Below are positions 1 through 64,000 of a DNA stretch of 64,000 nt, one piece after another. The stretch is from a virus. Lineage: Duplodnaviria; Caudoviricetes. Position 1 is the first letter of the stretch. Each line of letters opens with the position of its first letter. The notes beneath the pieces are model-generated. The model had not been told where the DNA came from, did not search any database, and worked only from the letters and a program-made list of their open reading frames with translations. The stretch is from positions 1-64,000 of IMG/VR virus record IMGVR_UViG_3300028833_000067; one strand, written 5' to 3'. The translations under genes were made by a program, and so were the position numbers.

Positions 1-66
1 AAAAAACATAAAGCTTATGGATATCATTGGAGATTTAAATCAGATTATGAGGAGGGAAATATTTAA
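1..66 (+). CDS. 3' end of upstream ORF, possibly NUMOD1/IENR1 tail of a homing endonuclease (partial)
   Basis: Frame 1 reads KKHKAYGYHWRFKSDYEEGNI*. 'AYGYHWRF' resembles the NUMOD1 terminal motif. TAA overlaps the gyrB ATG. Confidence 0.4.
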   Translation, partial: KKHKAYGYHWRFKSDYEEGNI

Positions 67-1931
67 TGTCTTATGAAGGAAAAGATATAGTAACGCTTTC
101 ACAAGGTAGAGCATTTAGAGAAAAGATTGGAATGTATCTTTCCGGAGATAGGCAGGAGGCAGTTAATTTAGGTTTGCGCGAACTTATTGTTAATACACAA
201 GATGAATATGAAGTTTATAAGCCTAAAAATCCCTTTCTAAAAATCATTATAGATACTAGTAAACGCATTATTAGCGTAGAAGACAACATGCGTGGTATTC
301 CTGTTGCAATACGTGAAGATGGTATGAACTCACTTACCGCCGCCATGTTGATAAATCATAGCGGTGGTAAACATGCTGGAACGGCTTATGAATCTTCTGT
401 TGGTATCAATGGATGTGGTAATAAAATTGTCAATCATACTGCTAAATGGCTTGAAGTTGAAGTACATCGAGATGGAAAAATTTATACACAACGCTTTGAA
501 AGTGATGATGAAGGCGCGCATGAGGTAACCGGTGTAATAGCTAAAAAAGGAGACTCTTCTACTGGTACAAAAATTACTTATTCGCCTGATGAAAAAGTTT
601 ATGGCAGTTATTTTATTGAACTTGATAAATTGCGCCAAATGTTAAGAGAATTATCTTATTTTTCAAAAGGACTTAAGATTTCACTTATAGTAGATAAAGC
701 ACCAGAAGAAATTTTTCAATCACAAAATGGTTTGATTGATGGATTGAGTAATAAAGATACTATTTCAAAACCATTTCACTATAATTATAAAACAGATGAT
801 TGTGAAGTTGAATTAGCATTACAGTGGGTAAAAAAACGAGGTCATATTAAAGGCTATGCTAATGGACTTTATATGCCAGATGGAGGTGCCTTTATTAGTG
901 GATTTAAATCTTCATTAACTCGTACTTTTAATAGTTTAGCTAATAGTAAATTTGATGGAGATACTATTCGTAATTTACTTGATGGCTTTGTTTCTGTTAA
1001 AGTTAAGGTGGGTCAATTTTCAAATCAAGCAAAGACTGCTTTAGCTAATCCTGAAGCTCGTACTGCTACTTCCGCAGCAATTAGTGAAGCACTAAAACAA
1101 TTTGTTAATGAACATAATAGTGAATTTAATGCAGTAGTAGCTACTATTGAACGATTAGAAAAAGCCGATGAGGCCGCAGAACGCGCGAGAAATGCAGTAC
1201 TCAATATGGAGAAGAAAGAAACTGAACAACGTAAGCGTAAGGTGACTTCTTCTGATAAGTTTAAAGATTGTGAAAAGCATGGCCCCGATTCTATGCTTAT
1301 TATTTGTGAAGGTAATTCTGCATTGGGCGGTTTGATGCCCGCGCGAGATGTAAAGACAGAAGCGCTATATGCCGTACGCGGTAAAGTAAAGAATCTAATG
1401 AAACATCCGCTAGAAGAATGTCTAGAAAATCAAGAAGTATCTGATATTATTATGGCACTTGGGTGTGGTATTCAAGAGCGCTATAATGAAAAGAAACTTA
1501 ATTATGGGAAAGTAGCGATTGCAACGGATGCTGATGTAGATGGATATTCTATTATGTGCCTAATTGCAACTCTCTTCTATGTTCTAATGCCTAAGTTTAT
1601 TGAAGAAGGTCGACTTGGTTGGCTGCGCGCGCCGCTTTACAGATTAAGTAAAGGCAAACAGCATGTGTATGCTTATGACGATGATGAACTTGCTGAATTA
1701 AAGAAAACTCATAATGGATGGGAACAGAGTCGCTACAAAGGGTTGGGCGAGATGGTGGCAGAAGATATGGAAGAGTCTATGCTACATCCTGTAAATCGGC
1801 GTTTGGATATTCTTACTATTAATGATGCTGAACTCGCGGCAGAATCACTAAAGATGCTAATGGGCACTGAAGTTGAGGGACGTCGAGACTTCTTGTTTGA
1901 TAATGTTGATTTTAATATAATTAATAGTTGA
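66..1931 (+). CDS. gyrB: Type IIA DNA topoisomerase subunit B (GyrB/ParE-like)
   Basis: GHKL motifs (ELIVN, DNMRGIP, HSGGK, GINGCG), TOPRIM motifs EGNSA, RGKVKN, TDADVDG, and RYKGLGEM. No TAG. Confidence 0.95.
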   Translation: MSYEGKDIVTLSQGRAFREKIGMYLSGDRQEAVNLGLRELIVNTQDEYEVYKPKNPFLKIIIDTSKRIISVEDNMRGIPVAIREDGMNSLTAAMLINHSGGKHAGTAYESSVGINGCGNKIVNHTAKWLEVEVHRDGKIYTQRFESDDEGAHEVTGVIAKKGDSSTGTKITYSPDEKVYGSYFIELDKLRQMLRELSYFSKGLKISLIVDKAPEEIFQSQNGLIDGLSNKDTISKPFHYNYKTDDCEVELALQWVKKRGHIKGYANGLYMPDGGAFISGFKSSLTRTFNSLANSKFDGDTIRNLLDGFVSVKVKVGQFSNQAKTALANPEARTATSAAISEALKQFVNEHNSEFNAVVATIERLEKADEAAERARNAVLNMEKKETEQRKRKVTSSDKFKDCEKHGPDSMLIICEGNSALGGLMPARDVKTEALYAVRGKVKNLMKHPLEECLENQEVSDIIMALGCGIQERYNEKKLNYGKVAIATDADVDGYSIMCLIATLFYVLMPKFIEEGRLGWLRAPLYRLSKGKQHVYAYDDDELAELKKTHNGWEQSRYKGLGEMVAEDMEESMLHPVNRRLDILTINDAELAAESLKMLMGTEVEGRRDFLFDNVDFNIINS

Positions 1932-1938
1932 GGTAAAT

Positions 1939-2286
1939 ATGGATATTGAAAATGCAAAAATTACAAATACACGTATTTCTATGGCCGATCATGGTTGCTT
2001 GACTTTTGATTTAATGCTTGAAGGTGACGGTTGGGGCTGTAGTTACGGTGGATATTGTATCGGTAATGGATACTTAGGTGCTAAAGAATTTACAGCAAGT
2101 TCGGGTAATGGACTCGTAGCTATGATGAAAATTATGGATACAGTTGGTGTAGAGCGCTGGGAAGATTTAGAGGGCAAATATATTCGGTGCAAGACAAATG
2201 GATTGGGCAGAACTATTGATGAAATTGGTAATTTGATAGAAGATAAATGGTTTAATATTCGTGAATTTTTTGCGAATAATAGTTGA
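1939..2286 (+). CDS. Hypothetical phage protein
   Basis: 115-aa ORF with GAGG SD. Confidence 0.75.
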   Translation: MDIENAKITNTRISMADHGCLTFDLMLEGDGWGCSYGGYCIGNGYLGAKEFTASSGNGLVAMMKIMDTVGVERWEDLEGKYIRCKTNGLGRTIDEIGNLIEDKWFNIREFFANNS

Positions 2287-2311
2287 CATTTTCTAAAATT
2301 TATGTTATAAT
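2283..2311 (+). promoter_or_regulatory. Sigma-A/70 promoter
   Basis: TTGACA-17 nt-TATAAT with TG extended -10. Confidence 0.9.
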
Positions 2312-2342
2312 AAATAAAAAGAAAGGAGTGAAAATATGAAAT

Positions 2343-2765
2343 ATGAAATAGCTTGATTTTATCCCAAATTAGAAGCATATTACTATTCACCGAGAAATGG
2401 TTAGAGATTCTAAAAAGCAAGAAAGACCATATTTAATTATGTATAGTGATAATATAATTGAGGCTATGCATAGATTAACTCCTAATGCTTTTAAAATTTA
2501 TATTTATTTATGTACTTTTAGATCTTATATGACAATGGCTTATAGCCCAGAATATATATCATAGCATTTAAATATGTGTAGAGATACTGCGAGAAAAGCT
2601 CTAAAGGAACTTGAAGAAAATGGATATTTATATTTAGGAGAAAATCAATATAAATTTTATTTTTATGAATCTCCTGAAATAATAAAGCAAGAAATGGTAG
2701 CAGATTATCAAGAACGAATTAAACAATTACAAGATATGATTTTAGCAATATAGGTAAAGGAGTGA
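2343..2765 (+). CDS. Winged-helix DNA-binding protein (TAG=Gln), 140 aa
   Basis: Absent from the ORF track. Open with TAG at 2349, 2370, 2562 and 2751. Contains LTPNAFKIYIYL...SPEYISQHLNMCRDTARKALKELEENGYL (wHTH pattern). AAGGAG SD, ends TGA. Confidence 0.8.
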
Positions 2766-2769
2766 GAAT

Positions 2770-4842
2770 ATGATAAAAAATGTAGACTTTCAAAAAACGA
2801 CTGAAGAAGCATTTTTAAAATATGCAGCATCAGTAGCACAAGAACGTGCACTACCCGATGTACGTGATATGCTAAAAATCGGTTTGCGGCAAGGTCTATA
2901 TGCTCAGTTTACAAATAAGCTCACTCATAAGGATAAGTTTCAGAAAGCACAAAAGAGCGTAGCTTCGGCCATGTCTCAATCATATGTTCATGGTGATGTA
3001 GCAATGTATGACGCTCTTATTCGTGCGGCCAGACCATGGTCAAGCCGCTATCCGCTAGAAGATGTACAAGGTAGTTATGGTAATCCTTCATCTCCCGATA
3101 GCCATGCGGCCGCTCGTTATGTAGAAATGAAGTCTAGTGAAGTTTCAGACTTCATGTTTGACGGCCTAAAGAAAAATGCCATTACAGAATGGTACTGGAA
3201 TTATGATGATTCAGAACAAATTCCATCTGTATTTCCTTCTATTGGATATTGGAATATTGTAAATGGTTGTCAAGGTATCGCGGTAGCAATGGCAACATCT
3301 GTACCTCAATTTAATCTTAAAGAGGTTAATGATGCTCTTATTAAAATTATTAAAGACCCTTCAGTCAGCTTTGATCAAATTTATTGTGCTCCTGACTTCG
3401 CTACAGGCGGTATTCTTACAAATGCTGCTGAAGTAAAAGATAGTTTACGAGTTGGGCGAGGTAAATCTATACGCTTGCGCGCGAAAATAACTTATCAGCC
3501 TAAAGAAAATATGCTTCAAGCAACAGAGCTTCCATATGGAGTATTTACTAATACTGTAATGGATCAGCTTGCATCACTGGTAAATGAAGACCCAGATTAT
3601 GGTATTGATAAGGTTATTGACCATACAAAGAAAACTGCTGATATTCGTATTTATCTTTCCAAAGGACAGAATCCAGATAAAATGATTGCCAAGTTATATC
3701 ATGATACTTCACTTGAAAATCATTTTTCTGTAAATATGATTCTTTTGGATAAAGGGCGATTCCCGAAAGTATTTGGTTGGCGCGAAGCATGCGATGCTTA
3801 TATTGCTCATATTAGAGAATGTAAGCGTAATATAATTGAATTTGATTTAAATAAAGCTCTCGCGCGCGAAAACATCATTAATGGCTTACTAATTGCCTTA
3901 GCTAATATTGATGATATCGTTGCTATTATCAAAGGTAGTGATAGTCCAAAGGATGCTGCCGCAGCATTGATAGCAAAATACAAATTCAATAAAGAGCAGG
4001 TTGATGCGATTTTAGCTATGAAACTATCCTCTCTATGCAGACTTGACGGCGTAAAATTAAATGATGAGCTAGCAGAACTTACTAGGTTTATAGCGGACTG
4101 TCGCTACCTATTATCTGAGCCTACTGCTTTAGATGAAAAATTAATTGAAATACTAAATTTAGTATCTCAAAAATTTGGTGACGCAAGACGAACGCAAATC
4201 ACTAATACGCTTGGTGATGAAGAAGAACCTGAAGAAATTGAAGAACAAGATATCGCTGTTATTTATAATGGAAAGACAATTAAGCTTGTTGAAAAAGGTA
4301 AAGAAGCTAAGTTCAAACAGACTATTATATACACAACAAATCTTGGCTCACTTACATTGATTACTGATGCAGGAAAAATGTATAATATTTCTCTTAGTAA
4401 GTTAAAGTTGGATAAAGAATATAAAATAACTGATGTAGCTGATATTGGAGGAGAACATCCGCGCCTACTGATTGATACTATGAGTTTTAATGCTTATCAG
4501 TCTTTAACTTGTATTACTAAGAAAGGTTTTATCAAGAAAAGCCATATTGGAGAATACGTTGCTCGCGCGAAAAAAGGTGTAGCAATTAACAAGATGGATG
4601 ATGATGATAGCATTGTAGAAATTATTCTAAGTAGCGATGATGATGATAGAGTAGTTGTTATTAGTAATAATGATTATTACAACTGTTATCCTCTAAGTGA
4701 TTTAAGTTATACTGGGCGTACAACCAAAGGTGTAAAAGCAATTAAGCTTAATACCGATGAATATGTAAAGGAAGCTAAGTGGGTAGGAGATAATACATAT
4801 AAAATTACCGGTCGAGCGGTAAAAGGAGTAAAGAATGGATAA
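2770..4842 (+). CDS. gyrA: Type IIA DNA topoisomerase subunit A (GyrA/ParC-like)
   Basis: ERALPDVRD, YVHGD, catalytic AAARY, GIAVAMAT, PDFATGG, short beta-pinwheel CTD (GRTTKGV). No TAG. Confidence 0.95.
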   Translation: MIKNVDFQKTTEEAFLKYAASVAQERALPDVRDMLKIGLRQGLYAQFTNKLTHKDKFQKAQKSVASAMSQSYVHGDVAMYDALIRAARPWSSRYPLEDVQGSYGNPSSPDSHAAARYVEMKSSEVSDFMFDGLKKNAITEWYWNYDDSEQIPSVFPSIGYWNIVNGCQGIAVAMATSVPQFNLKEVNDALIKIIKDPSVSFDQIYCAPDFATGGILTNAAEVKDSLRVGRGKSIRLRAKITYQPKENMLQATELPYGVFTNTVMDQLASLVNEDPDYGIDKVIDHTKKTADIRIYLSKGQNPDKMIAKLYHDTSLENHFSVNMILLDKGRFPKVFGWREACDAYIAHIRECKRNIIEFDLNKALARENIINGLLIALANIDDIVAIIKGSDSPKDAAAALIAKYKFNKEQVDAILAMKLSSLCRLDGVKLNDELAELTRFIADCRYLLSEPTALDEKLIEILNLVSQKFGDARRTQITNTLGDEEEPEEIEEQDIAVIYNGKTIKLVEKGKEAKFKQTIIYTTNLGSLTLITDAGKMYNISLSKLKLDKEYKITDVADIGGEHPRLLIDTMSFNAYQSLTCITKKGFIKKSHIGEYVARAKKGVAINKMDDDDSIVEIILSSDDDDRVVVISNNDYYNCYPLSDLSYTGRTTKGVKAIKLNTDEYVKEAKWVGDNTYKITGRAVKGVKNG

Positions 4843-5230
4843 GAAATATATAACATTATTTAAGGATTTGGCACAAGCGACTGCGGCTTCTGCCGAATCA
4901 GTAATGGAATATAATAGAAGCTAGAATGATGAAAAAGGCTTGTCCACTGCTACAATTATGCGTGATGATTTTCAAGCATTAGTAGATACAATTCAAGAAG
5001 CAGGTGATAATTATGCACCTACGCAACCTGAAGCTGCGCGATTATTAGTGGGCGCAATGATAATGGTAAATCAATTACAAGATAAAATAAATGCATTGCA
5101 TAAGGCTATTACTGGTTATTAGACAGATGTAATTCCAAAGCTACAAGAAATTGTAGACAAGGCGGGTTCAGATAATGAACTTGCGCGAAAAATGGCAAAT
5201 GAAAAATTTATTATTGAAGAAAAAGAATAA
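4835..5230 (+). CDS. Helical hypothetical protein (TAG=Gln), 131 aa
   Basis: ATG with AAGGAG SD. Two in-frame TAGs (4922, 5120) flank track fragment 4940-5122. Ends TAA. Confidence 0.75.
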
Positions 5231-5234
5231 TTAT

Positions 5235-5263
5235 TTGACATTTTATAAAATTTAATATATACT
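5235..5263 (+). promoter_or_regulatory. Sigma-A/70 promoter
   Basis: TTGACA-17 nt-TATACT. Confidence 0.85.
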
Positions 5264-5370
5264 ATATATGAAAAAAGAAAAGTGGCCCGTGTGCGGGATA
5301 AAGTAATTTGAAGAACAATTGAATAAGCTTAAAATAACAAATAAATCTATATAAGATATAAAAAGGAGAA

Positions 5371-5745
5371 ATGCATATGACAGTTAATAGTGAGCGCGTA
5401 CTAAATTTTTTAAAGGAACATTATGGTCAGGAATTTTCTAAGAATGAAATTAAGGATGCTCTAGGGATTTCTTTGAGCGCAGTTATTGGTAGTATTAATC
5501 CTCTTGAAAAGAATGGCTATACTCGTATTACTCGTACAGAAGTAGTTGAACTAGAACCAGCAACTGAGACTCGGAAAGCTAAGACTAAGGAAGTTAAGTA
5601 TCATACACTAACTGAAGCTGGCCTTGCCTACGATCCAGTAGCTGAAGAACAGGCTAAGCTCGCCGCAAAGCAGGCAGAAAAGGAACGCAAGGCCGCAGAA
5701 AAAGCAGCTGCGAAGGCCGCAAAGGAAGCAGAAGCAGAATTTTAA
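5371..5745 (+). CDS. Winged-helix DNA-binding protein with Lys/Ala-rich tail
   Basis: RVLNFLKEH...NEIKDALGISLSAVIGSINPLEKNGY...YHTLTEAG (wHTH pattern). Start may be 5377. Confidence 0.7.
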   Translation: MHMTVNSERVLNFLKEHYGQEFSKNEIKDALGISLSAVIGSINPLEKNGYTRITRTEVVELEPATETRKAKTKEVKYHTLTEAGLAYDPVAEEQAKLAAKQAEKERKAAEKAAAKAAKEAEAEF

Positions 5746-5781
5746 TTAAGAATAAATAACGAAGCAAAGGAGAAATGTAAA

Positions 5782-6684
5782 ATGAAAAGTATTAATATTC
5801 AGGCAACAAATAAACTAAATCTAGCAGGTACTCTAATGGATGTAACCTTCGGAGATGGTAAGCTATCTGATGGTCGTCCATATCAGCGTGCAACGGTAAC
5901 AGTTCGTGTTACTCAGACTTATGGCGGAAAGGAAGAAACTAGTGATGTACAGGTTGGTATGTTCGCAACTGAGTATACATCTACTGGTAAGAATAATCCT
6001 GCCTGGAAGAGCCTAAATGATCTAAAGCTAATGAAGACGGCACAGAATGTTGGTATTGATCATGCATCTCATGTACGTCTAACAGGCGCTTCTCTACAGG
6101 AAAATAACTTTGTATCTCGTACTGGACAGCTAATTAATGGTTGGCAGATTCGTGGTTCATTTATTAATGAGGCTCGTGTTGCAGATGTAGCATCTTTTGT
6201 AACTGATATCTTTATTATGGATATGCATGATGAAGTAGATCGTGAAGGTGATACTACAGGCCGTCTAGTGATTAAGGGTGGTATTGTACAGTATGGTGGA
6301 AAGCTCGACGTAGTTGAGTTTATTGTTGAAGCTCCCGATACTGTTGAATATATTTCTCGTAATTGGGAAACCAATGGTACAGTTACCGTTAAGGGCCGTA
6401 TTCGTGTTCTTTCTCAGGAAGAGGAAGTACAGTCTAGCGGCTGGGGTGAAGATGTACCAGAAACCACAACTAAGTTTGTGCGTGAGCTAATTATTACTAC
6501 TGGTGATGATGAATGTAAGGAAGAAGATTTTGCATATGATCCAGTAGAAATTAAGAAGGCATTTAATGAACGTAAGGCGGCAATTGAGCAGATGCAGATT
6601 AATGCTCGCGCTCATACTACAAAGCAGGGCGCTGGTAGTGCTAATGCCGCAGAAGCTTCCTCTAAGAAGTATGATTGGGAGTAA
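5782..6684 (+). CDS. Putative single-stranded DNA-binding protein (two OB-like halves)
   Basis: OB-type motifs (LAGTL, TVTVKGRI), acidic/aromatic C-terminus YDWE, next to a Sak4-like ATPase. Confidence 0.65.
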   Translation: MKSINIQATNKLNLAGTLMDVTFGDGKLSDGRPYQRATVTVRVTQTYGGKEETSDVQVGMFATEYTSTGKNNPAWKSLNDLKLMKTAQNVGIDHASHVRLTGASLQENNFVSRTGQLINGWQIRGSFINEARVADVASFVTDIFIMDMHDEVDREGDTTGRLVIKGGIVQYGGKLDVVEFIVEAPDTVEYISRNWETNGTVTVKGRIRVLSQEEEVQSSGWGEDVPETTTKFVRELIITTGDDECKEEDFAYDPVEIKKAFNERKAAIEQMQINARAHTTKQGAGSANAAEASSKKYDWE

Positions 6685-6708
6685 GGCGAAAGCCTTACTT
6701 TCCTTTTC
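6681..6708 (+). terminator. Intrinsic terminator/attenuator
   Basis: GTAAGGC-GAAA-GCCTTAC followed by a T-rich tract. Confidence 0.7.
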
Positions 6709-6728
6709 TACTAATGGAGGTGGATTAA

Positions 6729-7724
6729 ATGGCAGATATTGATATTTTCTCTCTTGAGCCTTCTAAGATTTCAAGAGACTTAAAGGGAAAGTTCCTATTA
6801 ATTTATGGTCAGCCGAAAACAGGAAAATCTACATTTGGTAGTCAGCTTCCTCGTGCACTATTTATGAATTTTGAACAAGGTACAAATGCTCTCGCTGGTA
6901 TTCGTAGTGCTCCTATTCTTCGTTGGACAGATGCAAAGAAAGTTCTAACACAACTTCGTAAGCCGCAGGCAAAAGAAATGTATGATTCAATTGTAGTAGA
7001 TACGGCCTCGATTGCTTGGCAGCTATGTGAGAAATATATTTGTCAGCGTGAAAATGTAGATAGTATTAGGGATGTGCCTTGGGGTCAAGGTTGGAATATG
7101 CTAAAGACAGAATTTTCTGAATTTTGGCGCGAAATTACACTATTAGGTTTTGGCATTTTATTTATTGCCCATAGTAAAGATAAACCAACCGAAATGCGTA
7201 ATGAAGATGGTGAAGCCATTACAGCGGTTTGTCCCGATCTACCAAATCAGTGTTATACAATTATTAATTCTATTGTAGATATTATTGGTTATCTACAAGT
7301 ACAGATGAATCCAGATGGAACTTCGGAAAGATATTTATACACACGGTCAACCCCATATGTATTTGCCGGTAGTCGTTATCAGTATCTTGCTCCAAAGATT
7401 AAATTTGGATATCAAGAATTAGTAGATGCAATTGGTGAAGCAATTGATAAAGCAGTGGAGCTTGATGGCGCGCAGGTAACTGATCATACAGAAATTGCAC
7501 AAATTAAAGATCGTCCATTTACTGAGGTAATGGCTGAAGCTAAAGCAATTTGGATTAAGTATCTTGAACTTGGCGGCGAAGAAAATAAAGATCAGCATTT
7601 GATGATTATGAAGGATATTATTAAGAAGGTATTCGGTTCTGAAGACTTTAAACTAAGTCAAGCAGTTCCTTCACAGTCTTCATTGGTTGAATACTTTATT
7701 GATGAAGTAAAACAGTTGATGTAA
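6729..7724 (+). CDS. AAA_24 / Sak4-like P-loop ATPase (recombinase)
   Basis: Walker A YGQPKTGKST, Walker B IVVDT, FIAH motif, WGQGW. Confidence 0.85.
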   Translation: MADIDIFSLEPSKISRDLKGKFLLIYGQPKTGKSTFGSQLPRALFMNFEQGTNALAGIRSAPILRWTDAKKVLTQLRKPQAKEMYDSIVVDTASIAWQLCEKYICQRENVDSIRDVPWGQGWNMLKTEFSEFWREITLLGFGILFIAHSKDKPTEMRNEDGEAITAVCPDLPNQCYTIINSIVDIIGYLQVQMNPDGTSERYLYTRSTPYVFAGSRYQYLAPKIKFGYQELVDAIGEAIDKAVELDGAQVTDHTEIAQIKDRPFTEVMAEAKAIWIKYLELGGEENKDQHLMIMKDIIKKVFGSEDFKLSQAVPSQSSLVEYFIDEVKQLM

Positions 7725-7730
7725 TATATA

Positions 7731-7753
7731 AAAGAGCCGAAAGGCTCTTTTTT
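7731..7753 (+). terminator. Intrinsic terminator
   Basis: AAAGAGCC-GAAA-GGCTCTTT plus T-run. Confidence 0.85.
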
Positions 7754-7755
7754 AT

Positions 7756-7784
7756 TTGACTTTTTCTGGAAATCATGGTATACT
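7756..7784 (+). promoter_or_regulatory. Sigma-A/70 promoter
   Basis: TTGACT-17 nt-TATACT with TG extension. Confidence 0.8.
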
Positions 7785-7815
7785 TTATACAGAATGAAAT
7801 ATAGGAAGTGATAGT

Positions 7816-8301
7816 ATGCAGATAACTAGAAAATGTGCTGGATGTAAAGGTGAATTTTATAAAGATGAATTAATTCAGTATGCATCTCTTAGTGGAAAAA
7901 CTACATATTGGTATTGTCCAACTTGTTATGAAGAAAAGTTAGCGCGAGAAAGATTCTCAAATAAAGTGTGTGAAATATTTGGAATTAAGAGTCCTGGGCC
8001 ACGTATTTGGACAGAGAGAAAACGTTTGAAAAATGAATATGGTTATACAGATGATGCAATTGTTGATTGTCTTGATTATATTTATAATGTATCAAAGAAA
8101 GACAAATTGTCTGAGTCATTGGCTTTGGTAGGACCACGTAGTATGGCAAATATGAAAGCTTGGCGTGCAGATAGACAGGCTCGCGCGAGTAGTATTGCGG
8201 CAGCAATTGCAAATACAGAGACACATGAATATGTAGTTCCTATTAAAGAAAACACTTCTAAGAAAAAAGAAATAAATCTTGATGATGCACTATTAGATTA
8301 A
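7816..8301 (+). CDS. Zinc-finger protein, possible helicase loader/replisome factor
   Basis: CAGC...CPTC, immediately upstream of the helicase. Confidence 0.55.
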   Translation: MQITRKCAGCKGEFYKDELIQYASLSGKTTYWYCPTCYEEKLARERFSNKVCEIFGIKSPGPRIWTERKRLKNEYGYTDDAIVDCLDYIYNVSKKDKLSESLALVGPRSMANMKAWRADRQARASSIAAAIANTETHEYVVPIKENTSKKKEINLDDALLD

Positions 8302-8318
8302 AGTAAAGGAGGAATTAT

Positions 8319-9920
8319 ATGACGCTATCCGACACTCAGGCTTATCGCCAGATTATCGGTTGCTTAATGTATAAACCTCTATTATTTTTGGAGTATCCAG
8401 ACATACGTCCGCAAGACTTTGATTTTAAGTCAGCAAAAGTATGTCTAATGGCAATTAAAAAATTATATGAGGCGGGCGCCACGGCATTGACGCCGATGGA
8501 GGTAGACCAAGAGATTGAACGAAGCGGTGGTTTGGCCGCATCAACATATAAAGGTGAAAACGGTCTTGACTTTCTTAAGAACGCATATGAGTACGCCCAA
8601 TTAGGCAACTTTGAAGTATATTATAAAAGATTAAAAAAGAATTCATTATTAAGAAAGTTACAGCAAGAACATTATGATATTAGTGAATATTTTATTGATG
8701 ATAAAGATGCAAAAGATCCGAAATTAGAAGTATCTTTAATTAATAAGTTAGAAGCGGCAACACTAGATGAAATATTAAATAGTGTTGAGAAAAAGTATAA
8801 TGAAATTCGTAGTGAATTTACGAATGGTAATAGTAGGCAGGGAAATCCCGCGGAAGGGGTTATGACATTAATTGAAGAATTAAGAACTTCTCCAAGTATT
8901 GGGCCTTCAATGGAAGGAAAGATTTTTAGTTCAGTATGTAGAGGCGCACGAGAAGGTTGTTTCTTTTTAAAAAGTGCAAGTACAAGTGCAGGTAAGTCTC
9001 GTACAAGTATATTTGATGCATGTCATTTGGCTTATCCGAAGCGGTGGTCGCATAAAAAGAATTCATTTATTGAAGAATTGGATTCTGAAGGTAATGTACG
9101 GATGCCAAGAAAAGTATTATTCATTGTAACAGAAATGGATAAAGAAGAGTTGCAAACAATTATGTTAGCATATCTTTCTGGAGTAGATGAAGATCATATT
9201 TTAACAGGACATTATGAAACTCCAATGGAATTGGCACGAGTTAAAGCCGCGGCAAGAATAATGGAAGAATATAGTGGATACTTTATTATTGAAGAAATAA
9301 GTGATCCAAACTTACAAAATGTTCAATCAACGATTCGTAAGTATGCAACAGTTGATGAAGTTAAGTATGTATTTTTCGATTATATTCATTCTACGGCAAG
9401 TATGATTGGACAATTTACAAAGAATAATGTTAGAGAAGATGTTATTCTAATGATGATGGCGAACCAGTTAAAACAACTTGCCAAAGATTATAATATTTTT
9501 ATTTCATCTGCGACTCAGGTAAATGCATTGGGTATGGAAAATGATGAGATGGAGTTTAAAGATGAGAAAAGTATCCGTGGGGCGAAATCAATAGCTGATA
9601 AAGCAGATATGGGTTATGTAATGACTCGTATCTCGGAAAAAGGATGGTTATCATTGAAAGCAGGTTTGAAAGTAGCGGTTCGTGATGGCACAATTAAACC
9701 AGAGTGTATTGAAGATTCAACTCGTCCGACTCATGTATTGGATATCTATAAAATGCGGCGTGGCCGCTATAAAATGATAAGAATTTGGATAAGATTACAT
9801 TTAGGTACAGGAGAAAGAGAAGATTTATTTATTACAAATGCTTTAAATCAACCTATTCCAGAGCCAATTGATTTATTCTCAAGCGCGAGTGAACGAAAAA
9901 TTAGTATGGAGAAAGGATAA
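8319..9920 (+). CDS. dnaB: Replicative DnaB-like helicase
   Basis: ASTSAGKS Walker A, TEM, FFDYI Walker B, ATQVN, IRGAKSIADKAD, KMRRG. Confidence 0.9.
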   Translation: MTLSDTQAYRQIIGCLMYKPLLFLEYPDIRPQDFDFKSAKVCLMAIKKLYEAGATALTPMEVDQEIERSGGLAASTYKGENGLDFLKNAYEYAQLGNFEVYYKRLKKNSLLRKLQQEHYDISEYFIDDKDAKDPKLEVSLINKLEAATLDEILNSVEKKYNEIRSEFTNGNSRQGNPAEGVMTLIEELRTSPSIGPSMEGKIFSSVCRGAREGCFFLKSASTSAGKSRTSIFDACHLAYPKRWSHKKNSFIEELDSEGNVRMPRKVLFIVTEMDKEELQTIMLAYLSGVDEDHILTGHYETPMELARVKAAARIMEEYSGYFIIEEISDPNLQNVQSTIRKYATVDEVKYVFFDYIHSTASMIGQFTKNNVREDVILMMMANQLKQLAKDYNIFISSATQVNALGMENDEMEFKDEKSIRGAKSIADKADMGYVMTRISEKGWLSLKAGLKVAVRDGTIKPECIEDSTRPTHVLDIYKMRRGRYKMIRIWIRLHLGTGEREDLFITNALNQPIPEPIDLFSSASERKISMEKG

Positions 9921-9925
9921 TATAA

Positions 9926-11047
9926 ATGACAGCATCATTACAAGGACTTGATCCAGAACTAGATTTGTTAGATGTAAGTATTCAAGATATGATAGATTCT
10001 ATTACTTTGGAAGATGTGAAAACATTTCTAGAAAGTTTGGGCGTAGATCAAATTGCAATGTATGAAGATAAAGGATATTTAGTCTGTCCGACAATTTGTC
10101 ATAATCCATTAGATGAAGCAGAATCAATGAAGCTATATTGGTATCAAAATAATAAAATATTTAGATGCTATACAGAATGTAATGAAGCGATGTCAATCTT
10201 TACTTTATATCAAAAGTTTATGAGAATAAATTATCATAAAGTAGAGTTTGAAGAAGCGGTAGATTATGTAAAGAAATGCATTAAGCATATTACAATTTCT
10301 GACCATAAGAAATATAAATCTGAAATTAATTTTGAACAATATAAGTTTGATTCTTCTATTCCTCAACTAACTGAATATCCAAAAGAAATGTTAAGTTATT
10401 TTCTTCCATATCATCATCCTTTGTGGCTTAAAGATGGAATCAAGCCCGAAGTTATGGATAAGTTTCATATTGGATTTTTAAATGCTCAAAATAAGATAAC
10501 GATTCCACATTTTGATATAAATGGTCGATTGGTAGGTATTCGCGCGCGGACACTTAATCCAGAAGAAGCAGAAGAATATGGAAAATATCGGCCAGTACAA
10601 ATTGGTCAAACATTATATGCACATCCATTACATTTTAACTTATACGGTATATATGAACATCAAAATGCAATTAGAAAGCGCAGAAGCGCGATAATCGCGG
10701 AAGGTGAAAAATCAGTATTATTGGATGAAGGATATTATGGTGAATATGCAAATGCAGTAGCATGTTGCGGATCAATGATAAATAAATTTCATGTAAGTTT
10801 GTTAACTAATATTCTCGGCGCGAATGAAATTACAATTGCTTTTGATAAAGAATATGAAGATTGGCGCTCAAATGAGGCAAGAGAATATCGCACAAAAATA
10901 GAGAATATGTGTAGAAAATTTCAAGGGCAAGCAACATTTTATTATATATGGGATATGGATAATCTTTTAAGATATAAAGATTCTCCATTTGATAGAGGTA
11001 AAGAAGTTTTTGAAAAACTTTATAGACATAGAATAAGAGTAAGATAA
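9926..11047 (+). CDS. dnaG: DNA primase (DnaG-like)
   Basis: Zn motif TICH...FRCYTEC, ITIPH...LVGIRAR, TOPRIM EGEKS and AFDK. Confidence 0.85.
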   Translation: MTASLQGLDPELDLLDVSIQDMIDSITLEDVKTFLESLGVDQIAMYEDKGYLVCPTICHNPLDEAESMKLYWYQNNKIFRCYTECNEAMSIFTLYQKFMRINYHKVEFEEAVDYVKKCIKHITISDHKKYKSEINFEQYKFDSSIPQLTEYPKEMLSYFLPYHHPLWLKDGIKPEVMDKFHIGFLNAQNKITIPHFDINGRLVGIRARTLNPEEAEEYGKYRPVQIGQTLYAHPLHFNLYGIYEHQNAIRKRRSAIIAEGEKSVLLDEGYYGEYANAVACCGSMINKFHVSLLTNILGANEITIAFDKEYEDWRSNEAREYRTKIENMCRKFQGQATFYYIWDMDNLLRYKDSPFDRGKEVFEKLYRHRIRVR

Positions 11048-11059
11048 GGAGAATAGAAA

Positions 11060-11263
11060 ATGAAATGGGATGAATTTGATAAAATGATATCTATTGATAC
11101 ATGGAAAACACGCTCACAAGTAAACGTTGAATGTCCGAAATGCGGGGCAAAGCTATTCCGTAGAAATGATATAGTTTTAACTTCGTATCCAGCACAATAT
11201 CAATATGAATGTGATAAGTGTAATTGGGTAGGATATTCTACTAATGCAGGTGATACACTATGA
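11060..11263 (+). CDS. Small zinc-ribbon protein
   Basis: CPKC...CDKC, AAGGAG SD. Confidence 0.7.
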   Translation: MKWDEFDKMISIDTWKTRSQVNVECPKCGAKLFRRNDIVLTSYPAQYQYECDKCNWVGYSTNAGDTL

Positions 11264-13032
11264 GATATAGATTAAGAAAAGAATATAGTACTAATCCAGA
11301 TAAAGCACTAAAAGAGCTTCTACAAGATAGAGGAGTTCAAGATATAGAGCAATTTATGAATCCTAGTATGTTATGTGAAAATGATCCATATCAATTAAAG
11401 AATGTTGATGCTGCCGCAGAGATGCTACTTCATCATTTGCGTGAAAAGCATAAAATTCTTTTTGTTGTAGATGCTGACTGTGATGGATTTACATCAAGTG
11501 CAATTCTCTGGCTATATATTAAACATATTTTTCCAGAAATAGAATTAGAATTTACTGTACATGATCATAAGCAACACGGTCTTAATGATAAAGTAGATTG
11601 GATTACAGATGAAGCACGTTGGGATTTAGTAATTTTGCCTGATGCAGGTTCATATGATGTAAAAGAGCATTACTTACTTGGAGAAATGGGTATGGATGTT
11701 ATTTGTTTAGATCATCATGAACAGCTATATGATGACCAGGGTAATCCAGTTATTTCCAATCTTCCAACGACTATTGTAGTAAATAATCAGCTATCACCAG
11801 ATTATCCAAATAAGTCATTATGTGGGGCTGGTGTTGTCTATAAGTTCTGCGAAGTCCTAGATGCAAAACTAGGAATAGATCAAGCACATAATTATATAGA
11901 TTTAGCCGCGCTTGGAGAAATCGCGGATGTAATGGATAGAACGAATATAGAGACTAACTATATTATGATGGAAGGATTAAAGAATATTCATAATGAAGGC
12001 TTTAGAACGCTTATTGAATCTCAGGCATATTCATTGAAAGATAAAGCTGTTTCTCCATATAATGGCTTAACTCCAATTGATATTGCCTTTTATATTGCTC
12101 CTCTTATTAATGCTATTACGCGCGTAGGAACAATCACAGAAAAAGAAACAATGTTTTATTGTTTTATTGAGCCCAATAGAGCTATGCCGAGTACTAAACG
12201 TGGGGCACGTCCAGGAGATATTGAATATGCAGCTGAGCAGACTGCGCGAGTAGGCAAGAACGCTAAAGCACGACAAGATAGATTAAAAGAACAGGCTATG
12301 GGTATAGTAGATTTTAAGATTCAGAAAGATGGCTTAGATGATAATAATATTATTCTTGTAGAATTAGATGCTATGGATAATATTCCACAAGAACTTACTG
12401 GCCTAATTGCAATGAATGTTGTAAGTAAGTATCATAAGCCTGTTATGATTGGCCGTCGCAATAATGACAATGAAATTCAAGGTAGTATTCGTTCTGATGG
12501 AAATTTCGCTGGATTGCCTAGCTTTAAGAAGTTCTTGGAAGATAGCGGATTAGTAACATATACCGCTGGACACGATAACGCCGCTGGCTGGGGATTAAAT
12601 GGCGATAAAATAGATTCTCTATTAAATTATGCTAACACGCATCTAAGTGCAAAAGACTTTGAAAATTGTTATGTTGTAGATTACATCTTAGATGGTAATG
12701 ATTATAATGATGAATTACTTAGCTGTCTTGCTTCACATCCAGAATACTTCGGCAATCATATTGAAGAGCCAATGATTGTTATTAAGGATATTCCATTAAT
12801 GAATGTTATGGTTATGGGAGCAAGTAAAGATAGTATCAAGATTTCATATAATGGTATTGATTATGTGAAATTTAAAGATACAGATTTCATTGAAGAAGTT
12901 ATGAACAACAGAACTAAAAAACTTACTGTCTATGGGCGCGCGAATCTTAACTCTTGGATGGGGAAAGAATCAGTCCAAGTATTCATTACTGATTATGAAT
13001 TAGTGGAGGATAATAGTAAGTATGACTTTTGA
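11260..13032 (+). CDS. recJ: RecJ-like ssDNA exonuclease (DHH/DHHA1)
   Basis: DADCDG, DHH, LCGAGV, IADVM, PLINA, GSIRS, GHDNAAG. Confidence 0.92.
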   Translation: MRYRLRKEYSTNPDKALKELLQDRGVQDIEQFMNPSMLCENDPYQLKNVDAAAEMLLHHLREKHKILFVVDADCDGFTSSAILWLYIKHIFPEIELEFTVHDHKQHGLNDKVDWITDEARWDLVILPDAGSYDVKEHYLLGEMGMDVICLDHHEQLYDDQGNPVISNLPTTIVVNNQLSPDYPNKSLCGAGVVYKFCEVLDAKLGIDQAHNYIDLAALGEIADVMDRTNIETNYIMMEGLKNIHNEGFRTLIESQAYSLKDKAVSPYNGLTPIDIAFYIAPLINAITRVGTITEKETMFYCFIEPNRAMPSTKRGARPGDIEYAAEQTARVGKNAKARQDRLKEQAMGIVDFKIQKDGLDDNNIILVELDAMDNIPQELTGLIAMNVVSKYHKPVMIGRRNNDNEIQGSIRSDGNFAGLPSFKKFLEDSGLVTYTAGHDNAAGWGLNGDKIDSLLNYANTHLSAKDFENCYVVDYILDGNDYNDELLSCLASHPEYFGNHIEEPMIVIKDIPLMNVMVMGASKDSIKISYNGIDYVKFKDTDFIEEVMNNRTKKLTVYGRANLNSWMGKESVQVFITDYELVEDNSKYDF

Positions 13033-13183
13033 TGTGCGTGTTATTATTAACACAATTATTCTTGGCTTTTTAACTTGGGGTTTCGGCATTGAAGAAAATA
13101 AAAATTGGAAACGATTTGTTGGCTGGGCATTAATTAGTGTCGGTATTATTATGAATACTATTTCTGTATTCAATGGAGGATAA
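13022..13183 (+). CDS. Small two-TM membrane protein, 53 aa
   Basis: MTFDVRVIINTIILGFLTWGFG...FVGWALISVGIIMNTISVFNGG, GGAGG SD. Confidence 0.6.
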   Translation: MTFDVRVIINTIILGFLTWGFGIEENKNWKRFVGWALISVGIIMNTISVFNGG

Positions 13184-13184
13184 T

Positions 13185-13352
13185 ATGACAGTAAAAGAAT
13201 TCATTGAAAAACTACAAGAAATGTCTCAAGATTTGCTAGTAGTAGATTGGGGAGGCTATCATGTAGAAGGTTGCCATATTGAAGAAGAGTTTTATGATGG
13301 CGATTCTGCAAATCCTTGCTGCCCAGTTTTAACGGTAGTAATGATTGATTGA
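13185..13352 (+). CDS. Small hypothetical phage protein, 55 aa
   Basis: MTVKEFIEKLQEM..., GGAGG SD, ends TGA. Confidence 0.65.
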   Translation: MTVKEFIEKLQEMSQDLLVVDWGGYHVEGCHIEEEFYDGDSANPCCPVLTVVMID

Positions 13353-13377
13353 CTAAAAATAAAATTTGTGATATAAT
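13349..13377 (+). promoter_or_regulatory. Sigma-A/70 promoter for dnaE-nrdDG operon
   Basis: TTGACT-17 nt-TATAAT with TG extension. Confidence 0.85.
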
Positions 13378-13402
13378 AGATATAGATAAAGGAAGTGAGT
13401 AA

Positions 13403-16400
13403 ATGTCAAAGTATCCAGGATCCTGCCATAATCACACGATGTATAGTAATGAAACTCTTCGTGACTGTATTAATCGTGTTGAAGGTCTAATTGATTTAGC
13501 AATTGAACTTGGGCACGAATGTGTTGCAATCACTGATCATGAAACTATATCAAGTTATATTAAGGCAGAGAAATATTATAAGAAGATTAAAGAAACACAT
13601 CCAGATTTTAAGTTAATTCGTGGTAATGAAATATATCTTACTCGTAATGGTTTAACCGCGAAGAATTTTGATAAAACGAAAGATAGATATTTTCACTTTA
13701 TTCTTCTTGCAAAAGATAAGATTGGATATAAACAGATTTGTCAGTTATCGACAAGAGCATGGCAGCGTTCATATATGAGTCGGCGTCAACGTAGACGTCC
13801 AACTTATTATCAGGATTTAAAAGATATTGTAAAGCCAAATCCTGGGCACTTGATAGCTTCAAGTGCTTGTTTGGGTTCTCAGTTAGATAAATTCTTACTT
13901 CAATATATGGATACAGGCGATGAAGAATTTTATGAAACTGCGAAGCGTTGGTGCCTATATATTGAAGATATATTTGGTAAAGGTAATTTCTATTTGGAGA
14001 TGCAGCCTTCAAATGGAAAAGAACAAGTATTTGTTAATAAGCAATTATTAAAGATTTCAAAAGAACTTGGAATTAAATATATTATAACAACTGATAGCCA
14101 TTATGGGCGGCCGGAAGAAGCTAAAATTCATGAAGCATTTCTTAATTCACAAGATGGTGATAGAGAAGTTCGTTCATTCTATGCGACAACGTATATGATG
14201 AGTGATGAAGAGATTCGTAGTTTCTTTCCATATTTATCTAATGAAGAAATTGAAGCCGCATATAATGCAATTAGAGAAATAAAAGATAGGTGTGAAGATT
14301 TTAGTGTATTAAAGTCATTAAAGATTCCAAGCTTGCCTTGGCGTAAGTTTGAAGAACTCACTACACAAGAAATAACTGAATATAGTAAGAAGATGCCAGC
14401 GCTTGGAAACTTTATTTTATCTCCTCATAAGGCAGATAATATATTGGTAGATGCGCTAATTAATGGTATTAAGAAGCATGAAGATCTTCAAAATGAAAAA
14501 GCATATAAAGCACTAAATGAATGTCTAGAAATGACTTGGATTTCTTCAGAAGTAAATAAAGCACAGTGGTCTGCATATTTCTTAAATCTACAAAAGATTA
14601 TAGATGAATGTTGGAATGCAGGAACGATTGTATTGCCAGCGCGTGGATCTGGTATGGGATTCGTATTACTTTATGCGCTTGATATTATTCAAATAAATTG
14701 TTTAAGAGAAAAAACTAAGACATATCCTTGGCGCTTTCTTAATCCAGCACGTGTTTCCGTGCTCGATATTGATGTTGATATTGAGGGTGTTCGCAGAGCA
14801 CAGACTTTGGAGCATCTAAGAAAAGTATATGGAGAAAACCGAGTATCAAATGTTGCCACTTTTAAGACAGAAAAGTCAAAGTCAGCAATTCAAACAGCTT
14901 GTCGCGGCTTAGGTATAGATAATGATGAAGCATCTTATATTTCTAATCTTATTCAAGCAGAGCGTGGTCAGGTTTATACGTTAAAGCAAACTTATTATGG
15001 TGATGAAGAAAATGGAATCCCACCGAATCAGACTTTTATAAATGAGGTTAATAAGCATCCCGGACTTTGGGAAGTAGCTCAAAGAATTGAGGGTTTAATT
15101 TGTGGTCAGGGCATTCACGCAGGCGGTGTTGTATTTACAGATGAAGATTTTACAGAGTCTAGTGCATTGATGCGCGCGCCTGATGGTACAATTATTACAC
15201 AATTTGAGCTACATGATCTTGAAGATGTTTCAATGATTAAGATGGACTTGTTGAGTGTTGAAGCAGCTGATAAGATTCATACATGTTTGGATTTGTTAGT
15301 TGAGCAAGGTTACATTAAACAATATCCAACTTTAAGAGAAACATATGAAAATGCACTCGGTGTTTATAAAATAAATCGTGATGACGAGAAAATGTGGGAT
15401 ATGGTTCAAAACCATGAAATTGTATCTTTGTTTCAGATGGAACAGCAGAGCGGTGTGCGTGGTATCTCATTAACACATCCACGTAGTGTTGACGAACTCG
15501 CGGTTCTTAATTCAGTTATTCGTCTAATGGCAATTGAAAAGGGTGCAGAAAGTCCATTGGATAAGTACGCGCGATTTAGGGAGCGGCCGCAGGATTGGGA
15601 CAAAGAAATGATTCAGATGGGTCTTACGGATGAAGAACGTAAGATTATGCATCGTGAATTAGATATCTCAGATGGTATGTCCATCACACAGGAACAGTTT
15701 ATGCAGTTAGTACAGCTGCCTGAATGTGGCGGTTGGGACTTACAGTTTGCAGATAAATTAAGAAAGTCCATAGCAAAGAAAAATCCTAAAGAATATGATG
15801 CATTAACAAAACAATTCTTTGATAATGTAAAAGAAAAAGGATTAAGTGAAAAGTTCTGTAATTATGTATGGAATATCGAGATTGCATTAAGCCGTGGATA
15901 TGGATTTAATGCGGCACATACATATTCATATTCAATAGTTGCATTACAAGAAATGAATCTTGCACGCTTTTTCCCAATTATATTCTGGAATACCGCAAAT
16001 CTTATTGTAGATAGCGGCGGTATTCAAACTGTTGAATACGATGAAGATGGCGAAGCTTCTTTAGTAGTTGAAGCAGAACCTGATGAAGATCCAGATGAAG
16101 AAGAAGAACAAGAAGAATGGGAAGAAGAGAATGAAGTAACCGAGGGTGAAAAAGAAGATAAGAAAAAAGAAAAAACCAAGAGTATGGATTATGGTAAGGT
16201 TGCATCAGCGATTGGCCGATTTAGCACCTATGGAATTAAAGTCTCGCCGCCGAATATTAATGGTTCTTCTTATACTTTTACACCTGTTGTTTCAAAGAAT
16301 GAAATTTTATATGGACTTCGTGGTATAACAAGGTTATCAATCTCAATTATAAAAGATATTATGGAAAAGCGTCCATTTGCTTCTATGGATGATTTTTTAG

Positions 16401-17371
16401 AGAGGGTTAAATTAAATAAGACTCAAATGTCTAATTTAATTAAATGTGGAGCATTTGATGAATTAGTAGGTTTACCTCGTGAAGAAATTATGGCAAAGTA
16501 TATTGATATGATAGCTGATAAGAAACAGAGATTGACCTTACAGAATATGCAAATGCTTATTAATTATGATTTAATTCCAGAAAAATTAAGTTTTTGTAAG
16601 AAGTTATTCTTATTTAATAAGTTTTTAAAGCAGCAAAAGAAAGTTGAAAATTATCAATTAAATGATGCGGCTATTAACTTTATTGCGAATAATTTTAGTG
16701 CCGATTATATCTCAAATGGTACAAGTATTTCAGCAACAATATGGGATAATTTATATCAGCGTGGTATGGATCCAATGCGTATGTATTTAAAGGAAAATAA
16801 AGAAGAAGTACTGAATAAATTAAACAAAGCATTATATGATGAAATGTTTAATAAGTATGCGGCAGGAAATATATCACATTGGGAAATGGAATCGGTTTCA
16901 TTTTATAGTCATCCACATGAATTAGCGGATTCTCAGTATTTATATGATGATTTCTTTAAGCTGCCGGAAGAGCCAGAAGTAGATTATACTTTTACTGGTA
17001 AGGACGGTAATGAGGTAAGAATATATAAGTTGAGACGAATCATTGGCACGGTTATTGATAAGAATAAGATGAAGAATACTGTAACATTGCTGACGCCGAC
17101 TGGTGTAGTTAATGTTAAGGTGTATAAGAATCAATATGCCATGTTTGATAAACAGTTATCTCAAAAAGGCGCGGACGGGCGCAAACATGTCATTGAGCGC
17201 AGCTGGTTTTCGCGCGGTTCATTACTAATGGTGCAAGGCATTCGTCGTGGCGGAGACTTTATTCCTAAAAAGCGGAAAGATAGTTTTTATCCCGTAATTT
17301 CCAAGATTACAGCAATACATGATGATGGAACTTTAGAGTTCCAGACAGAACGAGTTGAGGTGAATGAATAA
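13403..17371 (+). CDS. dnaE: DNA polymerase III alpha subunit (family C)
   Basis: PHP (HNHT, AITDH, TTDSHY), RGSG, FLNPAR..LDIDVD, GIHAGG, KMDLL, YGFNAAH, OB fold. 1322 codons without TAG. Confidence 0.97.
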   Translation: MSKYPGSCHNHTMYSNETLRDCINRVEGLIDLAIELGHECVAITDHETISSYIKAEKYYKKIKETHPDFKLIRGNEIYLTRNGLTAKNFDKTKDRYFHFILLAKDKIGYKQICQLSTRAWQRSYMSRRQRRRPTYYQDLKDIVKPNPGHLIASSACLGSQLDKFLLQYMDTGDEEFYETAKRWCLYIEDIFGKGNFYLEMQPSNGKEQVFVNKQLLKISKELGIKYIITTDSHYGRPEEAKIHEAFLNSQDGDREVRSFYATTYMMSDEEIRSFFPYLSNEEIEAAYNAIREIKDRCEDFSVLKSLKIPSLPWRKFEELTTQEITEYSKKMPALGNFILSPHKADNILVDALINGIKKHEDLQNEKAYKALNECLEMTWISSEVNKAQWSAYFLNLQKIIDECWNAGTIVLPARGSGMGFVLLYALDIIQINCLREKTKTYPWRFLNPARVSVLDIDVDIEGVRRAQTLEHLRKVYGENRVSNVATFKTEKSKSAIQTACRGLGIDNDEASYISNLIQAERGQVYTLKQTYYGDEENGIPPNQTFINEVNKHPGLWEVAQRIEGLICGQGIHAGGVVFTDEDFTESSALMRAPDGTIITQFELHDLEDVSMIKMDLLSVEAADKIHTCLDLLVEQGYIKQYPTLRETYENALGVYKINRDDEKMWDMVQNHEIVSLFQMEQQSGVRGISLTHPRSVDELAVLNSVIRLMAIEKGAESPLDKYARFRERPQDWDKEMIQMGLTDEERKIMHRELDISDGMSITQEQFMQLVQLPECGGWDLQFADKLRKSIAKKNPKEYDALTKQFFDNVKEKGLSEKFCNYVWNIEIALSRGYGFNAAHTYSYSIVALQEMNLARFFPIIFWNTANLIVDSGGIQTVEYDEDGEASLVVEAEPDEDPDEEEEQEEWEEENEVTEGEKEDKKKEKTKSMDYGKVASAIGRFSTYGIKVSPPNINGSSYTFTPVVSKNEILYGLRGITRLSISIIKDIMEKRPFASMDDFLERVKLNKTQMSNLIKCGAFDELVGLPREEIMAKYIDMIADKKQRLTLQNMQMLINYDLIPEKLSFCKKLFLFNKFLKQQKKVENYQLNDAAINFIANNFSADYISNGTSISATIWDNLYQRGMDPMRMYLKENKEEVLNKLNKALYDEMFNKYAAGNISHWEMESVSFYSHPHELADSQYLYDDFFKLPEEPEVDYTFTGKDGNEVRIYKLRRIIGTVIDKNKMKNTVTLLTPTGVVNVKVYKNQYAMFDKQLSQKGADGRKHVIERSWFSRGSLLMVQGIRRGGDFIPKKRKDSFYPVISKITAIHDDGTLEFQTERVEVNE

Positions 17372-18477
17372 TGGTGGGCTTAGTAGATCTTTAGTTATAG
17401 AGTTGGCCAAAACCTCAACTCTGTCCTCCCAATCTTGAGATAATGAAGTTAGCTAATTATTATCAAACAGAAGAAAACAAGTTTTGCCGCCTAATAAATC
17501 TAGATGAAACTGAATTAACTAATTATGAAAAAATCTATATATTTAGTGAATCTAAAGAATATACTACGGTGCCTGAAGCATTCCTTCGGGCGCCTAATGT
17601 GGTATATGGTGGTACCGCTTTTACAAATGGCATATATGTACCATTTGAAAATAAATTAATTGACTTTACATTACCACGCACTCGTATATATCAAAATTTT
17701 CTTAAAGATAAACGTATCGCGGGATTAGATGATAAAGAGATTGGTAAGTTATTAGACAATTCTTATTATAGATGGCACGCAGGTGAAGAGATTTTGCCGC
17801 TACCAGCAGTACATAAACGGCATCGCTTTTATATCTATGATAATGATTTCTTTCAAGAAGGATGGAGAGAAGTTATTGATAAAATCATGCGGCGAACTCC
17901 ATCTTCAATACAATTCATTCATCCAGCACATTATAAGAAAATTTCAGATTTTTTAGAAGTGCGTGAAAACAGCCTGATTGCTCGTGGAAATGATGCGTAT
18001 TTAGATTTAGAGATTCCATTAAAAGAAACACCTATTTTAATGAAACATTATAAGAACCGATTACTCGCAGTAATTCCGCCAAGTTCACAAGTTTACTTAT
18101 CGCTTGGTGGCTCATTCCACTATCAATCAGACTATTTCAAAGATATTATTTATAAACTTAATTTATTGTATGTATTTTGGAGTTGCGGCATCCCATTAAA
18201 AATAAAATATGAAGAACCTGCAATAGGATGCTATAATCCAATTACAGATATATCCAAGCTGATTGCGACTTGGACACAAGGTGAAACAAGTAAATATAAA
18301 TCTATAGTAGAAAGGATTCCTAAAGATAAACGTATGACTGAAATTCGCCCAGAGCGCGAGCAGCTTGAAATAATAATTAAGAAATATCCTTCTCAAAAGA
18401 ACTTGTTTTATCAAAATATAGAAACGGTTAAACAAGGAGGTTTTTGGAAATATGGAAGTTACAGACATTAGAAGTAA
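17371..18477 (+). CDS. Conserved-type phage protein with N-terminus like phage radical-SAM-related proteins (TAG=Gln), 368 aa
   Basis: MVGLVDLQLQ...PNLEIMKLANYY...YGGTAF. TAG at codons 8 and 10 and at 18469. Ends TAA. No CxxxCxxC seen. Confidence 0.6.
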
Positions 18478-18658
18478 GTATGAAAGTTTAAGTGCGGCTT
18501 TAAAGAAAGAATTAAGTAAAATGGAACGTTCAGATAGGGTATTTGTCATTCGTGATGAAATCAAAGCTCTACAAAAAATGTGCCCTCATAATATGGGGCA
18601 TTATGATTTTTCTAATACCGATGAATGCCCCTACTGTGGGAAAAAATTTAAGGGGTGA
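18452..18658 (+). CDS. Small coiled-coil/zinc-finger protein
   Basis: CPH...CPYCG, AAGGAGG SD. Confidence 0.7.
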   Translation: MEVTDIRSKYESLSAALKKELSKMERSDRVFVIRDEIKALQKMCPHNMGHYDFSNTDECPYCGKKFKG

Positions 18659-18663
18659 TTCAT

Positions 18664-20466
18664 ATGAAATTACAAATTCGTAAACGTACTGGACAGTTAG
18701 TACCATTTGATAAAGAAAAAATTCAAACGGCTATATGTAAAGCTTGGCATGAAGTGTATCCTACAGAAACAGGTATGCCACCTTATGCTGCAGAGATAGC
18801 AAATGAGGTAGAGTATGTTGCTAATGAAATGGATGACCCACTTGGAGTAGAAGATATACAAGAATTAGTTGAAGACTATTTAACTGATTATGACTTAAAA
18901 GTTGGTAAAGCGTATATTAAGTATCGCTATAAACATGGTATTATGCGCGCAAATTCAACTGAATTTATTCGTGCTATTAGTGAAAAACTACAGGCATCTA
19001 ACGTGCAAAATCAAAATGCAAATATAGATGAACATTCATTTGGCGGCCGCGTCGGTGAAGCTTCTGATGAAATGATGAAGCAATATGCACTTGATTTTTG
19101 TATGTCTGAAATGGCTCGTAATAATCATTTAAATAATGAGATTTATATTCATGATTTAAGTGCTTATGCAGTAGGTATGCATAATTGTTTAAGTATTCCA
19201 TTTGATGATTTACTAGCTAAAGGATTTAACACTAGGCAAACGGATGTGCGCCCAGCTAATTCTATTAATACTGCTTTCCAGCTTGTGGCGGTTATATTCC
19301 AACTACAATCTTTAATGCAGTTTGGTGGCGTTAGCGCGACACATTTGGACTGGACGATGGTGCCTTATGTGAGGAAGAGTTTTTGGAAGCATTTTGATGA
19401 TGGAATTAAATACGTTGAAAATAAGGACGATTCAATAGAAGACATCAAAGAATATCATGGAGATTATATAAAAAATGAGAATCTCTCTATTAGCAAACCA
19501 ATTATTGGAAATCAAGATATTTCTAAAACTTATCCAAAAGCCTACAATTATGCAATGGATATGACTGAACGCGAACTTAAACAAGCCGTCGAAGGCATGT
19601 ATCATAACCTTAACACGCTCCAATCCAGAAGCGGAAATCAGCTGCCTTTCACATCCATTAATTATGGTACTTGTACACTACCTGAAGGTCGTATGGTAAT
19701 TAAGGCATTGCTAGAAGGCTCTATTAGGGGTGTAGGTAAATATCATAAAACTCCTATATTCCCATGTGGTATTTTCCAACTTGGAAAAGGCATTAATCGC
19801 GCGCCCGGTGATCCAAATTATGACTTATATCAACTTGCGCTTGAATCCACCGCTAAACGTATTTATCCCAATTATGCTAATATTGATTGGTCTGGAAATG
19901 CAGGATACGATCCAAACGATCCAACAACGTATTTCAGCACAATGGGATGCCGTACGGCAAATGGCGCGGACATAAATGCAGAACCAGGTGTTAATCCACA
20001 ACGTAAGGATGGCCGCGGAAATATATGTCCTGTTACTATTATTATGCCGACTATTGCAATGAATGCTAAATCAGCTTCAAATAATCCAAGAGGATGGGAT
20101 AGAGAAGAAGATTTAATTAATCATTTCTTACGTTGCTTAGATCAAAAGATACATGAGGCTAAAGATATGCTTCTTGAACGTTTTGAATGGATTTGTAAGC
20201 AGTCTCCTGCTTCTGCAAAGTTTATGTATGAAAATAATACGATGCTCGGTTATCATCCAGAAGAAGGAATTCGCTCAGCATTAAAGCATGGTACTATTGT
20301 TATCGGGCAGTTAGGACTTGCGGAAACGCTTCAAATCTTAATTGGCTGTGATCATACAACTGAAAAAGGAATGGAATTAGCTAAGAGGATTGAGCAACTA
20401 TTTAAAGATAGATGTGCAGAATTTAAAAAAGAATATAAATTAAACTTCGGAGTATATTACACTCCT
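18664..20466 (+). CDS. nrdD: Anaerobic (class III) ribonucleotide reductase, exon 1
   Basis: ATP-cone, YIHDL, HNC, QSRSGNQLPFTSIN, TPIFP, TMGCR, GRGN. Ends at GVYYTP. Confidence 0.95.
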
Positions 20467-21411
20467 AAACTATTCGGATTGGGAGTCGCGTAAGTAATTA
20501 CGTGAAAAAAGAACCCCATTAAACGGGCAATCGTAATAAGATGGTAAGAAAGCCTAAACCAAATAAATGGCAAGGTAATCCCGTAGGATAAAATTTTTAG
20601 TAAAACAGAAGTTTTCACTAAAGTTCATTAGAAGCTTCTCCTACTATTTATATAGAAGGAGGTGGTCAAAATGGCCCGCAGAAAAATGAATGATAAATTA
20701 ATTCACAAAACTGAAATTAAAGAAGAACTAAGACTTATAAAAGGTAGCCAAACCGATTATATTACTCCAACTGGTAATGTTTATAAAGATTATGGAAATG
20801 ATTTATTCTATCATAAATCAGTATTTCCAAATAAGAATAATGGATATATGTATTGTGGAATCACTTATCCAGAAGGATAGCGGCAGCGACGAGTACATAT
20901 TTTAGTCGCAGAAGCTTATATTCCTAATCCAAATAATTATCCAGTAGTAATGCATTTAGATAATGATAAGACTAATTTAAATGTTAATAACTTACGTTGG
21001 GGTACGGTCGCGGAAAATACACAAGCGGCATTTGATGATGGTTTGGCCGAAAACGATAAGAGTTGGGAAGATTCTCAATCAATTCATGTTTGTGTCTTTA
21101 ATATGCAACAAGAATTATTAAATAAATATGGTTCAGTGAGTGAAGCTTCTAGACAATTAGGAGTTACAAAAACTACAATACTCAATCAATGTAACCATAA
21201 TGTGAAAACTAAGCCAAGATGCGGATATTATTTCCGTTATTTATCTGAATATGAAACTAAAGGTTTTGTTCTCTAACGACTATCGAAAGCAATAAAAGAA
21301 GTGAGTAGAGTAGCACATAAGTGCGAAAGATGGGGCTCCTGTTGAAAAATTACAGGATGAAAATATAGTCTAATCCCCTTATGAAATATCGGGAAACCGA
21401 GGGTTCAAATG
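20467..21411 (+). ncRNA. Group I self-splicing intron in nrdD (945 nt)
   Basis: Exon ACTCCT pairs with IGS GGGAGT (U-G at splice site). P3 CCCCAT/ATGGGG, P4 ACGGG/CCCGT, P7 GACTA/TAGTC, terminal G at 21411. Splicing restores YYTP|AENLC. Confidence 0.93.
20671..21276 (+). CDS. Intron-encoded HNH homing endonuclease, I-HmuI-like (TAG=Gln), 201 aa
   Basis: One TAG (20878) joins two track fragments. RVHILVAEAYIPNP..PVVMHLDNDKTNLNVNNLRW, C-terminal NUMOD1 (SVSEASRQLG...GYYFRY). Confidence 0.9.
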
Positions 21412-21882
21412 GCCGAAAATCTTTGCTATACAGCCATGAAGAAATTTAAGGCAAAATACGGCGAAATTCCAAATGTTTCCGACCATGAATATTTTACAAA
21501 TAGTATTCATGTGCCAGTATGGCATGACATTTCCGTATTTGATAAGATTGATATTGAAAGTCAGCTAACTGGATATTCTAGCGCAGGATGCATTACATAT
21601 GTAGAAGTTCCTTCTGGTGTAAAGAATAACATTCCCGCACTTGAAACAATAGTAAATTACGCTATGGATCACGACATACCTTATTTCGCTTTGAACGTGC
21701 CGCTAGATATGTGTAATGACTGCGGTTATCAGGATGAAATCGGTGAAACCTGTCCTGAATGTGGTAGTAAGAACATTTCAAGGCTTAGACGTGTAACCGG
21801 ATATCTTACTGGTTCCTATAAAGATGCTTTCAACTGGGGCAAGCAGAAAGAAGTTGAAGCAAGGGTTAAGCATATACACTAA
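21412..21882 (+). CDS. nrdD: Class III ribonucleotide reductase, exon 2
   Basis: AENLC, YFTNSIHVP, CxxC/CxxC Zn site, glycyl-radical RRVTGYL. Confidence 0.95.
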   Translation, partial: AENLCYTAMKKFKAKYGEIPNVSDHEYFTNSIHVPVWHDISVFDKIDIESQLTGYSSAGCITYVEVPSGVKNNIPALETIVNYAMDHDIPYFALNVPLDMCNDCGYQDEIGETCPECGSKNISRLRRVTGYLTGSYKDAFNWGKQKEVEARVKHIH

Positions 21883-22382
21883 TGAGTAAGATTGCAGGAA
21901 TTTATTGGGATGATACCGCGGCCGCGCCCGGTATCTCCCTCTCAGTGTATTTTTCGGGATGTCATTTCCATTGCCCCGGATGTCATAATCCCGAAGCACA
22001 AGATTTTAATTATGGGCGTGAATATAACTTAGATATACGCCAAGAGATTATGCAGAAACTCAATAAAAATGGAGTTATGCGTACATTAAGTATTCTCGGT
22101 GGCGAGCCATTAGCCGATGAAAACTTAGAAGACGTAATGAATTTAATTGGCTGGTGTAAGTTAGATTATCCAGATTTAAAAATCTATTTATGGACAGGTT
22201 ATACAATGGAAGAATTAGAGAAGCGTGATAATCGTACTTTAGATCATATCCTACATAATATTACTTGCCTAATAGATGGCCGCTATGAACAGGATAAAAG
22301 AGATACGACATTGCCATTACGTGGCTCTTCTAATCAACGAATAATTAATATGGAGAAATATTATGAAGAAGGACATATATAA
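21882..22382 (+). CDS. nrdG: Anaerobic RNR activating enzyme (radical SAM)
   Basis: SGCHFHCPGCHN, LGGEP, WTGY, IDGRY, RGSSNQR. Confidence 0.96.
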   Translation: MSKIAGIYWDDTAAAPGISLSVYFSGCHFHCPGCHNPEAQDFNYGREYNLDIRQEIMQKLNKNGVMRTLSILGGEPLADENLEDVMNLIGWCKLDYPDLKIYLWTGYTMEELEKRDNRTLDHILHNITCLIDGRYEQDKRDTTLPLRGSSNQRIINMEKYYEEGHI

Positions 22383-22914
22383 GTCAATACTAGCTGGAAT
22401 GGCGATTGCATTAGGCTGCTGGATGTATCTAGCAGCTCCTAATGCAGTAGTTGGCGCTTTTTTATTTTCATGCGGATTACTTACAGTCCGTTTATATAAA
22501 TTGAATTTATTTACTGGTAAAATCCAATTTATGGTGACCAAGCGATATCCTTGGTATTTCTATTTAATAGTATTTCTTGGAAATATTATCGGAGTATCGC
22601 TAATGGCACTACTCGCGCACAATAATGCTTCTGCAGCAATAGCTACTACAAAAGTTGCTCAACCAATATGGGAAGCAATGTTTAAAGGAATAGGATGTGG
22701 TATGCTAATGTCTATAGCAACCTATGAAAAATCTCCCATATGGATGTGTATTCCATGTGTAATGGGTTTTATTCTTGGTGGTTTTAATCATTGCATTGCA
22801 GACGCATATTATATGATTGCTGCCGGTACAGTTGGAATTTCATTAATTGGAACTATTATTGGTAATTTATTTGGCGGCATTATTTTTAGTAATCTTATAG
22901 AATCAAATATTTGA
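22363..22914 (+). CDS. Formate/nitrite transporter (FNT, FocA-like) channel
   Basis: About six hydrophobic segments with SILAG, LFSCGL, LFTGK, GNIIG, GCGMLM, GFNHCIAD and GNLFGG, matching FNT motifs. Confidence 0.85.
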   Translation: MKKDIYKSILAGMAIALGCWMYLAAPNAVVGAFLFSCGLLTVRLYKLNLFTGKIQFMVTKRYPWYFYLIVFLGNIIGVSLMALLAHNNASAAIATTKVAQPIWEAMFKGIGCGMLMSIATYEKSPIWMCIPCVMGFILGGFNHCIADAYYMIAAGTVGISLIGTIIGNLFGGIIFSNLIESNI

Positions 22915-22939
22915 CAAACTCCCAGAAATCTGTTATAAT
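22911..22939 (+). promoter_or_regulatory. Sigma-A/70 promoter
   Basis: TTGACA-17 nt-TATAAT with TG extension. Confidence 0.9.
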
Positions 22940-22970
22940 AAAGTATAAAGAAATAAAGTGGTGATTGGAT

Positions 22971-23999
22971 GTGATATTTGCCCTTATTGGTTGCTTAATT
23001 ATAATTGGATTTCTGGGAGTTAAACTTTATTAGAAGAAAGTTATTGATACTCAATTAATGGATGAGTATTAGACATAGATACAAAAGGTTAAAGAACAAT
23101 TAGATTCTGACCAAGAGGTCTTGAACCAATATACTAGTAAATTACTAGACGTTCGTATAAAAGTTAATACTGAGCAGCAAAAGCTAACGGATTTATATAA
23201 TTAGTTAGATAGTGTTGAAACTAGCTTAAAAGATTCTCGTGATGAATATCATCATTTAATAAATGATAAGATGAAAGAAATAGACGAGACGATTGAAGAA
23301 CAGCGGCGAAAGCGCTAGCAAGAATTAGATTCTACATTAAAAGAAAAACAAAATTATTATAATAAATTACTTGAAGATACTATTAATCAATGTAATTTAT
23401 AGGATGAAACAATTAAAGAAGCTTCAGAAGCTAGATGGCGCGAAGCTATAGAACAAATGGAACGATATGATAAATCTATTGCAGAAGCTAAAGAACGATT
23501 TGAAAGTATTGAACGAACTTTAAAACAATATGATGCTGAATAGCAAGCTAAATTATTTTATACAATTCAATTACCTGATGAATATAAAGATGACATTGAA
23601 TTTTTGCTGACGACCGTATCTATGAAGGTATAGCATCCAGATATTATTTCTAAGCTAGTTTGGGCAGAATATGTTAAGCCAAACTTAGACGATACATTCA
23701 AACGAATTGAAATTAAAGCAGAGCCAGGGATTTATAAGATAACTAATATAAATACTGGTAAATGTTATATTGGAAAAAGTACTAATGTAAAGACGCGAAT
23801 TGCAGACCATTTCAAGTCTTCTATCGGCATTCGTTCAATAGCAGACCAAGTTGTGCATCATGCTATTCTTAAAGAAGGATTTTGGAACTGGGCAATTGAA
23901 GTTATTACGTATTGCGATAAAGAACGATTGAGTGAGTTAGAGAAATATTATATTACATTTTTTAAATCAATGGAGCATGGGTATAATAAAATATTATGA
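22971..23999 (+). CDS. Membrane-anchored coiled-coil GIY-YIG nuclease (TAG=Gln), 342 aa
   Basis: GTG start. TM (IFALIGCLIIIGFLGV), ~170-aa coiled coil, GIYKITN..TGKCYIGKS...RIADH...EKYYI...GYN. Eight in-frame TAGs. Absent from the track. Confidence 0.85.
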
Positions 24000-24754
24000 G
24001 TATACGAACAAATAAAATTGGAAAACAATTTGGTAAATTAATTGTTGACAGTATAAATAAGGAAAAATCAACAAGTAAGCATACATATTTTAATTGTCAT
24101 TGCCTATGCGGGAATCCAAATATTATTGTTAAACGAAGTGATAACTTAAATGCAAATAGCAACTGTGGTTGCGAACCTAATCATAGTGTATCTCAAAAAT
24201 CAATTGATGCTTTAGTTGCATATAGCAAACAATAGGAGACAAAACTGTTAGGTCAAAAATTTGGAAAATTAACAGTAATTGAATATATAGGAAAAATACC
24301 TGAGCAGTGTAATGCCAATGTCTGGAAATGCTAGTGTGATTGTGGAAATATTATGTATGCTACAACTAGTTCATTGAATAGTGGACATGTAAAAAGTTGT
24401 GGTTGTTTACGTTCTTATAAAGAAATGTTAATTAAAAAGTTCCTTAATGAATAGCATATTCCCTTTAAATAGGAATATTGTTTTTCAGACTTAAAAAATC
24501 CAGATACTGGATGCGCTTTAAGATATGATTTTGCTTTATTTAATAAAGAAGAACAATTAATAGGATTAATTGAGTATAATGGAGAATAGCATTATAATAA
24601 AAATTCTGCTTGGTATTCAAAAGATTATATAATAAGAGACCAATAGAAAATAAAATATTGCCAAAATAAAAAGATTGCTCTTTTAATATTAAATCAAGAT
24701 AATTTTTCATATGATTTAATTTTAGATTTTTATAATCGTAATGCTGGAGGATAA
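23996..24754 (+). mobile_element. Free-standing putative homing endonuclease: two Cys-rich repeats plus Vsr/DUF559-like nuclease (TAG=Gln), 252 aa
   Basis: FGKLxV...WKCQCDCG...KSCGC repeats, LRYDF...IEYNGEQHY...RDQQKIKYC. Six TAGs. Confidence 0.8.
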
Positions 24755-24755
24755 G

Positions 24756-25178
24756 ATGTTAGAAACGAATGAAATCAATGAGGTTCAAAGGCCAACTACA
24801 GAAACAAATCAACACTTATCATGTGATGAACTTATTGAAAGATATGCGTAGATACAAAATATAAGTATTGAACAAGCGAAAGAAGAAGTTAGCGCTCCTA
24901 CTGAAGAAGAAATCCTTAAAAAGATACAAAACAAGACAATTGAAAAAATTAATAGCACTAGAGTGCCAATGAACAGAGCGCAAAGGCGCGCATTAAAAAA
25001 GAAAATTGGTGCGAAAAAGTACGCTGAAATGATTGGAAGCGGAGATGTAGTTGAGACAGTTAGTGAAACTGCAAAAAAGCTTAATTATATTGATTTAATA
25101 CAAAAATTAAGAAAATTAAATGAAGAAAAAGAAAAGGAGATTGAAGAAAATGGCGAGACAACTACTGAAGACAACTGA
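24756..25178 (+). CDS. Hypothetical protein (TAG=Gln), 140 aa
   Basis: GGAGG SD, one TAG, NRAQRR motif. Extends track ORF 24963-25178. Confidence 0.7.
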
Positions 25179-25356
25179 TGTATGGATTACTGAGAGTGAA
25201 GAAGATGCTATGGAAATGATTGAAGATGCTAAAAATGGACAAACTGAAGGCGGCTATTCAGTAACTAAATCTGGTTATACAATGAAGCCTAAGAAACAAA
25301 AAGGAGAAATCCTTTATCTAGAATTTAAGGTAACAATCGAAAAAACTTTTGATTAA
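25150..25356 (+). CDS. Small hypothetical phage protein
   Basis: AAGGAG SD upstream of ATG 25150, MARQLLKTTD... Confidence 0.7.
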   Translation: MARQLLKTTDVWITESEEDAMEMIEDAKNGQTEGGYSVTKSGYTMKPKKQKGEILYLEFKVTIEKTFD

Positions 25357-25373
25357 ATTTGAGGTGAAATTAT

Positions 25374-26138
25374 ATGAATGAACTACAGGCGCTAATAGAA
25401 GCAATTTAGAAATTAGCTGATATGGAATTAACTGATGAAACATTAACAGAAATTACACGTAATGTAGATTCGCAATTTAGTAATGAAGTTGTTATGCAGT
25501 CTATTAATTAGATCGTTACTAATTTAAACGATCAGGGGCTAACAAAGAAAGAGGCTAAAGAAGCCGTCGAAACTCTTTGCTCAGTCTTAAATGAAATGGT
25601 TTATGAAGGAAAGGGATATACTGGTAATAAGAAAGTTCTTGTTGATACAATAATGGCTAAAGTTTTTAATATTTTTTATAAGGCTTTAGATAAGTATCAT
25701 TCTTATGCTATTGAACTTCCTATTCAATTAGAAGAAGGCGCGCAGGTGCCTACATATGCGCATGATAGTGATGCGGCCGCAGATATGTATGCAATGGAAG
25801 ACATTGAAATCTCAGCTCATACTAAGGGCGTACCAGTAAAAACTGGCGTACATATCCAATTACCAGAAGGCTGGGTCGCATTTATTCTACCTCGCTCTAG
25901 TATCGGCGCAAAAACTCCTCTGCGTCTTAGCAATAGCGCTGGTGTAATTGATAGCGGATATCGCGGTGAAGTTCGCGCGCTATATGATAATATTGGTGAT
26001 GAGCCCTATCAAATTCATAAGGGCGACCGCATTGCTCAGATGCTAGTAATGCCTTCTTATAGATTTAAGGCTAATGTAGTGGATTCTCTAGAGGATTCTG
26101 ATAGGGGCGAAGCTGGCTTCGGTTCTACAGGTGTATGA
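25374..26138 (+). CDS. dut: Trimeric dUTPase with N-terminal helical extension (TAG=Gln), 254 aa
   Basis: AAADM, PRSSIG, GVIDSGYRGE, GDRIAQ, RGEAGFGSTG. GAGGTG SD at 25361. Two TAGs in the extension. Confidence 0.92.
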
Positions 26139-26881
26139 GTACCATAAATATTTATTCTGTTTCTAATGCCTTAGAAGCAGAAGGTTGGAAACTCATAAGT
26201 GAAACCTATAAGAACCTCAAGACTCCACTTGAAATGGAATGTCCAGCTGGACACAAACAAGAATAGACTTTTGAGAACTGGCGAAAACATAAGATATGTG
26301 ATATATGTATGGCCGGTGATCCATATAAAGTTAAAAAAAATAATGTGCCCCCAAAGGGCACAGATACGTAGCGTATTTTAGCGCTAGACGCCGCAACAAG
26401 TGTAACGGGATATGCAATATACGATGATAAGATTTTAGTTAATTATGGAGTTTATAAAACTAGTTCAACCTTATCATTGTCAGAACGAATTAATTAGGTT
26501 AAAAATTGGCTTAAAGCCGCAATTAAAACTTGGGAACCAGACTTTATAGCTATGGAAAATATATAGCTTCAAAGCTATGGAGCGAAGTCAAATCAAGTAC
26601 AAGTAAAAACATTTTAGGCATTAGCTAATTTACAAGGAGTATTATTAGATACAATATTTGAAGCCTGTGTAGATCATGACTTAGTTTATCCGAGCGAATG
26701 GCGTTCATATTGTGGAATAAATGATGGAGATTAGCATAGAGATGCTAAAAAGAAGTAGGCTTAGGCTAAAGTAAAAATTTGGTACGGTATTGATTGTACT
26801 GAAGATGAATCTGACGCTATTTGTATTGGTAAATACTTTTGCGGCAAATTAAAAAAGAATGTTTGGGGTGAAGATATATGA
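26135..26881 (+). CDS. ruvC: RuvC-like Holliday junction resolvase with N-terminal Zn ribbon (TAG=Gln), 248 aa
   Basis: CPAGH..CDIC, RILALDAATSVTGYA, IAME, PSEWR, EDESDAICIG. Eight TAGs. Absent from the track. Confidence 0.85.
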
Positions 26882-27273
26882 TTAAGGTTAAGATTTCTGA
26901 TTTACTTAATGGATCAGAAGTTCTATAGAAGTTAGGAACTATGGAGTTTAAAGCAAAATTATCTTGGACTATTGCCAGACTATTAAAGGCGGCAGATGGC
27001 GAGATTTAGAATTTTAATGATGCGCGCATGGCGCTAATTAGAAAATATGGCGAGAAAGATGAAAACGGTGAACTTGTAACAGATGATACTGGGAATTGTA
27101 AAATTATGCAAGAGAAAATCACCGATTTTAGCAATGAACTTACTGAATTAATAAACAGTGAAGTTGAATTAAATGCCAATGAGATTGATATGAAGATGCT
27201 GGAAGATATTCCATTTATGCCAAGTGATATGGTGAAGTTAGAACCATTCGTTAATATGGATGAAAAGGAATAA
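26878..27273 (+). CDS. DUF1617-like hypothetical protein (TAG=Gln), 131 aa
   Basis: Two TAGs. KLSWTIARLLK...FNDARMALIRKYGEKDENG. Family assignment from memory. Confidence 0.6.
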
Positions 27274-27312
27274 AAAATAAAGCCCCGCACTATATGTGCG
27301 GGGCATTTTTTT
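27272..27312. terminator. Bidirectional intrinsic terminator between convergent modules
   Basis: A-run, GCCCCGCAC-TATAT-GTGCGGGGC, T-run. Confidence 0.92.
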
Positions 27313-27313
27313 A

Positions 27314-30300
27314 TTATAGAATAAGAGATTCTAGAGTTTTTACACGAGCGCGTAATTTTTGAATTTCTTTTAATAAAAGAGGAGTTAATTCGGCATAATT
27401 AATGGCTTTATCTCCCTATATATCAATACAAATTTGAGGTAAAAGATTTACTGTGTTTTCATAAATAAGCCCTAAATGCTATTTAGAATCATCATTATTA
27501 TATTTAAAACTTACTGGTTCTAGTTGGTCTATTAAATTATCAGAATAAGTTAAAGGAGAGATATCATGTTTCTTTAAGATTGAGGATGGAGCTCCTACCG
27601 TTCCATTAAAATAAAGTTTTGAAATATTTGTATCAATAGAAATATATCTACCTGTGCCGCCTTCTATTTTACCTATTTTAAACTATAATTGTACATCACT
27701 ATTTTGATTAGACCAAAGTAAAAAATTAAATTGCTATTCTGCTTGCGCAATTATACTATTTTTGCTAAATTTAAGTCCATTTAATGTTCCTTTTAATATC
27801 GAATCTCCTGTTCCTGTAACTGTAAGTGTAGAAGCTTTAATTTTTCCTTTAATTTCAAGCCCAGTTTTTAAATTAAAACGAATCCCGTTCTATGAGTCAC
27901 CCCATTTTGTCTGGTCGTGCAATGTAAAAATTGTACAACTACCTTCATTTTCCATAATCTTCCACACTTCATTATCAGCATCATTAGGTAACCCTAAGAT
28001 ACTTCTCTCTATTGTGTCTGGTAAGTTATTAGGCCGTTCATCGTCTGGACCATATATTCCTATTCCCTCTACAGCGAAAGGATTATCCTTATCAACATCA
28101 TAAGTAGCATTATTTAATCTATCTGTTCTTAATACAAATACGCCCTACCCATTAGTTTCATTGCTTTGCTTACAAGTAATCAAAAGATCACTAGATCGAA
28201 TATTTACACTTGTATTTGACTATATTTTTATTTTCCCTTTGGATGCGACATTTATAGACCCACCGCTAACATTTATAGATCCATTACTATTAACATTTAT
28301 ATAATCCTTAACATTAGCATTAAGCTCATCTGCATCAATTACTAAATGCTTATTACTATATTTATCAATCCAGAAAGCCAAACCAACCGCGGGGTCACTT
28401 GTCTATAAATCTTTTCCTAAAATAAATCCCATAGTATTGACTACATCTTCTGCATCCTCGGTTCCTGCCACACTAGGATTACTTCTTAGATATTTAGACT
28501 ATATTTTTATATTATTAGTATTAAGAGTCAAATCACCCATAGTACCTATATATACACCCTCTTGAGATAATGAAACATATGCTCCACCATAAATTTCCTC
28601 ATCACCTATTTGATTAAGAGAAACTGTATTATATACCCATTGAGTGCCATTATGTACGCTTTTAATATATGTTCCATCTTGCTATTTTACAAGATAAATT
28701 TTATTAGTGTTAGGATTGTCAATAGGCCAAGACTCCACAAATTGAATTTTTCCCATCTATCCTAATTGAATTTTATTGGGCTTAATAGATACAATACTAC
28801 GCGTAGTATTATTTCCAGTAGCTAATCCAATATAATCTTTCTATATCTATACACCAGACAGCATAGCATCTCCAAAATCAGTAATTTTACTACCATTTTG
28901 AGTATTATTTTTAATGCTATTAAGACTTCCTCCAGTAGCTAAAATAATCTATTCTTTTGATAATTCAATAGTAGAAGCCTAATTACTTTGACTCTAAGTA
29001 TCAGCGACTCCTAATAATAAATGTTCAGGTGATAATTCTACATTAGCGCCATAAGACTGCCACAGTAAATTTCCATACTCATCTACTGCCTATTGTCCTG
29101 TTTTAGAATCTATAATAGGTTTATCTGTAGTTTTTCCAGAAAATAATGTTAATTTTTTATTGGAACCAATATATATACCACGCTCTTTATCTATAACTAC
29201 CGCTGAAACGTTCTATTCATCACTTGCCTTAATATCAATTCCTGCGCCAGATTTTATTACAATACCATTCCTACTCGCTAGTACAATTCCATCGCCATGA
29301 ATATTAACATAAGAAGAACTTGCCTATTCTACACCATTTTGCGTTGTTAAAAGAGTAGAAACTAAATTAATTCCACCAGACTAGTCACTTGCTTCTGTTT
29401 TTACAGAAGCAATATTAATAGTAGTACCGCCAATATTAACAGCTTTATTACCAGTAATTTCCACATTATCATTCGCGGCAATAACAATTGTCTTTCCACT
29501 CATTAAATTAATATTAGTAGTATTTATAATATCAATTTCACCGGTTTCTGCATTTAATCCAAATGCAGGCCCTTCTATTGCAGAAACCTTTCCATTATAT
29601 GTAGAAATAAAAGCGCCACCATTGGGATTTCCAGTAGCAACAGAAATACTACCATCATCATGCTTCCATACATCGCCAGCTTTGAAATTAGTAGGTGGTG
29701 TATTTCCAGTATATACTTTTGGAGTAAGCGCATTAACCATGTTCTCCCTAAAACCTGCTAAGATGTTGGCATTCTTAGTTGTCACATTCATTACCGACCC
29801 TAAACTATTTGAAGCAGAAGCTAGTATTTCACCAGCTTCAGTAAATAATGACTATAACTATTCTTGTACAACATTATATCCATCAAAGTATTCTTTTAAG
29901 AAATCTTCCCATACTAGGCGCGTCTATGAGCCACTGCTTAAAGTTTTACGGAGCGCTTCTGGACTTAATGTAGAGTCTATAGTACCTCCTGGGGCTAAAG
30001 CCGAAGCTAATCCAATATTGCGCTCATTTTTATGCATTTCTTCTGTTTCAGCTACAATTTTACTAAATAAGTCTTCAAACTTTGTCTTATAGTTCTTAAC
30101 TTCAATAGTATCCTACTCTTCATGGTCTAAATCTAATGTGATACCAGATATATATCCAAAGGTATTTTTTAATTTAAGTTCAAAGTCATTAATCATGACC
30201 AGTTGCGCGAGCTTGGTATGCAGATTAGTTAATAAGTCTGGAGACCATTTACTTACATCTATTGAATAAGAAACTTTCGGGTAAGCGTTTTCTTTTAATA

Positions 30301-33300
30301 CCTTTTTCGCACTAAGATATATATCAACATCGGTATTAGAGATTTTGTAGTTGATTTTAATACGATCTGTACTCTAGCTAAAATTATCCATGTCTGCTTT
30401 AAAAAGCCATAATACTCCTCTAAATATAACCTCTGGTTTTAAAGTAATTGTATAACAGTTATAAATATTTTGATTTTCTACAACATCTACAACATCTTCT
30501 TCTGTCCATGACTTTAAAGTAGCTGAACCTGTAGAGGTACCAGTACCTGTGGAATCATAATCTATACCTTCGCCTGGCATCATATCTTCATCTTTAATTG
30601 GCCCTTTGGCATTTGCATTCGTGAAAAGTTTTATATTTTCACGGATACTTTTCTCTACAAAAGCTTCGTTTTCTACATCTCCATAACCCATTCTACGATA
30701 AGTATTATTATCAGATGCGGTGAATTCTCCTCCAATTTTTTCAGATAAATAATAAGATTTAGTTAATACATAATAATCTTCATATTCCGTAAGCTACTTA
30801 TCATTAAACTAAACACTAATATTATCTCCTGTTTTTAATTTAAGTGAAGGTATCATTATACGAGGATAGACAAGTTCATTCTTTTCTAAGTTATCTCTTT
30901 CTACCCATTTATCTCCTTTCTATTTAACATTAACCCAACCATCCTCGGCGGGAATTGAATATGTAGTGCTCTTATACATTTTTAAAACTATTTCATTCTT
31001 ATCATTCTCAACAGTCTTCAATTGACATATTTTTCCAGTCTTATACATATTCTACAATTCTGCATCAGATAGCTAATATGCATCAATAAGCACTAATACT
31101 GGCTTAATGCTTAAACCAGTTCTCATAAATGCGATTTTCGCGCGAGAACCTATAGTATAATATTGCATATAACGTAAATCTGTTTCATTGCCTTCTGGCG
31201 GAATAGTGCTTGTGCTAGGATTAAAAGCAAAAACAAATGGTTCTTCTTTATTATTAGTATCCGCCCAACTTCGATAAGCTTCTATAAAAGTAGTAGTTGT
31301 ATCTTTATCATTCGTTAATTTGGTCAAATCAATACAAGGATAATAATATTTATCCTAATTAATTCCCGATTCATAATATAACTTATCTTCACTCTCAAAT
31401 GTAATTGAATCCCAACCTATATTGGCAAAATATTTATCAGTTATATTATTAAAGAATGTTGCTTGTGATTTTGAATACATTTTATATAATGGCAATATCA
31501 TAGTCTCACTATAATTTTTAGTAGACTCCTAATATTCATTTTCAGGCTACCAATAACTTTCGCGCAAGGCAGCACCCATCATATGCTCAAAGCGCGCAAT
31601 CTCATCTTCTTTTTCTTTTACTAATTCATCAATCTTTGCTTTTATATCATCTAAAAATGTCTTTAGTTTTGTATATCTATTAGAATATTTATCTAAGTCA
31701 GCCTTATCTTTATCTAATTTCCTTAACCAAGAATCCTTAATTTTCTCATAATACCAGTCTGGTTTATATTTAAAAGTAGCATATAAACAATTAGGGATTT
31801 CAGTACTATCTGATGCTTTACTACCACGCTTGGGCTTAAGGTTATCATCACTTATAATCTTTTCATTACTGTCTTTATCTGGATAATAGGTTCTACTCTT
31901 ATCCCATTTAACAACACAAGCGCTCTTAAAATAAGTATCCGTCTTTTTTCCTGTAGGTAAAGCCGTTGTCCACTAATCTTTAGTATCAGTATTCACTACC
32001 GTAGTAGGACTATTTGGGTCTTGTGTATCTTTCTTATAATAGACATAATATAGTTCCTTTAATGAACCTTTAGCACTAGTTGGACTTTTAATAGTAGAAA
32101 CACCATTTTTATTATAATAATTAATATAGTAATGATATATAATTTGTCCCTATGGGCAATATTTCTGCTCTTGAGTAATTACATATTTGTTTTTAATATT
32201 GGAAGGATATGTGGTTGATTTAGCATTATCTTTAAAAATATCAATCTAATCTGTTACACCCTTTGCAGAAGTGGGCGCGCTAATTGGAGTATCACTAGTA
32301 TAATATGTATAATAACTACCAGTTTTATTTCGCTTAAACAAACCTTTTACCTTATCTAAATTGCCATATTCATCATAAACAAAAATGCCGCCTGTTATTT
32401 CACTACTATTAAAGAAACTTGCGCTTTCAGCAGAAATAACCGCGTCTATAGTTTTACCAGCCATATCCTTTATATCCGCTTTATCTTTTCCTGTGATATT
32501 ATTTGAAGAAGGATAAGTAGTATTACTTTTATACTTACTAATTTCCCAAGCTGTATAATATTTATAATCCTTTGACATATTATCTACATAAGGAAAATAA
32601 GTAGTCCATTGATTTATTTCATCAGTAGTATAAATTTTAGTCTCATTATTTTTTACCTTATTATAGGTTAAAACCTTTGGCGAACCAGTTGTTAAATAGT
32701 ATAACTTACGTAAATTGGTAATATAATCTGCCGTAGTATTAGCATGGTATCCATATTTATGAGCATTATATTCAATTGTAGTAAAGCCATTTCGTTGTTG
32801 ATGGGTAATTTTTTTAATAATATAAAATCCATTAGATAATTTATTATCAGTCTTAATTTCTGCCCACTCATATTTATTGCCTTTTTTTATTCCAATATAT
32901 AAAGTAATTGTCGAGATATCTTTGTTTTCATCATCTTTTATAAGCTAATAAACCTCTCCTACCATTACATTATTATTGTTTAATGATGTTTTTTTATCTA
33001 TGGTTCCCTTATATTCTAGTATAGGAACCCATATCGTGCCAGAAACAAGTTCCTACATCTTATTATCGCCCGGCACAGAATTATTAGTATTATTTATATA
33101 ATTACTTTCATCTATGGCGCTAAAACGAATTCCATATTGTACAGTATCAAAGCTGGTAGTATGATATTCCTTATATAATTTTAAAGTCTCAGGCTATACT
33201 CCCATACACTTCTCATTCTAATTAAACTACACATAATATGTATCATACTTAGAATTAGAAGAATCTTTCATTAAAGCCATAACTTCAGGATTACGATAAT

Positions 33301-35242
33301 CTCGTGTAATAAAACCATCACTATCGCCATCGGCACTATCAAGCCCCGTAATAAAAGCCATATTTTCTGTAATTCTTTCTTCATCTAATTTAATTGACTC
33401 TTCTAGAACTTTATTCTTAGCTTTTACTTCTACTAAGACATCACTAAGATTCTTCTAAGCATTCTATAATGGCTCTAATTGGCTATTTAATTTACGCATC
33501 GTTTTTTCGTATTCTGAAATCTCATTATACTATTCCTCACTAATAGTCCCAATATCATGTAAGTAATCAAAATTCATTACATAATCTTCTTTAGTCTTAT
33601 TAGCTTCACTATCCATAATATTAATAGTTCCAGTATATAAATCTGGCGCGTCTACCGAACGCACAAACATTTTAGTAGAAATATCAGTGCTATCCATTTC
33701 TCTTGTAATTTTAGACGCAGAATTAGGATACATTAAAGTTTCTACATTTTCTCTTTCCTTTAAGAAATTATTATAGAATACAATAATGCGCCCAATTATA
33801 TTATAATTCCTATCATATAGATATTCATAGCGGCAAAAAACTTCAAATTTTTCCGCTAAATCCTAAGTTATATTATATAAGTTGCTTTCTTTTAAATCAA
33901 CTACGCGAGTCATTTCCTATAATTGAGAATAAGACGCGGGCTAACAATCATCTGTCCAGCTGTCAACATAACTTTCTACATAAATTTTATCTTCAACTAC
34001 CTCACTAGTATTAAATAAACTATCATGAGATATACGAATGTCATAATACCACTCTGTAGGATTCAATTTATTAGAATCTATTATTCCATTTGTCTTTGGA
34101 ACTGGTTTAATACGCGCACCATTCGCATAGTCTTCCATCCAATACTATAAATTACATATAGGCTATGCTGCAGCTTTCGCTTCTGCATCAGCATAAGTTT
34201 TATCAGTACCAACTTCAGCTTCCTGCCATTCATTATAAGCATTGTAAAATCCTTCAGCGGTTAAAGCACGTTTATAACCAACTTTTCCTAATTCATGAAA
34301 AGCCAATCCTTCGCAACTAACAGTACATATTAAATTATCCTATTCATGACTTTCTTCGACTTTAGTAATAAGAAATTCAAATACATTTGAAGTAAAATTC
34401 TTATAATAATTCAAATCGTCTGAAGAGAATATATCCCCTGTTGCTTTTAATTGTTCATATTCGTCTGCTAATACATGTAACTATTGAGCCCAAACTGCTT
34501 CTTTTTCAATGGTAGTATCCGTATCATATTTAGCACGAATAATCAAACCCTATGTATCCTTTAATAACAAATCTTCAATATTAGTAGGGTCTTTTTGTAC
34601 TAGCGTATCAACATATGCTGCTAATCCGCTCGTATCTATCGTCCCATTTGAACTCATAGTATATAATAAGTTCTATCCATTTTGAGGTATTGGTGTAAGA
34701 GATACAATCATATTTCCAATAGTATAGGTAGTAGTTAATAAAGTGAAATAACTGCCGTCCGCATTATGAATAATAGGACGATTCCATAAATCTACATTTC
34801 CATTTGCTGTATTAAAATATTCAATAATTTTAATTTTCTATTGAACGTTTGCGTCTTTTTCAGCCCATTTATTAAAAATAACTTTTACTTTCCGCATACT
34901 AGTTAAAATATTTCTATTTATTTCTTGCGTTTCTCCCAACTCATCCTAATAGTTTGAACCATAGTAAATATTATGTGTACTATACCAATTCGGATTTTCT
35001 ACTTTTTTCCCATTTATAAATAAATACATAGGTACTTCAAAAGTAAAATTTGATGTACCATCAATATTCAATTCCATTTTTGCGTTTTGAATCTATCCAG
35101 TAGCCCTTGCCTGCGACCAAACGATCGCAGGCAAGTTCTCACCGGAAATAGAAATTGGATCACCACTTTTTAAAGTGGCGATATAATTATCTTGAATTGT
35201 CCATACAGATACTTCATAGTTTCTAAATTTTTTCCAATCCAT
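27314..35242 (-). CDS. Giant tail-tip protein: Tal/baseplate hub, fibre and C-terminal S74 intramolecular chaperone (TAG=Gln), ~2642 aa
   Basis: AAGGAGG SD. Six track fragments share the frame. C-terminus SSILKKHDI...LEPVSFKY...LGLIYE...INYAELTPLLLKEIQKL. Follows Dit. Confidence 0.8.
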
Positions 35243-35266
35243 AGATACTTCCTCCTTTTATCTCCA

Positions 35267-37243
35267 TTATAAGTACATATATTTATATTCTAATTGTATA
35301 TGAGAAATAGGGGCTGGCAGATTGTGGAATAGACAATGTGAATAAGTTTTAGTTATTTCATTTGTTTCTTCCCATCTGGATACTCTACCTTCACTATTAA
35401 ATTCATTTTGGTCTTCTATATATAGCCAATTGGAGCGTAGCATATCTCCTACATTTTCTGTATGAGTTTTAAAATATTTTTCTTTATCTGCGCTTGTAGC
35501 GCCATCGCGTAGAACGTTATTCTCTATATTATTATCCTTTGCTACAATTTTATCAATTATATTAGTAGTACTACTATCCGATTGCCAATACTAAAACTCA
35601 CCAGTTGCTATTCCTCTTTCTGCATCAAAAGTAAAGCTCATTGAAGAACTGGGAACATTATCCCATCCGCTTATGCCATCATCCGTTGTATGGCCATTAA
35701 AGAATCTACGTAATAATTTTCTAAAAGCATATACACCAGTCCCAGCAAACTATCCATTTTCTTTAAAATATTTATAATATTTTGTTAAGGCTAAATTTGG
35801 ATTGTTATCTATATTATTGCTGTCAGATTTATTATTCTTCTATAAAAACTCCATAATAGAAATAGTAAATGCTCTAACCGCAGGATGCCTAATCTAATCA
35901 CGTAGTGTATCAACAAAATCTCGCCAATTTGGTTTATCGTCATCAGTCATTTTCCCAACTGCCTTAATCAGCGAGAGAGCCTTATTCCAACTAGTAATTA
36001 TATTAGGAGTAGTAAAATCAAATTCTTTAGTATGCTAACTCATAATTGTAATTGTAGAATAATCTTTAGCATTACTATTCCCTTTCTCAATATTAGCAAT
36101 TGAATTAGCAATTGTATTAATAGGGTTAACTTCATTATTCTCTACACTAATCTAAATAGGTACTGTAAACTTCAAAATAGTAGGACTTGGCGCATTGCCG
36201 CCATAGAAAAAGTAATATTTATTATCAGAACCCGCGTATAATTCGCCTTCTATTGCATATTGATTTGTTTCATATTCTAATGATGCCCCAGCAATGCGGC
36301 CTTGTGCAACAGCAACATGTGGTTTGTTTTCTTCAATTCGTGCGCCTATCCAATATTGTATTTCTCCATTTTCTTCTGTTATAAAATGTCCCAAAGTATT
36401 ATCTTTCCAGTTGCTAGGACGAGTACTGCCATAATTCTACGCAATTAAAGAATAAGCAACACTACTCTGTACTTGTGCAAACTATGTACCACCAAAATGC
36501 ATAGTCGAAGATACTAAATCCTATATTGGAACAGTATCTTCATAAGCAATTTTTAATGCTTCAGTTAAGCTATCAGAAGGCTATCCGCCTATCTCAAAAC
36601 CCGAAGGCAATGTAATAAAACCAGTTTCTTTATCACGAGTAAATAAATTACTTTTACCATACCAAAATGAGGAATCTGAGACAAAATCTAAATTAATAAA
36701 TCCTCGATAAGTAGTTGTACTTGTATTGAAACTCTAGCCCCCTAATTGGACTTGAATTTTTTTCTCAAACGGCATAAGATTATCTAATTCCGGCGGCGCC
36801 GATACTCGCGCCATAATAGCACGATTAGGATGCTCTGCTAAAATCAATTCACGCGTAACTCCACCGCGGAACCAGTGTAAAAATCTATCTAATTGCCGCT
36901 AATCTAAATCATCAGATACGAGTTTTAAACTTAAAGTGAAAGGAGAGAAGTGAGTTCCATGATAATACTGCCCATCCATTATATCATAGTCAGTAGTTAA
37001 ATCTTGAAATTCTGAATATCCATTACGAGAAATTCCATCTCCATCACTACAAGCAATTAAATCAAAATCTTCTATCTTTTTTCCGCCAAAAGAAAAGCTT
37101 ATAAAGGAGCGCTGACGCGCGGGGAGGAGAACCTCCCCGCGATGCGTCACCTAATAAACCTAAGTATGTCTAACTGCTTCATTTATAATATTTGATGTAC
37201 TAACACCATTTAAACTCCCATAATCTGCGTATATTGTTGCCAT
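35267..37243 (-). CDS. Distal tail protein (Dit-like) with insertions (TAG=Gln), 658 aa
   Basis: SFISFSFGGKKIEDF...DGQYYHGT...ELIFAEHPNR, C-terminal EYKYMYL. Directly after the tape measure. Confidence 0.75.
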
Positions 37244-37248
37244 CGCCT

Positions 37249-40200
37249 TTACCTCCTTACGCTATTGTTAGCTTTTGTCTTGGAAGCAATGCGAAGCATT
37301 TCATCCATTACTGTACGAGCTGCCTAGCGTGAATCATAGTCATTAGCAAGCTTATCAATATGAAGATTAACTTCTGCTTTATCAATTTGCATTGTATTAG
37401 AATTATTAGAAATTGAGTCATAAGCATTTGCTGGTAAACCTTGATAAGCCTCGTTGTAGGATTTGAGTAGATTTATTAAGGAATTAGGACGGTTGCTAAG
37501 GATGTTTTCACGAAGGATACGAGTTTGGACGGGGTTGAGGACTGCTTCTGGTTGACCTGTTTCGCCTATTAGAGCATTGGTAGGTTTATCTATTAATCCA
37601 CCAGATCCCATTACCATCATTTTTCTTGTCGTCAATCTACCTGGTTTTGTGGTTGTAGCAATGTCTGTCGGCTTTATAAGAGCTTTACCAAATGTATCTT
37701 CATTACGTTCATAGTTGCAAATTTTGCATCTTGTACCGTTCCAAACATGAGGTTTTTTATCTTTACTTCCTTTACTACCATCAGAAAAAGTAATAATTTT
37801 CCAATGATACTATTCATCCTTTCCATAAGACTTACCGTCCCATTTTCCTGCGCCCTTGCTCTTCTTACTCTTACCGCTACCTTTACCTTTATCGCTATCT
37901 TTACCTTTATCACCGGTCTTTTTACCATCGTCTTTACCAGGATCAATTTTAATATCTCCAGCTACTTTTTTCCTAATTGCGGCGACATCGCCCGGAATTC
38001 CAGCTCCCTCATCTCTGAAAAGAGCCCATTGCTAAGCTTTAAATATTGTCTAATATAAAGCTTCTTCACTAGCAACTGGTGATTTATCCCAATAGCTAGA
38101 ATCATTTTCATGAATATATCTAGCAATTTCCTAAGGACTTCTACTCATAATATCAGTAACTTCAGCCCAAAGTAATCCATGTTTTTTCTAATACTCTAAT
38201 ATTTCTGTCTCTAATTGAATCTAAGCTTCTAATTTCTCAATCTATTTATCACTCGCGGCTTGAATAGCATCAATCTATTCTTGCTGCTTATCGAAGTATA
38301 AGGAACGTTCCTAATCACTAATCTAATCATTTAGACTTGCGATTTCAGCCGCGGAGCCACCAGAACGAACTAATATATCGCGCTTATTCCGCAATCTATC
38401 TAATTCTTGCTATGAATCAGCTAACTAATACATATTTTGTTCTTTCTGTAATACATCCGTAAGTCCCTTAATATACTTCTCATTTGAACTTGAAATTGCT
38501 TCTTTAGTATCAGTTAATGCGTCAATCGCGCGCTGACGAGTATCAACAATCGCATTATAAATGCTTGTTTCAAGCTCCATCTAATTATCGCGCATTTCCT
38601 TAATTAACTCATTCTATTGCTATTCAAGTTCTTGCTACTTCTTATAGCCTTCCTCAACGGAATCATGTAATGACTACATTTCTTCCTTATCGGTATCAAT
38701 CTTCTCCCAGAAAGCCTTGACCATTGAACTGAAATCTTTACCATCAATTTCTTTACCACTATTATCATACTTCATAAATTCCTTATATTTAGGATTTAAA
38801 GCGATAATAGCTTTATATTGTTCTTCATCAGTCATATTAGGCTTTCCAGTATTCGGATCGCGGCTAGCAATCTTAGAAAGTTTCTCCATCGCGCCAGGTT
38901 TATACTTAAGTTGACCATTCTCATCAAAAGTATATAAAGCAGTAAATGGATTATTTCGAGAGTTCATCTCCGCACGACGCTTATTAAAGTATGCTTCCTA
39001 ACTTTCAGTTAAATCTTTCTAAACAGAAAGCTATTCTTGTAATGCCTCTAAGCTGTCCTTCTGGCTATGGAAGTAATCTCTACCATTTGGCGCCCATTCA
39101 GAGCTTATGCGGTTGCGGTAAGCTTCGTAGTAAGCAATATCCTTTTCTAGCTAAGCGATTCGCTGTAACCAGTTATACCACTTTTCTAGGTCTCTTAGGA
39201 ATTGGCCACCGCCGCCTCCACCGCCGCCACCGCCGCCTTTGCCCATTAAGTCCTCAACGCTTAATTGAGCTAAGGAAGCCCATTGTGCGCGTAATTGCTT
39301 TAATGCGGCTAATGCGGCTGCAGCACTTGCCATTGCAGGCCCGCCATGTATACTACCTTTAGCAAATGCTACTGCATTTTGTTCATTAGTAATTGCGTGA
39401 CCCCGACCCTTAGATGTACCCTTTTCAAGTAAGGATTTTGTTTGTAGATGATTAAATACTATTGCATCATCTGCTAGATTAACCATCTCTGGACCGTTTT
39501 GTCCTGCGACAAAGTAACGGCCGTTGGAAACCACAAGCTCGGGGCCGAGTTCACCCATTAAAGTGCCCTTTGCATTAGCAAGGCCAATATTGCCGGTTGC
39601 CTAAGTTCCTTCAGGAGTACTGCCGCTAGGTATAGTCTTTGGCAGCCCACTTGTATCTGCAATTAACTTAACTTTTGCAGTAAATGGACCAACAAGAGCA
39701 TCTAAAATAGGTTGTACACTTGGTGAAGCTAATGTTACTTTTATATCTTTTAATCCACTTTCAATTGTTGTTTTTGCATCCTTAGCAAGTTCAGGCTTAA
39801 CTGTAACCTAAGCTTCATCAGTAATAAATCTAAATCCTGATATTGAACTAACTTTAGTTCCATCTGGTAATGACCAATCAATATCACCTGTAATAGAAAC
39901 ATGCTACTATAATTGACTAACCTCGCTTCGAAGTGTCTAAAATACCTTTTGCGCTGCATTATTTAACGCATTTAAGTGTGTCGTTATAGAGCCCTATGCC
40001 TATCCAAAACGTTTTTCTAATTCAGAAATTGCGCCACTTGCTCTTGCTACCATTGCCTATATAGTTGCTGGCAAACTAGAACTAGAAATGCTTGTTTCAA
40101 TATCCTTTATAGTTGGCGCTGTTTCTACCATCTAAATTTCTTGCTTAATTGGAGGAAGAGTGGTTTCTGAGAGTTCTGAAACTTTCTATTCAGTCTGCTT

Positions 40201-43200
40201 ACTAAATTTTTCCCAAGGAGGAGTCTACTAAGGTGTATAAAAATCTGATATAGTCTATGGTTTGTATAAATCCTATTTTGGAGGATTTTCAACAGAAGGT
40301 TCATTTGGCGGTTTTACTCCCGTATCTTCATCCTCTACTATAATATTCTTAGCTTTAACCTTAATATCAATTGGGTCTTTTACTTCGAGAGCATCGGCAT
40401 CGAGAGAAATATCGGCGCCTTCAGTAACTACCTTTACTGCTGATGCCGTTGCTTCAACAGTATTCTCTAAAGTTGGGGACTATTTAGCTAATTTTGCTTC
40501 GAATGCTGCAATCTCCTCATCTGTCATGCCTGCTGCATGTGCTTCATCAACATTCACTTTACCATCTACAACATGAATGTCAACTTCAACTTCGGCTTCA
40601 CCTTTACCTTTAATAACTTTCTTTTTAATAGTAAAGGTTTTACCAGAATTACCATTCTCAAGATCCTTTCCAAGTATTGTGTCTAAATAAGCCTATAACC
40701 CGGATAAGCTATCTGAACTATGAACAGTCTTGCCGTCATTATATGTATATTTTGTAGTACCTGCAGTAATATCAATTTCTGCTTCAATTGTATAGCCACC
40801 TGAACGGAACTGCACTGTACGTTTTGCACCGGCATTCTTACCAGAAATATCTTCAAAACCTTCCATAGAAGAAGCCTCAATATATGCCTATGCTGCAGCT
40901 TGTGCACTTTCAGTACTAATATCAAAAGATTGGCCATCTAATTTCAAGGTAGTTTTAATCGTACCATCTTTTTCAATTTGAATTTCAATCTTTGCTTTTT
41001 CAGAAAGAGTAATAATACGACGTCCTGTAGTAGCATCACCTTTTTCCCATTTTCCATTATCTTTTGTATCAAGCTAATTAGCAATTTTCATATAACTATA
41101 CATGGAATCATAATTATCACCAAAATCATGTCCATCATAAACATAATGTGGAGTACCATCATTATAATAACTATATGTTAAGTCTAATCCAATTGCTCTA
41201 GTAACTTGAACAGAATACTCTTTTCCTTTATCTGTAAATGTATAAGTTCCAGTTTCAGTTTGACGTCCTTCTTTTGCTATAAGGCCCATAATAAATTCTT
41301 TAGAACCAGTTCTTTTATTATAAGTATATTGTGGTTCTCCATTATTATCTAAAGAAACCTCAATATCAATACCACTAATAGTAGTCTTACCTTTAATGAC
41401 CTGTTTGCCGTCGTTATTAAGAGCAACTTCAAAATCAAGACCTTTATCTTTATACATTGCAGCTTCGCCCATTAATGCAAGCAATTCCTTATTATTTTTT
41501 CCTTCAAATTTTTTGCCATCAAAATATCCAGTGTAGCCAGTTTTATCATCACCAGATATTACAAATTCATTTGAAGCAATACCAATTAAAGTTCGTAATT
41601 TAATTAATTCTTTACGCTGAATTGTACGTCCTTCATCCTTTTTTGTTTTATATTTATCTAATGCATCCTATATAAATGTTGTATACGCGGCCTAATCCTT
41701 AGCATATTTATTACTACCAAGATAAGTATCTACAGCTTTACGTGCATCTTCATCAGTATAGTCGATTTCAATCGCAGTTTCGCCGACAAATGTTAAGGTA
41801 CGTACTAACTTACCATCTTCCACTACATTAAAGACAAATTCAGATAAATCAACACCGCTCTATTTAAGAACTTTCTGCACACTAGCCCCAATATCATTTA
41901 AATCATAATCCCCAGAAATAGCAGCTTGATACAAACCATTTAACATAGTCTAATATGCTTCCTATGCTTTCTTTTTATCATCATCAGTTAAACCACCAAA
42001 TAAATTATCAAACATTTCCGTTTTTGTTTGGTTGTCACCTAGCATCTCCATCATAGAACGCATTTGACCGTTAAAGTTTATTTGTGTATTTTCAAAACGT
42101 TCTTTTAGTTCATCATTGCCTCTAACATACTCTAATAATTTCTGCCTTGCTTTATCAAAACCATCTGTAAATTCAGTAATTTGATCTAAAACTTCACCAT
42201 TTTCATCAGAGGTAACAAAGATATCTCCCAAATCAATTTGCGTATCCTCACCAGTAATTTCACCTAATTGTTCCATTGCCACAATAATTTCTAACATAGC
42301 AATTAAACCATCAAGCATTTTTACTTGTGATTTGGCCATCGCTTGAATGCCAGAAGTAACACTACTTTGCATCGCGGCGGTGCCAGATTGAATATCAATT
42401 GCGCTATTACGTAAATTAACTTTAAGTTCACCAGTATCAATAGCAGTTAGAGAATCGCAACCTGCTTGAATAGCTTCTGAAGCTGATTTAAGAGAACCGT
42501 CAAACTTAAGCGCACCTAATTGAATTGGCCCGCCAAGCGCGGCAATATTGTTTATTTCGGTGGCAATATTGTACCAGTCTTCATAATCAATAAATCCCGT
42601 TTTGCCTTTCTTAGTTCCACTACCAGCTTTAAAAGCATCGCGTAGAGTATGTAAAGCCTAAGTCCAATTCTTTGCATAATTTAATGGATTCTTTTGTGCA
42701 GCTGGAATTTCATTTGACATAAAGTTAAATGAATTATCTTCGGAGGTAGAACGTACTGCTAAAATCTCTTGAGCTACAGAAAGTTCAGCCTAATATTGCT
42801 ATAAGCGTGCATCAGATACTTCTCTATCTGCACTCTTAATTGCATTAGATACATCTGCAATATGAGCAATTAAGGCTGAAGTAGAAGCAAAGTTTTCATT
42901 TGTTTGTTCTAAAGAATCTTTTAATTTATCAAATACTAGGGTTGCTTGCAAACCATCAACCTGTTTAAGTGCATTATACAATGCAATTGCCGATTGTTCT
43001 GATAATTTTAATCCTTCTGCAGTTTTAGTAAAATCTATATTATTAACGCCTAAATCTTTAGCTTTAGATACTAAATCAGAAGCTTCTACATTAGTCAATC
43101 CACCTTCGATACCACTTGTAATAGCATCAACATATGCTTTAAGAATATTTTTAATTGCATCTGCTAATTCTTGGAATCCATCTTTTAAATCTAATTCTGC

Positions 43201-46200
43201 ACTCGCGGCAGCATCTTTTATAGAATTTGCAATTTCTAATAAATTAGCATTATCACTTAATTTTAATATTCCATTAATAATTTGTGCCCCAAATGGAATT
43301 AATTTGGTATTTAAATCATATAGAGCTGTAGACTGATGCGTTGAACCAGTTTCCCAATTATTTAATTGATTATCTATATCTGTAGCTACATGTGTTACAA
43401 TTTTTTTAGATAACGCATGACTAAAATCACTAAGATTAATCCAATCTCCAGGTTTAGCTTCTTCTAATCCTTTAATTTCTTCTGTAATGCTTTTTTCAGT
43501 TTTATGATTCAATTCAATTAAACCGTCATTAAATGTTTTATACGCACTTAAATATTCTTCAGAATTAAATTCCCAGCCCATACCTTCAGCAAAACGATTA
43601 AAGTCGCGAATACGCATTTTATTACCGCCCATGGCTTCAATAACTTTATCGGTAGTTAGCTATTCCATTAATTCATCAGTCATTTCAATACCAGCATTAG
43701 ATAATATTTCTGCAAATGCAGTATAAGTCATACCAGAAGCATTACCCAGTGCATCAATTGCTGCTTGTTCTGTAGCATTACCATTCTATGTTTCTAAAAT
43801 CTTTGCCTTAGCTTCATTTACTGCTGCTAATGTGGCTTCTCCAGATTTTAGTAACATATCATAATATTTTTGATATACAGAACTAATTTCTTCTAAAGTC
43901 GCAGTAATTACAGCAGTAGTATCATCAATTTCAATATGATATTTTCCGGCTTCATCAACTGCATCAAAAATTGCTTTTGCTTGGCCGCTAATTAAACCGC
44001 CAACACCATAACTTAATTGATCAAATGCATTTTCTAACTAACTAACTTCTGAACGGTATGCTGCTTCAACATCGGATGCTGTTAATTCTTTTCTTTGTGC
44101 TTTTGCGACTGCTCTCATTACTTCAACCGCAGCCGCACCGCCCTATTTAAGCTAATTAATATAATATTCTGATATTTCATCAGTAGTTGCACGAGATGCC
44201 TCATCTGCTGCTCTTCTCATCTCTGCTGGATGAATCTTCTCTGCTTCCTTAGCATCAATGTATGCCTTTCTTGCTTGTTGAAATACTTCATCAGAAGATT
44301 TTAAATAAGTTACTAAAGCATTTTTTAATGTTTTATAAGCCTCTCCATCATTTGATTTATTTTCTGCATCTAAGAAAGCATTAATATCAATATTTTCGGC
44401 TAATTTTTTCTAAACATTATCATTAACATATTTATTTAATTCTTGAGAATCAAGTAAGCCAAGATTTACAAGTTCTTGTCCCTGTGCTTGTACATAAGCT
44501 TGTAATACTTGAGGGTCTAATGTCCAAGCATCTAATATATCATTGTAGTTAAATGCATTATCTAAAGAAATACCAGTTAAATCTTTATATTCCTTTAAAA
44601 ACTTCTACATATCTGCAGTGTTGGTAGTGCCGCTGATAGTATAATTTACAGCAGAAGTTAAATTACTCATATTAGCATCCATAATAGATGCAATTTCTTC
44701 TCCAAATAGCTGATTAATATCTTGGCCCATGCCCTTCATTGCTGCTCGTAAGCTACTAACATTTAATTTCTATTTTCCAGTTACATCTTTAGTAATAAAT
44801 TTATGTAAATCAATTCCTTCAAATTGTGTATTAAAAGCAGCGATTTGCTCATTAGTAATATTAGTATAATTAGAAAGAACATCTTGTAATGCCTTCATTG
44901 ACTTATATTTTTTAGTATCTTCTAAATTATCAATTAATGCTTGTAATGAATTTACTGCTTCTTTATTAGATGGGGATGTTCTTGCTAATTCTTCACGCAG
45001 TTTCTATACGGCTGTATCTCCAGCAATAAATTGTTTGGTATAATCATCCCAGCGATAGCCAAGACTTTCCATAAAACTATCAGTATTTTCTACAGTACGA
45101 TGTAAGGCACTTTGTAATGTCTATGCTGAAGAATATGCAACATTCTCAGCAATTACACCTTTCCATGCTTCATTCTAATTAAATTTAGTTTTCCAAGTAG
45201 CAACTGCAGAGCGTATTGCCGTTGCTTCTTGAGGATTAGATTTAACCCAATTTTCATCAGCTAATTTAGATTCTAAGAGTGTAATATAACCATTAAGTTC
45301 TTTTTCAGTTTGGACTAAAATCGAATCTTCAGTTATACCTAATAAATCTTTAATTTCACTAATATTAATCCTGTCGCCTACTTTTGCACCACTTAAACTA
45401 GAAATCTAACTAGCAGCAGCTTTATCTAAATCTAAATCATTAGCATTGGAGATAAGACTATCAATATAAGCGCGACGGTATTTTTCTTGCGCTGCATGAC
45501 TTAATTTGTCATATTCAATACCAACGCCCTTTAAGAAGGTAATAAAACTATCCCAATCTACAATAGTAGTCTTACCAAAAATATCAGTAGAGAATACCTG
45601 ACTGCTGAGTAGTTTTAATTTCTTAAACTTATCCTCTTTCCATTTACCTGTGCTTTCATCAAAATATTCATCTAATTGAAGACCCATATCACTAAAGGCA
45701 GATTCAATATTACTAAAGTCTAATTGTGAACCCGCAGATAATAAAGTATCTCCAGCTTTCTACTTTTTATAATGTGCAGTAATAAGTTCACCATAGGATT
45801 TATTCCGTTCTGCAAGTGTTAATAAATTATCTTTATTTTTCTGATATAGTGCACGCGCCGCGGCAACATAATCTTGTCCAGCATCTAGTACACCATCTGT
45901 TGCCTTAAGGTCTATCTCTTCTGCTTCACTTAATAAAGCAATGGTAGTATCAGATAGCGCTTTTCCACCGCCTTCAAGTACTTCAGTAATAGCAGTAGCG
46001 ATTTGATCTGAACGAGCCTTACTTTGAGCACCTTTAGATGCCGCGTCCGCGGCTTGACGAGCAGCCTTACGATTACGAGCATCAGCTTCTTTATCTTTAT
46101 CACCTGCTGTAACTGCAGCCTCAATTTCTGCATCTAAGCTATCAAGAGAACCATAAATCTTATTAAGATATGCTTCACGTACTTGTTGCCAAGTATATGA

Positions 46201-49200
46201 AACATCTTCTTTATATTTTCTAACAATCTTACCACTCTCATCAGTAGTTTTAACACTAAAATCATCTAATTCTAGCGCAAGAGAATCTATCAACTTTTGA
46301 TTAGTTCCTGTGAAATCACTACCAGTAGATAATTTATTCCAATCAATTGCAGAATATAACTAATTTTTCTTATTACTCTAATATTCTTTTAGTAGAGTAT
46401 CTGCTGCAATAGCACTTTCATCATTCGCTTTTGCATGAGCTTCTAAAAATGTAAAAAAGTTATCTAAAGTTTTTTCCTTATATGTATCATCGGTCATAAA
46501 TTCTTCAGTCAAGCCTTCATAAACTAATGATAATTGTTCATTATCAGTTCCAATAACTGAATGAATATCAGCCATTATTTCATCAGCATAAGCATACTAA
46601 TTTCCTTTATGCTATGACATATAAGTATTTTTAAACTTAGCTAAATTATATTGTCCTTCTTTTTCTTGTGCATCTAAAATTGCTTTTACGCCAGCATCAT
46701 TAACATCAATACCTCTACCTCTTAATATTGTTTCGAAATAATTTCTATCGGTATAATTCGTGGCATTTTCTGAATCACTAATACGACTACCAATTATACC
46801 CATCATATTCTAAGTATTCTAAGTAGTACGACCTGTTAAACCACTGGTTCTTAATGCAGAAGTATAAATTTTATTTCCATTTTCATCAATACTAGTTGTA
46901 GTAACCTATTCAGTATAAATTTTAGCGGTATCAGCTAACTACTCTGCAGATGCGGCCATTTGCTATTCTTTTGCTTCAATAGCTTTCTATAAACCTTCAG
47001 CATTATAAATATATTTACCAAGAGCTGCATCATATGTAAATATATCATCAAAACTATCAATTTCAGAAAATACTGCACTAAGTTTGTCAAAACTCTCAAT
47101 AGCTTTATCTAAAGTTAATCCTGATTTATTAGTAGTTAAAATACTATCTATATCTTTAGCCGCAGTTGTTAACTAAGTAGTTAATTCCTATGCTAAAGTA
47201 TTAATATTGAAAACTAAATTCTCTGCCGCGCTATTAAGAGATACGACTAAATCTCCAATATAACCACTATCGGTGGCTATTCCTCGATCATTAGCATATT
47301 TTAAAATAGCATCTCGTGCTGTTGTAATAGAATTATAGCTATCAAATTTAATAGAAGTAATAGTGCTAAATAAATCATTTTGTACCTAATCATCTGTAAT
47401 ACCTTTTAAAACATTAAAAATATTATATAATTCTGTTAATCTACTGGTTGCTAATTGAGTGTATCCTTTTTCTGCTAAGTCATTAATACCTATTAACTAA
47501 TCAGTAAAATAATCAGAATATTTAGAAATAATACCTTCGCCTTGACCAAGAGCATAGGCAATATCTAAAGCATAATTACCCTATTCAGGATGTTCTCCAT
47601 TAATATCACCTTCAAGATATTTACCAGGAGTATCATACCATCCTATTTTTTCAAGGCCCTCCATGTCTTTATTTAATTTATGAGCTATTTTACCATCCTT
47701 ATCATAAGCATAAATAGTTTTAAGAATTCGTTCTCGATTATTTTTATTACTTTCAATAAACTAATCTATAATAGCATAATATACTTCTGAATTATCCTCT
47801 TCTGTTATTCCAAGAGATGTAGCAATGTCCTCTCCACTTAGATATTCTGTAAAATCTAATGACTCTAAAGTTTCTCTTTGAGACTCAGATAAAGAACCAA
47901 TCCAATCTAATAGAGTCTACGATAACTATTCAATTTCATGAGTATATTCATCATCATTTTTATATTGCCAGTCAGAAACACTAGCATACCCATGTTCCAT
48001 TGTAGCTTTTCGTTCCGCAGCCTGATACATTAATGAAGTATAAATACCTTTGCTACCTATATTATTAATTATTGATGAAGATAAATCTCCCCGTAATGGT
48101 GCAGCACTTAACAAAGCCTCAGAAGTCAATGCCTTACTCGCGGATGCAATTAATGCATTTTTACTACTTTTTAATTCTTTAATAACACCCTATACTTTAT
48201 TAAGTGCAACATTTAATTCTTTGGTATCAGGAGCTTCGTCGCCCCATTCAAAATAATCAGCCGCACTAGTAGCTCCTCCAAAAGCGTCTGGATGAGATTT
48301 AATTAAATTATCTAAAGTCTCTACTGTTTCAGTATAATTATATCGAATTCCTTGTGCGATACGCTCATTATATTGTGTTACTTGGCTACGATTAAAATCA
48401 GTACCGCCATATTCAATGGTAATACCCTGACCAGGACTGAAAGTAGTGCCTTTTTCGCCTGCGGTATTCTGTGCAATCATTTTTCCCCAATCTAATACTT
48501 CATCAACTGTCCATACTACAGTATTATCAAAAGTACCATTCTCTGCAGTATGACGAGCCATAATATCAGCATATCTTTGCCCTTCTTCAGTTGACATATC
48601 AAATTGATATCCACCAGAGATCATAGCGGACATTGCTCTTTCATATAAATCTTTAAAATTTCTATCATAATCAACCGTGGTAGTAGCCCCTGACGCACCA
48701 AGAAAAAGATCAATAATATCAATGCCAGTACCAGCATAATTTGTGGATTCACTATACTGAGATGCAGTCAACGTTTCTGCTCCACCATACTAATTTTGTA
48801 CTTTCCATCCTTGTTCATCGCTATTTGTTTCATAATATAAACTAACCGCACGATCGGTATGTGAAGCCGATTCTGTTGCACTATTTAATTCAGTCTATAA
48901 CTACTCTGCATAATCTAACTATTCATTAACAGTTTTCATATTAGCGATAGCCGCTTGTCGCGCTGTACGAGCAGCCTCCGTACGAGTCTATGCTAAATAT
49001 GTTTCAGCATCTTCTAAAGCAATAATAGCATTACCAGCCTCGTCATATGCAGAAACTAAATTCGGATAAGCATCTGCCATTGTATTCATAGCATCTTTAT
49101 ATGCTTGCATATCCTCGGTGGAATTATACATGGCTTTTTTTAAAGCTTTTAAATTATCAATCTATGAAGAAACATCTGTAACCTTGCTTTGAGCTTTTTG

Positions 49201-52200
49201 ATTTTCTTCTGTTTTTTCGGCCGCTTCTTCTTTTAATTTCTCAATTTTTTCTAATGTAGTAACTTGTAATCCATCTATAATTGCACCTATACCGCCCGCA
49301 AGAAAGCCACCAAACGCACCAATCGCTGCGCCCCATGGGCCAAATGCCAGACCCATTGAAGCTCCAGTGCCTGCCATAGAAATACCATTGCCAAGACCTG
49401 TATATATTTTTGATTTTTCTACGCCATTACCGCCAATACCTTGCCATCCTAAAATATTATCACCTAATTGATCTTTATGTCCTGCGCCTGCTGCAGTAAT
49501 CATTGTACCAAAAATACGTGCAGCTCCCGAGGCAACACCAATGCCTTTCATTACATTTAAAGAATATTTTCCACCGATATCAGTAGCTCCTCTCGCGGCA
49601 CCAGCCTTCTCTCTATCAGCAGACGCGGCATCTTTTGCGGCAGGTACTTTTTCTTGATCTGCTGTCTATGCACCTATCGCAGATGGGATTTTATTCTAAT
49701 CAGCGGTCGCTGCTCCTTCAGCAGGAACAATTTTAGATTGATCGGACACGGCAGCCTCTTCAGCTGCGGGTACTTTATTTTGATCTGCCTATGCAGCCCC
49801 TTCAGCTGGTGGGACTTTATTCTAATCCGCAACCGCAGCTTCTTCTGCAGGAGGGACTTTATTTTGATCTGCCTATGCAGCTTCTTCCGCAGGGAGAATT
49901 TTTTGCTAATCTGCATTTGCAGCCACCTCGGCTGATGGAACTTTATTTTGATCTGCCTATGCAGCTTCTTCTGCAGGAGGAACTTTATTTTTATCTGCCT
50001 GTGCAGCTTCATTTGCTGCAGCCGCGGCTTCCTATAATGCTGTATATAAATCATCAAATCCACTAGGCGTTTCAGCCAAACTAGCTAAAAAACGATCTAA
50101 TGCATTAAAATTAGCATTGCCCCCATTTACTCCCATCTCTGCGAGTAAGGATTGACGTATACTAGCATCACCTAAACTAGGATAATTACTTAAAATGTTT
50201 TCTAAAACATATGACGAACTCTAACCAGAAGTTCCAGTTAAGAAATTAGTCATAGCTCCAATATTATTAATTGGTACTACGGCTGCAGCAGGATTTGTCA
50301 CTGCAGTCGCGGACATAGCCATGCCCATATTAGCTGCATGTGTTCCATTAATTACTCCCATTGCTGCATCATATTCAGATGTATTGGGTTTAATATTAAT
50401 TATCTTATCTAATGGGGCCTAAATATCTTTAATTTTTTGTTCATATTCTTGATTTTCTATGGTAATTTTAGCTTTTCTCTCTGTTAGCCAATCTTTACCT
50501 ATTCCTAATAGGCTTTTGGTACCAGTGCCTAATCCAATAATATTCATTAATGTAGTAAGAACGCCAGATGTACCAAGTTTACCAATTGTGGTTATAATAC
50601 GAGTTAACCACTCATAGGCGCCCTTTAAATTATTTTCTATATGTAAATCTAAATATAACTATGAAAAAGCATTTTTTAATTGATTCGCTTTAGATTCAAG
50701 AGAATCCATTGTTTTTGCTGTTTGCACTATGCTAGTATTTTCTGCATTATTAGCAGTATCTATCGCGCGACTTAATTCATCATAGTTAGATACCAAAGCA
50801 ATAAAACGAGATTGCTATCTATTACCAGCCATAATTGTAGCAATATAACGTTGTGTATTATTATCTAATGAATCCCATTTTGCAGCTAATTCCATAATAA
50901 CATCATCAAAATCACGGAATTGACCACTTGCATCTTTAATAGAAATTCCAACAGATTTTAATGCGGTATCAACTTTATTAAATGCCACTTCTTCTCCATC
51001 GACATTAATTAAACTACTAGGAGATGCTTTCATTTCACCATAACGAGAAATAATAGATTTTAAAGCAGAACCAATATTTTGAGCAGATTCACGAGTAGTC
51101 TGAATCATAACGCTCATAAATGCAGAAGTACTTTGCAATGACATTCCAACATTCGCAGCAGAAGAAGCCGTCTTCTCCATAGCATTTGCTATTTCAGCAG
51201 AACTTACAGCGAATTTTGCTGCCAACGCACTATACGTATCAGTTACTGATTGTGCTTGAGTCATTTCAATTTTAAATGCACGAATAGCTACTGTCATGGC
51301 ATTAGCCGCATCGCTATACTCCATACCAGCAATTTTTGCCATTTTTAATGTCTCAGTAGTCAATTCCATAACTTGAGCCGTTTGTAAACCCTATTGATAG
51401 AAGATTTGAGAAACAGTATATACATCTTTTGTAGCAACACCATATTGCTATGCCGTAGCAGTATATTCACCTATTTTCCCCCATAATTCTTTCTATGACA
51501 TATTGGTAACAACTGCAATATTAGTTATATTCTTATCAAGTTCTTTTATATTATTAAAAGCATTTCGTACTGCCTATGTTACCTTACGAACAATAGCATA
51601 GATACCAATATATCGAGTAATAAAATTAGAAATACCCTACATTTTTCCGATTGCATCATCTAATGATTGTAATCGTGCTTTTCCTGCAGCAACTGCCGCA
51701 TTTAAATTATTAATCTCTGCTGTAGCGGCAGTAAATAAACCAGATAACTAAGGTGACCTTGCAACAGCATTAGTTAAAGCATCCTAATATTCTCTTAATT
51801 TCTATTGAGGTTCTTTTAATGCTTCAGCTATCTCATGTGCTTTTGCGGCAATTTCCTAATTGGGTAAATCAAAAATTTTATTTAAATTAGTATAAGCTCC
51901 TGCACGTGTAGTATCTTTATCAATATCAGCTTTTAATTTATCTACTTCAGCTTTCTAAGAAGCATAACTATTACGTAGCGATTCAATATTGCCTAGATTA
52001 TCGCCAAATAATACTTTTTTAGCTAATCCAGAATCTGTACCCATAGATTTAAGTACATCAGTCCAAGACATTTTAAGTTCAGTGGCTTGTTCTTTAATAC
52101 GTCTACGAATTGCCGTAATATCTTCCTAACTAAAACTAAACTATTCAGTAAGTTTAGATAGAAATGTATTCATTCCATTAAATCCGCCTTTAAATCCCGT

Positions 52201-52932
52201 GAAGCCTTTTTCATCAAAATTTAATGCGTCAGATAATGCTTGCTATACTTCATTTTTATTACCATTTTTATTAATAGCTTTAAACGCCTAACTAAAATAA
52301 TCTAATGCTCCCCACTGAGTAAATGCATTTTGGCCTGCCTAATTTTCATTTAATTGAGATATTTTAGTATTATATTCAGCAGTTTTTAATTCAATTGTCT
52401 AAATAACTCTATTCATGCCAATTTCAATTGCACGATAGAGTTCATCATAGCCCTGCTCAAGCATTTTTGCTGCTTTAGCAGGCTCAGCTACGTTTAGATT
52501 AGCTAAAAAATCCTAATTATTAATTAACTTATCTTTCTAAGTACCTTTAAAAGAAATTAAGCTATTTTGTAATTCTTGAATTCTAGCCTATAATGCAGTA
52601 ATCTAGCCACTTACATCATCAGGAATTTTTAAATCAGTAAAAGATAAATTCTTAGCAGTATTAGCAACTTTATTTAATCCCAATTCAACCTAATCAATAT
52701 CTTTCTAAATTGAAGAAAAATCTCCCTGTGTAGTTAAAGCAGTTTTTGCTTTTGCTGCAATCTAATCTAGACGTGTTAAAACCTTTCCTAATTCTTGATC
52801 AATCTTTTTCCCGCCTAATGAATTAGATAAAATATTCTTATCTGCAAACTACTTTAACTAATTCGCTATCTCCTACAAATTCTAAATTTGTATAGATACT
52901 GGAAGTTCAATGCCTTGTGTTGCCATCTCCAT
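37249..52932 (-). CDS. Tape measure protein (TAG=Gln), ~5227 aa
   Basis: Fourteen track fragments share one frame. TP901-type TMP core (ELTTETLKMAKIAG...TRESAQNIGSALKSIISR...IATIMAGNRQQSRFIAL), TM-like Gly/Ala segment, GExGPE motifs. GAAAGGAG SD. Start may be 52926. Confidence 0.88.
49606..50010 (-). repeat. 42-bp (14-aa) tandem repeat in tape measure, ~9-10 copies
   Basis: Unit approximately EEAAQADQNKVPPA. Confidence 0.9.
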
Positions 52933-52955
52933 CTCATCTCCTTTCATCCCATAAT

Positions 52956-52986
52956 AAAAAAAGAGCCACTTTCAAAAGAAAGTGGC
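52956..52986 (-). terminator. Intrinsic terminator/attenuator upstream of tape measure
   Basis: GCCACTTTC/GAAAGTGGC stem, U-run on the minus strand. Confidence 0.8.
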
Positions 52987-52991
52987 ACATA

Positions 52992-53894
52992 TCAAATATC
53001 CCCGTCATCTGGTTCCCCTAAACGAGTTATTTCCATAATTAAATTTTTCTAATCCCCAACTGTTTCTGGCAATCCAATGATATTAAAAGTAGAAACGGTG
53101 GGATCGGCCCTTTCTCCCAGTCGTAAGTTAATATTACTTACAACCCTAACTTTCGGCATATACAAAATATTTGTATAATTTAAACCCTCATTTTCATCCT
53201 TTGAGTAAAACTTTGCTTCAAGCGCGAAAAGACCATTAAAACGTTCTTTTTGCACACTATAAATCAAGGCTTCGTGCTCATATTTATAGTAATAATCAAT
53301 CGTATATTTCCTATTATTTTCTACTGGCTCTTCAAAATTTTTATCCTTGGCTAACATAATGCGCCAATGGTCTGAATCATTAGCATCAACTACACTTATA
53401 TCCTTTCCATAAATTTTATTCTAAATTGTATCCCTATCATAATCAAATATGAATACTTTTTTAATTGGATAATTTACTGGTTTATGCTATAGCTCTACAT
53501 ATGGAAACTCTTTAATTTTTCCTTTAATTTCCTAAGATATAGTATTTTCAGCTAGAATTGATTCTATCATATGTACATACATAGGTTGTCTTTCTTTCTA
53601 TGATAAAACATTCGCGCCAAGTAAAATACTCATACCAACTGAAGACATTACCCCTTCTGTCATCTAAAACTGAACTTCGCCTCGCTCATCCCAAATAATG
53701 CGTGGCATATTTGCCCAGCCGCCGCGCGCGAATACTGGTCTATTTGATTCAGTTAATAATGACATATTCACATTATTAAAATATAGCACTGGTTCGTCTG
53801 CTTCAATATAACGTTCACCAAAATACATTGGCGCTTTCGCGCGAAGAGTTACCTCATAAAGTTCTTTATGGCCAAAATTTTGATCTAATATCAT
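52992..53894 (-). CDS. Minor tail-tube paralogue (TAG=Gln), 300 aa
   Basis: Joins two track fragments. Colinear similarity to the major tail protein (FGHKE/YGIKE, ARGGW..IIWD/AQGGW..IQWD, SNINL..DPT/SNVTI..DPS). Confidence 0.75.
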
Positions 53895-53909
53895 ATACTA
53901 TCACCACCT

Positions 53910-53943
53910 AAAAAAAATAAAGGGCTTCCCGATTGGGAAGCCC
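53910..53943 (-). terminator. Intrinsic terminator after major tail protein
   Basis: GGGCTTCCC/GGGAAGCCC stem plus U-run. Confidence 0.85.
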
Positions 53944-53955
53944 ATTTATTCTTAA

Positions 53956-54957
53956 TTAAGGTGTTCCACCTTCGGAAGAACTAGAAGCGGCTAAAGAGCC
54001 ATAGTCATTACCACTCTGAGAAGCAGAAGCTTCATCAAGGTTATAACGAACTAGCTTCATCATTTCATTCTGGCCAGCTTCATTGGTAGAACGAAGTACA
54101 TTTAAAGTCATTTCAAATGTGGAAGGATCGCCTTCTGCCTGTAGGGTAATAGTAACATTGCTCTGTACCTTGGCCTTGTTAATGATGAACTGGAATGGTT
54201 CATCCTTACCGGTCTTTTCAGAACGCATGAATGTATCACCAACTACACGATAGGTGCCAGGGAAAGTATCTGGACTAATAGTTACTTCAACTGCACTCTC
54301 ATCGGTAGTAGAAGAAGTTACTACATCTTCCCAGAAAATACGAATCTGATCGCCTTCTACTGGGGCAGTTTCTTCATCAATACCAGCGGCAGGATTCTTG
54401 AACTTAATATTGTTAAGAGCTGTCATTACCTTAGCTGCTCCATTTGGATCATCTACTACAATCTGAGTACGAGTACCAGCTGTAGTGCTATTCATACCGC
54501 CGCCTAAGTTAATTAGACGAATTGGATGACCAAATGTGGCCTTAGGATATAGTACCTTTTTAGTTAAATGATCTACTGGAGCAGGAATAAGACCATTAGC
54601 TTTAGCTACAACCTGCTCAGTATGACGTACTATAACGGTCTCGCCTTCAACATTAGTCTTTTTAATAGCGCCACCAAGCATAAACCGTAAAGATTCTATA
54701 GACATTAGAGCGTCTTCTAGAGTAATATTGATTTCCTTACCATAGTCCCACTGAATTAGTTTTGGATTTCCCCAACCGCCCTGAGCTGCGGTATTTTCAG
54801 CAGTGGTTTCAATGGTGGAAACTTTTAGGGTATCTAGGAATAGAACGATGTCACCGGCATATACACCAGCGGCAGAGTCATTATCTAGAGCTTCAAAGTA
54901 AACGTTGGCTACTTCTTTTATGCCATACTTATCAAAAATATTAACGTTACTTGCCAT
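53956..54957 (-). CDS. Major tail tube protein
   Basis: Position, AAGGAGG SD, high-expression codon usage, GGWGNPKLIQWDYGKE and AEGDPSTFEM motifs, followed by a terminator. No TAG. Confidence 0.8.
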   Translation of the reverse strand: MASNVNIFDKYGIKEVANVYFEALDNDSAAGVYAGDIVLFLDTLKVSTIETTAENTAAQGGWGNPKLIQWDYGKEINITLEDALMSIESLRFMLGGAIKKTNVEGETVIVRHTEQVVAKANGLIPAPVDHLTKKVLYPKATFGHPIRLINLGGGMNSTTAGTRTQIVVDDPNGAAKVMTALNNIKFKNPAAGIDEETAPVEGDQIRIFWEDVVTSSTTDESAVEVTISPDTFPGTYRVVGDTFMRSEKTGKDEPFQFIINKAKVQSNVTITLQAEGDPSTFEMTLNVLRSTNEAGQNEMMKLVRYNLDEASASQSGNDYGSLAASSSSEGGTP

Positions 54958-54971
54958 AAGAGTTACCTCCT

Positions 54972-55745
54972 TTATTTATCAGAACTGGCAATGGAACGCA
55001 TCCAATGCTTCAGCTATGATTTGTTAATTTTAGCGCCAGCAAGGGCTGCTTTCTAATTTATATTAAACTAATCACGCCAGCCCATCCGCTTTAACTAATC
55101 GTGAAAAGCATAATATGTAATATCCCAAATATTATGAATATTTAGGCCGCAATCATTAAGAGCCATGCTCCCAATTAAATCAGATAATTTTAAATCTGAA
55201 TCTTGTCCACTTTTCGCTTTTGCTTTAGCCTTACGTACTTTTTCACGATTTATACGCATTTGCATTTTTATGCGTTTAGTTATTGGATCATCATCATCAT
55301 TAATGATGATTTCCTCTCCTTCCTATTCGATAAAATACATGCGCCGTAAAATATGCTATAAGTCTTGAAATTGTTTTTCCTCAAGAATATGCTTGTCCTC
55401 TACGGGCCCGATAATTATCTAAGGTGGATCTAAAATAAAAGTAACTTGTGAATGCGTAAAAAAACGAAAAGCAGATTTTAATAAGGTGTTAATTGATGGG
55501 TCTAGAGTAGTCATAAGTAATAAATACTAGAAATCTGTAATTTTTTCTAATAAATTATTTAATTCACTATCTCCCTAAAGATCAGTAGGTTTATCAGAAG
55601 TTAATATACCTAAATATTTCTAAAAATTTTCATATCCAACATCAACAATTTCACCTAAAGTTGCAGGATAAACTGCACATATATCTTCTATAAATACTGG
55701 ACTACCTTTTAGAAATTTTAAAACTTCATTATCAGTTAAATTCAT
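54972..55745 (-). CDS. Tail-associated hypothetical protein, possible assembly chaperone (TAG=Gln), 257 aa
   Basis: MNLTDNEVLKFLKGSPVF...IWDITYYAFHDQLKRM...AALAGA...KHW. Absent from the track. Confidence 0.7.
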
Positions 55746-56238
55746 TAATATTATATTGCATAGTATAGCCGCCTATTTGTGAAGTAAAAACATTTCGATC
55801 TGCTCTTACAAACTATAATGTTCCAATTCCAGCCATTTTCGCGCCATTAAACATATTATCAATTTCTTCCATAATAAGATAAGGACGTAAAGATTGCCCA
55901 TTTAGAACCCATTCATCGTAAGGGCAGGCAATATCAATACCTATTGTATCCAATTTAAAATCAGGATTTATAATATTAGTTGTAAAACTATTAAATAGCG
56001 CGACTATATATGAAGTTTTTTCTGTACTTTCATCCCAAATTTTTGGGGTGATCATAATCTACTTATTAAGAAGCGAGATGCCATCTACGTTCTAATATTT
56101 TTCTTCATCAAAAGGATCACGTACCTAGTATTTAAGAAGTCGACATAAGCGCTAATTAGACATTAATTTATTTGCTATGTGAAAAGCATTAGTTCCCATC
56201 ACAGCAAATCTACGCTATGTAATTTTTTCAGTTGCCAT
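55732..56238 (-). CDS. Putative tail terminator/completion protein (TAG=Gln), 168 aa
   Basis: NQRLCRLLKY...LRPYLIMEEID...GIGTLQF, position before the tail tube. Confidence 0.65.
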
Positions 56239-56248
56239 ATAACTCACC

Positions 56249-57499
56249 TCACCATAATGGAATAATATCTACTGTTTTAGTATATTCCTCGCCTTGATAA
56301 GTTGCAATTAAAACAACTGATCCTAATTTATTTTTTGCATTAGCATGAAGAATATATTTATTAGAAATTTTTTCCCCATTATCATCTAATGCTTGTGTTA
56401 AAGTAGCATAATCAGAAGGTGGCCTTTTTGCATGAGGATCTTCTTGAATCTCGAAAGTAACTTCTTCATTATTAATAGTTCCATCATCAGTTACTAAACT
56501 ATATGATTCTTTACGATTAAGCCGCAATTTATCTGCTCCTTTAATATATGCAACCAATTTAGTTTCAATAGGATTAATAGTAATTTCAACTGTCTTTGTA
56601 ACTGCGGGCCGATTCTTTAATTGCATTGTAATAATACATTGGCCAGGACCAATAGCCTAAAATGTATCATCAATAAAATTACAATCATCTGGTTTAATTA
56701 AATTAATTTCCCACTAATTTAATGTACCCGCTTCAAACTTAGGAACAATCTAATCTCCAACTTTATATAATGTTGGTAGTTCAGGAAATTTATATTTATC
56801 TGTTGCGGCAACATCTAAATCTCTATCATCATACTAATAATTAACTTTACTTTCTGTTAATGACATATATACAATTCCCTCAACACTAGTCCAATCGCAT
56901 TCAATCACGACCCAACCTTCATTTTCAATAATAAAAGTGACTCCGCGCATTAATTCATCATAATCCGCACTTCCTTCTTTAAAAGAAGGCCGCGGCATAA
57001 TAATTTCCGCAAATTTATTTGGCTGAGGAGAAATTAAGCTGTGCCACATTCTAAAATTTCCCTTTACTTTACTATCTACTGAGCTAACAGCATAAGCCCA
57101 AGATTTATGTAAATATCCCTCAGTATCAATCCATTTTAACTCATAATTGCATTTAATAATCTAAAATGTCTAATATTGTTCATGCACCTTATGTTCTTTC
57201 TATAATAAAAGCCATTTTTCAATAGCTCCATTATCTTGTCTCCATGTAAGTATGTCTCCAACTTGTATTGGTATATCAAGCGCAACATACAAATACATGA
57301 TTTTCTTTTCTTCCTTATCTTTATTAGTTTGAATTATACCGCTGAAATATAATCCACGTTCTACAGATAAGTCTTCAATAGTAAAAGCAGAACGAGCCAT
57401 CCATTTTTCAAAAGCTAAAATTCCGCTATTTTTCATTCGGTCTGCATATGTTTCTCCAAAATGATTAACACGGGAAAAGTAAACATCAAGGTAATTCAT
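56249..57499 (-). CDS. Putative head-closure/neck protein with C-terminal Ig-like domains (TAG=Gln), 416 aa
   Basis: Three track fragments in one frame. IQVGDILTW...WLL...IIKCNYELKW. Confidence 0.65.
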
Positions 57500-57821
57500 T
57501 AGGCATATTTAAGCCACTTACTAAATTAATACATTCAAAGATGGTTTTTCTAAAATGTTCATAAGATAAATATTTTAACATTCCCATCTTCCCTCGAAGT
57601 GGCCACCAGTTAATTGAATTAGCCCCAAGGCCATCAATTTCAATTTTTAATGAATCTAAAAACTTTTCCCATTCTCCATCTTTTTCGCGCTCGCAAAGAA
57701 GCCCATATAAACGCCCTTTTAATTTATTTTTATATCCATCAAATGTAGCATTAGCTATGCTATTTTTTTCCTGCTAGCTATCTAAAGATTCCTGCAGGGG
57801 CGTGTCCTCTAGATTTATCAT
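57486..57821 (-). CDS. Small neck-region hypothetical protein (TAG=Gln), 111 aa
   Basis: ATG 57821 with GAAGGAG upstream, one TAG. FDGYKNKLKGRLYGLLCERE...FRKTIFECINL. Start uncertain. Confidence 0.6.
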
Positions 57822-58242
57822 AATCGTCTTTTGCTCCTTCACATTCTATAGCAACTCTAGCTTCCATATCATTTAATTTATCTAAATGATTTGCGGCAGA
57901 AAAATCTTTTGAAGTATATAATTGACCGATATGTTCCCAGCTTGCAACGCAACGTTTAATCCATTCATGCTTCATATATGTAGCAAGTACTTGGATTTCA
58001 GCATTAGTAAGCTCTTCTTTAAACTAATATATTTTTAATTGTGAAGAAGTCTCAGAATCTTCAGCGGGAGATACTTCTTCATAATCTAAACTCACACGTG
58101 GATATTTAAACCGAGCAATGGCCATTTTGAGAAGTTCTTGCCAGTCTCGTTCTACGATAGCTAACTCTTCTTCTAATGTCCACTCGTCCGCGGTTATGCG
58201 TGCGAGAAATGCATCATAAACTTTTAAGAAGGGTGTTGCCAT
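57751..58242 (-). CDS. Putative head-tail adaptor (TAG=Gln), 163 aa
   Basis: MATPFLKVYDAFLARIT...LTNAEIQVLATYMKHEW...KDFSAANHL. Two track fragments in frame. Confidence 0.7.
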
Positions 58243-58248
58243 TTTTCA

Positions 58249-58689
58249 TCACTTCTCTTCTGCGTCATGCTTCGCGGCAATAGCCTGAATTACATCAACA
58301 TCGCAGTATTTTTTAATTAGGGCCACAATACCCGCATTGGTGATCTTATGCTCTACAGCAAGAGTAACGGCACTTTCTTTTTCTGCATCAGTCGCATGTG
58401 GAATAAACTTAGCAAATGCAGTTACATCACCTTTAACTAACATCTTTTCAATTTCAGAAGCTTCAAATACATTTTCAACAACTTCTACTTGTTTTTCTTC
58501 TTCTAAACCATTAACCTTAATATAATGTCCATTAACAAGAGACATAAATCCAGTATCAAAAGTCATTTCTTCATATTCCTCATCACTGACTGGAATCTCG
58601 CGTCCTGGCATTAATTCACGATTAAAACGAATAGCCGGAAAATATAATGAAACTAAACTTGTACTAATATTTTTAATTGTAATAGCCAT
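58249..58689 (-). CDS. Hypothetical protein following major capsid protein
   Basis: 146 aa, AAGGAGG SD, no TAG. Confidence 0.75.
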   Translation of the reverse strand: MAITIKNISTSLVSLYFPAIRFNRELMPGREIPVSDEEYEEMTFDTGFMSLVNGHYIKVNGLEEEKQVEVVENVFEASEIEKMLVKGDVTAFAKFIPHATDAEKESAVTLAVEHKITNAGIVALIKKYCDVDVIQAIAAKHDAEEK

Positions 58690-58712
58690 AATTGTTCCTC
58701 CTTTTATCTCCG

Positions 58713-58749
58713 AAAAGAAATCTGGGAGGGAGGGATTACCTCCCTCCCA
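58713..58749 (-). terminator. Intrinsic terminator after major capsid gene
   Basis: TGGGAGGGAGG/CCTCCCTCCCA stem plus U-rich tract. Confidence 0.8.
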
Positions 58750-58761
58750 TTATATTACTAA

Positions 58762-59862
58762 TTAGTTAGTAATTGTAGTATTTGCCATTAATGCTGTATT
58801 TTCGGTTTCCCAACCACTACCCTGAGATAGTGCAGCATTGTAATAGATACCCCAATAGTTAGGAGTAGTAAATAGACCAACGCCAACCTTTACATAACCC
58901 TGTAGTACAAAGCTATTATCGCCCTCATGGTCATCCCACTCACGGAAGTAAGGAGAGCCTTCGAAAGCCATCTTAATAATCTTTTCCTTGCCAGCAGGTA
59001 GTACATAAGCAAAGGCAGGATTGAACTGTAGCTTAGTATTGGTTTCATCAGTCCAAGACTGTGGCATTACAACAACAGGAGTGCCATAGAACTTGCCAAT
59101 GTAACCACGATCACGGATTTCTTGCATATCAACATCAGATAGCTTTACTGTAGTGGTACTATTAACATTATATACTAATGCATTTACCATTTCAGCCGCG
59201 AACTCAGGAGTGCAATAAATAATTGGGCTGCCATAAGGAGCAACAGTGTTGCATAGTTTCTTCATAGCAGTAGGATTGAACTGATTGGTTGCAACCTTGT
59301 TGCGAGCTGGACGGCCAGCAGCATTCCAAGAATTGAGTAAGCAACCCTGAACCATTTCAAATAGACGATCAACAATACCTTCCTGGATGACTTCATAAAT
59401 ATCGGTCATGGATTCTAGACCATCGAGATAACGCTCGAAGTCTACATATCCAGCACCACCAATGGCCTGAATATATAGATCGAAACGATCACGATCTAGA
59501 CGGAAGGTTTCATAGTTACCAGATTCAGTGGCGCGAGTAACGAACTGCTTACCACGAATCTTGCCGCGAGTTACACGGAACTCTGGGCGCTGGCCCTGAG
59601 CATAATTCTTTACTTCAACGAACATATCAAGAGCACTCTTGACATTCTGTGGTAGAACTTCCTGTAGATTTTCTTCTAGTAGTTCAAATACATCTTCTTT
59701 ATTACGATTGAAGACGTGACGATTGAAGTGTACGCCATCCTTTGTCATTAGCTTGGCTAATTCATCACGGAGAGCGGCTTCATAATCATAATTTTCTGCT
59801 GCGAATTCAGCAGGAACGGCACGACCAAATACGCCGTTCATTAATACATGTAGCTTATTCAT
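58762..59862 (-). CDS. Major capsid protein
   Basis: About 366 aa, GGGAGG SD at 59871-59876, optimised codons, position after scaffold/decoration, GYIGKFYGTPVVVM. No TAG. Confidence 0.85.
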   Translation of the reverse strand: MNKLHVLMNGVFGRAVPAEFAAENYDYEAALRDELAKLMTKDGVHFNRHVFNRNKEDVFELLEENLQEVLPQNVKSALDMFVEVKNYAQGQRPEFRVTRGKIRGKQFVTRATESGNYETFRLDRDRFDLYIQAIGGAGYVDFERYLDGLESMTDIYEVIQEGIVDRLFEMVQGCLLNSWNAAGRPARNKVATNQFNPTAMKKLCNTVAPYGSPIIYCTPEFAAEMVNALVYNVNSTTTVKLSDVDMQEIRDRGYIGKFYGTPVVVMPQSWTDETNTKLQFNPAFAYVLPAGKEKIIKMAFEGSPYFREWDDHEGDNSFVLQGYVKVGVGLFTTPNYWGIYYNAALSQGSGWETENTALMANTTITN

Positions 59863-59877
59863 AAGTCGCACCTCCCA

Positions 59878-60480
59878 TTATCCTAGACTTACAATCTGAT
59901 ACTTAACGCCCTTTCCGCCGTTAGGTATAGTGTAGTATTTTACAACCTTTGCATAAGTGCCAGACTGTGGCTTAGTAGCAGTTAGCTGTGGAACAGGACT
60001 ACCAGCTACAGGAGCAACATACATAGGAGTAGTATCAATAGCATTTAATGCTGTCTCAAGAGCAGCAAAAGTAGCATATGTAGATTCATCATACTGTAAG
60101 CAGTTAGTGGTTACAGTATCGCCAAGACCAAAGATACCAACACGAGGATAATCCCCAGCGATCTTGCGGCCAAAGCGTTGTAGACCATAGTGTTCACGGT
60201 CATATTCTTTTTCTGTAGTATAAACAATACCAATGGGAGAATCGGTTGCAGCAGCAGGAGCATTAATAGCGCCAGCGGCCTTATCAGCAACAACCCACAT
60301 ACCATTTTCACAAGGATTGGCCTTGGTGAAAGCAGCTCCGAGAGGAGTCTGAGAAACTACCATACCAGTCTTTGGGAATGCTACCTGGTTTAGTTCTAGG
60401 CTGGCATATAGCTTTTCATCGGGATCACGATGCTGATCAACTAGATCGCCCACAACATTAGTAATAGGAAATCTTGTCAT
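59878..60480 (-). CDS. Capsid decoration/minor capsid protein
   Basis: 200 aa between scaffold and capsid. LELNQVAF, ENGMW, GDTVTTN. No TAG. Confidence 0.65.
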   Translation of the reverse strand: MTRFPITNVVGDLVDQHRDPDEKLYASLELNQVAFPKTGMVVSQTPLGAAFTKANPCENGMWVVADKAAGAINAPAAATDSPIGIVYTTEKEYDREHYGLQRFGRKIAGDYPRVGIFGLGDTVTTNCLQYDESTYATFAALETALNAIDTTPMYVAPVAGSPVPQLTATKPQSGTYAKVVKYYTIPNGGKGVKYQIVSLG

Positions 60481-60493
60481 AGTTTATTCCTCC

Positions 60494-61138
60494 TTAGTTC
60501 TTGCGATATTTTTCCATAAATAACGCGAATTCATCAACAACGGGTTCTGGTAGTGGAACTACTTTGTTGTCAGCACTGCCAGCCATGTGTTTATCAGCAT
60601 AGCAAATTGCGAGTTTGCTCTTTAATTCATCAAGACTGAAATTATTCATTTCTTCACGAATTGGGCTGATTTCTTCCTCAGTTAAGTCAGTTGCGAACTG
60701 CTCAATTAAGGCATTTTTTTGTTCTACTTCTAAACGAGTGCGCTCGGCTTCATAGGTAGCAATCTCATTACGCAAGGTAGCTTCAGTCTCAGACGCGGAT
60801 GTTATCTGGGCCTCAAGTTCTTGAATACGAGTTTGAGCATTCTCATAATTAGTAGTCATTTCATTTAATTGATTCTCAAGCTCAGCGATACGAGCTTCAA
60901 AATCGGGTGCGGGTTCAGCCGCGGGTTCAGGCTCCGTAGCAGCTGGCTCTGCGGGCTCAGCCGCAGGTTCAACTGATTCAGCAGCAGATTCATCAGCAGC
61001 AAAATCTTCTGCTGGCTCTGCGGCTGGCTCTGCAGCTGGTTCGGCCGCAGGCTCCACTGGAGCTACTGGCTCCTGATTTACAGGTTCTTCCTGTACAGGA
61101 GTGGGTTCATTTACTTCGGGATTTACAACATTTTCCAT
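60494..61138 (-). CDS. Nested in-frame scaffolding protein, 214 aa
   Basis: Internal AGAAGGAGGGG SD just upstream of ATG 61138 (MENVVNPE...). Confidence 0.65.
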   Translation of the reverse strand: MENVVNPEVNEPTPVQEEPVNQEPVAPVEPAAEPAAEPAAEPAEDFAADESAAESVEPAAEPAEPAATEPEPAAEPAPDFEARIAELENQLNEMTTNYENAQTRIQELEAQITSASETEATLRNEIATYEAERTRLEVEQKNALIEQFATDLTEEEISPIREEMNNFSLDELKSKLAICYADKHMAGSADNKVVPLPEPVVDEFALFMEKYRKN

Positions 61139-61798
61139 TTGATGTTCCCCTCCTTCTGTTGGTTGTTTTTCAGCCTCTTCAACTTTAGCCTTCAAATCAG
61201 CCAATAGAGAAGAGAACTTTTCATATTGAGATGTATATGTATCATCATTCTTACTAAAGAAAGAAGATACAGAAAAACATGGTTCATGATCACCTATAAT
61301 ACATAAACCCATGATTTCAGCTTTGGTATAAACAAAATATTCAGTGTTATCAATATTTGCCCAATCGCCTTCAATTGAATTTATATCAAGTTCCATAGAT
61401 TGATGTTGTCCAATTACAAAATTGGCTTCATTGAAGTATTTAGTAAATAATACTACAGAAAAAACAGCATAATCGCGTTCTATTCCATCAGTATCTTTAA
61501 ATGGCTGCCAGCCATCAAACTATTCAACATAACCATAAGCGCTCGCAAGAGTTGGACCTGTATGACTTGCCCAACCTTGAGATTCAGGATCAAAAAATCC
61601 AACTACTGGAGTATCACCCTTAGTTGCGCTATTAATTAGCATTTCTGCAACATCATCCTTAATATAAGAACCATTGCGATTGCCATATTTAGTAAAAACG
61701 CCAACTTTTAATCTATTGAGGTTAGAAGAACCATTGATAGATTCAGCAGGAGACATTATAATAGCATTATCAAAATAAATAGGAATATTTCTTTTCAT
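60494..61798 (-). CDS. Prohead protease-scaffold fusion (TAG=Gln), 434 aa
   Basis: A single TAG (61520-61522) joins two fragments. NRNGSYI...QSMEL...GLCIIG..EPCF, then acidic PAAE repeats and coiled coil. Confidence 0.8.
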
Positions 61799-61814
61799 AA
61801 TATAATTCGCCTCC

Positions 61815-63359
61815 TTAACTCATACTATCAATATTTGCTTGCGTTTTTTGCGATCTATCTTCATCAGCAAGCGTTGGTCTTCCGCCCTTATTAGTGATGT
61901 CTTTCGGCTAACCTGAACTACTACTATTTTTTTCTCCAGAATTATTTTTTTTCTGAGAATTTTCATCACCAGATTGTGTATAAGATGATGATAATGGACG
62001 CATTTTTTCGCCTAAGTTTAAAAATTCATTTTCAAAGTCTACTGTGCTTACTAAGCTGCGTTGTTTAATTCCCATCGCAGCAGCAACACGCATTCTTGGA
62101 TAACCAAATTGCGCCATTGATAAGTAGTAATCTTTATAGTCTTTAATATTAAATTTTGTTACTGGTAAAATTTCAAAATCAAAAGTTAAACCTGTGCGAC
62201 TAAAGCGGCTATTAATTAAGAATTTAATCCAAGTAGCATATGCGTTCATGTATTCTTGCATTACGCTTTCTAAACGTTTAATAACATATGCTAAAGATGA
62301 ACTATTATCTGCATTAAAGAATAATTTACTACTTCCTAAAGAGTCCCATGCATTATCACTATATTTTTCAATACGACTATTTGCCTAGTTAGCTGCGGAG
62401 GAATCTTGTAAATTTTCTAATGTTGCATCTCCAAGCGTTGTTAATACATCTACTGTATCTAAGTCTTGTAGCATTGCGGCAATTCCAGCATGAATTTCCG
62501 CGATTTCATCTAATTCAAATACTAAATGACCATTGCTATCAGTAGGCATTTTATGAATTAATAACTTATATAGTTCATTTTCATCGCGCTTTTCTTCACG
62601 CTTTACAGCATCTTTCAATTTAGCAAGTTCAGGGATAGATGCTACAAGTAATGGTGTAGTGTCTTCTGAGAAGCAGAAAACAATTCCACCCGCACTTGCT
62701 GGTACCATTATCCATGGATCAGTTAATTTATTCGCCTTATATAGTTTCCATCCTTGTTGAATAGCAGGCGGGAAATTAAGTAAAGCAGCATCACGTATTT
62801 TCTCATCTTCATATTTAGTTAAGAAATAAGTAATATTAAACTCTAAAATACAAAGATTATTAAAGTCTTTTAATCGTGTGCGGCAATATTCCTATGGTAA
62901 ATCCTATACAACCACTTTATTACCGTGTTCTTGTAGAATACCATAATATATCCCCGATTTTAACCATTCGCGCGTAATACGTGTCAATGTATTCTTAATA
63001 TCTAAAGCTTCAACAAAACTACAAGCATTATAGAATGCTTTTATAATTTGCGTTTTAGAACCTTTACCAGTTTCATAGATAGGAGTTACTAGTGTTTCAT
63101 ATAAAAAGAGTGTTGCAAGAAAATTGATATTATTGCGGTAGCGACCATTTGTTCTATAATAATATCGAGATAATTCACGAATAGCTGAAATCTCACCAGA
63201 GCGAATTATTTCTTCTATTTCTTCTATAGTGAAATCTCTATTAATTACACTATTCGTTCTATGGCCGCCCCAGCGAGAGAGGCGTTCACGAGAATCAATA
63301 GGAACATAATTAATACGGAACTATGGTCTTGCAAACATAGCTTTAAAATCCTAACTCAC
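61815..63359 (-). CDS. Portal protein (TAG=Gln), 514 aa
   Basis: GTG start after AGGAGGTG. IRELSRYYYRTNGRY, QDLPQEYCRTR, PLSSSYTQSG...GGRP. Lies between terminase and protease. Confidence 0.85.
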
Positions 63360-63364
63360 AAAAA

Positions 63365-64000
63365 TCACCTCCTACTTTTAGGAGTAAAGAAACCAAATGA
63401 ACCAATATTCTTTTTTCTGCGTTTAAAAATTTCTTTATCTTCATAATATTTAATTCTATACATCGCATATTCTAGTGCGCTAAAACGGTCTTTTTCAATT
63501 GATTTTGAAATGCGTTCGACTTTATATTTATTCTCTACGCCAGTGGGCTTTAGCCGCAAATTGTTAAGTTCATCCATAAGACGAGAAGTCATTTCATATG
63601 GTAATAAAAATACTCGTCTATCATATGATGTCATTCTCTAACCTTTTTTTGTTTTAATTAACTTATCTTTAACAACACGTTCATGCGCCAAAAAAGAAGT
63701 TGATCCGTTATTAACAGCAGTAAGAAATGCCGCATGAATTTCATCTTCATTAGAGGCAGAAGCTTTTATATCGTATATAATAGCATTATATTTAATATTA
63801 GGTTCTTCCACTTCATCATGCATTTCTGGCGGTAAGTGGTTCTCATTATTAAAGGTGAAGTATGCGGGAAATTGTTCTCCTGTTTTTGCGTCAAAAGAAG
63901 GTAAAACCATCGCATCCATAAGACCGATACCTGGGCCGTTACCATCAATAACAATCTCTTTAGGATGATATAATTCAATTAATTTTTTAATACGTGGCGC
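63365..64000 (-). CDS. terL: Terminase large subunit, C-terminal nuclease part (partial; TAG=Gln)
   Basis: IVIDGNGPGIGLMD, KDRFSALEYA. One TAG at 63638. Directly upstream of the portal. Confidence 0.85.

Follow-up and report, generated by a model that had tools for sequence, protein, structure and literature searches.

Why do neighboring genes in the replication arm of an amber-recoded phage differ in whether they contain in-frame TAG codons? The source phage is a rumen phage of 177 kb, of which we analyzed a stretch of 64,000 nucleotides (the window; coordinates refer to it unless stated otherwise). The initial annotation had read this arm as a program translated in two waves, with a code-neutral replisome and with nucleases and a regulator that await a code switch. 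We called ORFs with TAA and TGA as stops and TAG decoded as Gln, and compared them with roughly 70 distinct related IMG/VR contigs. In alignments of orthologues, Gln was the commonest partner of TAG columns (331 cases, followed by Lys with 108), an enrichment of 3.3- to 6-fold over background, and at residue 144 of the RuvC-type resolvase 42 orthologues have Gln where another 11 have TAG. By these sequence comparisons TAG is shown to stand for Gln in the phage genome, and large late ORFs of 2642 and 5232 aa require a code in which TAG is sense. The sole suppressor tRNA of the phage, tRNA(CUA), has a long variable arm, unusual for a Gln tRNA, and its gene (genome positions 140729 to 140991) is interrupted by a small group I intron of 175 nt; the gene is continuous in the relatives G001, G003, and G004. 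Neither a release factor gene nor a GlnRS gene was found in the phage. A host among the Bacillota is suggested by the SPbeta-like replication module together with the extended −10 promoters and the strong SD sequences.

With TAG read as Gln, the plus-strand arm from 66 to 27273 contains 29 ORFs. In-frame TAG is absent from 19 of these genes (6550 codons, of which 223 encode Gln), whereas 10 genes interleaved with them (2217 codons) contain 37 TAGs, such that TAG makes up 0/223 of the Gln-type codons in one set and 37/117 in the other. A permutation test upheld this heterogeneity (p ≤ 1e-5), and core replication genes chosen a priori (0/192) differed from four nucleases (23/61; Fisher p = 1.5e-16). 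Frequencies of TAG in the other two frames were equal between the classes (26.9 and 16.2 versus 27.1 and 16.2 per 1000 codons), so the exclusion is limited to in-frame TAG. The split follows the gene, not the position, as seen in the runs wHTH (4 TAGs), gyrA (0), hyp131 (2) and DnaE (0), hyp368 (3), NrdD (0).

The TAG-free genes were named by Pfam and PHROGs, and all genes and promoters of the arm described here lie on the plus strand. The gyrB gene (66 to 1931; Pfam DNA_gyraseB/Toprim) has 16 Gln codons and no TAG. A sigma-A-type promoter with an extended −10 (2283 to 2311, score 12/12) precedes a wHTH gene (2343 to 2765; HTH_36 with a DnaD/replication-initiator-like N-domain) and the TAG-free gyrA (2770 to 4842; Pfam DNA_topoisoIV); relatives without the wHTH gene have a similar promoter immediately ahead of gyrA. 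The four wHTH TAGs are at codons 3, 10, 74, and 137, and the first two could lie in the leader, as the start codon is uncertain. After hyp131 (4835 to 5230) comes a TAG-free block in the order of SPbeta yorF-yorK (5371 to 13032; promoters at 5235 and 7756, terminators at 6677 and 7730), with genes for a small HTH protein, a YorF-like protein (5782 to 6684), AAA_24/Sak4 (6729 to 7724), a YorH-like protein (7816 to 8301), DnaB (8319 to 9920), primase (9926 to 11047), a Zn-ribbon protein, and RecJ (11260 to 13032). An SSB gene annotated earlier could not be confirmed, the genes found there being the YorF-like and YorH-like ones. Another extended −10 promoter (13349 to 13377, 11/12), which scores at least 11/12 in 37 of 59 relatives, lies ahead of dnaE (YorL-like; 13403 to 17371), whose 1322 codons include 56 Gln codons and no TAG. 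The dnaE stop overlaps the start of hyp368 (TAATG; 17371 to 18477), which has a strong SD upstream and TAGs at codons 8, 10, and 367, its end reading TAG-NNN-TAA; the predicted structure (pLDDT 89) has a distant radical-SAM/B12-domain-like architecture with one invariant Cys only. Several small genes of the arm are likewise TAG-free.

The nrdD gene is split into two ORF pieces (18655 to 20493 and 21409 to 21882), both without TAG. Comparison with uninterrupted relatives set the boundary of exon 1 (18655 to 20466, with Pfam NRDD at positions 2 to 414), and exon 2 begins at 21412; the stretch from there to 22914, including nrdG (21882 to 22382) and a truncated FNT-like transporter gene (22363 to 22914), is TAG-free. 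The intervening 945 nt (20467 to 21411) are intron-like, exon 1 ending in T and the insert in G, and contain an ORF for an HNH/NUMOD endonuclease (20672 to 21276, listed from a GTG at 20662; 1 TAG); among the relatives compared, this endonuclease is confined to the present genome. The insert gave no Rfam match at the gathering score, and nrdD is contiguous in L024, L023, L007, and L001. Uninterrupted homologues, the U/G boundary, and the internal ORF mark the insert as a candidate group I intron.

The TAG-rich operon downstream is headed by a further extended −10, sigma-A-type promoter (22911 to 22939, 12/12) that scores at least 11/12 in 33 of 35 distinct relatives. TAG-bearing genes do stand, as had been noted, behind the same consensus class of promoter as the replisome genes. 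The first gene (22965 to 23999) encodes a GIY-YIG nuclease (PF01541 at residues 254 to 340, with 38.3 bits, above the cut-off of 22.6; PHROG homing endonuclease families) with an N-terminal hydrophobic helix, a long coiled coil, and a C-terminal catalytic domain, to which all 8 of its TAGs are N-terminal. It is the syntenic operon-first gene in 41 relatives and has neither the sporadic, mobile spread nor the N-terminal catalytic plus DNA-binding domain of the homing type; judged on these features, the nuclease is probably not of the homing type. Next are a free-standing HNH-family homing endonuclease gene (HNH252, 23996 to 24754; 6 TAGs; PHROGs 374/559/9084/7140), whose family occurs in several copies at varying positions among relatives, hyp145 (24741 to 25178; 1 TAG), and hyp78, which lies with hyp145 in the stretch 24741 to 25356 and has no TAG. 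A dUTPase gene with an N-terminal extension (25374 to 26138; strong SD at the annotated start) has 2 TAGs, at codons 12 and 46. The RuvC-type resolvase gene (26135 to 26881) encodes an N-terminal Zn-ribbon-like domain and has 8 TAGs, 6 of them within the RuvC domain, a profile-level identification (PF02075 at residues 81 to 219, with 26.6 bits, above the cut-off of 22.2); its tblastn matches include Enterococcus phage proteins annotated as Holliday junction resolvases. After DUF1617 (26878 to 27273; 2 TAGs), a GC-rich bidirectional terminator (27282 to 27304) separates the arm from the convergent, TAG-rich late arm. The TAG counts given previously for wHTH, GIY-YIG, HNH252, RuvC, dUTPase, and the intron HNH were exact, as was the absence of TAG from gyrB, gyrA, Sak4, helicase, primase, RecJ, dnaE, nrdD, nrdG, and FNT, but hyp368, hyp131, hyp145, and DUF1617 had been overlooked.

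The partition is conserved in related phages. No TAG was found in 65 gyrA orthologues (1247 Gln codons) or 60 gyrB orthologues; single TAGs occur in 6 of 65 DnaE orthologues, and 2 of 68 primase orthologues have TAG. TAG-bearing orthologues number 38 of 41 for GIY-YIG (88 distinct columns), 29 of 41 for hyp368 (46 columns), and 29 of 51 for RuvC (37 columns), the last including the distant lineages L034 and L071, in which RuvC is TAG-rich and the replisome TAG-free. So many distinct columns imply numerous independent gains, and because the standard-code sister phages G005 to G007 have the same genes with no TAG, the TAGs accumulated after recoding. TAG also occurs in 14 of 46 hyp131 orthologues and, among genes of relatives, in 17 of 21 hyp144 and 10 of 13 PIN-PhoH genes; ClpP and some uncharacterized proteins are further TAG-rich families there. 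A dividing line between "nucleases and a regulator" and the rest therefore does not hold, RecJ and RNase H being TAG-free. GIY-YIG and RuvC stand as conserved examples, but wHTH and the two HNH genes have a sporadic or mobile distribution, with no close orthologue of wHTH among 144 related loci, and the dUTPase case is weak (TAG in 5 of 51 orthologues). The TAGs of wHTH, HNH252, and the intron HNH may reflect a mere absence of constraint. Code neutrality of the replisome is likewise a strong tendency but not a rule: close relatives have internal TAGs in Sak4 (residue 39, 8 loci), RecJ, NrdD, DnaB, and DnaE, meaning that suppression must operate while such proteins are made. In 11 relatives DnaB has a TAG within its last few codons with TAA or TGA mostly 1 to 5 codons later (once 12), as expected for genes read under either code.

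We give a probability of roughly 60% to a TAG-gated delay of suppressor-dependent genes alongside code-neutral replication genes. On this reading, purifying selection strongly disfavors in-frame TAG in genes whose products are needed while the host translation apparatus is still unmodified. Gyrase, DnaB, primase, DnaE, and anaerobic RNR belong to this set, Sak4 and RecJ less strictly so, and they yield the identical protein under both codes. The remaining genes, including neighbors in the same sigma-A-driven operons, reach the TAG density of late genes (∼30 to 60% of Gln-type codons), so that their full-length products depend on suppressor activity. These products, among them the RuvC resolvase, hyp368, the membrane-anchored GIY-YIG nuclease, and the HNH homing endonucleases, would thus lag behind or be throttled relative to their operon neighbors until spliced, charged tRNA(CUA) outcompetes RF1. 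The TAGs in such genes may be favored by selection as a lock or may simply be tolerated. That the suppressor must first be spliced favors a delay, as does a 5′ skew of TAGs within the replication-arm genes (p = 0.002; weaker in family alignments), although that skew could come from misplaced starts, variable N termini, or AT-rich gene starts. The promoter ahead of the tRNA(CUA) gene is of the same class as those of the replication genes, so the suppressor may be present very early and the delay, if any, may be short. We infer the temporal lag, and timing rather than dose as the constraint.

A rather unlikely alternative is that TAG is avoided for reasons of dose or efficiency: if competition with RF1 makes TAG decoding poorer than that of CAA or CAG, proteins required abundantly or in precise quantity would shun TAG throughout infection, and low-abundance resolvase, nucleases, and homing endonucleases would tolerate it. 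Avoidance does track expression level too, since TAG is absent from strongly codon-biased late genes (53956 to 54957, 58762 to 59871, and 59878 to 60480; 0/32). Such genes shun TAG in all regions (0/32, 1/27, and 0/42), one of them encodes a virion structural protein, and the TAG fraction falls along the codon-bias axis (Spearman −0.39). CAG is already low in the TAG-rich families of standard-code relatives, and tolerance of TAG in relatives' Sak4, RecJ, and NrdD also fits. However, neither composition (GC3 included), general TAG avoidance, nor codon bias accounts for the partition. DnaB, primase, RecJ, and NrdG are as weakly biased as the TAG genes (with YorH, 0/54 versus 35/106 for low-bias TAG genes) and do not differ significantly in TTA, AAA, and ATA use (per gene, core replisome versus the arm's TAG genes, p = 0.095 to 0.29). 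Moreover, the catalytic subunits of a replisome are not abundant proteins, giant virion proteins are evidently produced despite their 56 and 125 TAGs, and the absence of TAG from 125 gyrA/gyrB orthologues is too absolute for an efficiency preference.

It is less probable that the pattern is one of history without regulatory effect, in which TAG genes are selfish or horizontal cassettes from other amber-recoded phages and replication genes are kept TAG-free by exchange with standard-code relatives. The clade does mix standard-code and recoded members, and gyrB is only ∼55% identical between phages with 94%-identical DnaE, pointing to swapped modules; wHTH and both HNH genes have the distribution expected of cassettes. 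GIY-YIG, RuvC, and hyp368, on the other hand, belong to the syntenic core of the clade and have TAGs in many independent columns, the TAG-free standard-code orthologues indicate that TAGs arose in place, and TAG-free gyrases in mostly recoded genomes argue for ongoing selection, not recent arrival. That TAG is an ordinary stop within the arm, in pseudogenes or miscalled frames, is highly improbable and was rejected: table 11 breaks up the TAG-bearing genes and some 5′ TAGs could precede the true start (wHTH; an example in L029), but Pfam/PHROG domains run across TAGs, full-length orthologues at 50 to 63% identity have Gln opposite TAG, hyp368 is predicted confidently as a single protein, and the large late ORFs need the same code.

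The TAG-gated delay can be set beside known systems. SPbeta of Bacillus subtilis uses the standard code. The window shares its yorF-yorL order (YorF-like, AAA_24, YorH-like, DnaB-type helicase, primase, RecJ-like exonuclease, DnaE-type polymerase), but here the module lies within an amber-recoded genome with TAG-bearing genes interleaved. Ivanova et al. reportedly described, in 2014, phages that recode a stop codon and switch codes in the course of infection. Stop-codon-recoded phages were analyzed by Yutin et al. 2021 (PMC7886860), and Borges et al. (10.1101/2021.08.26.457843) proposed a code-switch model in which in-frame stops delay translation until the switch, read a recoded group I intron endonuclease within an early gene likewise, and called recoding of replication machinery "variable"; gating beyond late and lysis genes, previously put forward as an extension, thus has precedent. 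Like those phages, the present one reads TAG as Gln via a phage suppressor tRNA, has close standard-code relatives, and combines standard-code-compatible replication genes with heavily recoded structural genes. It differs in its rumen lineage with an SPbeta-like yorF-yorL replisome and gyrase, in a gene-by-gene split inside single sigma-A operons tested across the related contigs, in a proposed gated set to which a RuvC resolvase and a membrane-anchored, conserved GIY-YIG nuclease belong, and in a suppressor tRNA gene interrupted by a group I intron. In T4, I-TevI, I-TevII (in nrdD), and mobE lie in early or middle units and are not translated until late, through an RBS-sequestering RNA hairpin and a late promoter, with a rationale that includes safeguarding intron splicing (Edgell, Gibb and Belfort 2010, PMC2988022). 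By analogy, I-TevII would be the direct counterpart of the nrdD insert endonuclease, with the hairpin replaced by in-frame amber codons that the suppressor tRNA would lift.

Taken together, the partition is real, gene specific, and conserved, and fits the published TAG-based delay of translation. It refines the published code-switch idea without adding a new principle.

The phage genome is a single contig of 176,887 bp, 98% complete by CheckV; the window takes up its first 64 kb. The replication and nucleotide-metabolism arm (66-27273, + strand) runs on upstream past the contig ends (genome 155-177 kb) and is closed by a bidirectional terminator at 27282-27304. The convergent arm opposite carries structural-type genes, including two giant ORFs (2642 and 5232 codons) that stay open only if TAG encodes an amino acid; they contain 56 and 125 in-frame TAGs, respectively. 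With Pfam, PHROGs and a protein atlas we recognized a replication block in SPbeta yorF-yorL order (YorF-like, AAA_24/Sak4, YorH-like, DnaB, primase, RecJ and DnaE; window 5782-17371), flanked by gyrase, anaerobic RNR and other genes; as far as gene order can tell, this points to a Bacillota host. No near matches were found among GenBank phages, where the best RuvC matches were to phAss-1 and Enterococcus/Enterocloster phages at ∼33% identity.

The initial annotation had proposed that the replisome is code-neutral and that interleaved nucleases and a regulator are amber-gated, giving two waves of translation. When we recounted with TAG as Gln, its six per-gene TAG counts proved exact: wHTH (2343-2765), 4; GIY-YIG (22965-23999), 8; HNH252, a free-standing HNH-family endonuclease gene (23996-24754), 6; RuvC (26135-26881), 8; dUTPase (25374-26138), 2; and the HNH in the nrdD insert (20662-21276), 1. 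Four further TAG genes were absent from it, namely, hyp368 (17371-18477; 3 TAGs), hyp131 (4835-5230; 2), hyp145 (24741-25178; 1) and DUF1617 (26878-27273; 2). The replication genes that it listed as TAG-free indeed have no in-frame TAG, but no SSB was identified among them. The arm thus comprises 19 TAG-free genes (6550 codons, 223 CAA/CAG, 0 TAG) and 10 TAG-bearing genes (2217 codons; 37 TAG, 70 CAA, 10 CAG). TAG was heterogeneous among the arm genes (permutation p<=1e-5), and core replication genes, set beforehand, had 0/192 compared to 23/61 in four nucleases (Fisher p=1.5e-16). TAG sites match mostly Gln in aligned orthologues, one being an otherwise invariant Gln of the RuvC domain. The proposed dividing line of nucleases and a regulator was not borne out, as RecJ and RNase H are TAG-free. 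In the upstream part of the arm, a 683-codon ORF (genome 165559-167610, or 7559-9610 of locus L080) has 19 TAGs, and its flanking RNA ligase, phosphoesterase, RNase H and DNA ligase genes have none; no orthologue of this ORF was found in the fetched loci.

We then weighed other explanations for this partition. Expression-linked codon bias, which the initial annotation had named as a potential refuter, accounts for part of the split but not for its core. In all regions, genes that are strongly biased and CAG-only lack TAG, including three late-arm genes (53956-54957, 58762-59871 and 59878-60480, - strand) whose Gln codons are CAG with hardly any CAA and whose GC is higher. One of the three is a virion structural protein; together they are probably the virion proteins with the highest expression, and they indicate that avoidance of TAG follows expression level as well. 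DnaB, primase, RecJ, NrdG and YorH, however, have codon bias as low as that of the TAG genes, yet score 0/54 versus 35/106, and per-gene use of TTA, AAA and ATA did not differ significantly between the core replisome and the arm's TAG genes; TAG is thus specifically excluded. That TAG simply replaced CAG is only partly right: CAG is already low in the TAG-rich families of standard-code relatives, and TAG+CAG goes up on recoding, from ∼0.2 to ∼0.5. Late-like codon usage in general, considered for the TAG genes of the arm, reached significance per codon; per gene it was weak and did not separate them significantly from the core replisome. AT content, the other refuter named, fails because GC3 overlaps between the two classes; primase, the AT-richest replication gene (GC3 0.176), has 13 CAA and 0 TAG. 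General avoidance of the TAG trinucleotide and operon position were both ruled out, since off-frame TAG (other two frames) is equally common in both gene classes, so that exclusion is confined to in-frame TAG, and TAG counts are non-monotonic along operons.

Conservation of the partition was assessed in 144 related IMG/VR loci retrieved via DnaE and GyrB, which represent only ∼70 distinct contigs because several came from both queries. In-frame TAGs were counted within the aligned part of each orthologue, with duplicates removed. The partition was kept across these contigs, a check that the initial annotation had proposed. TAG was present in 0/65 orthologues of gyrA (1247 Gln codons), 0/60 of gyrB, 2/68 of primase and 6/65 of DnaE, the last with a single TAG apiece; for DnaB, 5/71 had an internal TAG, and 11 others had a TAG among their final few codons, followed shortly after by TAA/TGA, which is the expected look of a gene read under both codes. 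On the other side were GIY-YIG (38/41 orthologues; TAG makes up 34% of Gln-type codons), RuvC (29/51; 31%), hyp368 (29/41; 19%), hyp144 (17/21) and PIN-PhoH (10/13). Distinct TAG alignment columns numbered 88 for GIY-YIG, 37 for RuvC and 46 for hyp368, and TAG was therefore gained independently many times. In two distant lineages (L034 and L071), RuvC is likewise TAG-rich and the replisome TAG-free. A TAG-free replisome is a rule with exceptions: genuine internal TAGs occur in relatives, in Sak4 (residue 39, eight loci), RecJ, NrdD, DnaB and DnaE. The near-terminal arrangement also occurs in hyp368 (18469-18477), and there, as in DnaB of the 11 relatives, nearly the same protein results under either code; loci listed for the DnaB case are L001, L005, L008, L010, L012, L026, L028, L057 and L067.

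Three sister phages, 72% identical in DnaE, keep to the standard code throughout, and their versions of the same genes are devoid of TAG. In these sisters (G005, G006 and G007; loci L029, L048, L043 and L155-L157), RuvC, GIY-YIG and a late gene contained no TAG. Together with the recoded phages they provide a natural before-and-after pair for the spread of recoding through a genome.

The TAG genes are of several kinds. GIY-YIG is a conserved core gene and does not encode a typical homing endonuclease. Its product has a hydrophobic N-terminal helix, a ∼200-residue coiled coil and, at the C terminus, the catalytic domain, an unusual architecture that is possibly that of a membrane-tethered nuclease. 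The nrdD insert (20467-21411) is a 945-nt, intron-like element with an HNH/NUMOD endonuclease inside; the HNH is unique to this genome, and nrdD is uninterrupted in relatives. HNH252 is one of a multicopy, mobile family, copies of which lie directly on either side of gyrB in many relatives (L087, L088, L092, L113, L117, L126 and L133; ∼9000-13000). Between these same genomes gyrB is far more divergent than DnaE, a pattern that suggests endonuclease-driven module exchange. The dUTPase is nearly TAG-free in relatives, and wHTH has no close orthologue; its regulatory role is putative, and its first two TAGs are possibly in a leader rather than in coding sequence. The hyp368 model is confident (pLDDT 89) and has a two-domain architecture distantly like B12-binding/radical-SAM enzymes (VIA-align against the latter: Z 10.2, rmsd 5.7 Å), with no Foldseek match at E<=0.001. 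A canonical radical-SAM enzyme was ruled out because the cysteine triad is missing and a single Cys is invariant.

Perfect extended -10 sigma-A-type promoters stand directly before wHTH (2283) and GIY-YIG (22911), and near-perfect ones precede dnaE (13403-17371) and other units. Of 35 distinct relatives, 33 retain the GIY-YIG promoter, which is conserved as often as the dnaE promoter. No promoter of their own was found for RuvC, hyp368 or dUTPase; the hyp368 start overlaps the dnaE stop codon, with a strong SD in front and TAG at codons 8 and 10. Sigma-A-type promoters of the genome fall into two classes. In one class, a TTTGGATGTAT.ACATCCAAA palindrome stands 8-9 nt before the -35 element; these promoters cluster at 68.5-91 kb, where they probably serve immediate-early genes. 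Promoters of the other class lack the palindrome and usually have a T-rich spacer, and transcription of the replication arm, tRNA region and suppressor tRNA starts from them.

No tRNA(CUA) was found by ARAGORN or Rfam without introns. Allowing introns revealed one, the sole amber suppressor (genome 140729-140991, or 2729-2991 of locus L079), with a long variable arm and encoded CCA, downstream of a sigma-A-type promoter (140252) and a cow-rumen-4 RNA (140285-140351). It is interrupted after U35 by a 175-nt insert that is missing at the homologous place in three relatives (G001, G003 and G004). From P/Q/R/S-like core elements, compared by eye with the classical consensus, and from its absence in relatives, we take the insert to be group I-like; neither it nor the nrdD insert matched an Rfam group I intron. 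Neither a release factor nor a GlnRS gene was found in the genome as part of a switch.

The likeliest mechanism is that selection purges TAG from genes that need translation before, or independently of, suppressor activity. The remaining genes climb to late-gene TAG density, therefore depend on the suppressor, and would lag, or be throttled, relative to their own operon neighbours. A stronger reading is that the TAGs are a selected translational lock rather than a passive by-product: within host-sigma-A-driven replication operons, they would hold back DNA-cutting enzymes (the RuvC resolvase, the membrane-anchored GIY-YIG nuclease and the homing endonucleases) while replication gets started, and a suppressor tRNA that would first have to self-splice would open the lock. 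We consider this unlikely, at roughly one chance in five. TAGs are skewed to the 5' end of genes, which hints at a selected lock and has other explanations, and the hyp368 TAGs at codons 8 and 10, with translational coupling to dnaE, would fit one. A resolvase is needed at packaging of concatemers, and its delay makes biological sense. By analogy with T4, delay would also make sense for intron and free-standing endonucleases; in T4, hairpins at the RBS delay homing endonucleases (PMC2988022), whereas the block proposed here is an in-frame TAG.

Standard-code early genes combined with a code switch are an already published model (10.1101/2021.08.26.457843; PMC7886860). The proposed extension of amber gating to DNA-cutting functions has a precedent, in that a recoded intron endonuclease within an early gene and "variably" recoded replication machinery were described before (10.1101/2021.08.26.457843). 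What is new here is another lineage and a finer, conserved, gene-by-gene map, not a new principle. In practice, replication modules of such phages need gene calling with TAG as Gln, even where most genes look standard. The code-switch hypothesis gains a sharper gene-by-gene prediction, that proteins from one mRNA, such as DnaE and hyp368 or wHTH and gyrA (2770-4842), differ in time or greatly in amount. The map also yields a conserved list of functions affordable as suppressor-dependent (resolvase, GIY-YIG nuclease, PIN-PhoH and homing endonucleases) and of those that are not (gyrase, DnaE, primase and DnaB). If the lock were real, an RNA-level timer would stand in for the middle/late transcription switches of other phages.

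Follow-up and report, generated by a model that had tools for sequence, protein, structure and literature searches.

The contig is 176,887 bp long (~177 kb), and the window analysed here is its first 64 kb. Judged from its sequence, it represents an uncultured, siphovirus-like phage that is distant kin of SPbeta. The portal identity to any GenBank phage record is only 24-29%; the top match among deposited phage records is MT836163.1, an unannotated 12-kb human faecal contig, and phAss-1 ranks second. The phage is probably of rumen origin; its metagenome relatives appear, from their sample ids, to be rumen samples. The host, as we infer it, is probably a standard-code Clostridia bacterium, and the sole lead is a related TAG-recoded phage contig that was binned with an Acutalibacteraceae MAG. 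The window contains the following features:

66-22914, plus strand: replication and nucleotide-metabolism arm (Pfam hits), readable under the standard code
2343-2765, plus: small DnaD/replication-initiator-like gene between gyrB and gyrA, 4 in-frame TAG
22965-23999, plus: GIY-YIG homing-endonuclease-like gene, 8 TAG (PF01541, E 1.6e-9; PHROG 314)
23996-24754, plus: HNH/homing-endonuclease-like gene, 6 TAG including 24332 and 24587 (PHROG 374/559/9084)
25374-26138, plus: dUTPase (PF00692, E 3e-25, residues 123-253; PDB dUTPases, E 2e-27)
26135-26881, plus: RuvC-like Holliday-junction resolvase, 8 TAG (PF02075; PHROG 827/159)
27314-35242, minus: tail-fibre-like protein, 2642 aa, 56 TAG, no TAA or TGA in frame
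35267-37243, minus: distal-tail-like protein, 658 aa, 14 TAG (weak Sipho_tail match)
37249-52947, minus: tape-measure ORF, 5232 aa, 125 TAG, 142 CAA, 26 CAG, no TAA or TGA
49712-50010, minus: 42-bp (14-codon) tandem repeats in the tape-measure gene (Tandem Repeats Finder, period 42, 7.1 copies)
52992-53894, minus: tail-tube paralogue, 6 TAG (PHROG 2729, E 1.6e-17)
53956-54957, minus: tail-tube (major tail) protein, YomU family, 0 TAG, 0 CAA, 10 CAG (PHROG 2729, E 3.6e-48)
58249-61798, minus: TAG-poor head-gene island (58249-58689, capsid, 59878-60480, 60494-61798)
58762-59871, minus: major capsid protein, YonB family, 0 TAG, 1 CAA, 13 CAG
61815-63368, minus: portal, 6 TAG (PHROG 2739, E 7e-69)
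63365-64000, minus: large terminase, 3' part (PHROG 2 and PHROG 9)

The products of the early arm include GyrB, GyrA, an AAA_24 ATPase, a DnaB-like helicase, a RecJ-like nuclease, a DnaE-type Pol III alpha and NrdD. Its genes of at least 100 aa contain 10 TAG versus 247 CAA and CAG codons. The ten TAG codons are confined to four small genes and to gene starts or ends that are ambiguous, and the named replisome genes have none; the split between early and late genes is therefore not clean. For example, residues 22-104 of the 2343-2765 product match PHROG 186/270 (E 1e-10), a match that spans the TAG at codon 74. As the first gene to contain TAG, 2343-2765 marks the start of the range given in the original prediction.

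Beyond the early arm, TAG interrupts genes whose pieces join in frame when it is read as a sense codon. This observation, made in the original prediction for the portal, terminase, tape measure and RuvC genes, is confirmed, with 6, 5, 125 and 8 in-frame TAG, respectively; the complete terminase gene extends beyond the window end (63365-65149 of the contig, 594 aa). ORFs of at least 300 aa cover 0.077 of the region 22915-64000 under code 11 and 0.824 with TAG as sense, but only 0.100 with TGA and 0.106 with TAA as sense. The frames of 5232, 2642 and 658 aa (125, 56 and 14 TAG) opened in this way have no in-frame TAA or TGA, whereas the two off-frames of the 5232-codon ORF have 204 and 702; interruption of this frame by TAG only is far beyond chance. 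Tape-measure PHROGs match its residues ~116 to 1247 (best E 7e-49), and its C-terminal half has no match in the PHROG comparison. The tail-fibre-like protein has a weak C-terminal Peptidase_S74 chaperone match (E 2.9e-4), slightly below the Pfam cutoff, and the RuvC-like resolvase has 777 near-full-length relatives in public protein sets. The two TAG codons of the dUTPase, 12 and 46, are part of an N-terminal extension, and its catalytic domain is TAG-free, corresponding to the standard-code ORF 25596-26138. The genes of at least 80 aa end in 128 TAA and 50 TGA; the earlier statement that every gene ends in one of these holds, but it is true by construction. Within the last five codons of genes, 13 TAG were observed versus ~10 expected, and with no pile-up there nothing suggests that TAG still serves as a stop.

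The emphasis originally placed on essential genes stands insofar as such genes do carry TAG. However, being essential or late does not by itself make a gene a recoded one: the capsid, the tail tube and three neighbouring genes, which sit within the late block, are TAG-free. The capsid was assigned by a protein-atlas score of 0.99 to PF27364 YonB capsid clusters (30/30 hits), and the tail tube by a score of 0.98 to PF27173 YomU_Tube clusters. Only one TAG was found among 251 Gln-type codons of the capsid orthologues (20 relatives) and one among 97 of the tail-tube orthologues (13 relatives); in orthologues of the tail-tube paralogue, TAG makes up 57% of such codons. The head-gene island has a single TAG, in 60494-61798, and, pooled with the tail-tube gene, it displays a high-expression codon bias (AAG > AAA, CGT far > AGA, CAG > CAA). 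Given this avoidance and bias in the capsid and tail-tube genes, TAG behaves like a slow, non-optimal Gln codon.

Then, could TAG be mainly a stop, read through with low efficiency, so that most products are truncated and the long ORFs are rarely completed? An RF-1-domain gene was not found on the contig, nor is an RF1 inhibitor visible; host RF1 should consequently compete at every TAG, and avoidance of TAG in highly expressed genes is what would be expected if its decoding were costly. However, the tape measure and the tail fibre are essential single-polypeptide proteins, and if read-through were as high as 99% at each codon, no more than ~28% of tape-measure chains would be finished; decoding must therefore be near-complete. 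In addition, TAG accounts for up to 42-61% of the Gln-type codons in late genes and is not concentrated at gene ends. We regard leaky termination as very improbable, although it survives best among the alternatives.

The identity of the residue is reflected in the tape-measure repeats. Across the seven units, position 8 reads AAA, CAA, TAG, CAA, TAG, CAA, TAG, and position 5 reads CAG, TAG, AAT, TAG, GTT, TAG, ACC. The reported alternation of GAT CAA AAT with GAT TAG AAT at position 8 is thus real, and the TAG at 49957-49959 and the CAG at 49999-50001 (minus strand) occupy equivalent positions of successive 42-bp units, in frame with 37249-52947. In codon alignments with 34 related viral contigs, TAG pairs with TAG 374 times, CAA 282 times and CAG 76 times, the next residue being Lys (62), where counts within the clade are non-independent events. 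CAA, which is two mutations from TAG, outscores every single-mutation neighbour, and therefore the link is at the amino-acid level. The substitution-profile log-likelihood is -1779 for Gln versus -2995 for the runner-up residue (Lys -2998, Glu -3155, Ser -3315, Leu -3833, Tyr -3972), and Gln is the plurality residue at 27/57 TAG sites.

Distant homologs also bear on this point. The TAG codons at 24332 and 24587 do sit, as had been claimed, in WKC[q]CDCG and EYNGE[q]HY of the 23996-24754 gene. When the latter (codon 198) was masked, its column was Gln in 104 of 111 distant homologs, with no E or K; codon 113 of the same gene lies in a K/Q/R column, and of three cultured phages that use the standard code, two (Enterococcus and Lactococcus phages) have Q at portal codon 155. 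At several TAG sites the distant homologs have K, R, N or L instead, as expected of variable columns. The Gln content of late genes rises from 2.6% to 4.5% once TAG is counted, that of early genes being 3.5%. Glutamine is accordingly visible among clade members as well as in distant homologs, in agreement with the original prediction, and these comparisons support the reading of TAG as Gln (NCBI table 15) in most late genes.

There are no tRNA genes in the 64-kb window, which, as had been stated, lacks the suppressor and a release factor. A tRNA(CUA) does lie elsewhere on the contig, at 140,729-140,988, but it is hidden from tRNA finders because it is split by a putative 175-nt group-I-type intron. 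The uninterrupted tRNA(CUA) of one relative (G003) matches the contig at 100% in two pieces around the 175-nt insert. U is the last base of the 5' exon and G that of the insert, and the interruption falls between U35 and A36, so that the CUA anticodon would exist only after splicing. The Rfam Intron_gpI match (36.5 bits, E 7e-9) is below the gathering score (50 bits), and an Rfam full-library scan of the region missed the intron. The same intron, with compensatory changes in its stems, is present in a second relative (G005); the core is compact, the 3' hairpin is GNRA-capped, and an internal GGAG guide G can pair with the exon-end U. Group I introns occur in the anticodon loops of bacterial tRNA-Leu(UAA), tRNA-fMet, tRNA-Ile and tRNA-Arg (Rfam RF00028). 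The predicted intron resembles them in its location inside the loop, its terminal U and G and its compactness, but it is very small, scores under the Rfam threshold and interrupts a suppressor tRNA, between its anticodon positions 35 and 36.

At 85 nt and with a long extra arm, the suppressor itself differs from normal tRNA-Gln; its length recalls the class-II-like bacterial tRNA-Tyr, -Ser and -Leu. ARAGORN, going by the anticodon only, labels it 'Pyl', and some TAG columns in distant homologs are mostly K, R or N. TAG might then encode Glu (a non-discriminating GluRS with no amidation), Lys, Tyr, Ser, Leu or pyrrolysine. However, the likelihoods and the near-invariant Gln column given above argue against these residues, as does the tRNA. 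Its acceptor has U1-A72, G2-C71 and G73, which are of glutamine type, although it has C-G instead of G-C as its third pair; the phage's own tRNA-Gln(UUG) likewise has U1-A72 and G73, and in another relative (G002) the entire suppressor acceptor stem is identical to that of its tRNA-Gln. The extra arm repeats the anticodon loop of a Gln tRNA (CUCUGAA, with the anticodon CUG). We consider a different residue slightly less probable still than leaky termination. A search of the contig revealed no Glu/Gln-tRNA synthetase gene. The supE-type amber suppressor of E. coli (glnV44) is a weak, standard-length tRNA-Gln whose anticodon changed from CUG to CUA. The present tRNA would similarly insert Gln at UAG through a glutamine tRNA framework with CUA, in competition with RF1, and would differ in its 85 nt, its extra arm loop and its need for splicing.

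Genome decay, in which the TAGs would be nonsense mutations, the virus defective or misassembled and the long joined frames not expressed, could account for late genes fragmented under code 11 on a linear contig without terminal repeats, but it is already refuted in practice, since CheckV completeness is 98%, only TAG interrupts 5232 + 2642 + 658 + 517 codons while the off-frames carry hundreds of stops, TAG pairs chiefly with CAA rather than with its one-step neighbours, and TAA, TGA and frameshifts, named beforehand as signs of decay, are absent here and from the portal genes of 16/16 relatives, which have 2-12 in-frame TAG at shifting positions.

As stated in the original prediction, TAG-to-Gln recoding occurs in gut phages (10.1101/2021.08.26.457843; PMC9523058; PMC10607447). 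Code 15 has been described in crAss-like, Lak and 'gemstone' clades (Borges et al., 10.1101/2021.08.26.457843; Yutin et al., PMC7886860), with peptide proof in crAss-like phages (Peters et al., PMC9523058). The present phage shares with them the concentration of TAG in structural and late genes, early genes compatible with the standard code, a phage-encoded tRNA(CUA), hosts thought to use the standard code, a large genome and an animal-gut habitat; the preprint (10.1101/2021.08.26.457843) includes cattle samples and a cattle-derived Agate clade. However, it belongs to another lineage, in which the capsid and tube proteins are SPbeta-like and the polymerase is DnaE. Its suppressor is intron-split with an extra arm, and it has no RF2 gene, which two TAG-recoded Agate phages have.

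A similar case is phAss-1, of the proposed Phassvirus (OQ749652; Babkin et al., 2023, PMC10607447; NCBI 'Caudoviricetes code 15 clade'). This large gut phage of siphovirus type has TAG in the genes for the terminase, portal, tape measure and tail fibre. It encodes a Pol III alpha polymerase, a tape measure of great length and many tRNAs including tRNA-Sup(CTA), with no dedicated synthetase, and its predicted hosts are Clostridia. The two differ in portal sequence (27.6% identity), genome size (136 kb vs 177 kb here), suppressor genes (three intact vs one intron-split), tape-measure length (3149 vs 5232 aa) and habitat (human gut vs apparent rumen).

We consider it very probable, from the sequence evidence combined, that Gln recoding, TAG in late genes, a phage-encoded intron-split tRNA(CUA) and the slowness of TAG as a codon belong together. 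The replisome genes, being TAG-free, could be translated by the unmodified host. The phage tRNA, its CUA anticodon formed by splicing out the 175-nt intron, would be charged with Gln through its glutamine-type acceptor features and decode TAG. Accumulation of the mature suppressor may then allow full-length translation of the TAG-bearing late set, namely the tail fibre, tape measure, portal, terminase, connectors, resolvase and homing nucleases, with only TAA and TGA left as stops; the splicing, charging and timing in this scheme are inferred. The two bulk virion proteins, capsid and tail tube, shun TAG across the clade and use CAG-rich high-expression codons instead. The preprint 10.1101/2021.08.26.457843, in which the word 'capsid' is absent, does not discuss capsid and tube genes that lack TAG throughout a clade. 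TAG-to-Gln recoding (code 15) in phages is already well known, and to it the present phage adds capsid and tail-tube genes that are free of TAG.

The viral contig, whose first 64,000 bases form the window, is a linear sequence of 176,887 bp that lacks terminal repeats and is 98% complete as estimated by CheckV. The genes considered here are arranged as follows, and the GC skew changes sign where the coding strand switches.

66-22,914, plus strand: replication arm, with GyrB, GyrA, an AAA_24 ATPase, a DnaB-like helicase, a RecJ-like nuclease, a DnaE-type Pol III alpha and NrdD
20662-21276, plus strand: HNH-like gene, 1 TAG
22,965-27,273: GIY-YIG and HNH nucleases, dUTPase and RuvC resolvase
22965-24754, plus strand: GIY-YIG and HNH-like genes, 8 and 6 TAG, respectively
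27,314 onward, minus strand: virion block, with a 2642-aa tail fibre, a distal-tail-like protein, a 5232-aa tape measure, tail-tube proteins, head genes, the portal and the large terminase

Fragmentation of the late genes by TAG, from which the original prediction started, is confirmed. The region from 22.9 to 64 kb is shattered under the standard code (code 11) and becomes a tightly packed phage module once TAG is treated as a sense codon. ORFs of at least 300 aa cover 0.077 of this region under code 11 and 0.824 with TAG as sense, and the long-ORF coverage hardly increases when TGA or TAA is made the sense codon instead. The 5232-aa, 2642-aa, 658-aa and portal frames contain 125, 56, 14 and 6 in-frame TAG codons, respectively, and not a single TAA or TGA. 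Chance as the source of these open frames is excluded by the stop counts, since the other two frames of the 5232-codon ORF carry 204 and 702 TAA and TGA codons. Decay, of which frequent TAA, TGA or frameshifts in the same ORFs had been named as the sign, would scatter all three stops together with frameshifts, yet TAG alone interrupts the long frames, and this explanation is therefore excluded as well. The notion that TAG still acts as a stop was dropped, because there is no clear excess of TAG close to gene ends.

The reading of TAG as glutamine (genetic code 15) is supported by five lines of evidence that agree at the sequence level, namely codon alignments, likelihood, distant homologs, repeats and composition. 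For the codon alignments, the genes at 40-80 kb were compared with 34 related IMG/VR contigs, whose portals are 55-96% identical. Among 1156 aligned pairs, the partner of TAG is TAG in 374, CAA in 282 and CAG in 76, and the next residue is Lys with 62. The one-step neighbours of TAG are infrequent in the same pairs (TAT 10, TAC 7, AAG 22, GAG 7, TTG 12, TGG 7 and TCG 6). CAA is two substitutions away from TAG, yet it is far commoner than all of these neighbours, and the equivalence therefore lies at the protein level. Substitution-profile likelihoods from these alignments are -1779 for Gln, followed by His, Lys and Glu at -2995 or lower, and Gln is the plurality residue at 27 of 57 TAG sites, while every other residue leads at no more than 6.

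A residue other than Gln at the TAG columns of homologs would have spoken against the reassignment; Gln was found within the clade and also farther away. An exhaustive search with the HNH-like protein (23996-24754, plus strand) gave 150 representatives of a very large family. With the TAGs of the phage gene masked as X, the TAG column of EYNGE[q]HY is occupied by Gln in 104 of 111 distant sequences, and that of WKC[q]CDCG by K, Q or R. In addition, two of three cultured phages with the standard code have Q opposite TAG 155 of the portal. The alternation of TAG with CAA and CAG reported for the 14-codon repeats of the tape measure was also seen, position 8 of the unit reading AAA, CAA, TAG, CAA, TAG, CAA, TAG, and position 5 reading CAG, TAG, AAT, TAG, GTT, TAG, ACC; the four positions cited earlier (49957-49959 and 49999-50001 in these repeats, 24332 and 24587 in the HNH-like gene) are all correct and in frame. 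As for composition, CAA and CAG together make up 2.6% of codons in late genes against 3.5% in early genes, and the late value becomes 4.5% when TAG is counted.

Several further references were tried and set aside. A word-indexed protein search with RuvC gave in-clade proteins only (77-88% identity), the human-gut phage phAss-1 itself uses code 15, and the good PDB matches of dUTPase leave its TAGs outside the aligned domain. PDB sequence searches with RuvC, terminase, capsid and tube proteins gave nothing usable.

As predicted, the suppressor tRNA lies outside the window, which contains no tRNA, and is found at contig positions 140,729-140,988. Neither ARAGORN nor the Rfam tRNA model detected a CUA tRNA on the whole contig, and lenient ARAGORN settings gave noise only; the gene was located by comparison with intact genes of relatives. 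Three complete related contigs (G001-G003) each have one uninterrupted tRNA(CUA) of 85-93 nt directly upstream of their own tRNA cluster, and that of G003 matches this contig at 100% in two pieces, 140,729-140,762 and 140,937-140,988. The only tRNA(CUA) gene of the phage is present as two exons, and the spliced sequence is called as tRNA(cta). The 175-nt insert (plus strand) interrupts the anticodon between U35 and A36, with the junctions ...CUCU|AGGC...AUAG|AAAA. The 5' exon ends in U, which would form the U-G pair in P1, the last base of the insert is G, and a GGAG within it is able to pair with the exon CUCU. The Rfam group I model RF00028 matches over model positions 1-253 with 36.5 bits (E 7e-9), short of the 50-bit gathering score, and the match is absent from the full-library scan. 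Another relative, G005, carries the same insert, 84% identical, in a tRNA whose acceptor stem differs; three hairpins show compensatory changes between the two contigs, and the precursor has a folding z-score of -3.75. The insert is probably an intron of the group I type.

The spliced suppressor has U1-A72, G2-C71 and G73, as in the tRNA-Gln(UUG) of the phage, and in G002 the whole acceptor stem is common to the suppressor and tRNA-Gln. Its long extra arm contains CUCUGAA, which copies the Gln(CUG) anticodon loop; such a loop (CUG or UUG), closed by at least 3 bp, occurs in 16 of 29 distinct long tRNA(CUA) genes collected from IMG/VR. The release factor had likewise been placed outside the window, and no gene with an RF-1 domain (PF00472) was found on the whole contig; a contig search for Glu/Gln-tRNA synthetase (PF00749) was also negative. 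Charging of the suppressor and competition with RF1 would therefore have to rely on host enzymes. It should be noted that the contig has 13 tRNAs by ARAGORN at 141-154 kb plus a tRNA-Ala(UGC) at 151,896-151,966 by Rfam, while complete relatives have 19-28; several contig tRNAs seem to be hidden by inserts.

The use of TAG is far from uniform. GyrB, GyrA, helicase, RecJ, DnaE and NrdD are devoid of it, and the early/replication genes can be read in the standard code with the exception of four small TAG-bearing genes in that arm. The 10 TAGs of the arm fall in small genes, among them an HNH gene and the DnaD-like gene at 2343-2765, or at gene boundaries that are ambiguous. All three homing-endonuclease-like genes in or beside the arm, two HNH and one GIY-YIG, contain TAG, in agreement with a published proposal that recoding postpones the production of nucleases. 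In late genes, TAG constitutes 32-61% of Gln-type codons, and five genes of the late block contain no TAG or almost none.

53956-54957, minus strand: tail tube, YomU family
58249-58689, minus strand: late-block gene
58762-59871, minus strand: capsid, YonB family
59878-60480, minus strand: late-block gene
60494-61798, minus strand: late-block gene

Orthologues of these five genes in 13-29 relatives have 19 TAGs among 1027 Gln-type codons, whereas TAG makes up 31-61% of these codons in neighbouring genes. The preferred codons of the five genes are CAG, AAG and CGT, and ATA, AGA and TTA are avoided, which is the classic high-expression bias; since genes with such a bias avoid it, TAG has the behaviour of a slow synonymous codon for Gln. 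The recoding preprint (10.1101/2021.08.26.457843), in which the word "capsid" does not occur, does not contain this nuance. The capsid and tube assignments are leads from protein-atlas families rather than alignments, with scores of 0.99 to PF27364 clusters (YonB capsid) and 0.98 to PF27173 clusters (YomU tube); AlphaFold models from shallow alignments have pLDDT of 47 and 43, respectively.

Four early-arm genes on the plus strand (5371-5745, 5782-6684, 7816-8301 and 21409-21882) use only CAG for Gln (23 CAG, 0 CAA) and have the same AAG/CGT bias as the capsid gene, from which the surrounding replisome genes differ; presumably, they encode very highly expressed early proteins. For dUTPase (25374-26138, plus strand), both TAGs are in a 74-codon N-terminal extension, and the catalytic domain by itself forms a standard-code ORF as well (25596-26138). 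The gene could therefore yield a short form before the code switch and a long one afterwards.

The TAG recoding is a trait of the clade as a whole. Each of the 16 portal orthologues examined has 2-12 in-frame TAGs at positions that vary by genome, and no other stop. The nearest cultured relatives of the portal are from large Bacillota siphoviruses of Enterococcus, Lactococcus and Mammaliicoccus (24-29% identity), and the nearest described uncultured one is from phAss-1. A 47-kb contig (JAZQTG010000088.1), whose capsid is 70% identical and whose capsid gene is TAG-free with CAG only, was binned with an Acutalibacteraceae MAG (Clostridia); its ORF coverage rises from 0.55 to 0.91 with TAG as sense. 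This contig is possibly a binning artefact and serves as a host lead only, alongside the Bacillota hosts of cultured relatives. A cow-rumen-4 RNA motif (RF02948) at contig 140,285-140,351 (plus strand; 57.6 bits, above the gathering score) fits a rumen origin. The clade appears to be rumen-derived and probably infects Clostridia.

Recoding of TAG to Gln in late genes of gut phages with phage suppressor tRNAs is well established in the literature (10.1101/2021.08.26.457843; PMC7886860; PMC9523058; PMC10607447), with peptide proof in crAss-like phages by metaproteomics (PMC9523058), and phAss-1 (PMC10607447) is filed by NCBI under "Caudoviricetes code 15 clade". Every sequence-level hallmark of this class is present here, and the phage is a new, distant member of the class and not a new kind. 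As in SPbeta-like large siphoviruses, a YonB capsid, a YomU tail tube and a YorL-type Pol III alpha are present, the DnaE being 35% identical to SPbeta-group YorL over 99% of its length. Tail length usually scales at 1.5 A per tape-measure residue, so the 5232-aa protein (37249-52947, minus strand) predicts a tail of about 0.78 um; the 3149-aa tape measure of phAss-1 would give a far shorter one. Tape-measure families match only the first ~1250 residues, and the C-terminal half has no family matches.

A tentative reading, possible rather than probable, is that in this clade the recoded codon acts both as a dosage filter and as an early/late switch. TAG would be a deliberately slow Gln codon, dependent on one intron-split, second-armed suppressor tRNA. 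It would be kept out of proteins of which each virion needs hundreds to thousands of copies (capsid, tail tube and head-island genes) and loaded into low-copy or dangerous late proteins, such as the 5232-aa tape measure, tail fibre, portal, terminase, resolvase and homing nucleases, so that the amount of mature suppressor tRNA available may limit their output.

As such, reassignment of TAG to Gln is established biology that a specialist would find unsurprising. Features of note are the hidden suppressor tRNA, the length of the tape measure (5232 aa) and the absence of TAG from capsid and tube genes throughout the clade. Under code 11, annotation of the contig and of its many relatives is badly wrong (ORFs of at least 300 aa cover about 8% of the late region, versus 82% with TAG as sense), and pipelines would class the phage as "recoded without a suppressor", because the tRNA is invisible to standard finders. 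A large, abundant clade joins the known code-15 phages, and its most abundant virion proteins avoid TAG cleanly in all parts of the clade, which is relevant to the question of whether recoding acts as a timer, as a throttle or as both.

Follow-up and report, generated by a model that had tools for sequence, protein, structure and literature searches.

A predicted membrane-anchored, stalked GIY-YIG nuclease of large phages as a putative convergent analogue of bacterial SNIPE

The locus considered here raises the question of what is encoded behind a strong promoter in a region where code 11 finds nothing but fragments of at most 48 aa, and what the product of such a gene would do. When TAG is read as glutamine, the region becomes one 344-codon frame on the plus strand (22965-23999) with eight in-frame TAGs, at codons 23, 36, 38, 80, 118, 146, 193 and 223, in agreement with an earlier note on this DNA which had called the gene invisible in code 11. 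The window, i.e. the whole stretch of 64,000 nucleotides that was analysed, is recoded in the same manner, its ORF cover rising from 63% in code 11 to 98% with TAG as glutamine. At TAG codons 23, 118, 193 and 223, an ordinary Gln codon is found in five or six of seven TAG-free orthologues, and comparison of these sequences identifies the frame as a recoded phage gene of the TAG=Gln type (code 15). No suppressor tRNA(CTA) was found by ARAGORN at default settings. With introns allowed, the program proposed a candidate tRNA(CTA) with a 175-nt intron at positions 140729-140991 of the genome; Rfam gave nothing at this place, and an interrupted tRNA might escape detection.

The start of the gene had to be revised. 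A GTG at 22971 corresponds in alignment to the ATG start of relatives and follows a Shine-Dalgarno sequence, GGTGA, at a distance of 6 nt; because translation is assigned to this codon instead of to the TTG at 22965, the predicted protein is shortened to 342 aa. Residue numbers used below are nevertheless those of the 344-residue frame from TTG 22965, the start of the program's ORF, unless stated otherwise. Coordinates of the features are collected in Table 1.

Table 1. Features of the nuclease locus and of its operon (positions in the window)
Feature	Position	Strand	Basis or remark
Sigma-A type promoter, TTGACA-17 nt-TATAAT with extended -10 TG	22911..22939	+	12/12 match
Shine-Dalgarno sequence GGTGA	22960..22964	+	sequence; aligns with GGTGAT before the ATG of relatives
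Nuclease CDS, 342 aa, GTG start, TGA stop, 8 TAG=Gln	22971..23999	+	ORF and alignment of relatives
N-terminal TM anchor (predicted), residues 3-22	22971..23030	+	hydrophobic; almost nothing before, Lys-rich after
Helical stalk, residues 23-197	23031..23555	+	acidic, no Pro/Gly; AF2 helix
Helical pre-domain of 56 aa, residues 198-253	23556..23723	+	conserved; carries the eighth TAG, 23631
GIY-YIG catalytic domain, I-TevI type, residues 254-344	23724..23996	+	Pfam PF01541, E=1.6e-9
Inserted HNH-like endonuclease ORF (23996-24754), 6 TAG	23982..24754	+	phrog_374, phrog_9084
Bidirectional terminator hairpin	27282..27304	.	9-bp stem, 8 GC pairs, T runs on both strands

The C-terminal part of the protein is predicted to be a catalytically competent GIY-YIG DNA endonuclease with an I-TevI-like core, and the intact domain announced in the earlier note was indeed found. 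PF01541 is matched by all 132 family members. Residues G255, Y257, Y268, G270, R278 and H282 are invariant in the 132 sequences, and E326 and N341 are conserved in at least 90% of them; all the catalytic residues are present. The I-TevI catalytic domain superimposes on the model with Z 11.5 and rmsd 1.8 A (VIA; Foldseek TM about 0.8), and the family profile matches I-TevI at E=2.3e-12.

Such a likeness could indicate a free-standing homing endonuclease of the Seg or I-TevI type, the more so as I-TevI is the closest structure and the best PHROG and PADLOC matches are to models named 'homing endonuclease'. Those matches, however, span only residues about 236-344, and the order of domains is reversed with respect to I-TevI and Seg proteins: the nuclease is C-terminal, no linker or DNA-binding domain follows it, and it is preceded by a membrane anchor and a stalk. 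Domain searches of the protein and of the family gave no match to NUMOD, IENR or HTH. Moreover, the gene follows nrdG in 37 of the 37 relatives with enough sequence there (the denominator being nrdG-anchored loci with room after nrdG), a constant syntenic position, whereas true homing-type genes are sporadic in these loci, just a few of which have free-standing GIY-YIG ORFs between nrdD and nrdG. Synteny and domain order thus rule out a homing endonuclease, as the layout had already led the earlier note to claim, and the probability that we would leave to it is negligible.

Ahead of the nuclease, both the anchor and the long coiled coil proposed in the earlier note could be recognised. The hydrophobic helix is followed by KLYQKK, and an N-terminal TM helix is present in 121 of the 124 full-length family representatives. 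Lys and Arg are more numerous after this helix than before it in 119 of 119 representatives (4.45 vs 0.13), and the median number of residues preceding it is 0 (119 representatives). By the positive-inside rule, this suggests an N-out, C-in topology, with the nuclease head predicted to lie in the cytoplasm. In the AF2 model (mean pLDDT 92.4), residues 3-197 form a single helix with pLDDT of up to 98, devoid of Pro and Gly over 173 residues; its stalk part aligns structurally to straight coiled coils of ~196 residues. The stalk comprises ~175 residues here, roughly 26 nm if straight. Across the family it measures 106-184 residues (about 16-27 nm), with a net charge of -7 and an identity of only 17%, while the nuclease head, formed by the pre-domain described below and the nuclease domain, is 38-54% identical family-wide and 79-81% within the clade. 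A length that is held while identity is low, next to a conserved head, suggests that the stalk acts as a spacer.

Between the stalk and the nuclease domain lies a short pre-domain that matched no Pfam family. AF2 places helices at residues 205-221 and 225-248. Its length is fixed at 54-59 residues across the family, conservation at D210, I211 and K230 is 90% or more, clade members share 79% of its residues in pairwise comparison, and its charge is near neutral or acidic, not basic.

The succession of TM helix, coiled coil and GIY-YIG domain had been compared in the earlier note with SNIPE/PD-lambda-1, a defence system of E. coli (Saxton et al., Nature 2026, PMC13190303; Vassallo et al. 2022, PMC9519451). 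SNIPE, which cleaves phage DNA during its entry, has an N-out, C-in TM anchor and a cytoplasmic nuclease; it cuts host DNA when deprived of the TM, which shows that the tether prevents such cleavage; it is harmless to a phage genome already inside the cell, and it needs DUF4041 for defence (PMC13190303). As far as the layout is concerned, the comparison stands. The phage protein has a single N-terminal TM with the same (here predicted) orientation, a long helical region and a C-terminal, cytoplasmic nuclease of the GIY-YIG superfamily, its conservation is likewise high at the nuclease and low toward the N-terminal region, and by analogy its tether would also spare DNA already resident in the cell.

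The part of the comparison that did not stand is kinship. At E<=0.01, DUF4041 (PF13250) had a match in at most one of the 132 members, and no six-frame match to PF13250 was found in the 176.9-kb genome. The nuclease is of the I-TevI-like PF01541 type, as opposed to the T5orf172/MUG113 type of SNIPE: six Bacillota DUF4041 proteins match MUG113 (6/6) and T5orf172 (5/6) at E 1e-15 to 1e-20, whereas T5orf172 was found in one of the 132 phage-type members (E 1.2e-3). When the family was aligned with these six proteins by hhalign, the probability was 2.5%, over 27 columns round the first GIY strand only. The stalk is uninterrupted, while the folded Bacillota SNIPE homologue has a mid-stalk globular insert (the DUF4041 region) which, according to the models, has no counterpart in the phage protein. 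Finally, SNIPE resides in bacterial defence islands or prophages, in contrast to a core gene of large phages. A divergent true homologue of SNIPE, captured by a phage, would explain the common layout and the weak matches of the PADLOC PD-Lambda-1 model to six of the 132 members (best E 2.9e-4), but in the one member examined this match covered the TM and stalk region, and such a descent seems to us very improbable. With Pfam, PADLOC (132 members), the six-frame search for PF13250 and hhalign all negative save for weak TM/stalk matches, membership in SNIPE was rejected. On these sequence comparisons, the phage family appears to be a convergent, phage-borne analogue of SNIPE, with no detectable relationship beyond the nuclease fold.

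Other partial resemblances were also found. The model of UzuA, the protein of the single-gene defence system Uzume, with a C-terminal GIY-YIG domain, matches 63 of the 132 members (best E 2.5e-11), but only positions 182-277 of its 278 align, and the Bacillota UzuA proteins examined are soluble, measure about 280 aa, begin with a globular domain and lack both TM and stalk; membership in Uzume was rejected, as only the nuclease domain is common to both. Matches to spanin and tape-measure PHROGs and to the JetC, LmuB and ZorA models of PADLOC concern the TM and stalk only, and their simplest cause is composition.

The earlier note had proposed to look for core-gene conservation in relatives. In view of its presence in all 37 loci, the gene is a core gene of its clade, whose members are large phages (roughly 165-190 kb) of Bacillota from gut or rumen and show no sign of lysogeny. 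Synteny of the neighbourhood holds at 65-89% protein identity. Neighbouring DNA is as diverged as the gene (73-87% nucleotide identity), and only the stalk drops below blastn detection; unusually fast evolution of the gene was therefore rejected, there being no clear arms-race signal. The wider family comprises 913 clusters (50% identity) at E<=1e-10, of which the weaker ones probably include other GIY-YIG proteins. Atlas clusters, queried with the homologue P0003, are 86-100% viral, and a search of 185,579 species genomes yielded no more than 5 MAG contigs. As TAG must be read as Gln in many members, annotation misses the family or breaks it up; the published Phass-1 genome lists the gene as two separate 'hypothetical proteins'. 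Our search of the literature for a phage membrane-anchored GIY-YIG nuclease returned only the SNIPE papers, and the large phage family described here is previously undescribed.

Expression signals and neighbours of the gene bear on its role. The perfect sigma-A promoter perceived in the earlier note is the best match within 13-28 kb, and its -35 hexamer shares bases with the stop codon of the FNT-like gene upstream. Every one of the 36 orthologous loci keeps a promoter that matches at 11-12 of 12 positions, 26-54 nt before the start, and comparable promoters were seen in the distant lineages Phass-1, L005 and L007. The operon that begins at 22911 is probably ended by the hairpin at 27282-27304, and contains the nuclease, the HNH insert, a 145-aa ORF, dUTPase, a RuvC-like resolvase and a 131-aa ORF. 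The nuclease gene has nrdD-nrdG (and FNT) immediately upstream and dUTPase downstream. Gene neighbourhoods in the family are those of a replication module, with DnaE, gyrase/topoisomerase, ligase, UvrD, DnaB, RecJ and YorF.

This nucleotide-metabolism setting, together with the strong early-type promoter, might indicate a nuclease that degrades host DNA for takeover or nucleotide salvage, in the manner of T4 endonuclease II (DenA), another phage-encoded, non-homing GIY-YIG enzyme, whose gene presumably lies near the nrd genes in T4. T4 EndoII is small and soluble, is made early and acts on host DNA. Its structure (2wsh_A) gives a weak match that reaches into the pre-domain (Z 8.1, rmsd 2.9 A, 105 residues, model 198-343), although this Z is in the range which the tool calls common. 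A permanent tether would, however, keep the enzyme off the nucleoid, just as the tether of SNIPE prevents cleavage of host DNA (PMC13190303). In recoded lineages the enzyme would be made only after the code switch, late for takeover, and distant family members adjoin ligase or topoisomerase, not RNR. Degradation of host DNA suits a tethered enzyme less well than superinfection exclusion does, and we regard it as unlikely, if far from negligible.

The explanation that we favour is cleavage of DNA as it crosses the membrane, i.e. superinfection exclusion by a spatial logic like that of SNIPE. We infer this function from the layout alone, and hold it tentatively, somewhat short of an even chance. 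According to this proposal, the single N-terminal TM helix would fix the nuclease to the cytoplasmic membrane, and the stalk would hold its head in the cytoplasm. The tether could keep a non-specific or weakly specific nuclease off the nucleoid and off the phage's own replicating DNA, so that the head would cut only DNA passing through the zone under the membrane, namely that of a second phage or of another mobile element during injection. The logic of exclusion would be the same as in bacterial SNIPE, though reached independently. Consistent with this are retention of the anchor and of the positive charges behind it, the spacer-like stalk, the status of a core gene driven by a strong promoter of its own, within a largely viral family, the precedent of SNIPE with the same topology (PMC13190303), and gating by TAG codons, discussed below.

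Several observations fit exclusion poorly. There is no DUF4041, the domain by which SNIPE binds DNA and the tape measure protein. The stalk could place the head as far as ~26 nm off the membrane rather than at the pore through which DNA enters, and standard-code relatives express the gene with no TAG delay. Exclusion genes are usually accessory and fast-changing, while here the head is highly conserved. Furthermore, the location in modules of DNA metabolism (topoisomerase, ligase, RNR, dUTPase, RuvC-like resolvase) would also fit a housekeeping function in DNA processing.

It is conceivable that the protein is a membrane-attached factor which serves replication, recombination or packaging of the phage itself, and may trim, nick or anchor its DNA. 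phi29 p16.7, composed of a TM, a coiled coil and a DNA-binding domain, organises replication at the membrane, and RNase Y likewise has an N-terminal TM joined to a cytoplasmic head by a coiled coil or long helix. These two proteins and ATP synthase subunit b are analogues in layout, with no homology implied: their heads differ, being a DNA-binding domain in p16.7, KH-HD RNase domains in RNase Y and a stator contact in subunit b, whose stalks are weakly matched by the family profile (E 4e-4 to 0.1). A role in processing of the phage's own DNA would agree with the constant placement in a replication module, the very conserved head of a core gene, the operon common with the TAG-rich RuvC-like resolvase, and a TAG load (2.3% of codons) equal to that of the genome's large TAG-rich virion genes (2.1-2.4%). 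On the other hand, debranching is already provided for by the phage's resolvase, domain searches found no DNA-binding module beyond the nuclease, and anchoring does not need a long variable spacer. Since the catalytic residues are strictly kept, the protein is predicted to cut rather than merely bind. We consider this role quite unlikely.

A separate problem is the meaning of the TAG codons, in which the earlier note saw a lock on the nuclease. Eight of the 24 Gln codons of the gene are TAG, compared with none of 56 in DnaE and none of 25 in NrdD; seven of the eight (23031, 23070, 23076, 23202, 23316, 23400 and 23541) fall in the stalk. It is true that in this genome all of them precede the nuclease domain. 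As a sign of design, however, this arrangement did not survive: a hypergeometric test gave P=0.67, because the domain has only one Gln codon, and relatives carry TAG inside the domain, at 293 and 334 (numbered from the GTG start). The notion that TAGs spare the nuclease domain was thus rejected, and as TAG positions follow Gln content, placement of the 'lock' is not designed. Recoded lineages have 7-14 TAG codons in the gene. Because the gene is TAG-free in seven sister phages that use the standard code, the 'lock' reads as a lineage trait and not as part of the basic mechanism.

TAG codons might nonetheless matter where they are present. In recoded lineages, before TAG is read as Gln, only a membrane peptide of roughly 20 residues could be made. 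Synthesis of the nuclease would thereby be delayed relative to the TAG-free replication genes, and such a delay may protect the phage's own long genome during entry, as an add-on of the recoded lineages to exclusion. The broadest form of the proposal, that large phages of gut and rumen Bacillota independently built a SNIPE-like stalked nuclease which patrols a DNA-free zone beneath the membrane, destroys whatever DNA is injected later than the phage's own and serves as widespread core-gene exclusion, with the code switch as a timer in recoded lineages, is correspondingly broader, and we advance it more tentatively still, as a possibility short of a probable one.

Defence by position, in which location and not identity decides whether DNA is cut, was first demonstrated in 2026, with bacterial SNIPE (PMC13190303). 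A separate phage-encoded family with the same layout and unrelated parts would mean that this design has arisen at least twice, and that phages use positional defence against each other as a fixed part of the genome, not as an optional extra. The gene may also offer a clean test case for stop-codon recoding as a means of timing protein synthesis, as it combines an early-type promoter with late-type codons, and the standard-code sister phages would be natural controls.

At its 3' end, the gene bears a peculiarity of this particular genome. Comparison with the family indicates that an HNH-like gene was inserted there, replacing the conserved tail of the nuclease. The point of insertion corresponds to the Tyr-Asn codons TATAAT of the GIY-YIG gene, and a second TATAAT, at 24731, is followed by the displaced tail RNAGG*; the C-terminus is now GYNKIL*, vs GYNxxxGG* in the family. 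The insert is unmatched in the relatives checked (L008, L010, L011, L013 and L063), and the nearest alignments stop at window positions 23963-23991 and restart at 24816-25064.

The membrane-tethered GIY-YIG nuclease gene of this phage (22971-23999, + strand) is real and conserved, and it is hidden in code 11, as the earlier note had claimed. Translation table 11 leaves only scraps at 22911-23999, whereas reading TAG as Gln opens a single frame of 344 codons with eight TAGs at 22965-23999; over the whole window (34% G+C), ORFs of at least 100 codons cover 63% under table 11 versus 98% with TAG as Gln. The IMG/VR record (176,887 bases) was judged 98% complete. Alignment with relatives places the start at GTG 22971, with GGTGA six bases before it, which gives a protein of 342 residues; residue numbers used here follow the stored 344-residue translation. 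An ordinary Gln codon stands in most of the TAG-free orthologues at four of the eight sites that carry TAG here.

The protein is membrane-anchored by prediction and, judged from its residues, catalytically intact; the transmembrane (TM) anchor, long coiled coil and intact GIY-YIG domain proposed previously were all recovered. Its AlphaFold2 model, built on a 132-sequence alignment, has a mean pLDDT of 92.4, and the long helix, with 173 residues free of Pro and Gly, could be superposed on straight coiled coils some 196 residues long. The C-terminal domain was identified as GIY-YIG by Pfam (E=1.6e-9) and by the match of the nuclease profile to I-TevI (E=2.3e-12), and its model gave a Foldseek TM of about 0.8 and a VIA-align Z of 11.5 (rmsd 1.8 Å, 90 residues). 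Six catalytic residues (G255, Y257, Y268, G270, R278 and H282) are invariant in the 132-sequence alignment, and E326 and N341 are conserved in at least 90% of it; with the catalytic residues all kept, the enzyme looks active.

Features of the nuclease, its promoter and its neighbours (window positions unless residues are stated)
Feature	Position	Remarks
Sigma-A type promoter	22911-22939	TTGACA-17-TATAAT, TG before -10
TM anchor	residues 3-22	hydrophobic, then KLYQKK
Single helix	residues 3-197	AlphaFold2
Two short helices	residues 205-221, 225-248	AlphaFold2; then beta-alpha domain
HNH-like ORF	23996-24754	phrog_374, phrog_9084; six TAGs
dUTPase/DCD	25374-26138	
RuvC-like Holliday junction resolvase	26135-26881	phrog_827 1.7e-22; 248 aa, 8 TAGs

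All catalytic residues remain despite the insertion of a mobile endonuclease gene into the last nuclease codons, with displacement of the tail. The family C-terminus is GYNxxxGG; the copy in the window ends in GYNKIL and a stop, while the HNH-like ORF ends in FYNRNAGG and a stop, and so carries the displaced tail RNAGG. The insertion is shown by this exchange of tails, by the presence of TATAAT at both junctions (23982 and 24731) and by the absence of any match to the insert in the relatives checked, whose nearest alignments end at 23963-23991 and resume at 24816-25064. The nrdD gene is interrupted at 20467-21411 by about 945 nt with an HNH ORF (20662-21276, one TAG); since the alignments of five relatives pass directly from 20466 to 21412, this is an insertion specific to this phage.

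A word-indexed search with the nuclease returned 1510 matches, the best 120 being mostly about 344 aa long and 62-100% identical, on contigs reaching 192 kb; an exhaustive search found 6104 representatives at E<=1e-3, of which 913 reached E<=1e-10 and 73 reached E<=1e-30. The family is viral. Its nearest Atlas clusters consist of 86-100% viruses, and in 185,579 species genomes a single-protein scan found no close relative and a scan with a 24-sequence alignment matched only five MAG contigs. The orthologue in Phass-1 (OQ749652; locus L001, 5467-6447; 326 aa, eight TAGs) is annotated as two hypothetical proteins, WIC39637 and WIC39636. An N-terminal hydrophobic helix is present in 121 of the 124 representatives listed of at least 280 aa. 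Since K/R residues follow this helix in all 119 proteins scored (4.45 in 15 residues versus 0.13 before it), and the median number of residues ahead of it is zero, the nuclease should face the cytoplasm. The stalk is acidic, 106-184 residues long and 17% identical across the family; the pre-domain (54-59 residues, 38% identical) and the nuclease domain (86-90 residues, 54%) are fixed in length. Within the clade, identity is 43% for the TM helix, 26-33% for the stalk, 79% for the pre-domain and 81% for the nuclease.

In the full-text literature we found no description of a phage family of membrane-anchored GIY-YIG nucleases, SNIPE alone being described. The earlier note had assigned our protein to the architecture of this bacterial defence nuclease; the likeness of layout stood, but the kinship did not. 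SNIPE consists of a TM helix, DUF4041, a helix and a GIY-YIG nuclease, in this order, with the N-terminus periplasmic and the rest cytoplasmic; its defence requires DUF4041, the protein deprived of the TM helix cuts host DNA, and an induced prophage is unaffected by it (PMC13190303). No more than one of the 132 nuclease family members matched DUF4041, which is absent from the phage genome (176,887 bases). When six DUF4041 proteins out of 401 Bacillota genomes (MUG113 in all six, T5orf172 in five, N-terminal TM helix in three) were compared with the family alignment, hhalign returned 2.5% probability over 27 columns. In the modelled fold of one such protein (pLDDT 76), a stalk of some 90 residues leads to a globular region containing DUF4041, followed by a helical stretch of about 110 residues and the nuclease; the globular region breaks this stalk, whereas that of the phage nuclease is uninterrupted. 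The two families share a layout, and no ancestry beyond the GIY-YIG superfamily. Membership of Uzume was rejected: only the nuclease domain is common to UzuA and the phage enzyme, and UzuA is soluble.

The nuclease gene has its own promoter. The strong sigma-A promoter noticed earlier is kept, at 11-12/12 positions with a 17-nt spacer and 26-54 nt before the start, in 36/36 orthologous loci, and similar promoters lie 24-28 nt upstream in the distant lineages Phass-1, L005 and L007. The phage clearly uses such near-consensus promoters, because 62 sites with at least 11/12 matches occur in the whole genome of the record (G000) versus 12.4 in shuffles, and 56 of them are on the + strand. Their density peaks at 69-92 kb and 140-176 kb. 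A gene for a 140-aa HTH_36/DnaD-like N-terminal protein (window 2283-2765) contains 4 TAGs behind a 12/12 sigma-A promoter of its own, the same pattern of early promoter and late codons as in the nuclease gene.

A tethered nuclease would reach only DNA near the membrane. The reading that we favour, if tentatively, is that it cuts incoming DNA, because this would explain the tether, the topology, a stalk bounded in length but free in sequence, and a promoter that is strong and independent; SNIPE offers a precedent in which resident phage DNA is spared (PMC13190303). On the other hand, the head of the protein is very conserved, and no basic DNA- or tape-measure-binding domain was seen. The genomic setting also speaks against this reading. 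To avoid bias, 44 viral loci were fetched via the neighbouring NrdG, not via the nuclease, and searched in six frames (TAG as Gln) with the family profile. The core-gene conservation raised in the earlier note was confirmed: wherever NrdG is at least 60% identical and the locus extends far enough downstream, the gene lies 0.1-1.1 kb past nrdG, complete in 36 loci and truncated by a contig end in one. In five loci the available DNA left no space for it, and in two distant ones (NrdG 45-47% identical) it was not found nearby. Ordinary free-standing GIY-YIG ORFs occur in only some of the same loci.

In relatives, DnaE is followed by two small genes, NrdD, NrdG, often an FNT-like gene, the nuclease, small genes, dUTPase and others, and then giant reverse-strand virion genes. 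Family members 25-27% identical occur in other large phages, next to ligase, UvrD, gyrase/topoisomerase, YorF, DnaB and RecJ. The nuclease is thus a core gene surrounded by genes of DNA metabolism, and it shares an operon with dUTPase and the RuvC-like resolvase. Degradation of host DNA in an EndoII-like manner would fit this nucleotide-metabolism neighbourhood but not the membrane tether, and we consider it unlikely. A role at the membrane in processing the DNA of the phage itself, with which the module and the conservation would agree, seems rather improbable, as the phage already encodes a resolvase and this role would not account for the variable spacer. The FNT-like gene (formate/nitrite transporter family; window 22363-22914), placed between nrdG and the nuclease, is probably accessory; it is apparently missing in the relatives' loci L031, L032, L035, L037-L039 and L046, where no more than about 130 nt separate the end of nrdG from the start of the nuclease frame.

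Because TAG accounts for 8 of the 24 Gln codons of the nuclease gene (DnaE, 0/56; NrdD, 0/25), full-length nuclease cannot be made in this lineage before TAG is decoded. At 2.3% of codons, TAG is as dense in this gene as in the giant virion genes. The previous remark that all TAGs precede the nuclease domain is true here but does not mark a special pattern: the domain has one Gln codon, so that P=0.67 for no TAG there, and orthologues carry TAGs within it at positions 293 (eight orthologues) and 334 (ten), numbered from the GTG start. TAGs number 7-14 in 24 of the 31 distinct orthologues; the other seven have none and keep the same promoter, in loci with 84-98% ORF cover under table 11 (94-98% but for one short locus). 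The TAG lock is therefore a trait of recoded lineages and not of the protein family, and the view that it belongs to the design of the nuclease had to be abandoned. Sister phages L033, L034 and L036-L039, on IMG/VR contigs that span 13.6-184 kb (103-184 kb in four cases), share this gene order and read well in the standard code across all of the 10-14 kb retrieved. Within the clade, recoding is thus patchy, and these phages constitute natural controls for the timing hypothesis.

Although TAG stands for Gln throughout G000, ARAGORN with default settings found no suppressor tRNA with anticodon CTA in it. With introns allowed, a tRNA(CTA) candidate with a 175-nt intron appeared at 140729-140991, where Rfam reported nothing and so lent it no support. 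Just before this tRNA region, at G000 140285-140351, Rfam detected a cow-rumen-4 RNA motif with 57.6 bits, above the gathering score.

Follow-up and report, generated by a model that had tools for sequence, protein, structure and literature searches.

Translational selection as the probable cause of TAG-free capsid and tail tube genes in a phage that reads TAG as glutamine

The genes for the most abundant virion proteins (here called bulk genes) of the phage recorded as IMGVR_UViG_3300028833_000067 are free of sense TAG codons, and translational selection against a costly TAG codon quite probably explains this. The window is the whole stretch of DNA analysed, 64,000 nt of that record; an earlier sequence-only reading covered 52992–63359. 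With TAG as a sense codon, every late gene on the minus strand is open, the stops being TAA or TGA. The tape-measure gene, p658 and p2642 (27314–52947) fall outside the interval of that reading. The features are, from the portal gene onwards:

61815..63368, minus strand: portal gene, GTG start, 517 codons, 6 TAG, unbiased codons (phrog_2739 portal, E 7e-69)
61139..61798, minus strand: presumed protease, codons 1–220 of the 434-codon head-maturation ORF; 1 TAG (codon 93)
60494..61138, minus strand: probable nested scaffold, codons 221–434 of the head-maturation ORF, from an internal ATG after AAGGAGG; 0 TAG
59878..60480, minus strand: 200-aa gene in the scaffold/capsid interval, called "decoration" from position only; 0 TAG, CAG 7 : CAA 1
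58762..59871, minus strand: major capsid protein (MCP) gene, HK97 fold; 0 TAG, CAG 13 : CAA 1; start probably the ATG at codon 4
58723..58749, minus strand: intrinsic terminator hairpin, 11 bp with 8 GC and a T-run, adjoining the 3' side of the capsid gene
58249..58689, minus strand: 146-aa gene, weak phrog_15541 match only; 0 TAG with 2 Gln codons in all, codon bias intermediate
57751..58242, minus strand: p163, minor head-tail gene, 163 aa; 3 TAG
57486..57872, minus strand: p128, 128-codon ORF with putative start, overlapping p163 by 122 nt; 2 TAG near the 5' end
56249..57499, minus strand: p416, minor virion gene, 416 aa, N-terminal 240 aa conserved and C-terminus variable; 7 TAG
55732..56307, minus strand: p191, TTG start, 191 aa (phrog_6123 virion structural protein); 7 TAG
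54972..55793, minus strand: p273, 273 aa, preceding the tube gene; TAG share the highest (11 TAG)
53956..54957, minus strand: major tail tube gene (phrog_2729); 0 TAG, CAG 10 : CAA 0
53922..53943, minus strand: intrinsic terminator hairpin, 9 bp with 7 GC and T8, adjoining the 3' side of the tube gene
52992..53894, minus strand: p300, tube paralogue (minor tube; phrog_2729, E 2e-17); 6 TAG, CAA-rich, unbiased codons
52965..52986, minus strand: terminator-like hairpin just ahead of the tape-measure start codon
37249..52947, minus strand: giant tape-measure ORF, 5232 codons, 125 TAG
35267..37243, minus strand: p658, distal tail gene, 658 aa, without family match; 14 TAG
27314..35242, minus strand: p2642, distal tail gene, 2642 aa; 56 TAG

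The identities of the MCP, portal and tube proteins are verified. The AlphaFold model of the MCP has a pLDDT of 90, and Foldseek matches it with a probability of 1.00 to many phage capsids, including that of HK97. A profile search matches the major tube protein to tail tube proteins of solved structure (E 0.004), and it is 34% identical to proteins annotated as major tail proteins in Tsamsa-like Bacillus siphophages (E 1e-27); its BLASTP match to p300 (E 5e-8) indicates that the two are paralogues. Family searches gave no support for the labels adaptor, closure, terminator, Dit, Tal, protease and decoration, and returned no match for the 200-aa protein.

In alignments with standard-code relatives, the residue opposite TAG is Q in 46.5% of cases, and P(TAG|Q) is 14.4% against ≤1.6% for any other residue. 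This alignment evidence shows TAG to encode glutamine in the phage. Its suppressor tRNA(CUA) has a single gene, split by a group I intron, and no release factor (RF2 included), GlnRS or other aminoacyl-tRNA synthetase was found in the genome. Late genes of the window that contain TAG use it for 47% of their Gln-like codons, and at this share the probability of finding no TAG is 1.4e-4 for the MCP (14 Gln codons), 1.7e-3 for the major tube (10) and 6e-3 for the 200-aa gene (8); jointly, with 0 TAG among 32 Gln codons, it is 1.5e-9. The claim that the bulk genes lack TAG is thus upheld for these three. It had also named the 146-aa gene; with just 2 Gln codons there, a zero carries no statistical significance in the window by itself (P 0.28). 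For the nested scaffold, with its 8 Gln codons in the window, support comes from relatives too. All low-copy neighbours had been said to contain TAG, as they do (1–125 per gene), with the reservation that p128 may truly start downstream of both its TAGs. The tube paralogues themselves differ, the major tube having 0 TAG and the adjoining p300 having 6. In the minor genes of the window TAG:CAA:CAG is 237:229:38, and the TAGs are distributed evenly along the genes without 5' clustering. The TAG share of minor genes is flat, at 0.3–0.55 family-wide and reaching 0.7 in individual short genes of the window, whatever the likely copy number. The G+C content is raised over 58–62 kb.

The comparison set consisted of 48 recoded IMG/VR relatives and 32 standard-code relatives with the same gene order, TAG being a stop in the latter, with no sense TAG. 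The recoded relatives have 2 TAG in 17,227 codons of MCP, 1 in 9,658 of the 200-aa gene and 3 in 10,049 of tube, against 0.8–2.9 per 100 codons in minor genes. Capsid and tube genes rich in TAG occur in none of the relatives (the per-gene maximum is 1 for both), and the 200-aa gene reaches 1 in recoded relatives and 2 in L077, a locus classed as standard code. Among 44 recoded relatives, 6 of 134 Gln-like codons in the 146-aa gene are TAG; the MCP, tube, 146-aa gene and scaffold each tolerate rare TAGs in natural genomes. The depletion is replicated in at least four independent recoded lineages, and also in Phass-1 (35% MCP identity). One old recoded clade (31 genomes, MCP identity down to 75%) has TAG at 4 of 832 Gln-like codons in bulk genes and at 899 of 2044 in neighbouring genes. 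The sequence-only reading was therefore right that TAG density runs inverse to the amount of protein needed, in the window as in its relatives, and that being late is not simply the same as being recoded, TAG being absent from the most abundant late genes.

The minor genes of relatives have TAG:CAA:CAG at 1353:1598:447, and a TAG about as common as CAA is the neutral expectation under AT mutation pressure. For bulk genes, the TAG/CAA ratio is 6/186 compared with 1353/1598 in minor genes (odds ratio 0.04), despite CAG, the mutational source of TAG, being most abundant there. TAG positions turn over, only ~50% being kept at 95–99% MCP identity, and TAG, CAA and CAG swap freely at aligned sites, in the manner of synonymous sites. 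Synteny is constant, and recoded and standard-code genomes are interleaved in the MCP tree.

The TAG-free bulk genes show strong codon preferences, for CTA in Leu (58% vs 9%), AAG in Lys (79% vs 23%), TTC in Phe (62% vs 17%), CGT in Arg (74% vs 37%) and CAG in Gln (94%), and NCG codons are nearly absent. Their higher G+C arises from these particular codons, not from a uniform shift. By a leave-one-out codon-bias index with Gln codons excluded, the MCP, major tube and 200-aa genes rank 1st, 2nd and 3rd among 190 ORFs; the preferred codons may be the optimal codons of the host. The bulk genes are called highly expressed on the strength of what they encode (capsid, tube) and of the codon bias itself. 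The standard-code relatives share the split between bulk and minor genes (CAG 73–77% vs 10–25%), and over 13 gene units their bias index predicts the TAG share of the recoded relatives (Spearman -0.89, p 4e-5; without the top three genes -0.77, p 0.009), the relation being graded rather than all-or-none. Early genes on the plus strand are TAG-free without the strong general bias of the bulk genes. The Ro60-like and RNA-ligase genes use CAG alone for Gln, with no TAG and just modest general bias, so the preference for CAG is not limited to virion genes.

A step in codon usage occurs inside the protease-scaffold ORF, where in 44 recoded genomes TAG makes up 12–30% of Gln-like codons in residues 1–200 and 1–7% beyond residue 200, with a rise in the codon-bias index. 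Near this step lies an internal ATG (codon 221) with a Shine-Dalgarno sequence, AAGGAGG, upstream, and the scaffold part has coiled-coil-like matches at residues 290–390. From this we infer an internally initiated nested scaffold. In lambda C/Nu3, a scaffold is likewise nested within the head-protease gene, with an in-frame internal start, its own ribosome-binding site, and a coiled-coil-rich C-terminal product of higher copy number than the full-length protein; the present case is a deduction from sequence (Shine-Dalgarno plus ATG, and the step in TAG and codon bias), and its protease is putative.

Conventional expression signals are conserved. The terminators 3' of the capsid and tube genes are kept in both recoded and standard-code relatives, the capsid terminator region having a median MFE of about -26 compared with -8 to -15 after other genes. 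Consensus AAGGAGG with ATG starts is found at the bulk genes and also at the distal tail genes p658 and p2642; most minor genes have weak ribosome-binding sites with GTG or TTG starts.

Under selection of this kind, TAG would be an ordinary but costly synonymous Gln codon, and its density in each gene would reflect a balance of mutation and selection. AT-biased mutation would make TAG from CAG as readily as it makes CAA, so that in weakly expressed late genes TAG would drift to roughly the level of CAA (~45% of Gln codons). In the bulk genes (capsid, 200-aa gene, internal-start scaffold and tube), selection for translational efficiency would fix CAG, AAG, TTC, CTA, CGT, GGC/GGT and ACC, and would purge TAG even harder than CAA. 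The extra cost of TAG may stem from reliance on a single intron-split suppressor tRNA(CUA) that competes with host RF1. Virion stoichiometry would be set conventionally, by the terminators that follow the capsid and tube genes and the one that precedes the tape measure, by the strength of Shine-Dalgarno sequences and starts, and by the internal scaffold start.

The sequence-only reading gave the same competition another role, in which loss to RF1 at each TAG lowers the output of minor genes and the number of TAGs helps to set stoichiometry. The inverse relation of TAG share to presumed copy number is indeed real and conserved, and a spliced suppressor tRNA with no phage RF or GlnRS leaves scope for incomplete decoding, but the tape measure limits how much can be lost. 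Its homologue in complete standard-code relatives is a single open frame of 3373–5615 aa, and if ≥1–10% of ribosomes must finish the 125-TAG ORF, termination per TAG is ≤1.8–3.6%. Read-through above about 96–98% per TAG, as this implies on the assumption that a reasonable fraction of ribosomes completes the tape measure, would be too efficient for setting 80-fold protein ratios: a loss of 2–4% per TAG gives <1.5-fold attenuation of a typical minor gene, and the 6-TAG portal would lose at most 20%, against a required ratio of roughly 80-fold. The read-through of Qbeta A1 and retroviral gag-pol, where a stop codon is also decoded as sense in a virus structural gene, depends on one conserved leaky stop, passed at a few per cent, with both products functional; in the present phage the TAGs number in the hundreds, are not conserved and need nearly complete reading. 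Standard-code relatives make the same virion module without sense TAG, TAG positions are not conserved or clustered at 5' ends, the share in minor genes stays flat despite differing likely copy numbers and close to CAA, as expected of neutrality, and conventional controls are present and conserved. Competition with RF1 thus survives as a plausible source of the cost of TAG, and as a device for lowering minor output it is very unlikely; the near-complete read-through implied by the tape measure is what that reading itself had named as reducing the effect to ordinary codon bias.

It was also suggested that TAG-free subunits accumulate before the suppressor tRNA appears, after which the TAG-bearing nucleators (portal, protease, tape measure) start assembly. 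The early plus strand genes are TAG-free, as the published code-switch model expects, the suppressor gene requires intron removal, and an internal start could yield scaffold while protease translation aborts at TAG. TAG-free bulk genes are predicted both by such timing and by avoidance of a rare codon; the bulk genes, however, are strongly biased and the TAG-free early genes are not, and since standard-code relatives share this bias, no gate is needed to explain it. The graded relation and the occasional TAGs in the MCP, tube, 146-aa gene and scaffold also speak against a gate. On a single strand, TAG-bearing genes lie between the bulk genes, no promoter signal stands out, and ribosomes released early at TAGs further upstream should have a polar effect on the bulk genes. 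Timing of this kind is unlikely. Recent exchange with standard-code phages, or a different mutational regime, might instead have left the capsid and tube genes TAG-free, for which the interleaved MCP tree and the higher G+C at 58–62 kb could be cited. The contrast persists, however, within the old 31-genome clade, synteny is constant, the higher G+C reflects specific preferred codons, and transfer hardly explains the step within the protease-scaffold ORF or the contrast of the tube paralogues; such a history is hardly credible.

Translational selection on synonymous codons belongs to classical codon-bias theory. In ciliates, reassigned stop codons are less used in highly expressed genes (PMC10553269). 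The phage resembles them in the narrow codon set over many amino acids, in the reassigned stop being the most avoided, and in the gradation with expression. It differs in that its altered code relies, during infection, on a suppressor tRNA of its own, avoidance is near-absolute in three or four genes, and the pattern can be calibrated against standard-code sister genomes and shows a step within a single ORF. The code-switch model for stop-recoded phages (Borges et al., bioRxiv 10.1101/2021.08.26.457843; Yutin et al. 2021, PMC7886860) treats late structural genes as the recoded class. The present phage agrees with it in reading TAG as Gln, in TAG-free early and TAG-full late structural genes, in its phage-encoded suppressor tRNA and in a code state that flips between close relatives, but its most abundant late genes are the exception, and it encodes no RF2 or aminoacyl-tRNA synthetase. 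Capsid genes are not mentioned in the preprint of Borges et al., and stops in the MCP served Yutin et al. as a recoding marker. The MCP genes of crAss-like phages carry recoded stops (Yutin et al., PMC7886860), so a TAG-free capsid is not universal among recoded phages.

Phass-1 (phAss-1) is a human gut siphophage with a genome of 136 kb, distantly related and assigned to a "Caudoviricetes code 15 clade" (PMC10607447; OQ749652.1). It likewise reads TAG as Gln, and its genes for capsid (35% identity), tube and head are homologous to those of the present phage. No TAG occurs in its capsid gene, its tube gene or the gene at the decoration position, which prefer CAG, AAG and TTC, and their neighbours have 6–25 TAG; the description of Phass-1 noted TAG in TerL and the tape measure and did not remark on the TAG-free capsid or the codon bias (PMC10607447). 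The Bacillus Tsamsa/PBC2 group, Lactococcus phages and the Enterococcus EF1/EF5 group share the head-tail gene order, encode homologues of the capsid and major tail proteins, and have genomes of roughly 135–170 kb. They are cultured and use the standard code, unlike the present phage and its IMG/VR relatives, which are uncultured, and the tape measure is far larger here (5232 aa). Overall, the pattern speaks for TAG in structural genes being drift that is tolerated, and against regulation: TAG density would report the level of expression and would not control it.

The window covers the opening 64 kb of one phage contig of 176,887 bp, estimated by CheckV to be 98% complete. Genes on the + strand between 1 and 27.3 kb are mostly open under the standard code, and the virion module, on the - strand from 27.3 to 64 kb, is open only with TAG as a sense codon; all of the genes in this module terminate at TAA or TGA. 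Where recoded genomes carry TAG, the aligned residue in standard-code relatives is Q in 46.5% of cases, and P(TAG|Q) is 14.4%, compared with at most 1.6% for each other residue; judged from these comparisons, the amino acid read from TAG is glutamine. A tRNA(CUA) was not found by default aragorn or Rfam tRNA searches. When run in intron mode, aragorn called an intron-containing tRNA(CUA) at genome positions 140729-140991, and Rfam places a group I intron within the gene (RF00028, E 1e-7, below the gathering score). Domain searches of the 98%-complete genome gave no RF-1 or other release factor domain, and no GlnRS or class Ic synthetase domain. Accessory factors of this kind, RF2 or a matching synthetase, are optional in code-switch phages. 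The traits of a code-switch phage are present, namely an in-frame stop used as sense, the other stops ending the genes, and a suppressor tRNA of the phage's own. The large + strand genes have no TAG and most late genes are rich in it; the late genes for bulk virion parts are free of it, which is not predicted by a simple model of standard early and recoded late genes. The virion genes most concerned are as follows.

37249-52947, - strand, tape-measure ORF, 5232 codons with 125 TAG
53956-54957, - strand, 333-aa major tail tube protein
57486-57872, - strand, 128-codon ORF
58762-59871, - strand, 369-aa major capsid protein (MCP)
59878-60480, - strand, 200-aa gene
60494-61798, - strand, 434-codon protease-scaffold ORF

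Identity is clear from the family search for the portal. The 369-aa protein has an HK97 capsid fold: a model built from a deep alignment (pLDDT 90.4, pTM 0.85) matches phage capsids, including HK97 Head II, with a Foldseek probability of 1.00. Only the deep alignment gave a usable model, that from 14 close homologues being of no use (pLDDT 44). The capsid sequence itself had no named match among Pfam, PHROG names and the PDB, and the Pfam family given for its homologues is PF27364. The 333-aa protein is the major tail tube, as shown by its match to phrog_2729, its 34% identity to proteins annotated as major tail proteins in Tsamsa-like Bacillus siphophages (E 1e-27), the match of its profile to solved tail tube proteins in the PDB (E 0.004), and its position before the tape measure in the gene order; the 300-aa gene that follows is a paralogue. 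Among cultured phages, its kin are the large siphophages of Firmicutes together with Phass-1, a recoded phage of the gut. Family searches gave no function for the 146-, 163-, 273-, 416- and 658-aa proteins or the 200-aa gene, and no match backing the putative labels decoration, protease, adaptor, closure, terminator, Dit and Tal. Inside the 434-codon ORF, codon 221 is an in-frame ATG with AAGGAGG just upstream, and the C-terminal half of the ORF is coiled-coil-like, with matches at residues 290-390; no family or structure match by sequence to a prohead protease was found in its N-terminal part. Across the recoded relatives, TAG share in this ORF is 12-30% over residues 1-200 and 1-7% thereafter. 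The internal start, the coiled-coil half and the step in TAG and codon bias together fit a nested scaffold of the lambda C/Nu3 type. The 128-codon ORF shares 122 nt with the gene before it and lacks a clear ribosome-binding site. Of 27 standard-code relatives, 15 have a TAG in frame in its homologue where residue 33 would be; it is uncertain where the ORF truly begins, and a frameshift or an unusual initiation codon may be involved.

The sequence-only reading had seen that the bulk virion genes lack TAG, and this observation is borne out. In the window, the capsid, 200-aa and tube genes have no TAG among 32 Gln codons, while TAG makes up 47% of the Gln-like codons of the other late genes (chance of 0/32, 1.5e-9), and the same is repeated in 48 recoded relatives. 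These belong to a set of 80 relatives taken from IMG/VR at 62-99% MCP identity, the other 32 using the standard code. Among the recoded relatives, TAG occurs in 2 of 17,227 capsid codons, 1 of 9,658 in the 200-aa gene, 3 of 10,049 in the tube and 6 of 6,373 in the 146-aa gene, against 0.8-2.9 TAG per 100 codons in the minor genes (the TAG-bearing late genes). In the 32 standard-code relatives the minor genes have no sense TAG, and the codon is used for termination, as it is in the homologue of the 416-aa gene. On a quick IQ-TREE tree of the capsid, code state has changed at least four times within this one phage family (capsid identity 62-99%), and the bulk genes exclude TAG in 14 of 14 recoded groups. 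The same exclusion is seen in Phass-1, at 35% capsid identity. The deposited annotation of Phass-1 (OQ749652.1, 26241-51089) breaks up its recoded genes and lists the pieces as numerous short CDSs named 'hypothetical protein'; with TAG as sense these merge into long ORFs, one of them of 1880 aa with 25 TAG.

The TAG-free genes also differ from the rest in their general codon usage. Preferred codons include Leu CTA (58% vs 9% elsewhere), Lys AAG (79% vs 23%), Phe TTC (62% vs 17%) and Arg CGT (74% vs 37%); CAG provides 94% of Gln, NCG codons are nearly absent, and significant shifts extend over Ala, Phe, Gly, Ile, Lys, Leu, Asn, Gln, Arg, Ser and Thr. On a codon-bias index from which Gln codons were excluded, and in which each gene was left out in turn, the capsid, tube and 200-aa genes rank 1-3 among 190 ORFs of the genome. 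The bias is concentrated in the genes expected to be expressed most highly. The split between bulk and minor genes is common to the 32 standard-code and 48 recoded relatives and, being present in the former, is independent of recoding. When taken from standard-code relatives, the index predicts TAG share in the recoded ones over 13 gene units, with a rho of -0.89 (-0.77 without the top three genes); intermediate values on both scales are seen for the scaffold part and for the 146-aa gene. Of the tRNAs that the phage encodes, in a cluster at genome 142-154 kb, Leu(UAG), Arg(ACG) and Gly(GCC) match CTA, CGT and GGC/GGT; the preferred CAG and AAG find no match in Gln(UUG) and Lys(UUU).

Some genes elsewhere in the genome also stand out in their codons. 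Two adjacent genes in the 'early' arm (5371-5745 and 5782-6684, + strand), one HTH/GcrA-like and the other matching phrog_2367, have the strongest codon bias outside the top three, with CAG 17 to CAA 0; to judge from their codons, their products are probably very highly expressed non-virion proteins. Outside the window and near the tRNA cluster, the genes of a Ro60/TROVE-like RNA-binding protein and an RNA ligase (156857-158380 and 162694-163911, + strand) are free of TAG, with CAG 27 to CAA 1, and have only a modest general codon bias. A helicase-like gene, also outside the window (92496-94163, + strand; weak DEAD/Helicase_C matches), has the highest TAG density of the genome (28 in 555 codons), TAG forming 80% of its Gln-like codons.

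Could the TAGs be control elements? The sequence-only reading had proposed that they attenuate minor parts, so setting virion stoichiometry. The portal and the other minor genes do carry TAG, and the ratio required is large, a virion needing capsid and portal protein at about 80:1. Four lines of evidence disfavour this proposal: the relatives with the standard code, TAG positions that turn over, a TAG share that stays flat from one minor gene to another, and a bound on read-through. In minor genes only about half of the TAG positions are kept at 95-99% capsid identity, with swaps to CAA and CAG, and the totals for TAG:CAA:CAG are 237:229:38. From CAG, TAG and CAA are each one AT-ward transition away, and their equal frequency here is what neutral AT pressure would predict. 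Depletion in the bulk genes is about 25-fold stronger for TAG than for CAA, although CAG, the mutational source of TAG, is most abundant there. TAG is evenly distributed along genes, with no enrichment near 5' ends of the kind expected of a cost-saving or ramp signal (p 0.49). The base after TAG, considered as a read-through context signal, differs from that after CAA and not clearly from that after CAG, which points to a dinucleotide effect.

The read-through bound comes from the tape measure. Its homologues in complete standard-code relatives are single open frames of 3373-5615 aa, so the tape-measure ORF is one protein; with a ruler of about 0.15 nm per residue, this length would imply a tail of roughly 0.5-0.8 micrometres. 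If 1-10% of ribosomes must complete it, the calculated termination is at most 1.8-3.6% per TAG, and at that bound the loss is at most 10-20% for the portal with 6 TAG and at most 18-33% for a gene with 11. Set against the ~80:1 ratio, this means that TAG is not the main setter of stoichiometry; with positions that are not conserved, and termination of perhaps 2-4% per TAG at most, a stoichiometry device is not supported. The pattern is, on the codon evidence, most likely one of codon bias, and not of stoichiometry control. Losing a few per cent at each TAG, on the costliest products of the infection, is a plausible selective cost.

The second mechanism put forward for the TAG-free genes was one of timing. 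In this reading, which as a whole we consider improbable, the genes for the capsid, the 200-aa protein, the scaffold with its internal start and the major tube would form a code-independent 'bulk regulon', translatable before the intron-split suppressor tRNA has matured; subunits would pile up first, and assembly would start only once the TAG-bearing nucleators (portal, protease, tape measure) become translatable. If true, such a gate would turn the code into a timer of assembly. The early genes, which are also without TAG, have no codon bias, while the bulk late genes are TAG-free with a strong one; the relation between bias and TAG is graded, and the bulk genes do have occasional natural TAGs. 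A timing gate is not needed to explain the TAG-free bulk genes. Nor does a history of gene transfer account for them, since it fails within an old recoded clade of 31 genomes. Translational selection against TAG, as a costly glutamine codon, is the likely explanation.

Conventional signals of expression are also found in this region. Strong intrinsic terminators lie directly 3' of the capsid gene and of the tube gene, and a third is just ahead of the tape-measure start; all three are kept in recoded and standard-code relatives. Extension by frameshifting past the capsid and tube stops was considered and rejected, there being no open frame, and the hairpins look like plain terminators. The protease-scaffold ORF, 200-aa gene, 146-aa gene and tube each have AAGGAGG and an ATG start, and the capsid gene has the related site GGGAGGTG. 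Strong AAGGAGG-type sites with ATG starts are found at the distal tail genes p658 and p2642 too. Sites are weak, or starts are GTG or TTG, at the tape measure, at the portal and at the genes of 163, 416, 191 and 273 aa. A promoter scan of 52.8-64 kb found 47 sites where 44 were expected, giving no sign of separate promoters for the bulk genes.

In a ciliate, reassigned stop codons are less used in highly expressed genes (PMC10553269). Papers on code switching in recoded phages present late structural genes as the recoded class; the preprint of Borges (bioRxiv 10.1101/2021.08.26.457843) never mentions capsid genes, the Phass-1 paper (PMC10607447) gives TerL and the tape measure as TAG-bearing and does not comment on the capsid, and in a survey of jumbo phages from 2026 no type of protein was preferred. 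In crAss-like phages, by contrast with the present family, MCP genes do carry TAG, and stops in the MCP have been used as a marker of recoding (Yutin et al., PMC7886860). TAG avoidance in bulk genes is well replicated and useful to the field, and is not a new mechanism. TAG share and codon bias together are usable as a proxy for expression in uncultured recoded phages and can expose hidden internal starts, such as that of the nested scaffold, while the presence of standard-code and recoded sisters in one family offers a clean test of whether recoding is adaptive. In the usual picture, the code is standard in early genes and altered in late ones, and recoding is viewed as regulating late expression. 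This phage family departs from it: the recoded codon is excluded from the genes of the most abundant late proteins, and elsewhere its density behaves like neutral drift under AT pressure. Overall, this points to recoded codons in structural genes as tolerated passengers with a measurable cost, and not as tuning devices.
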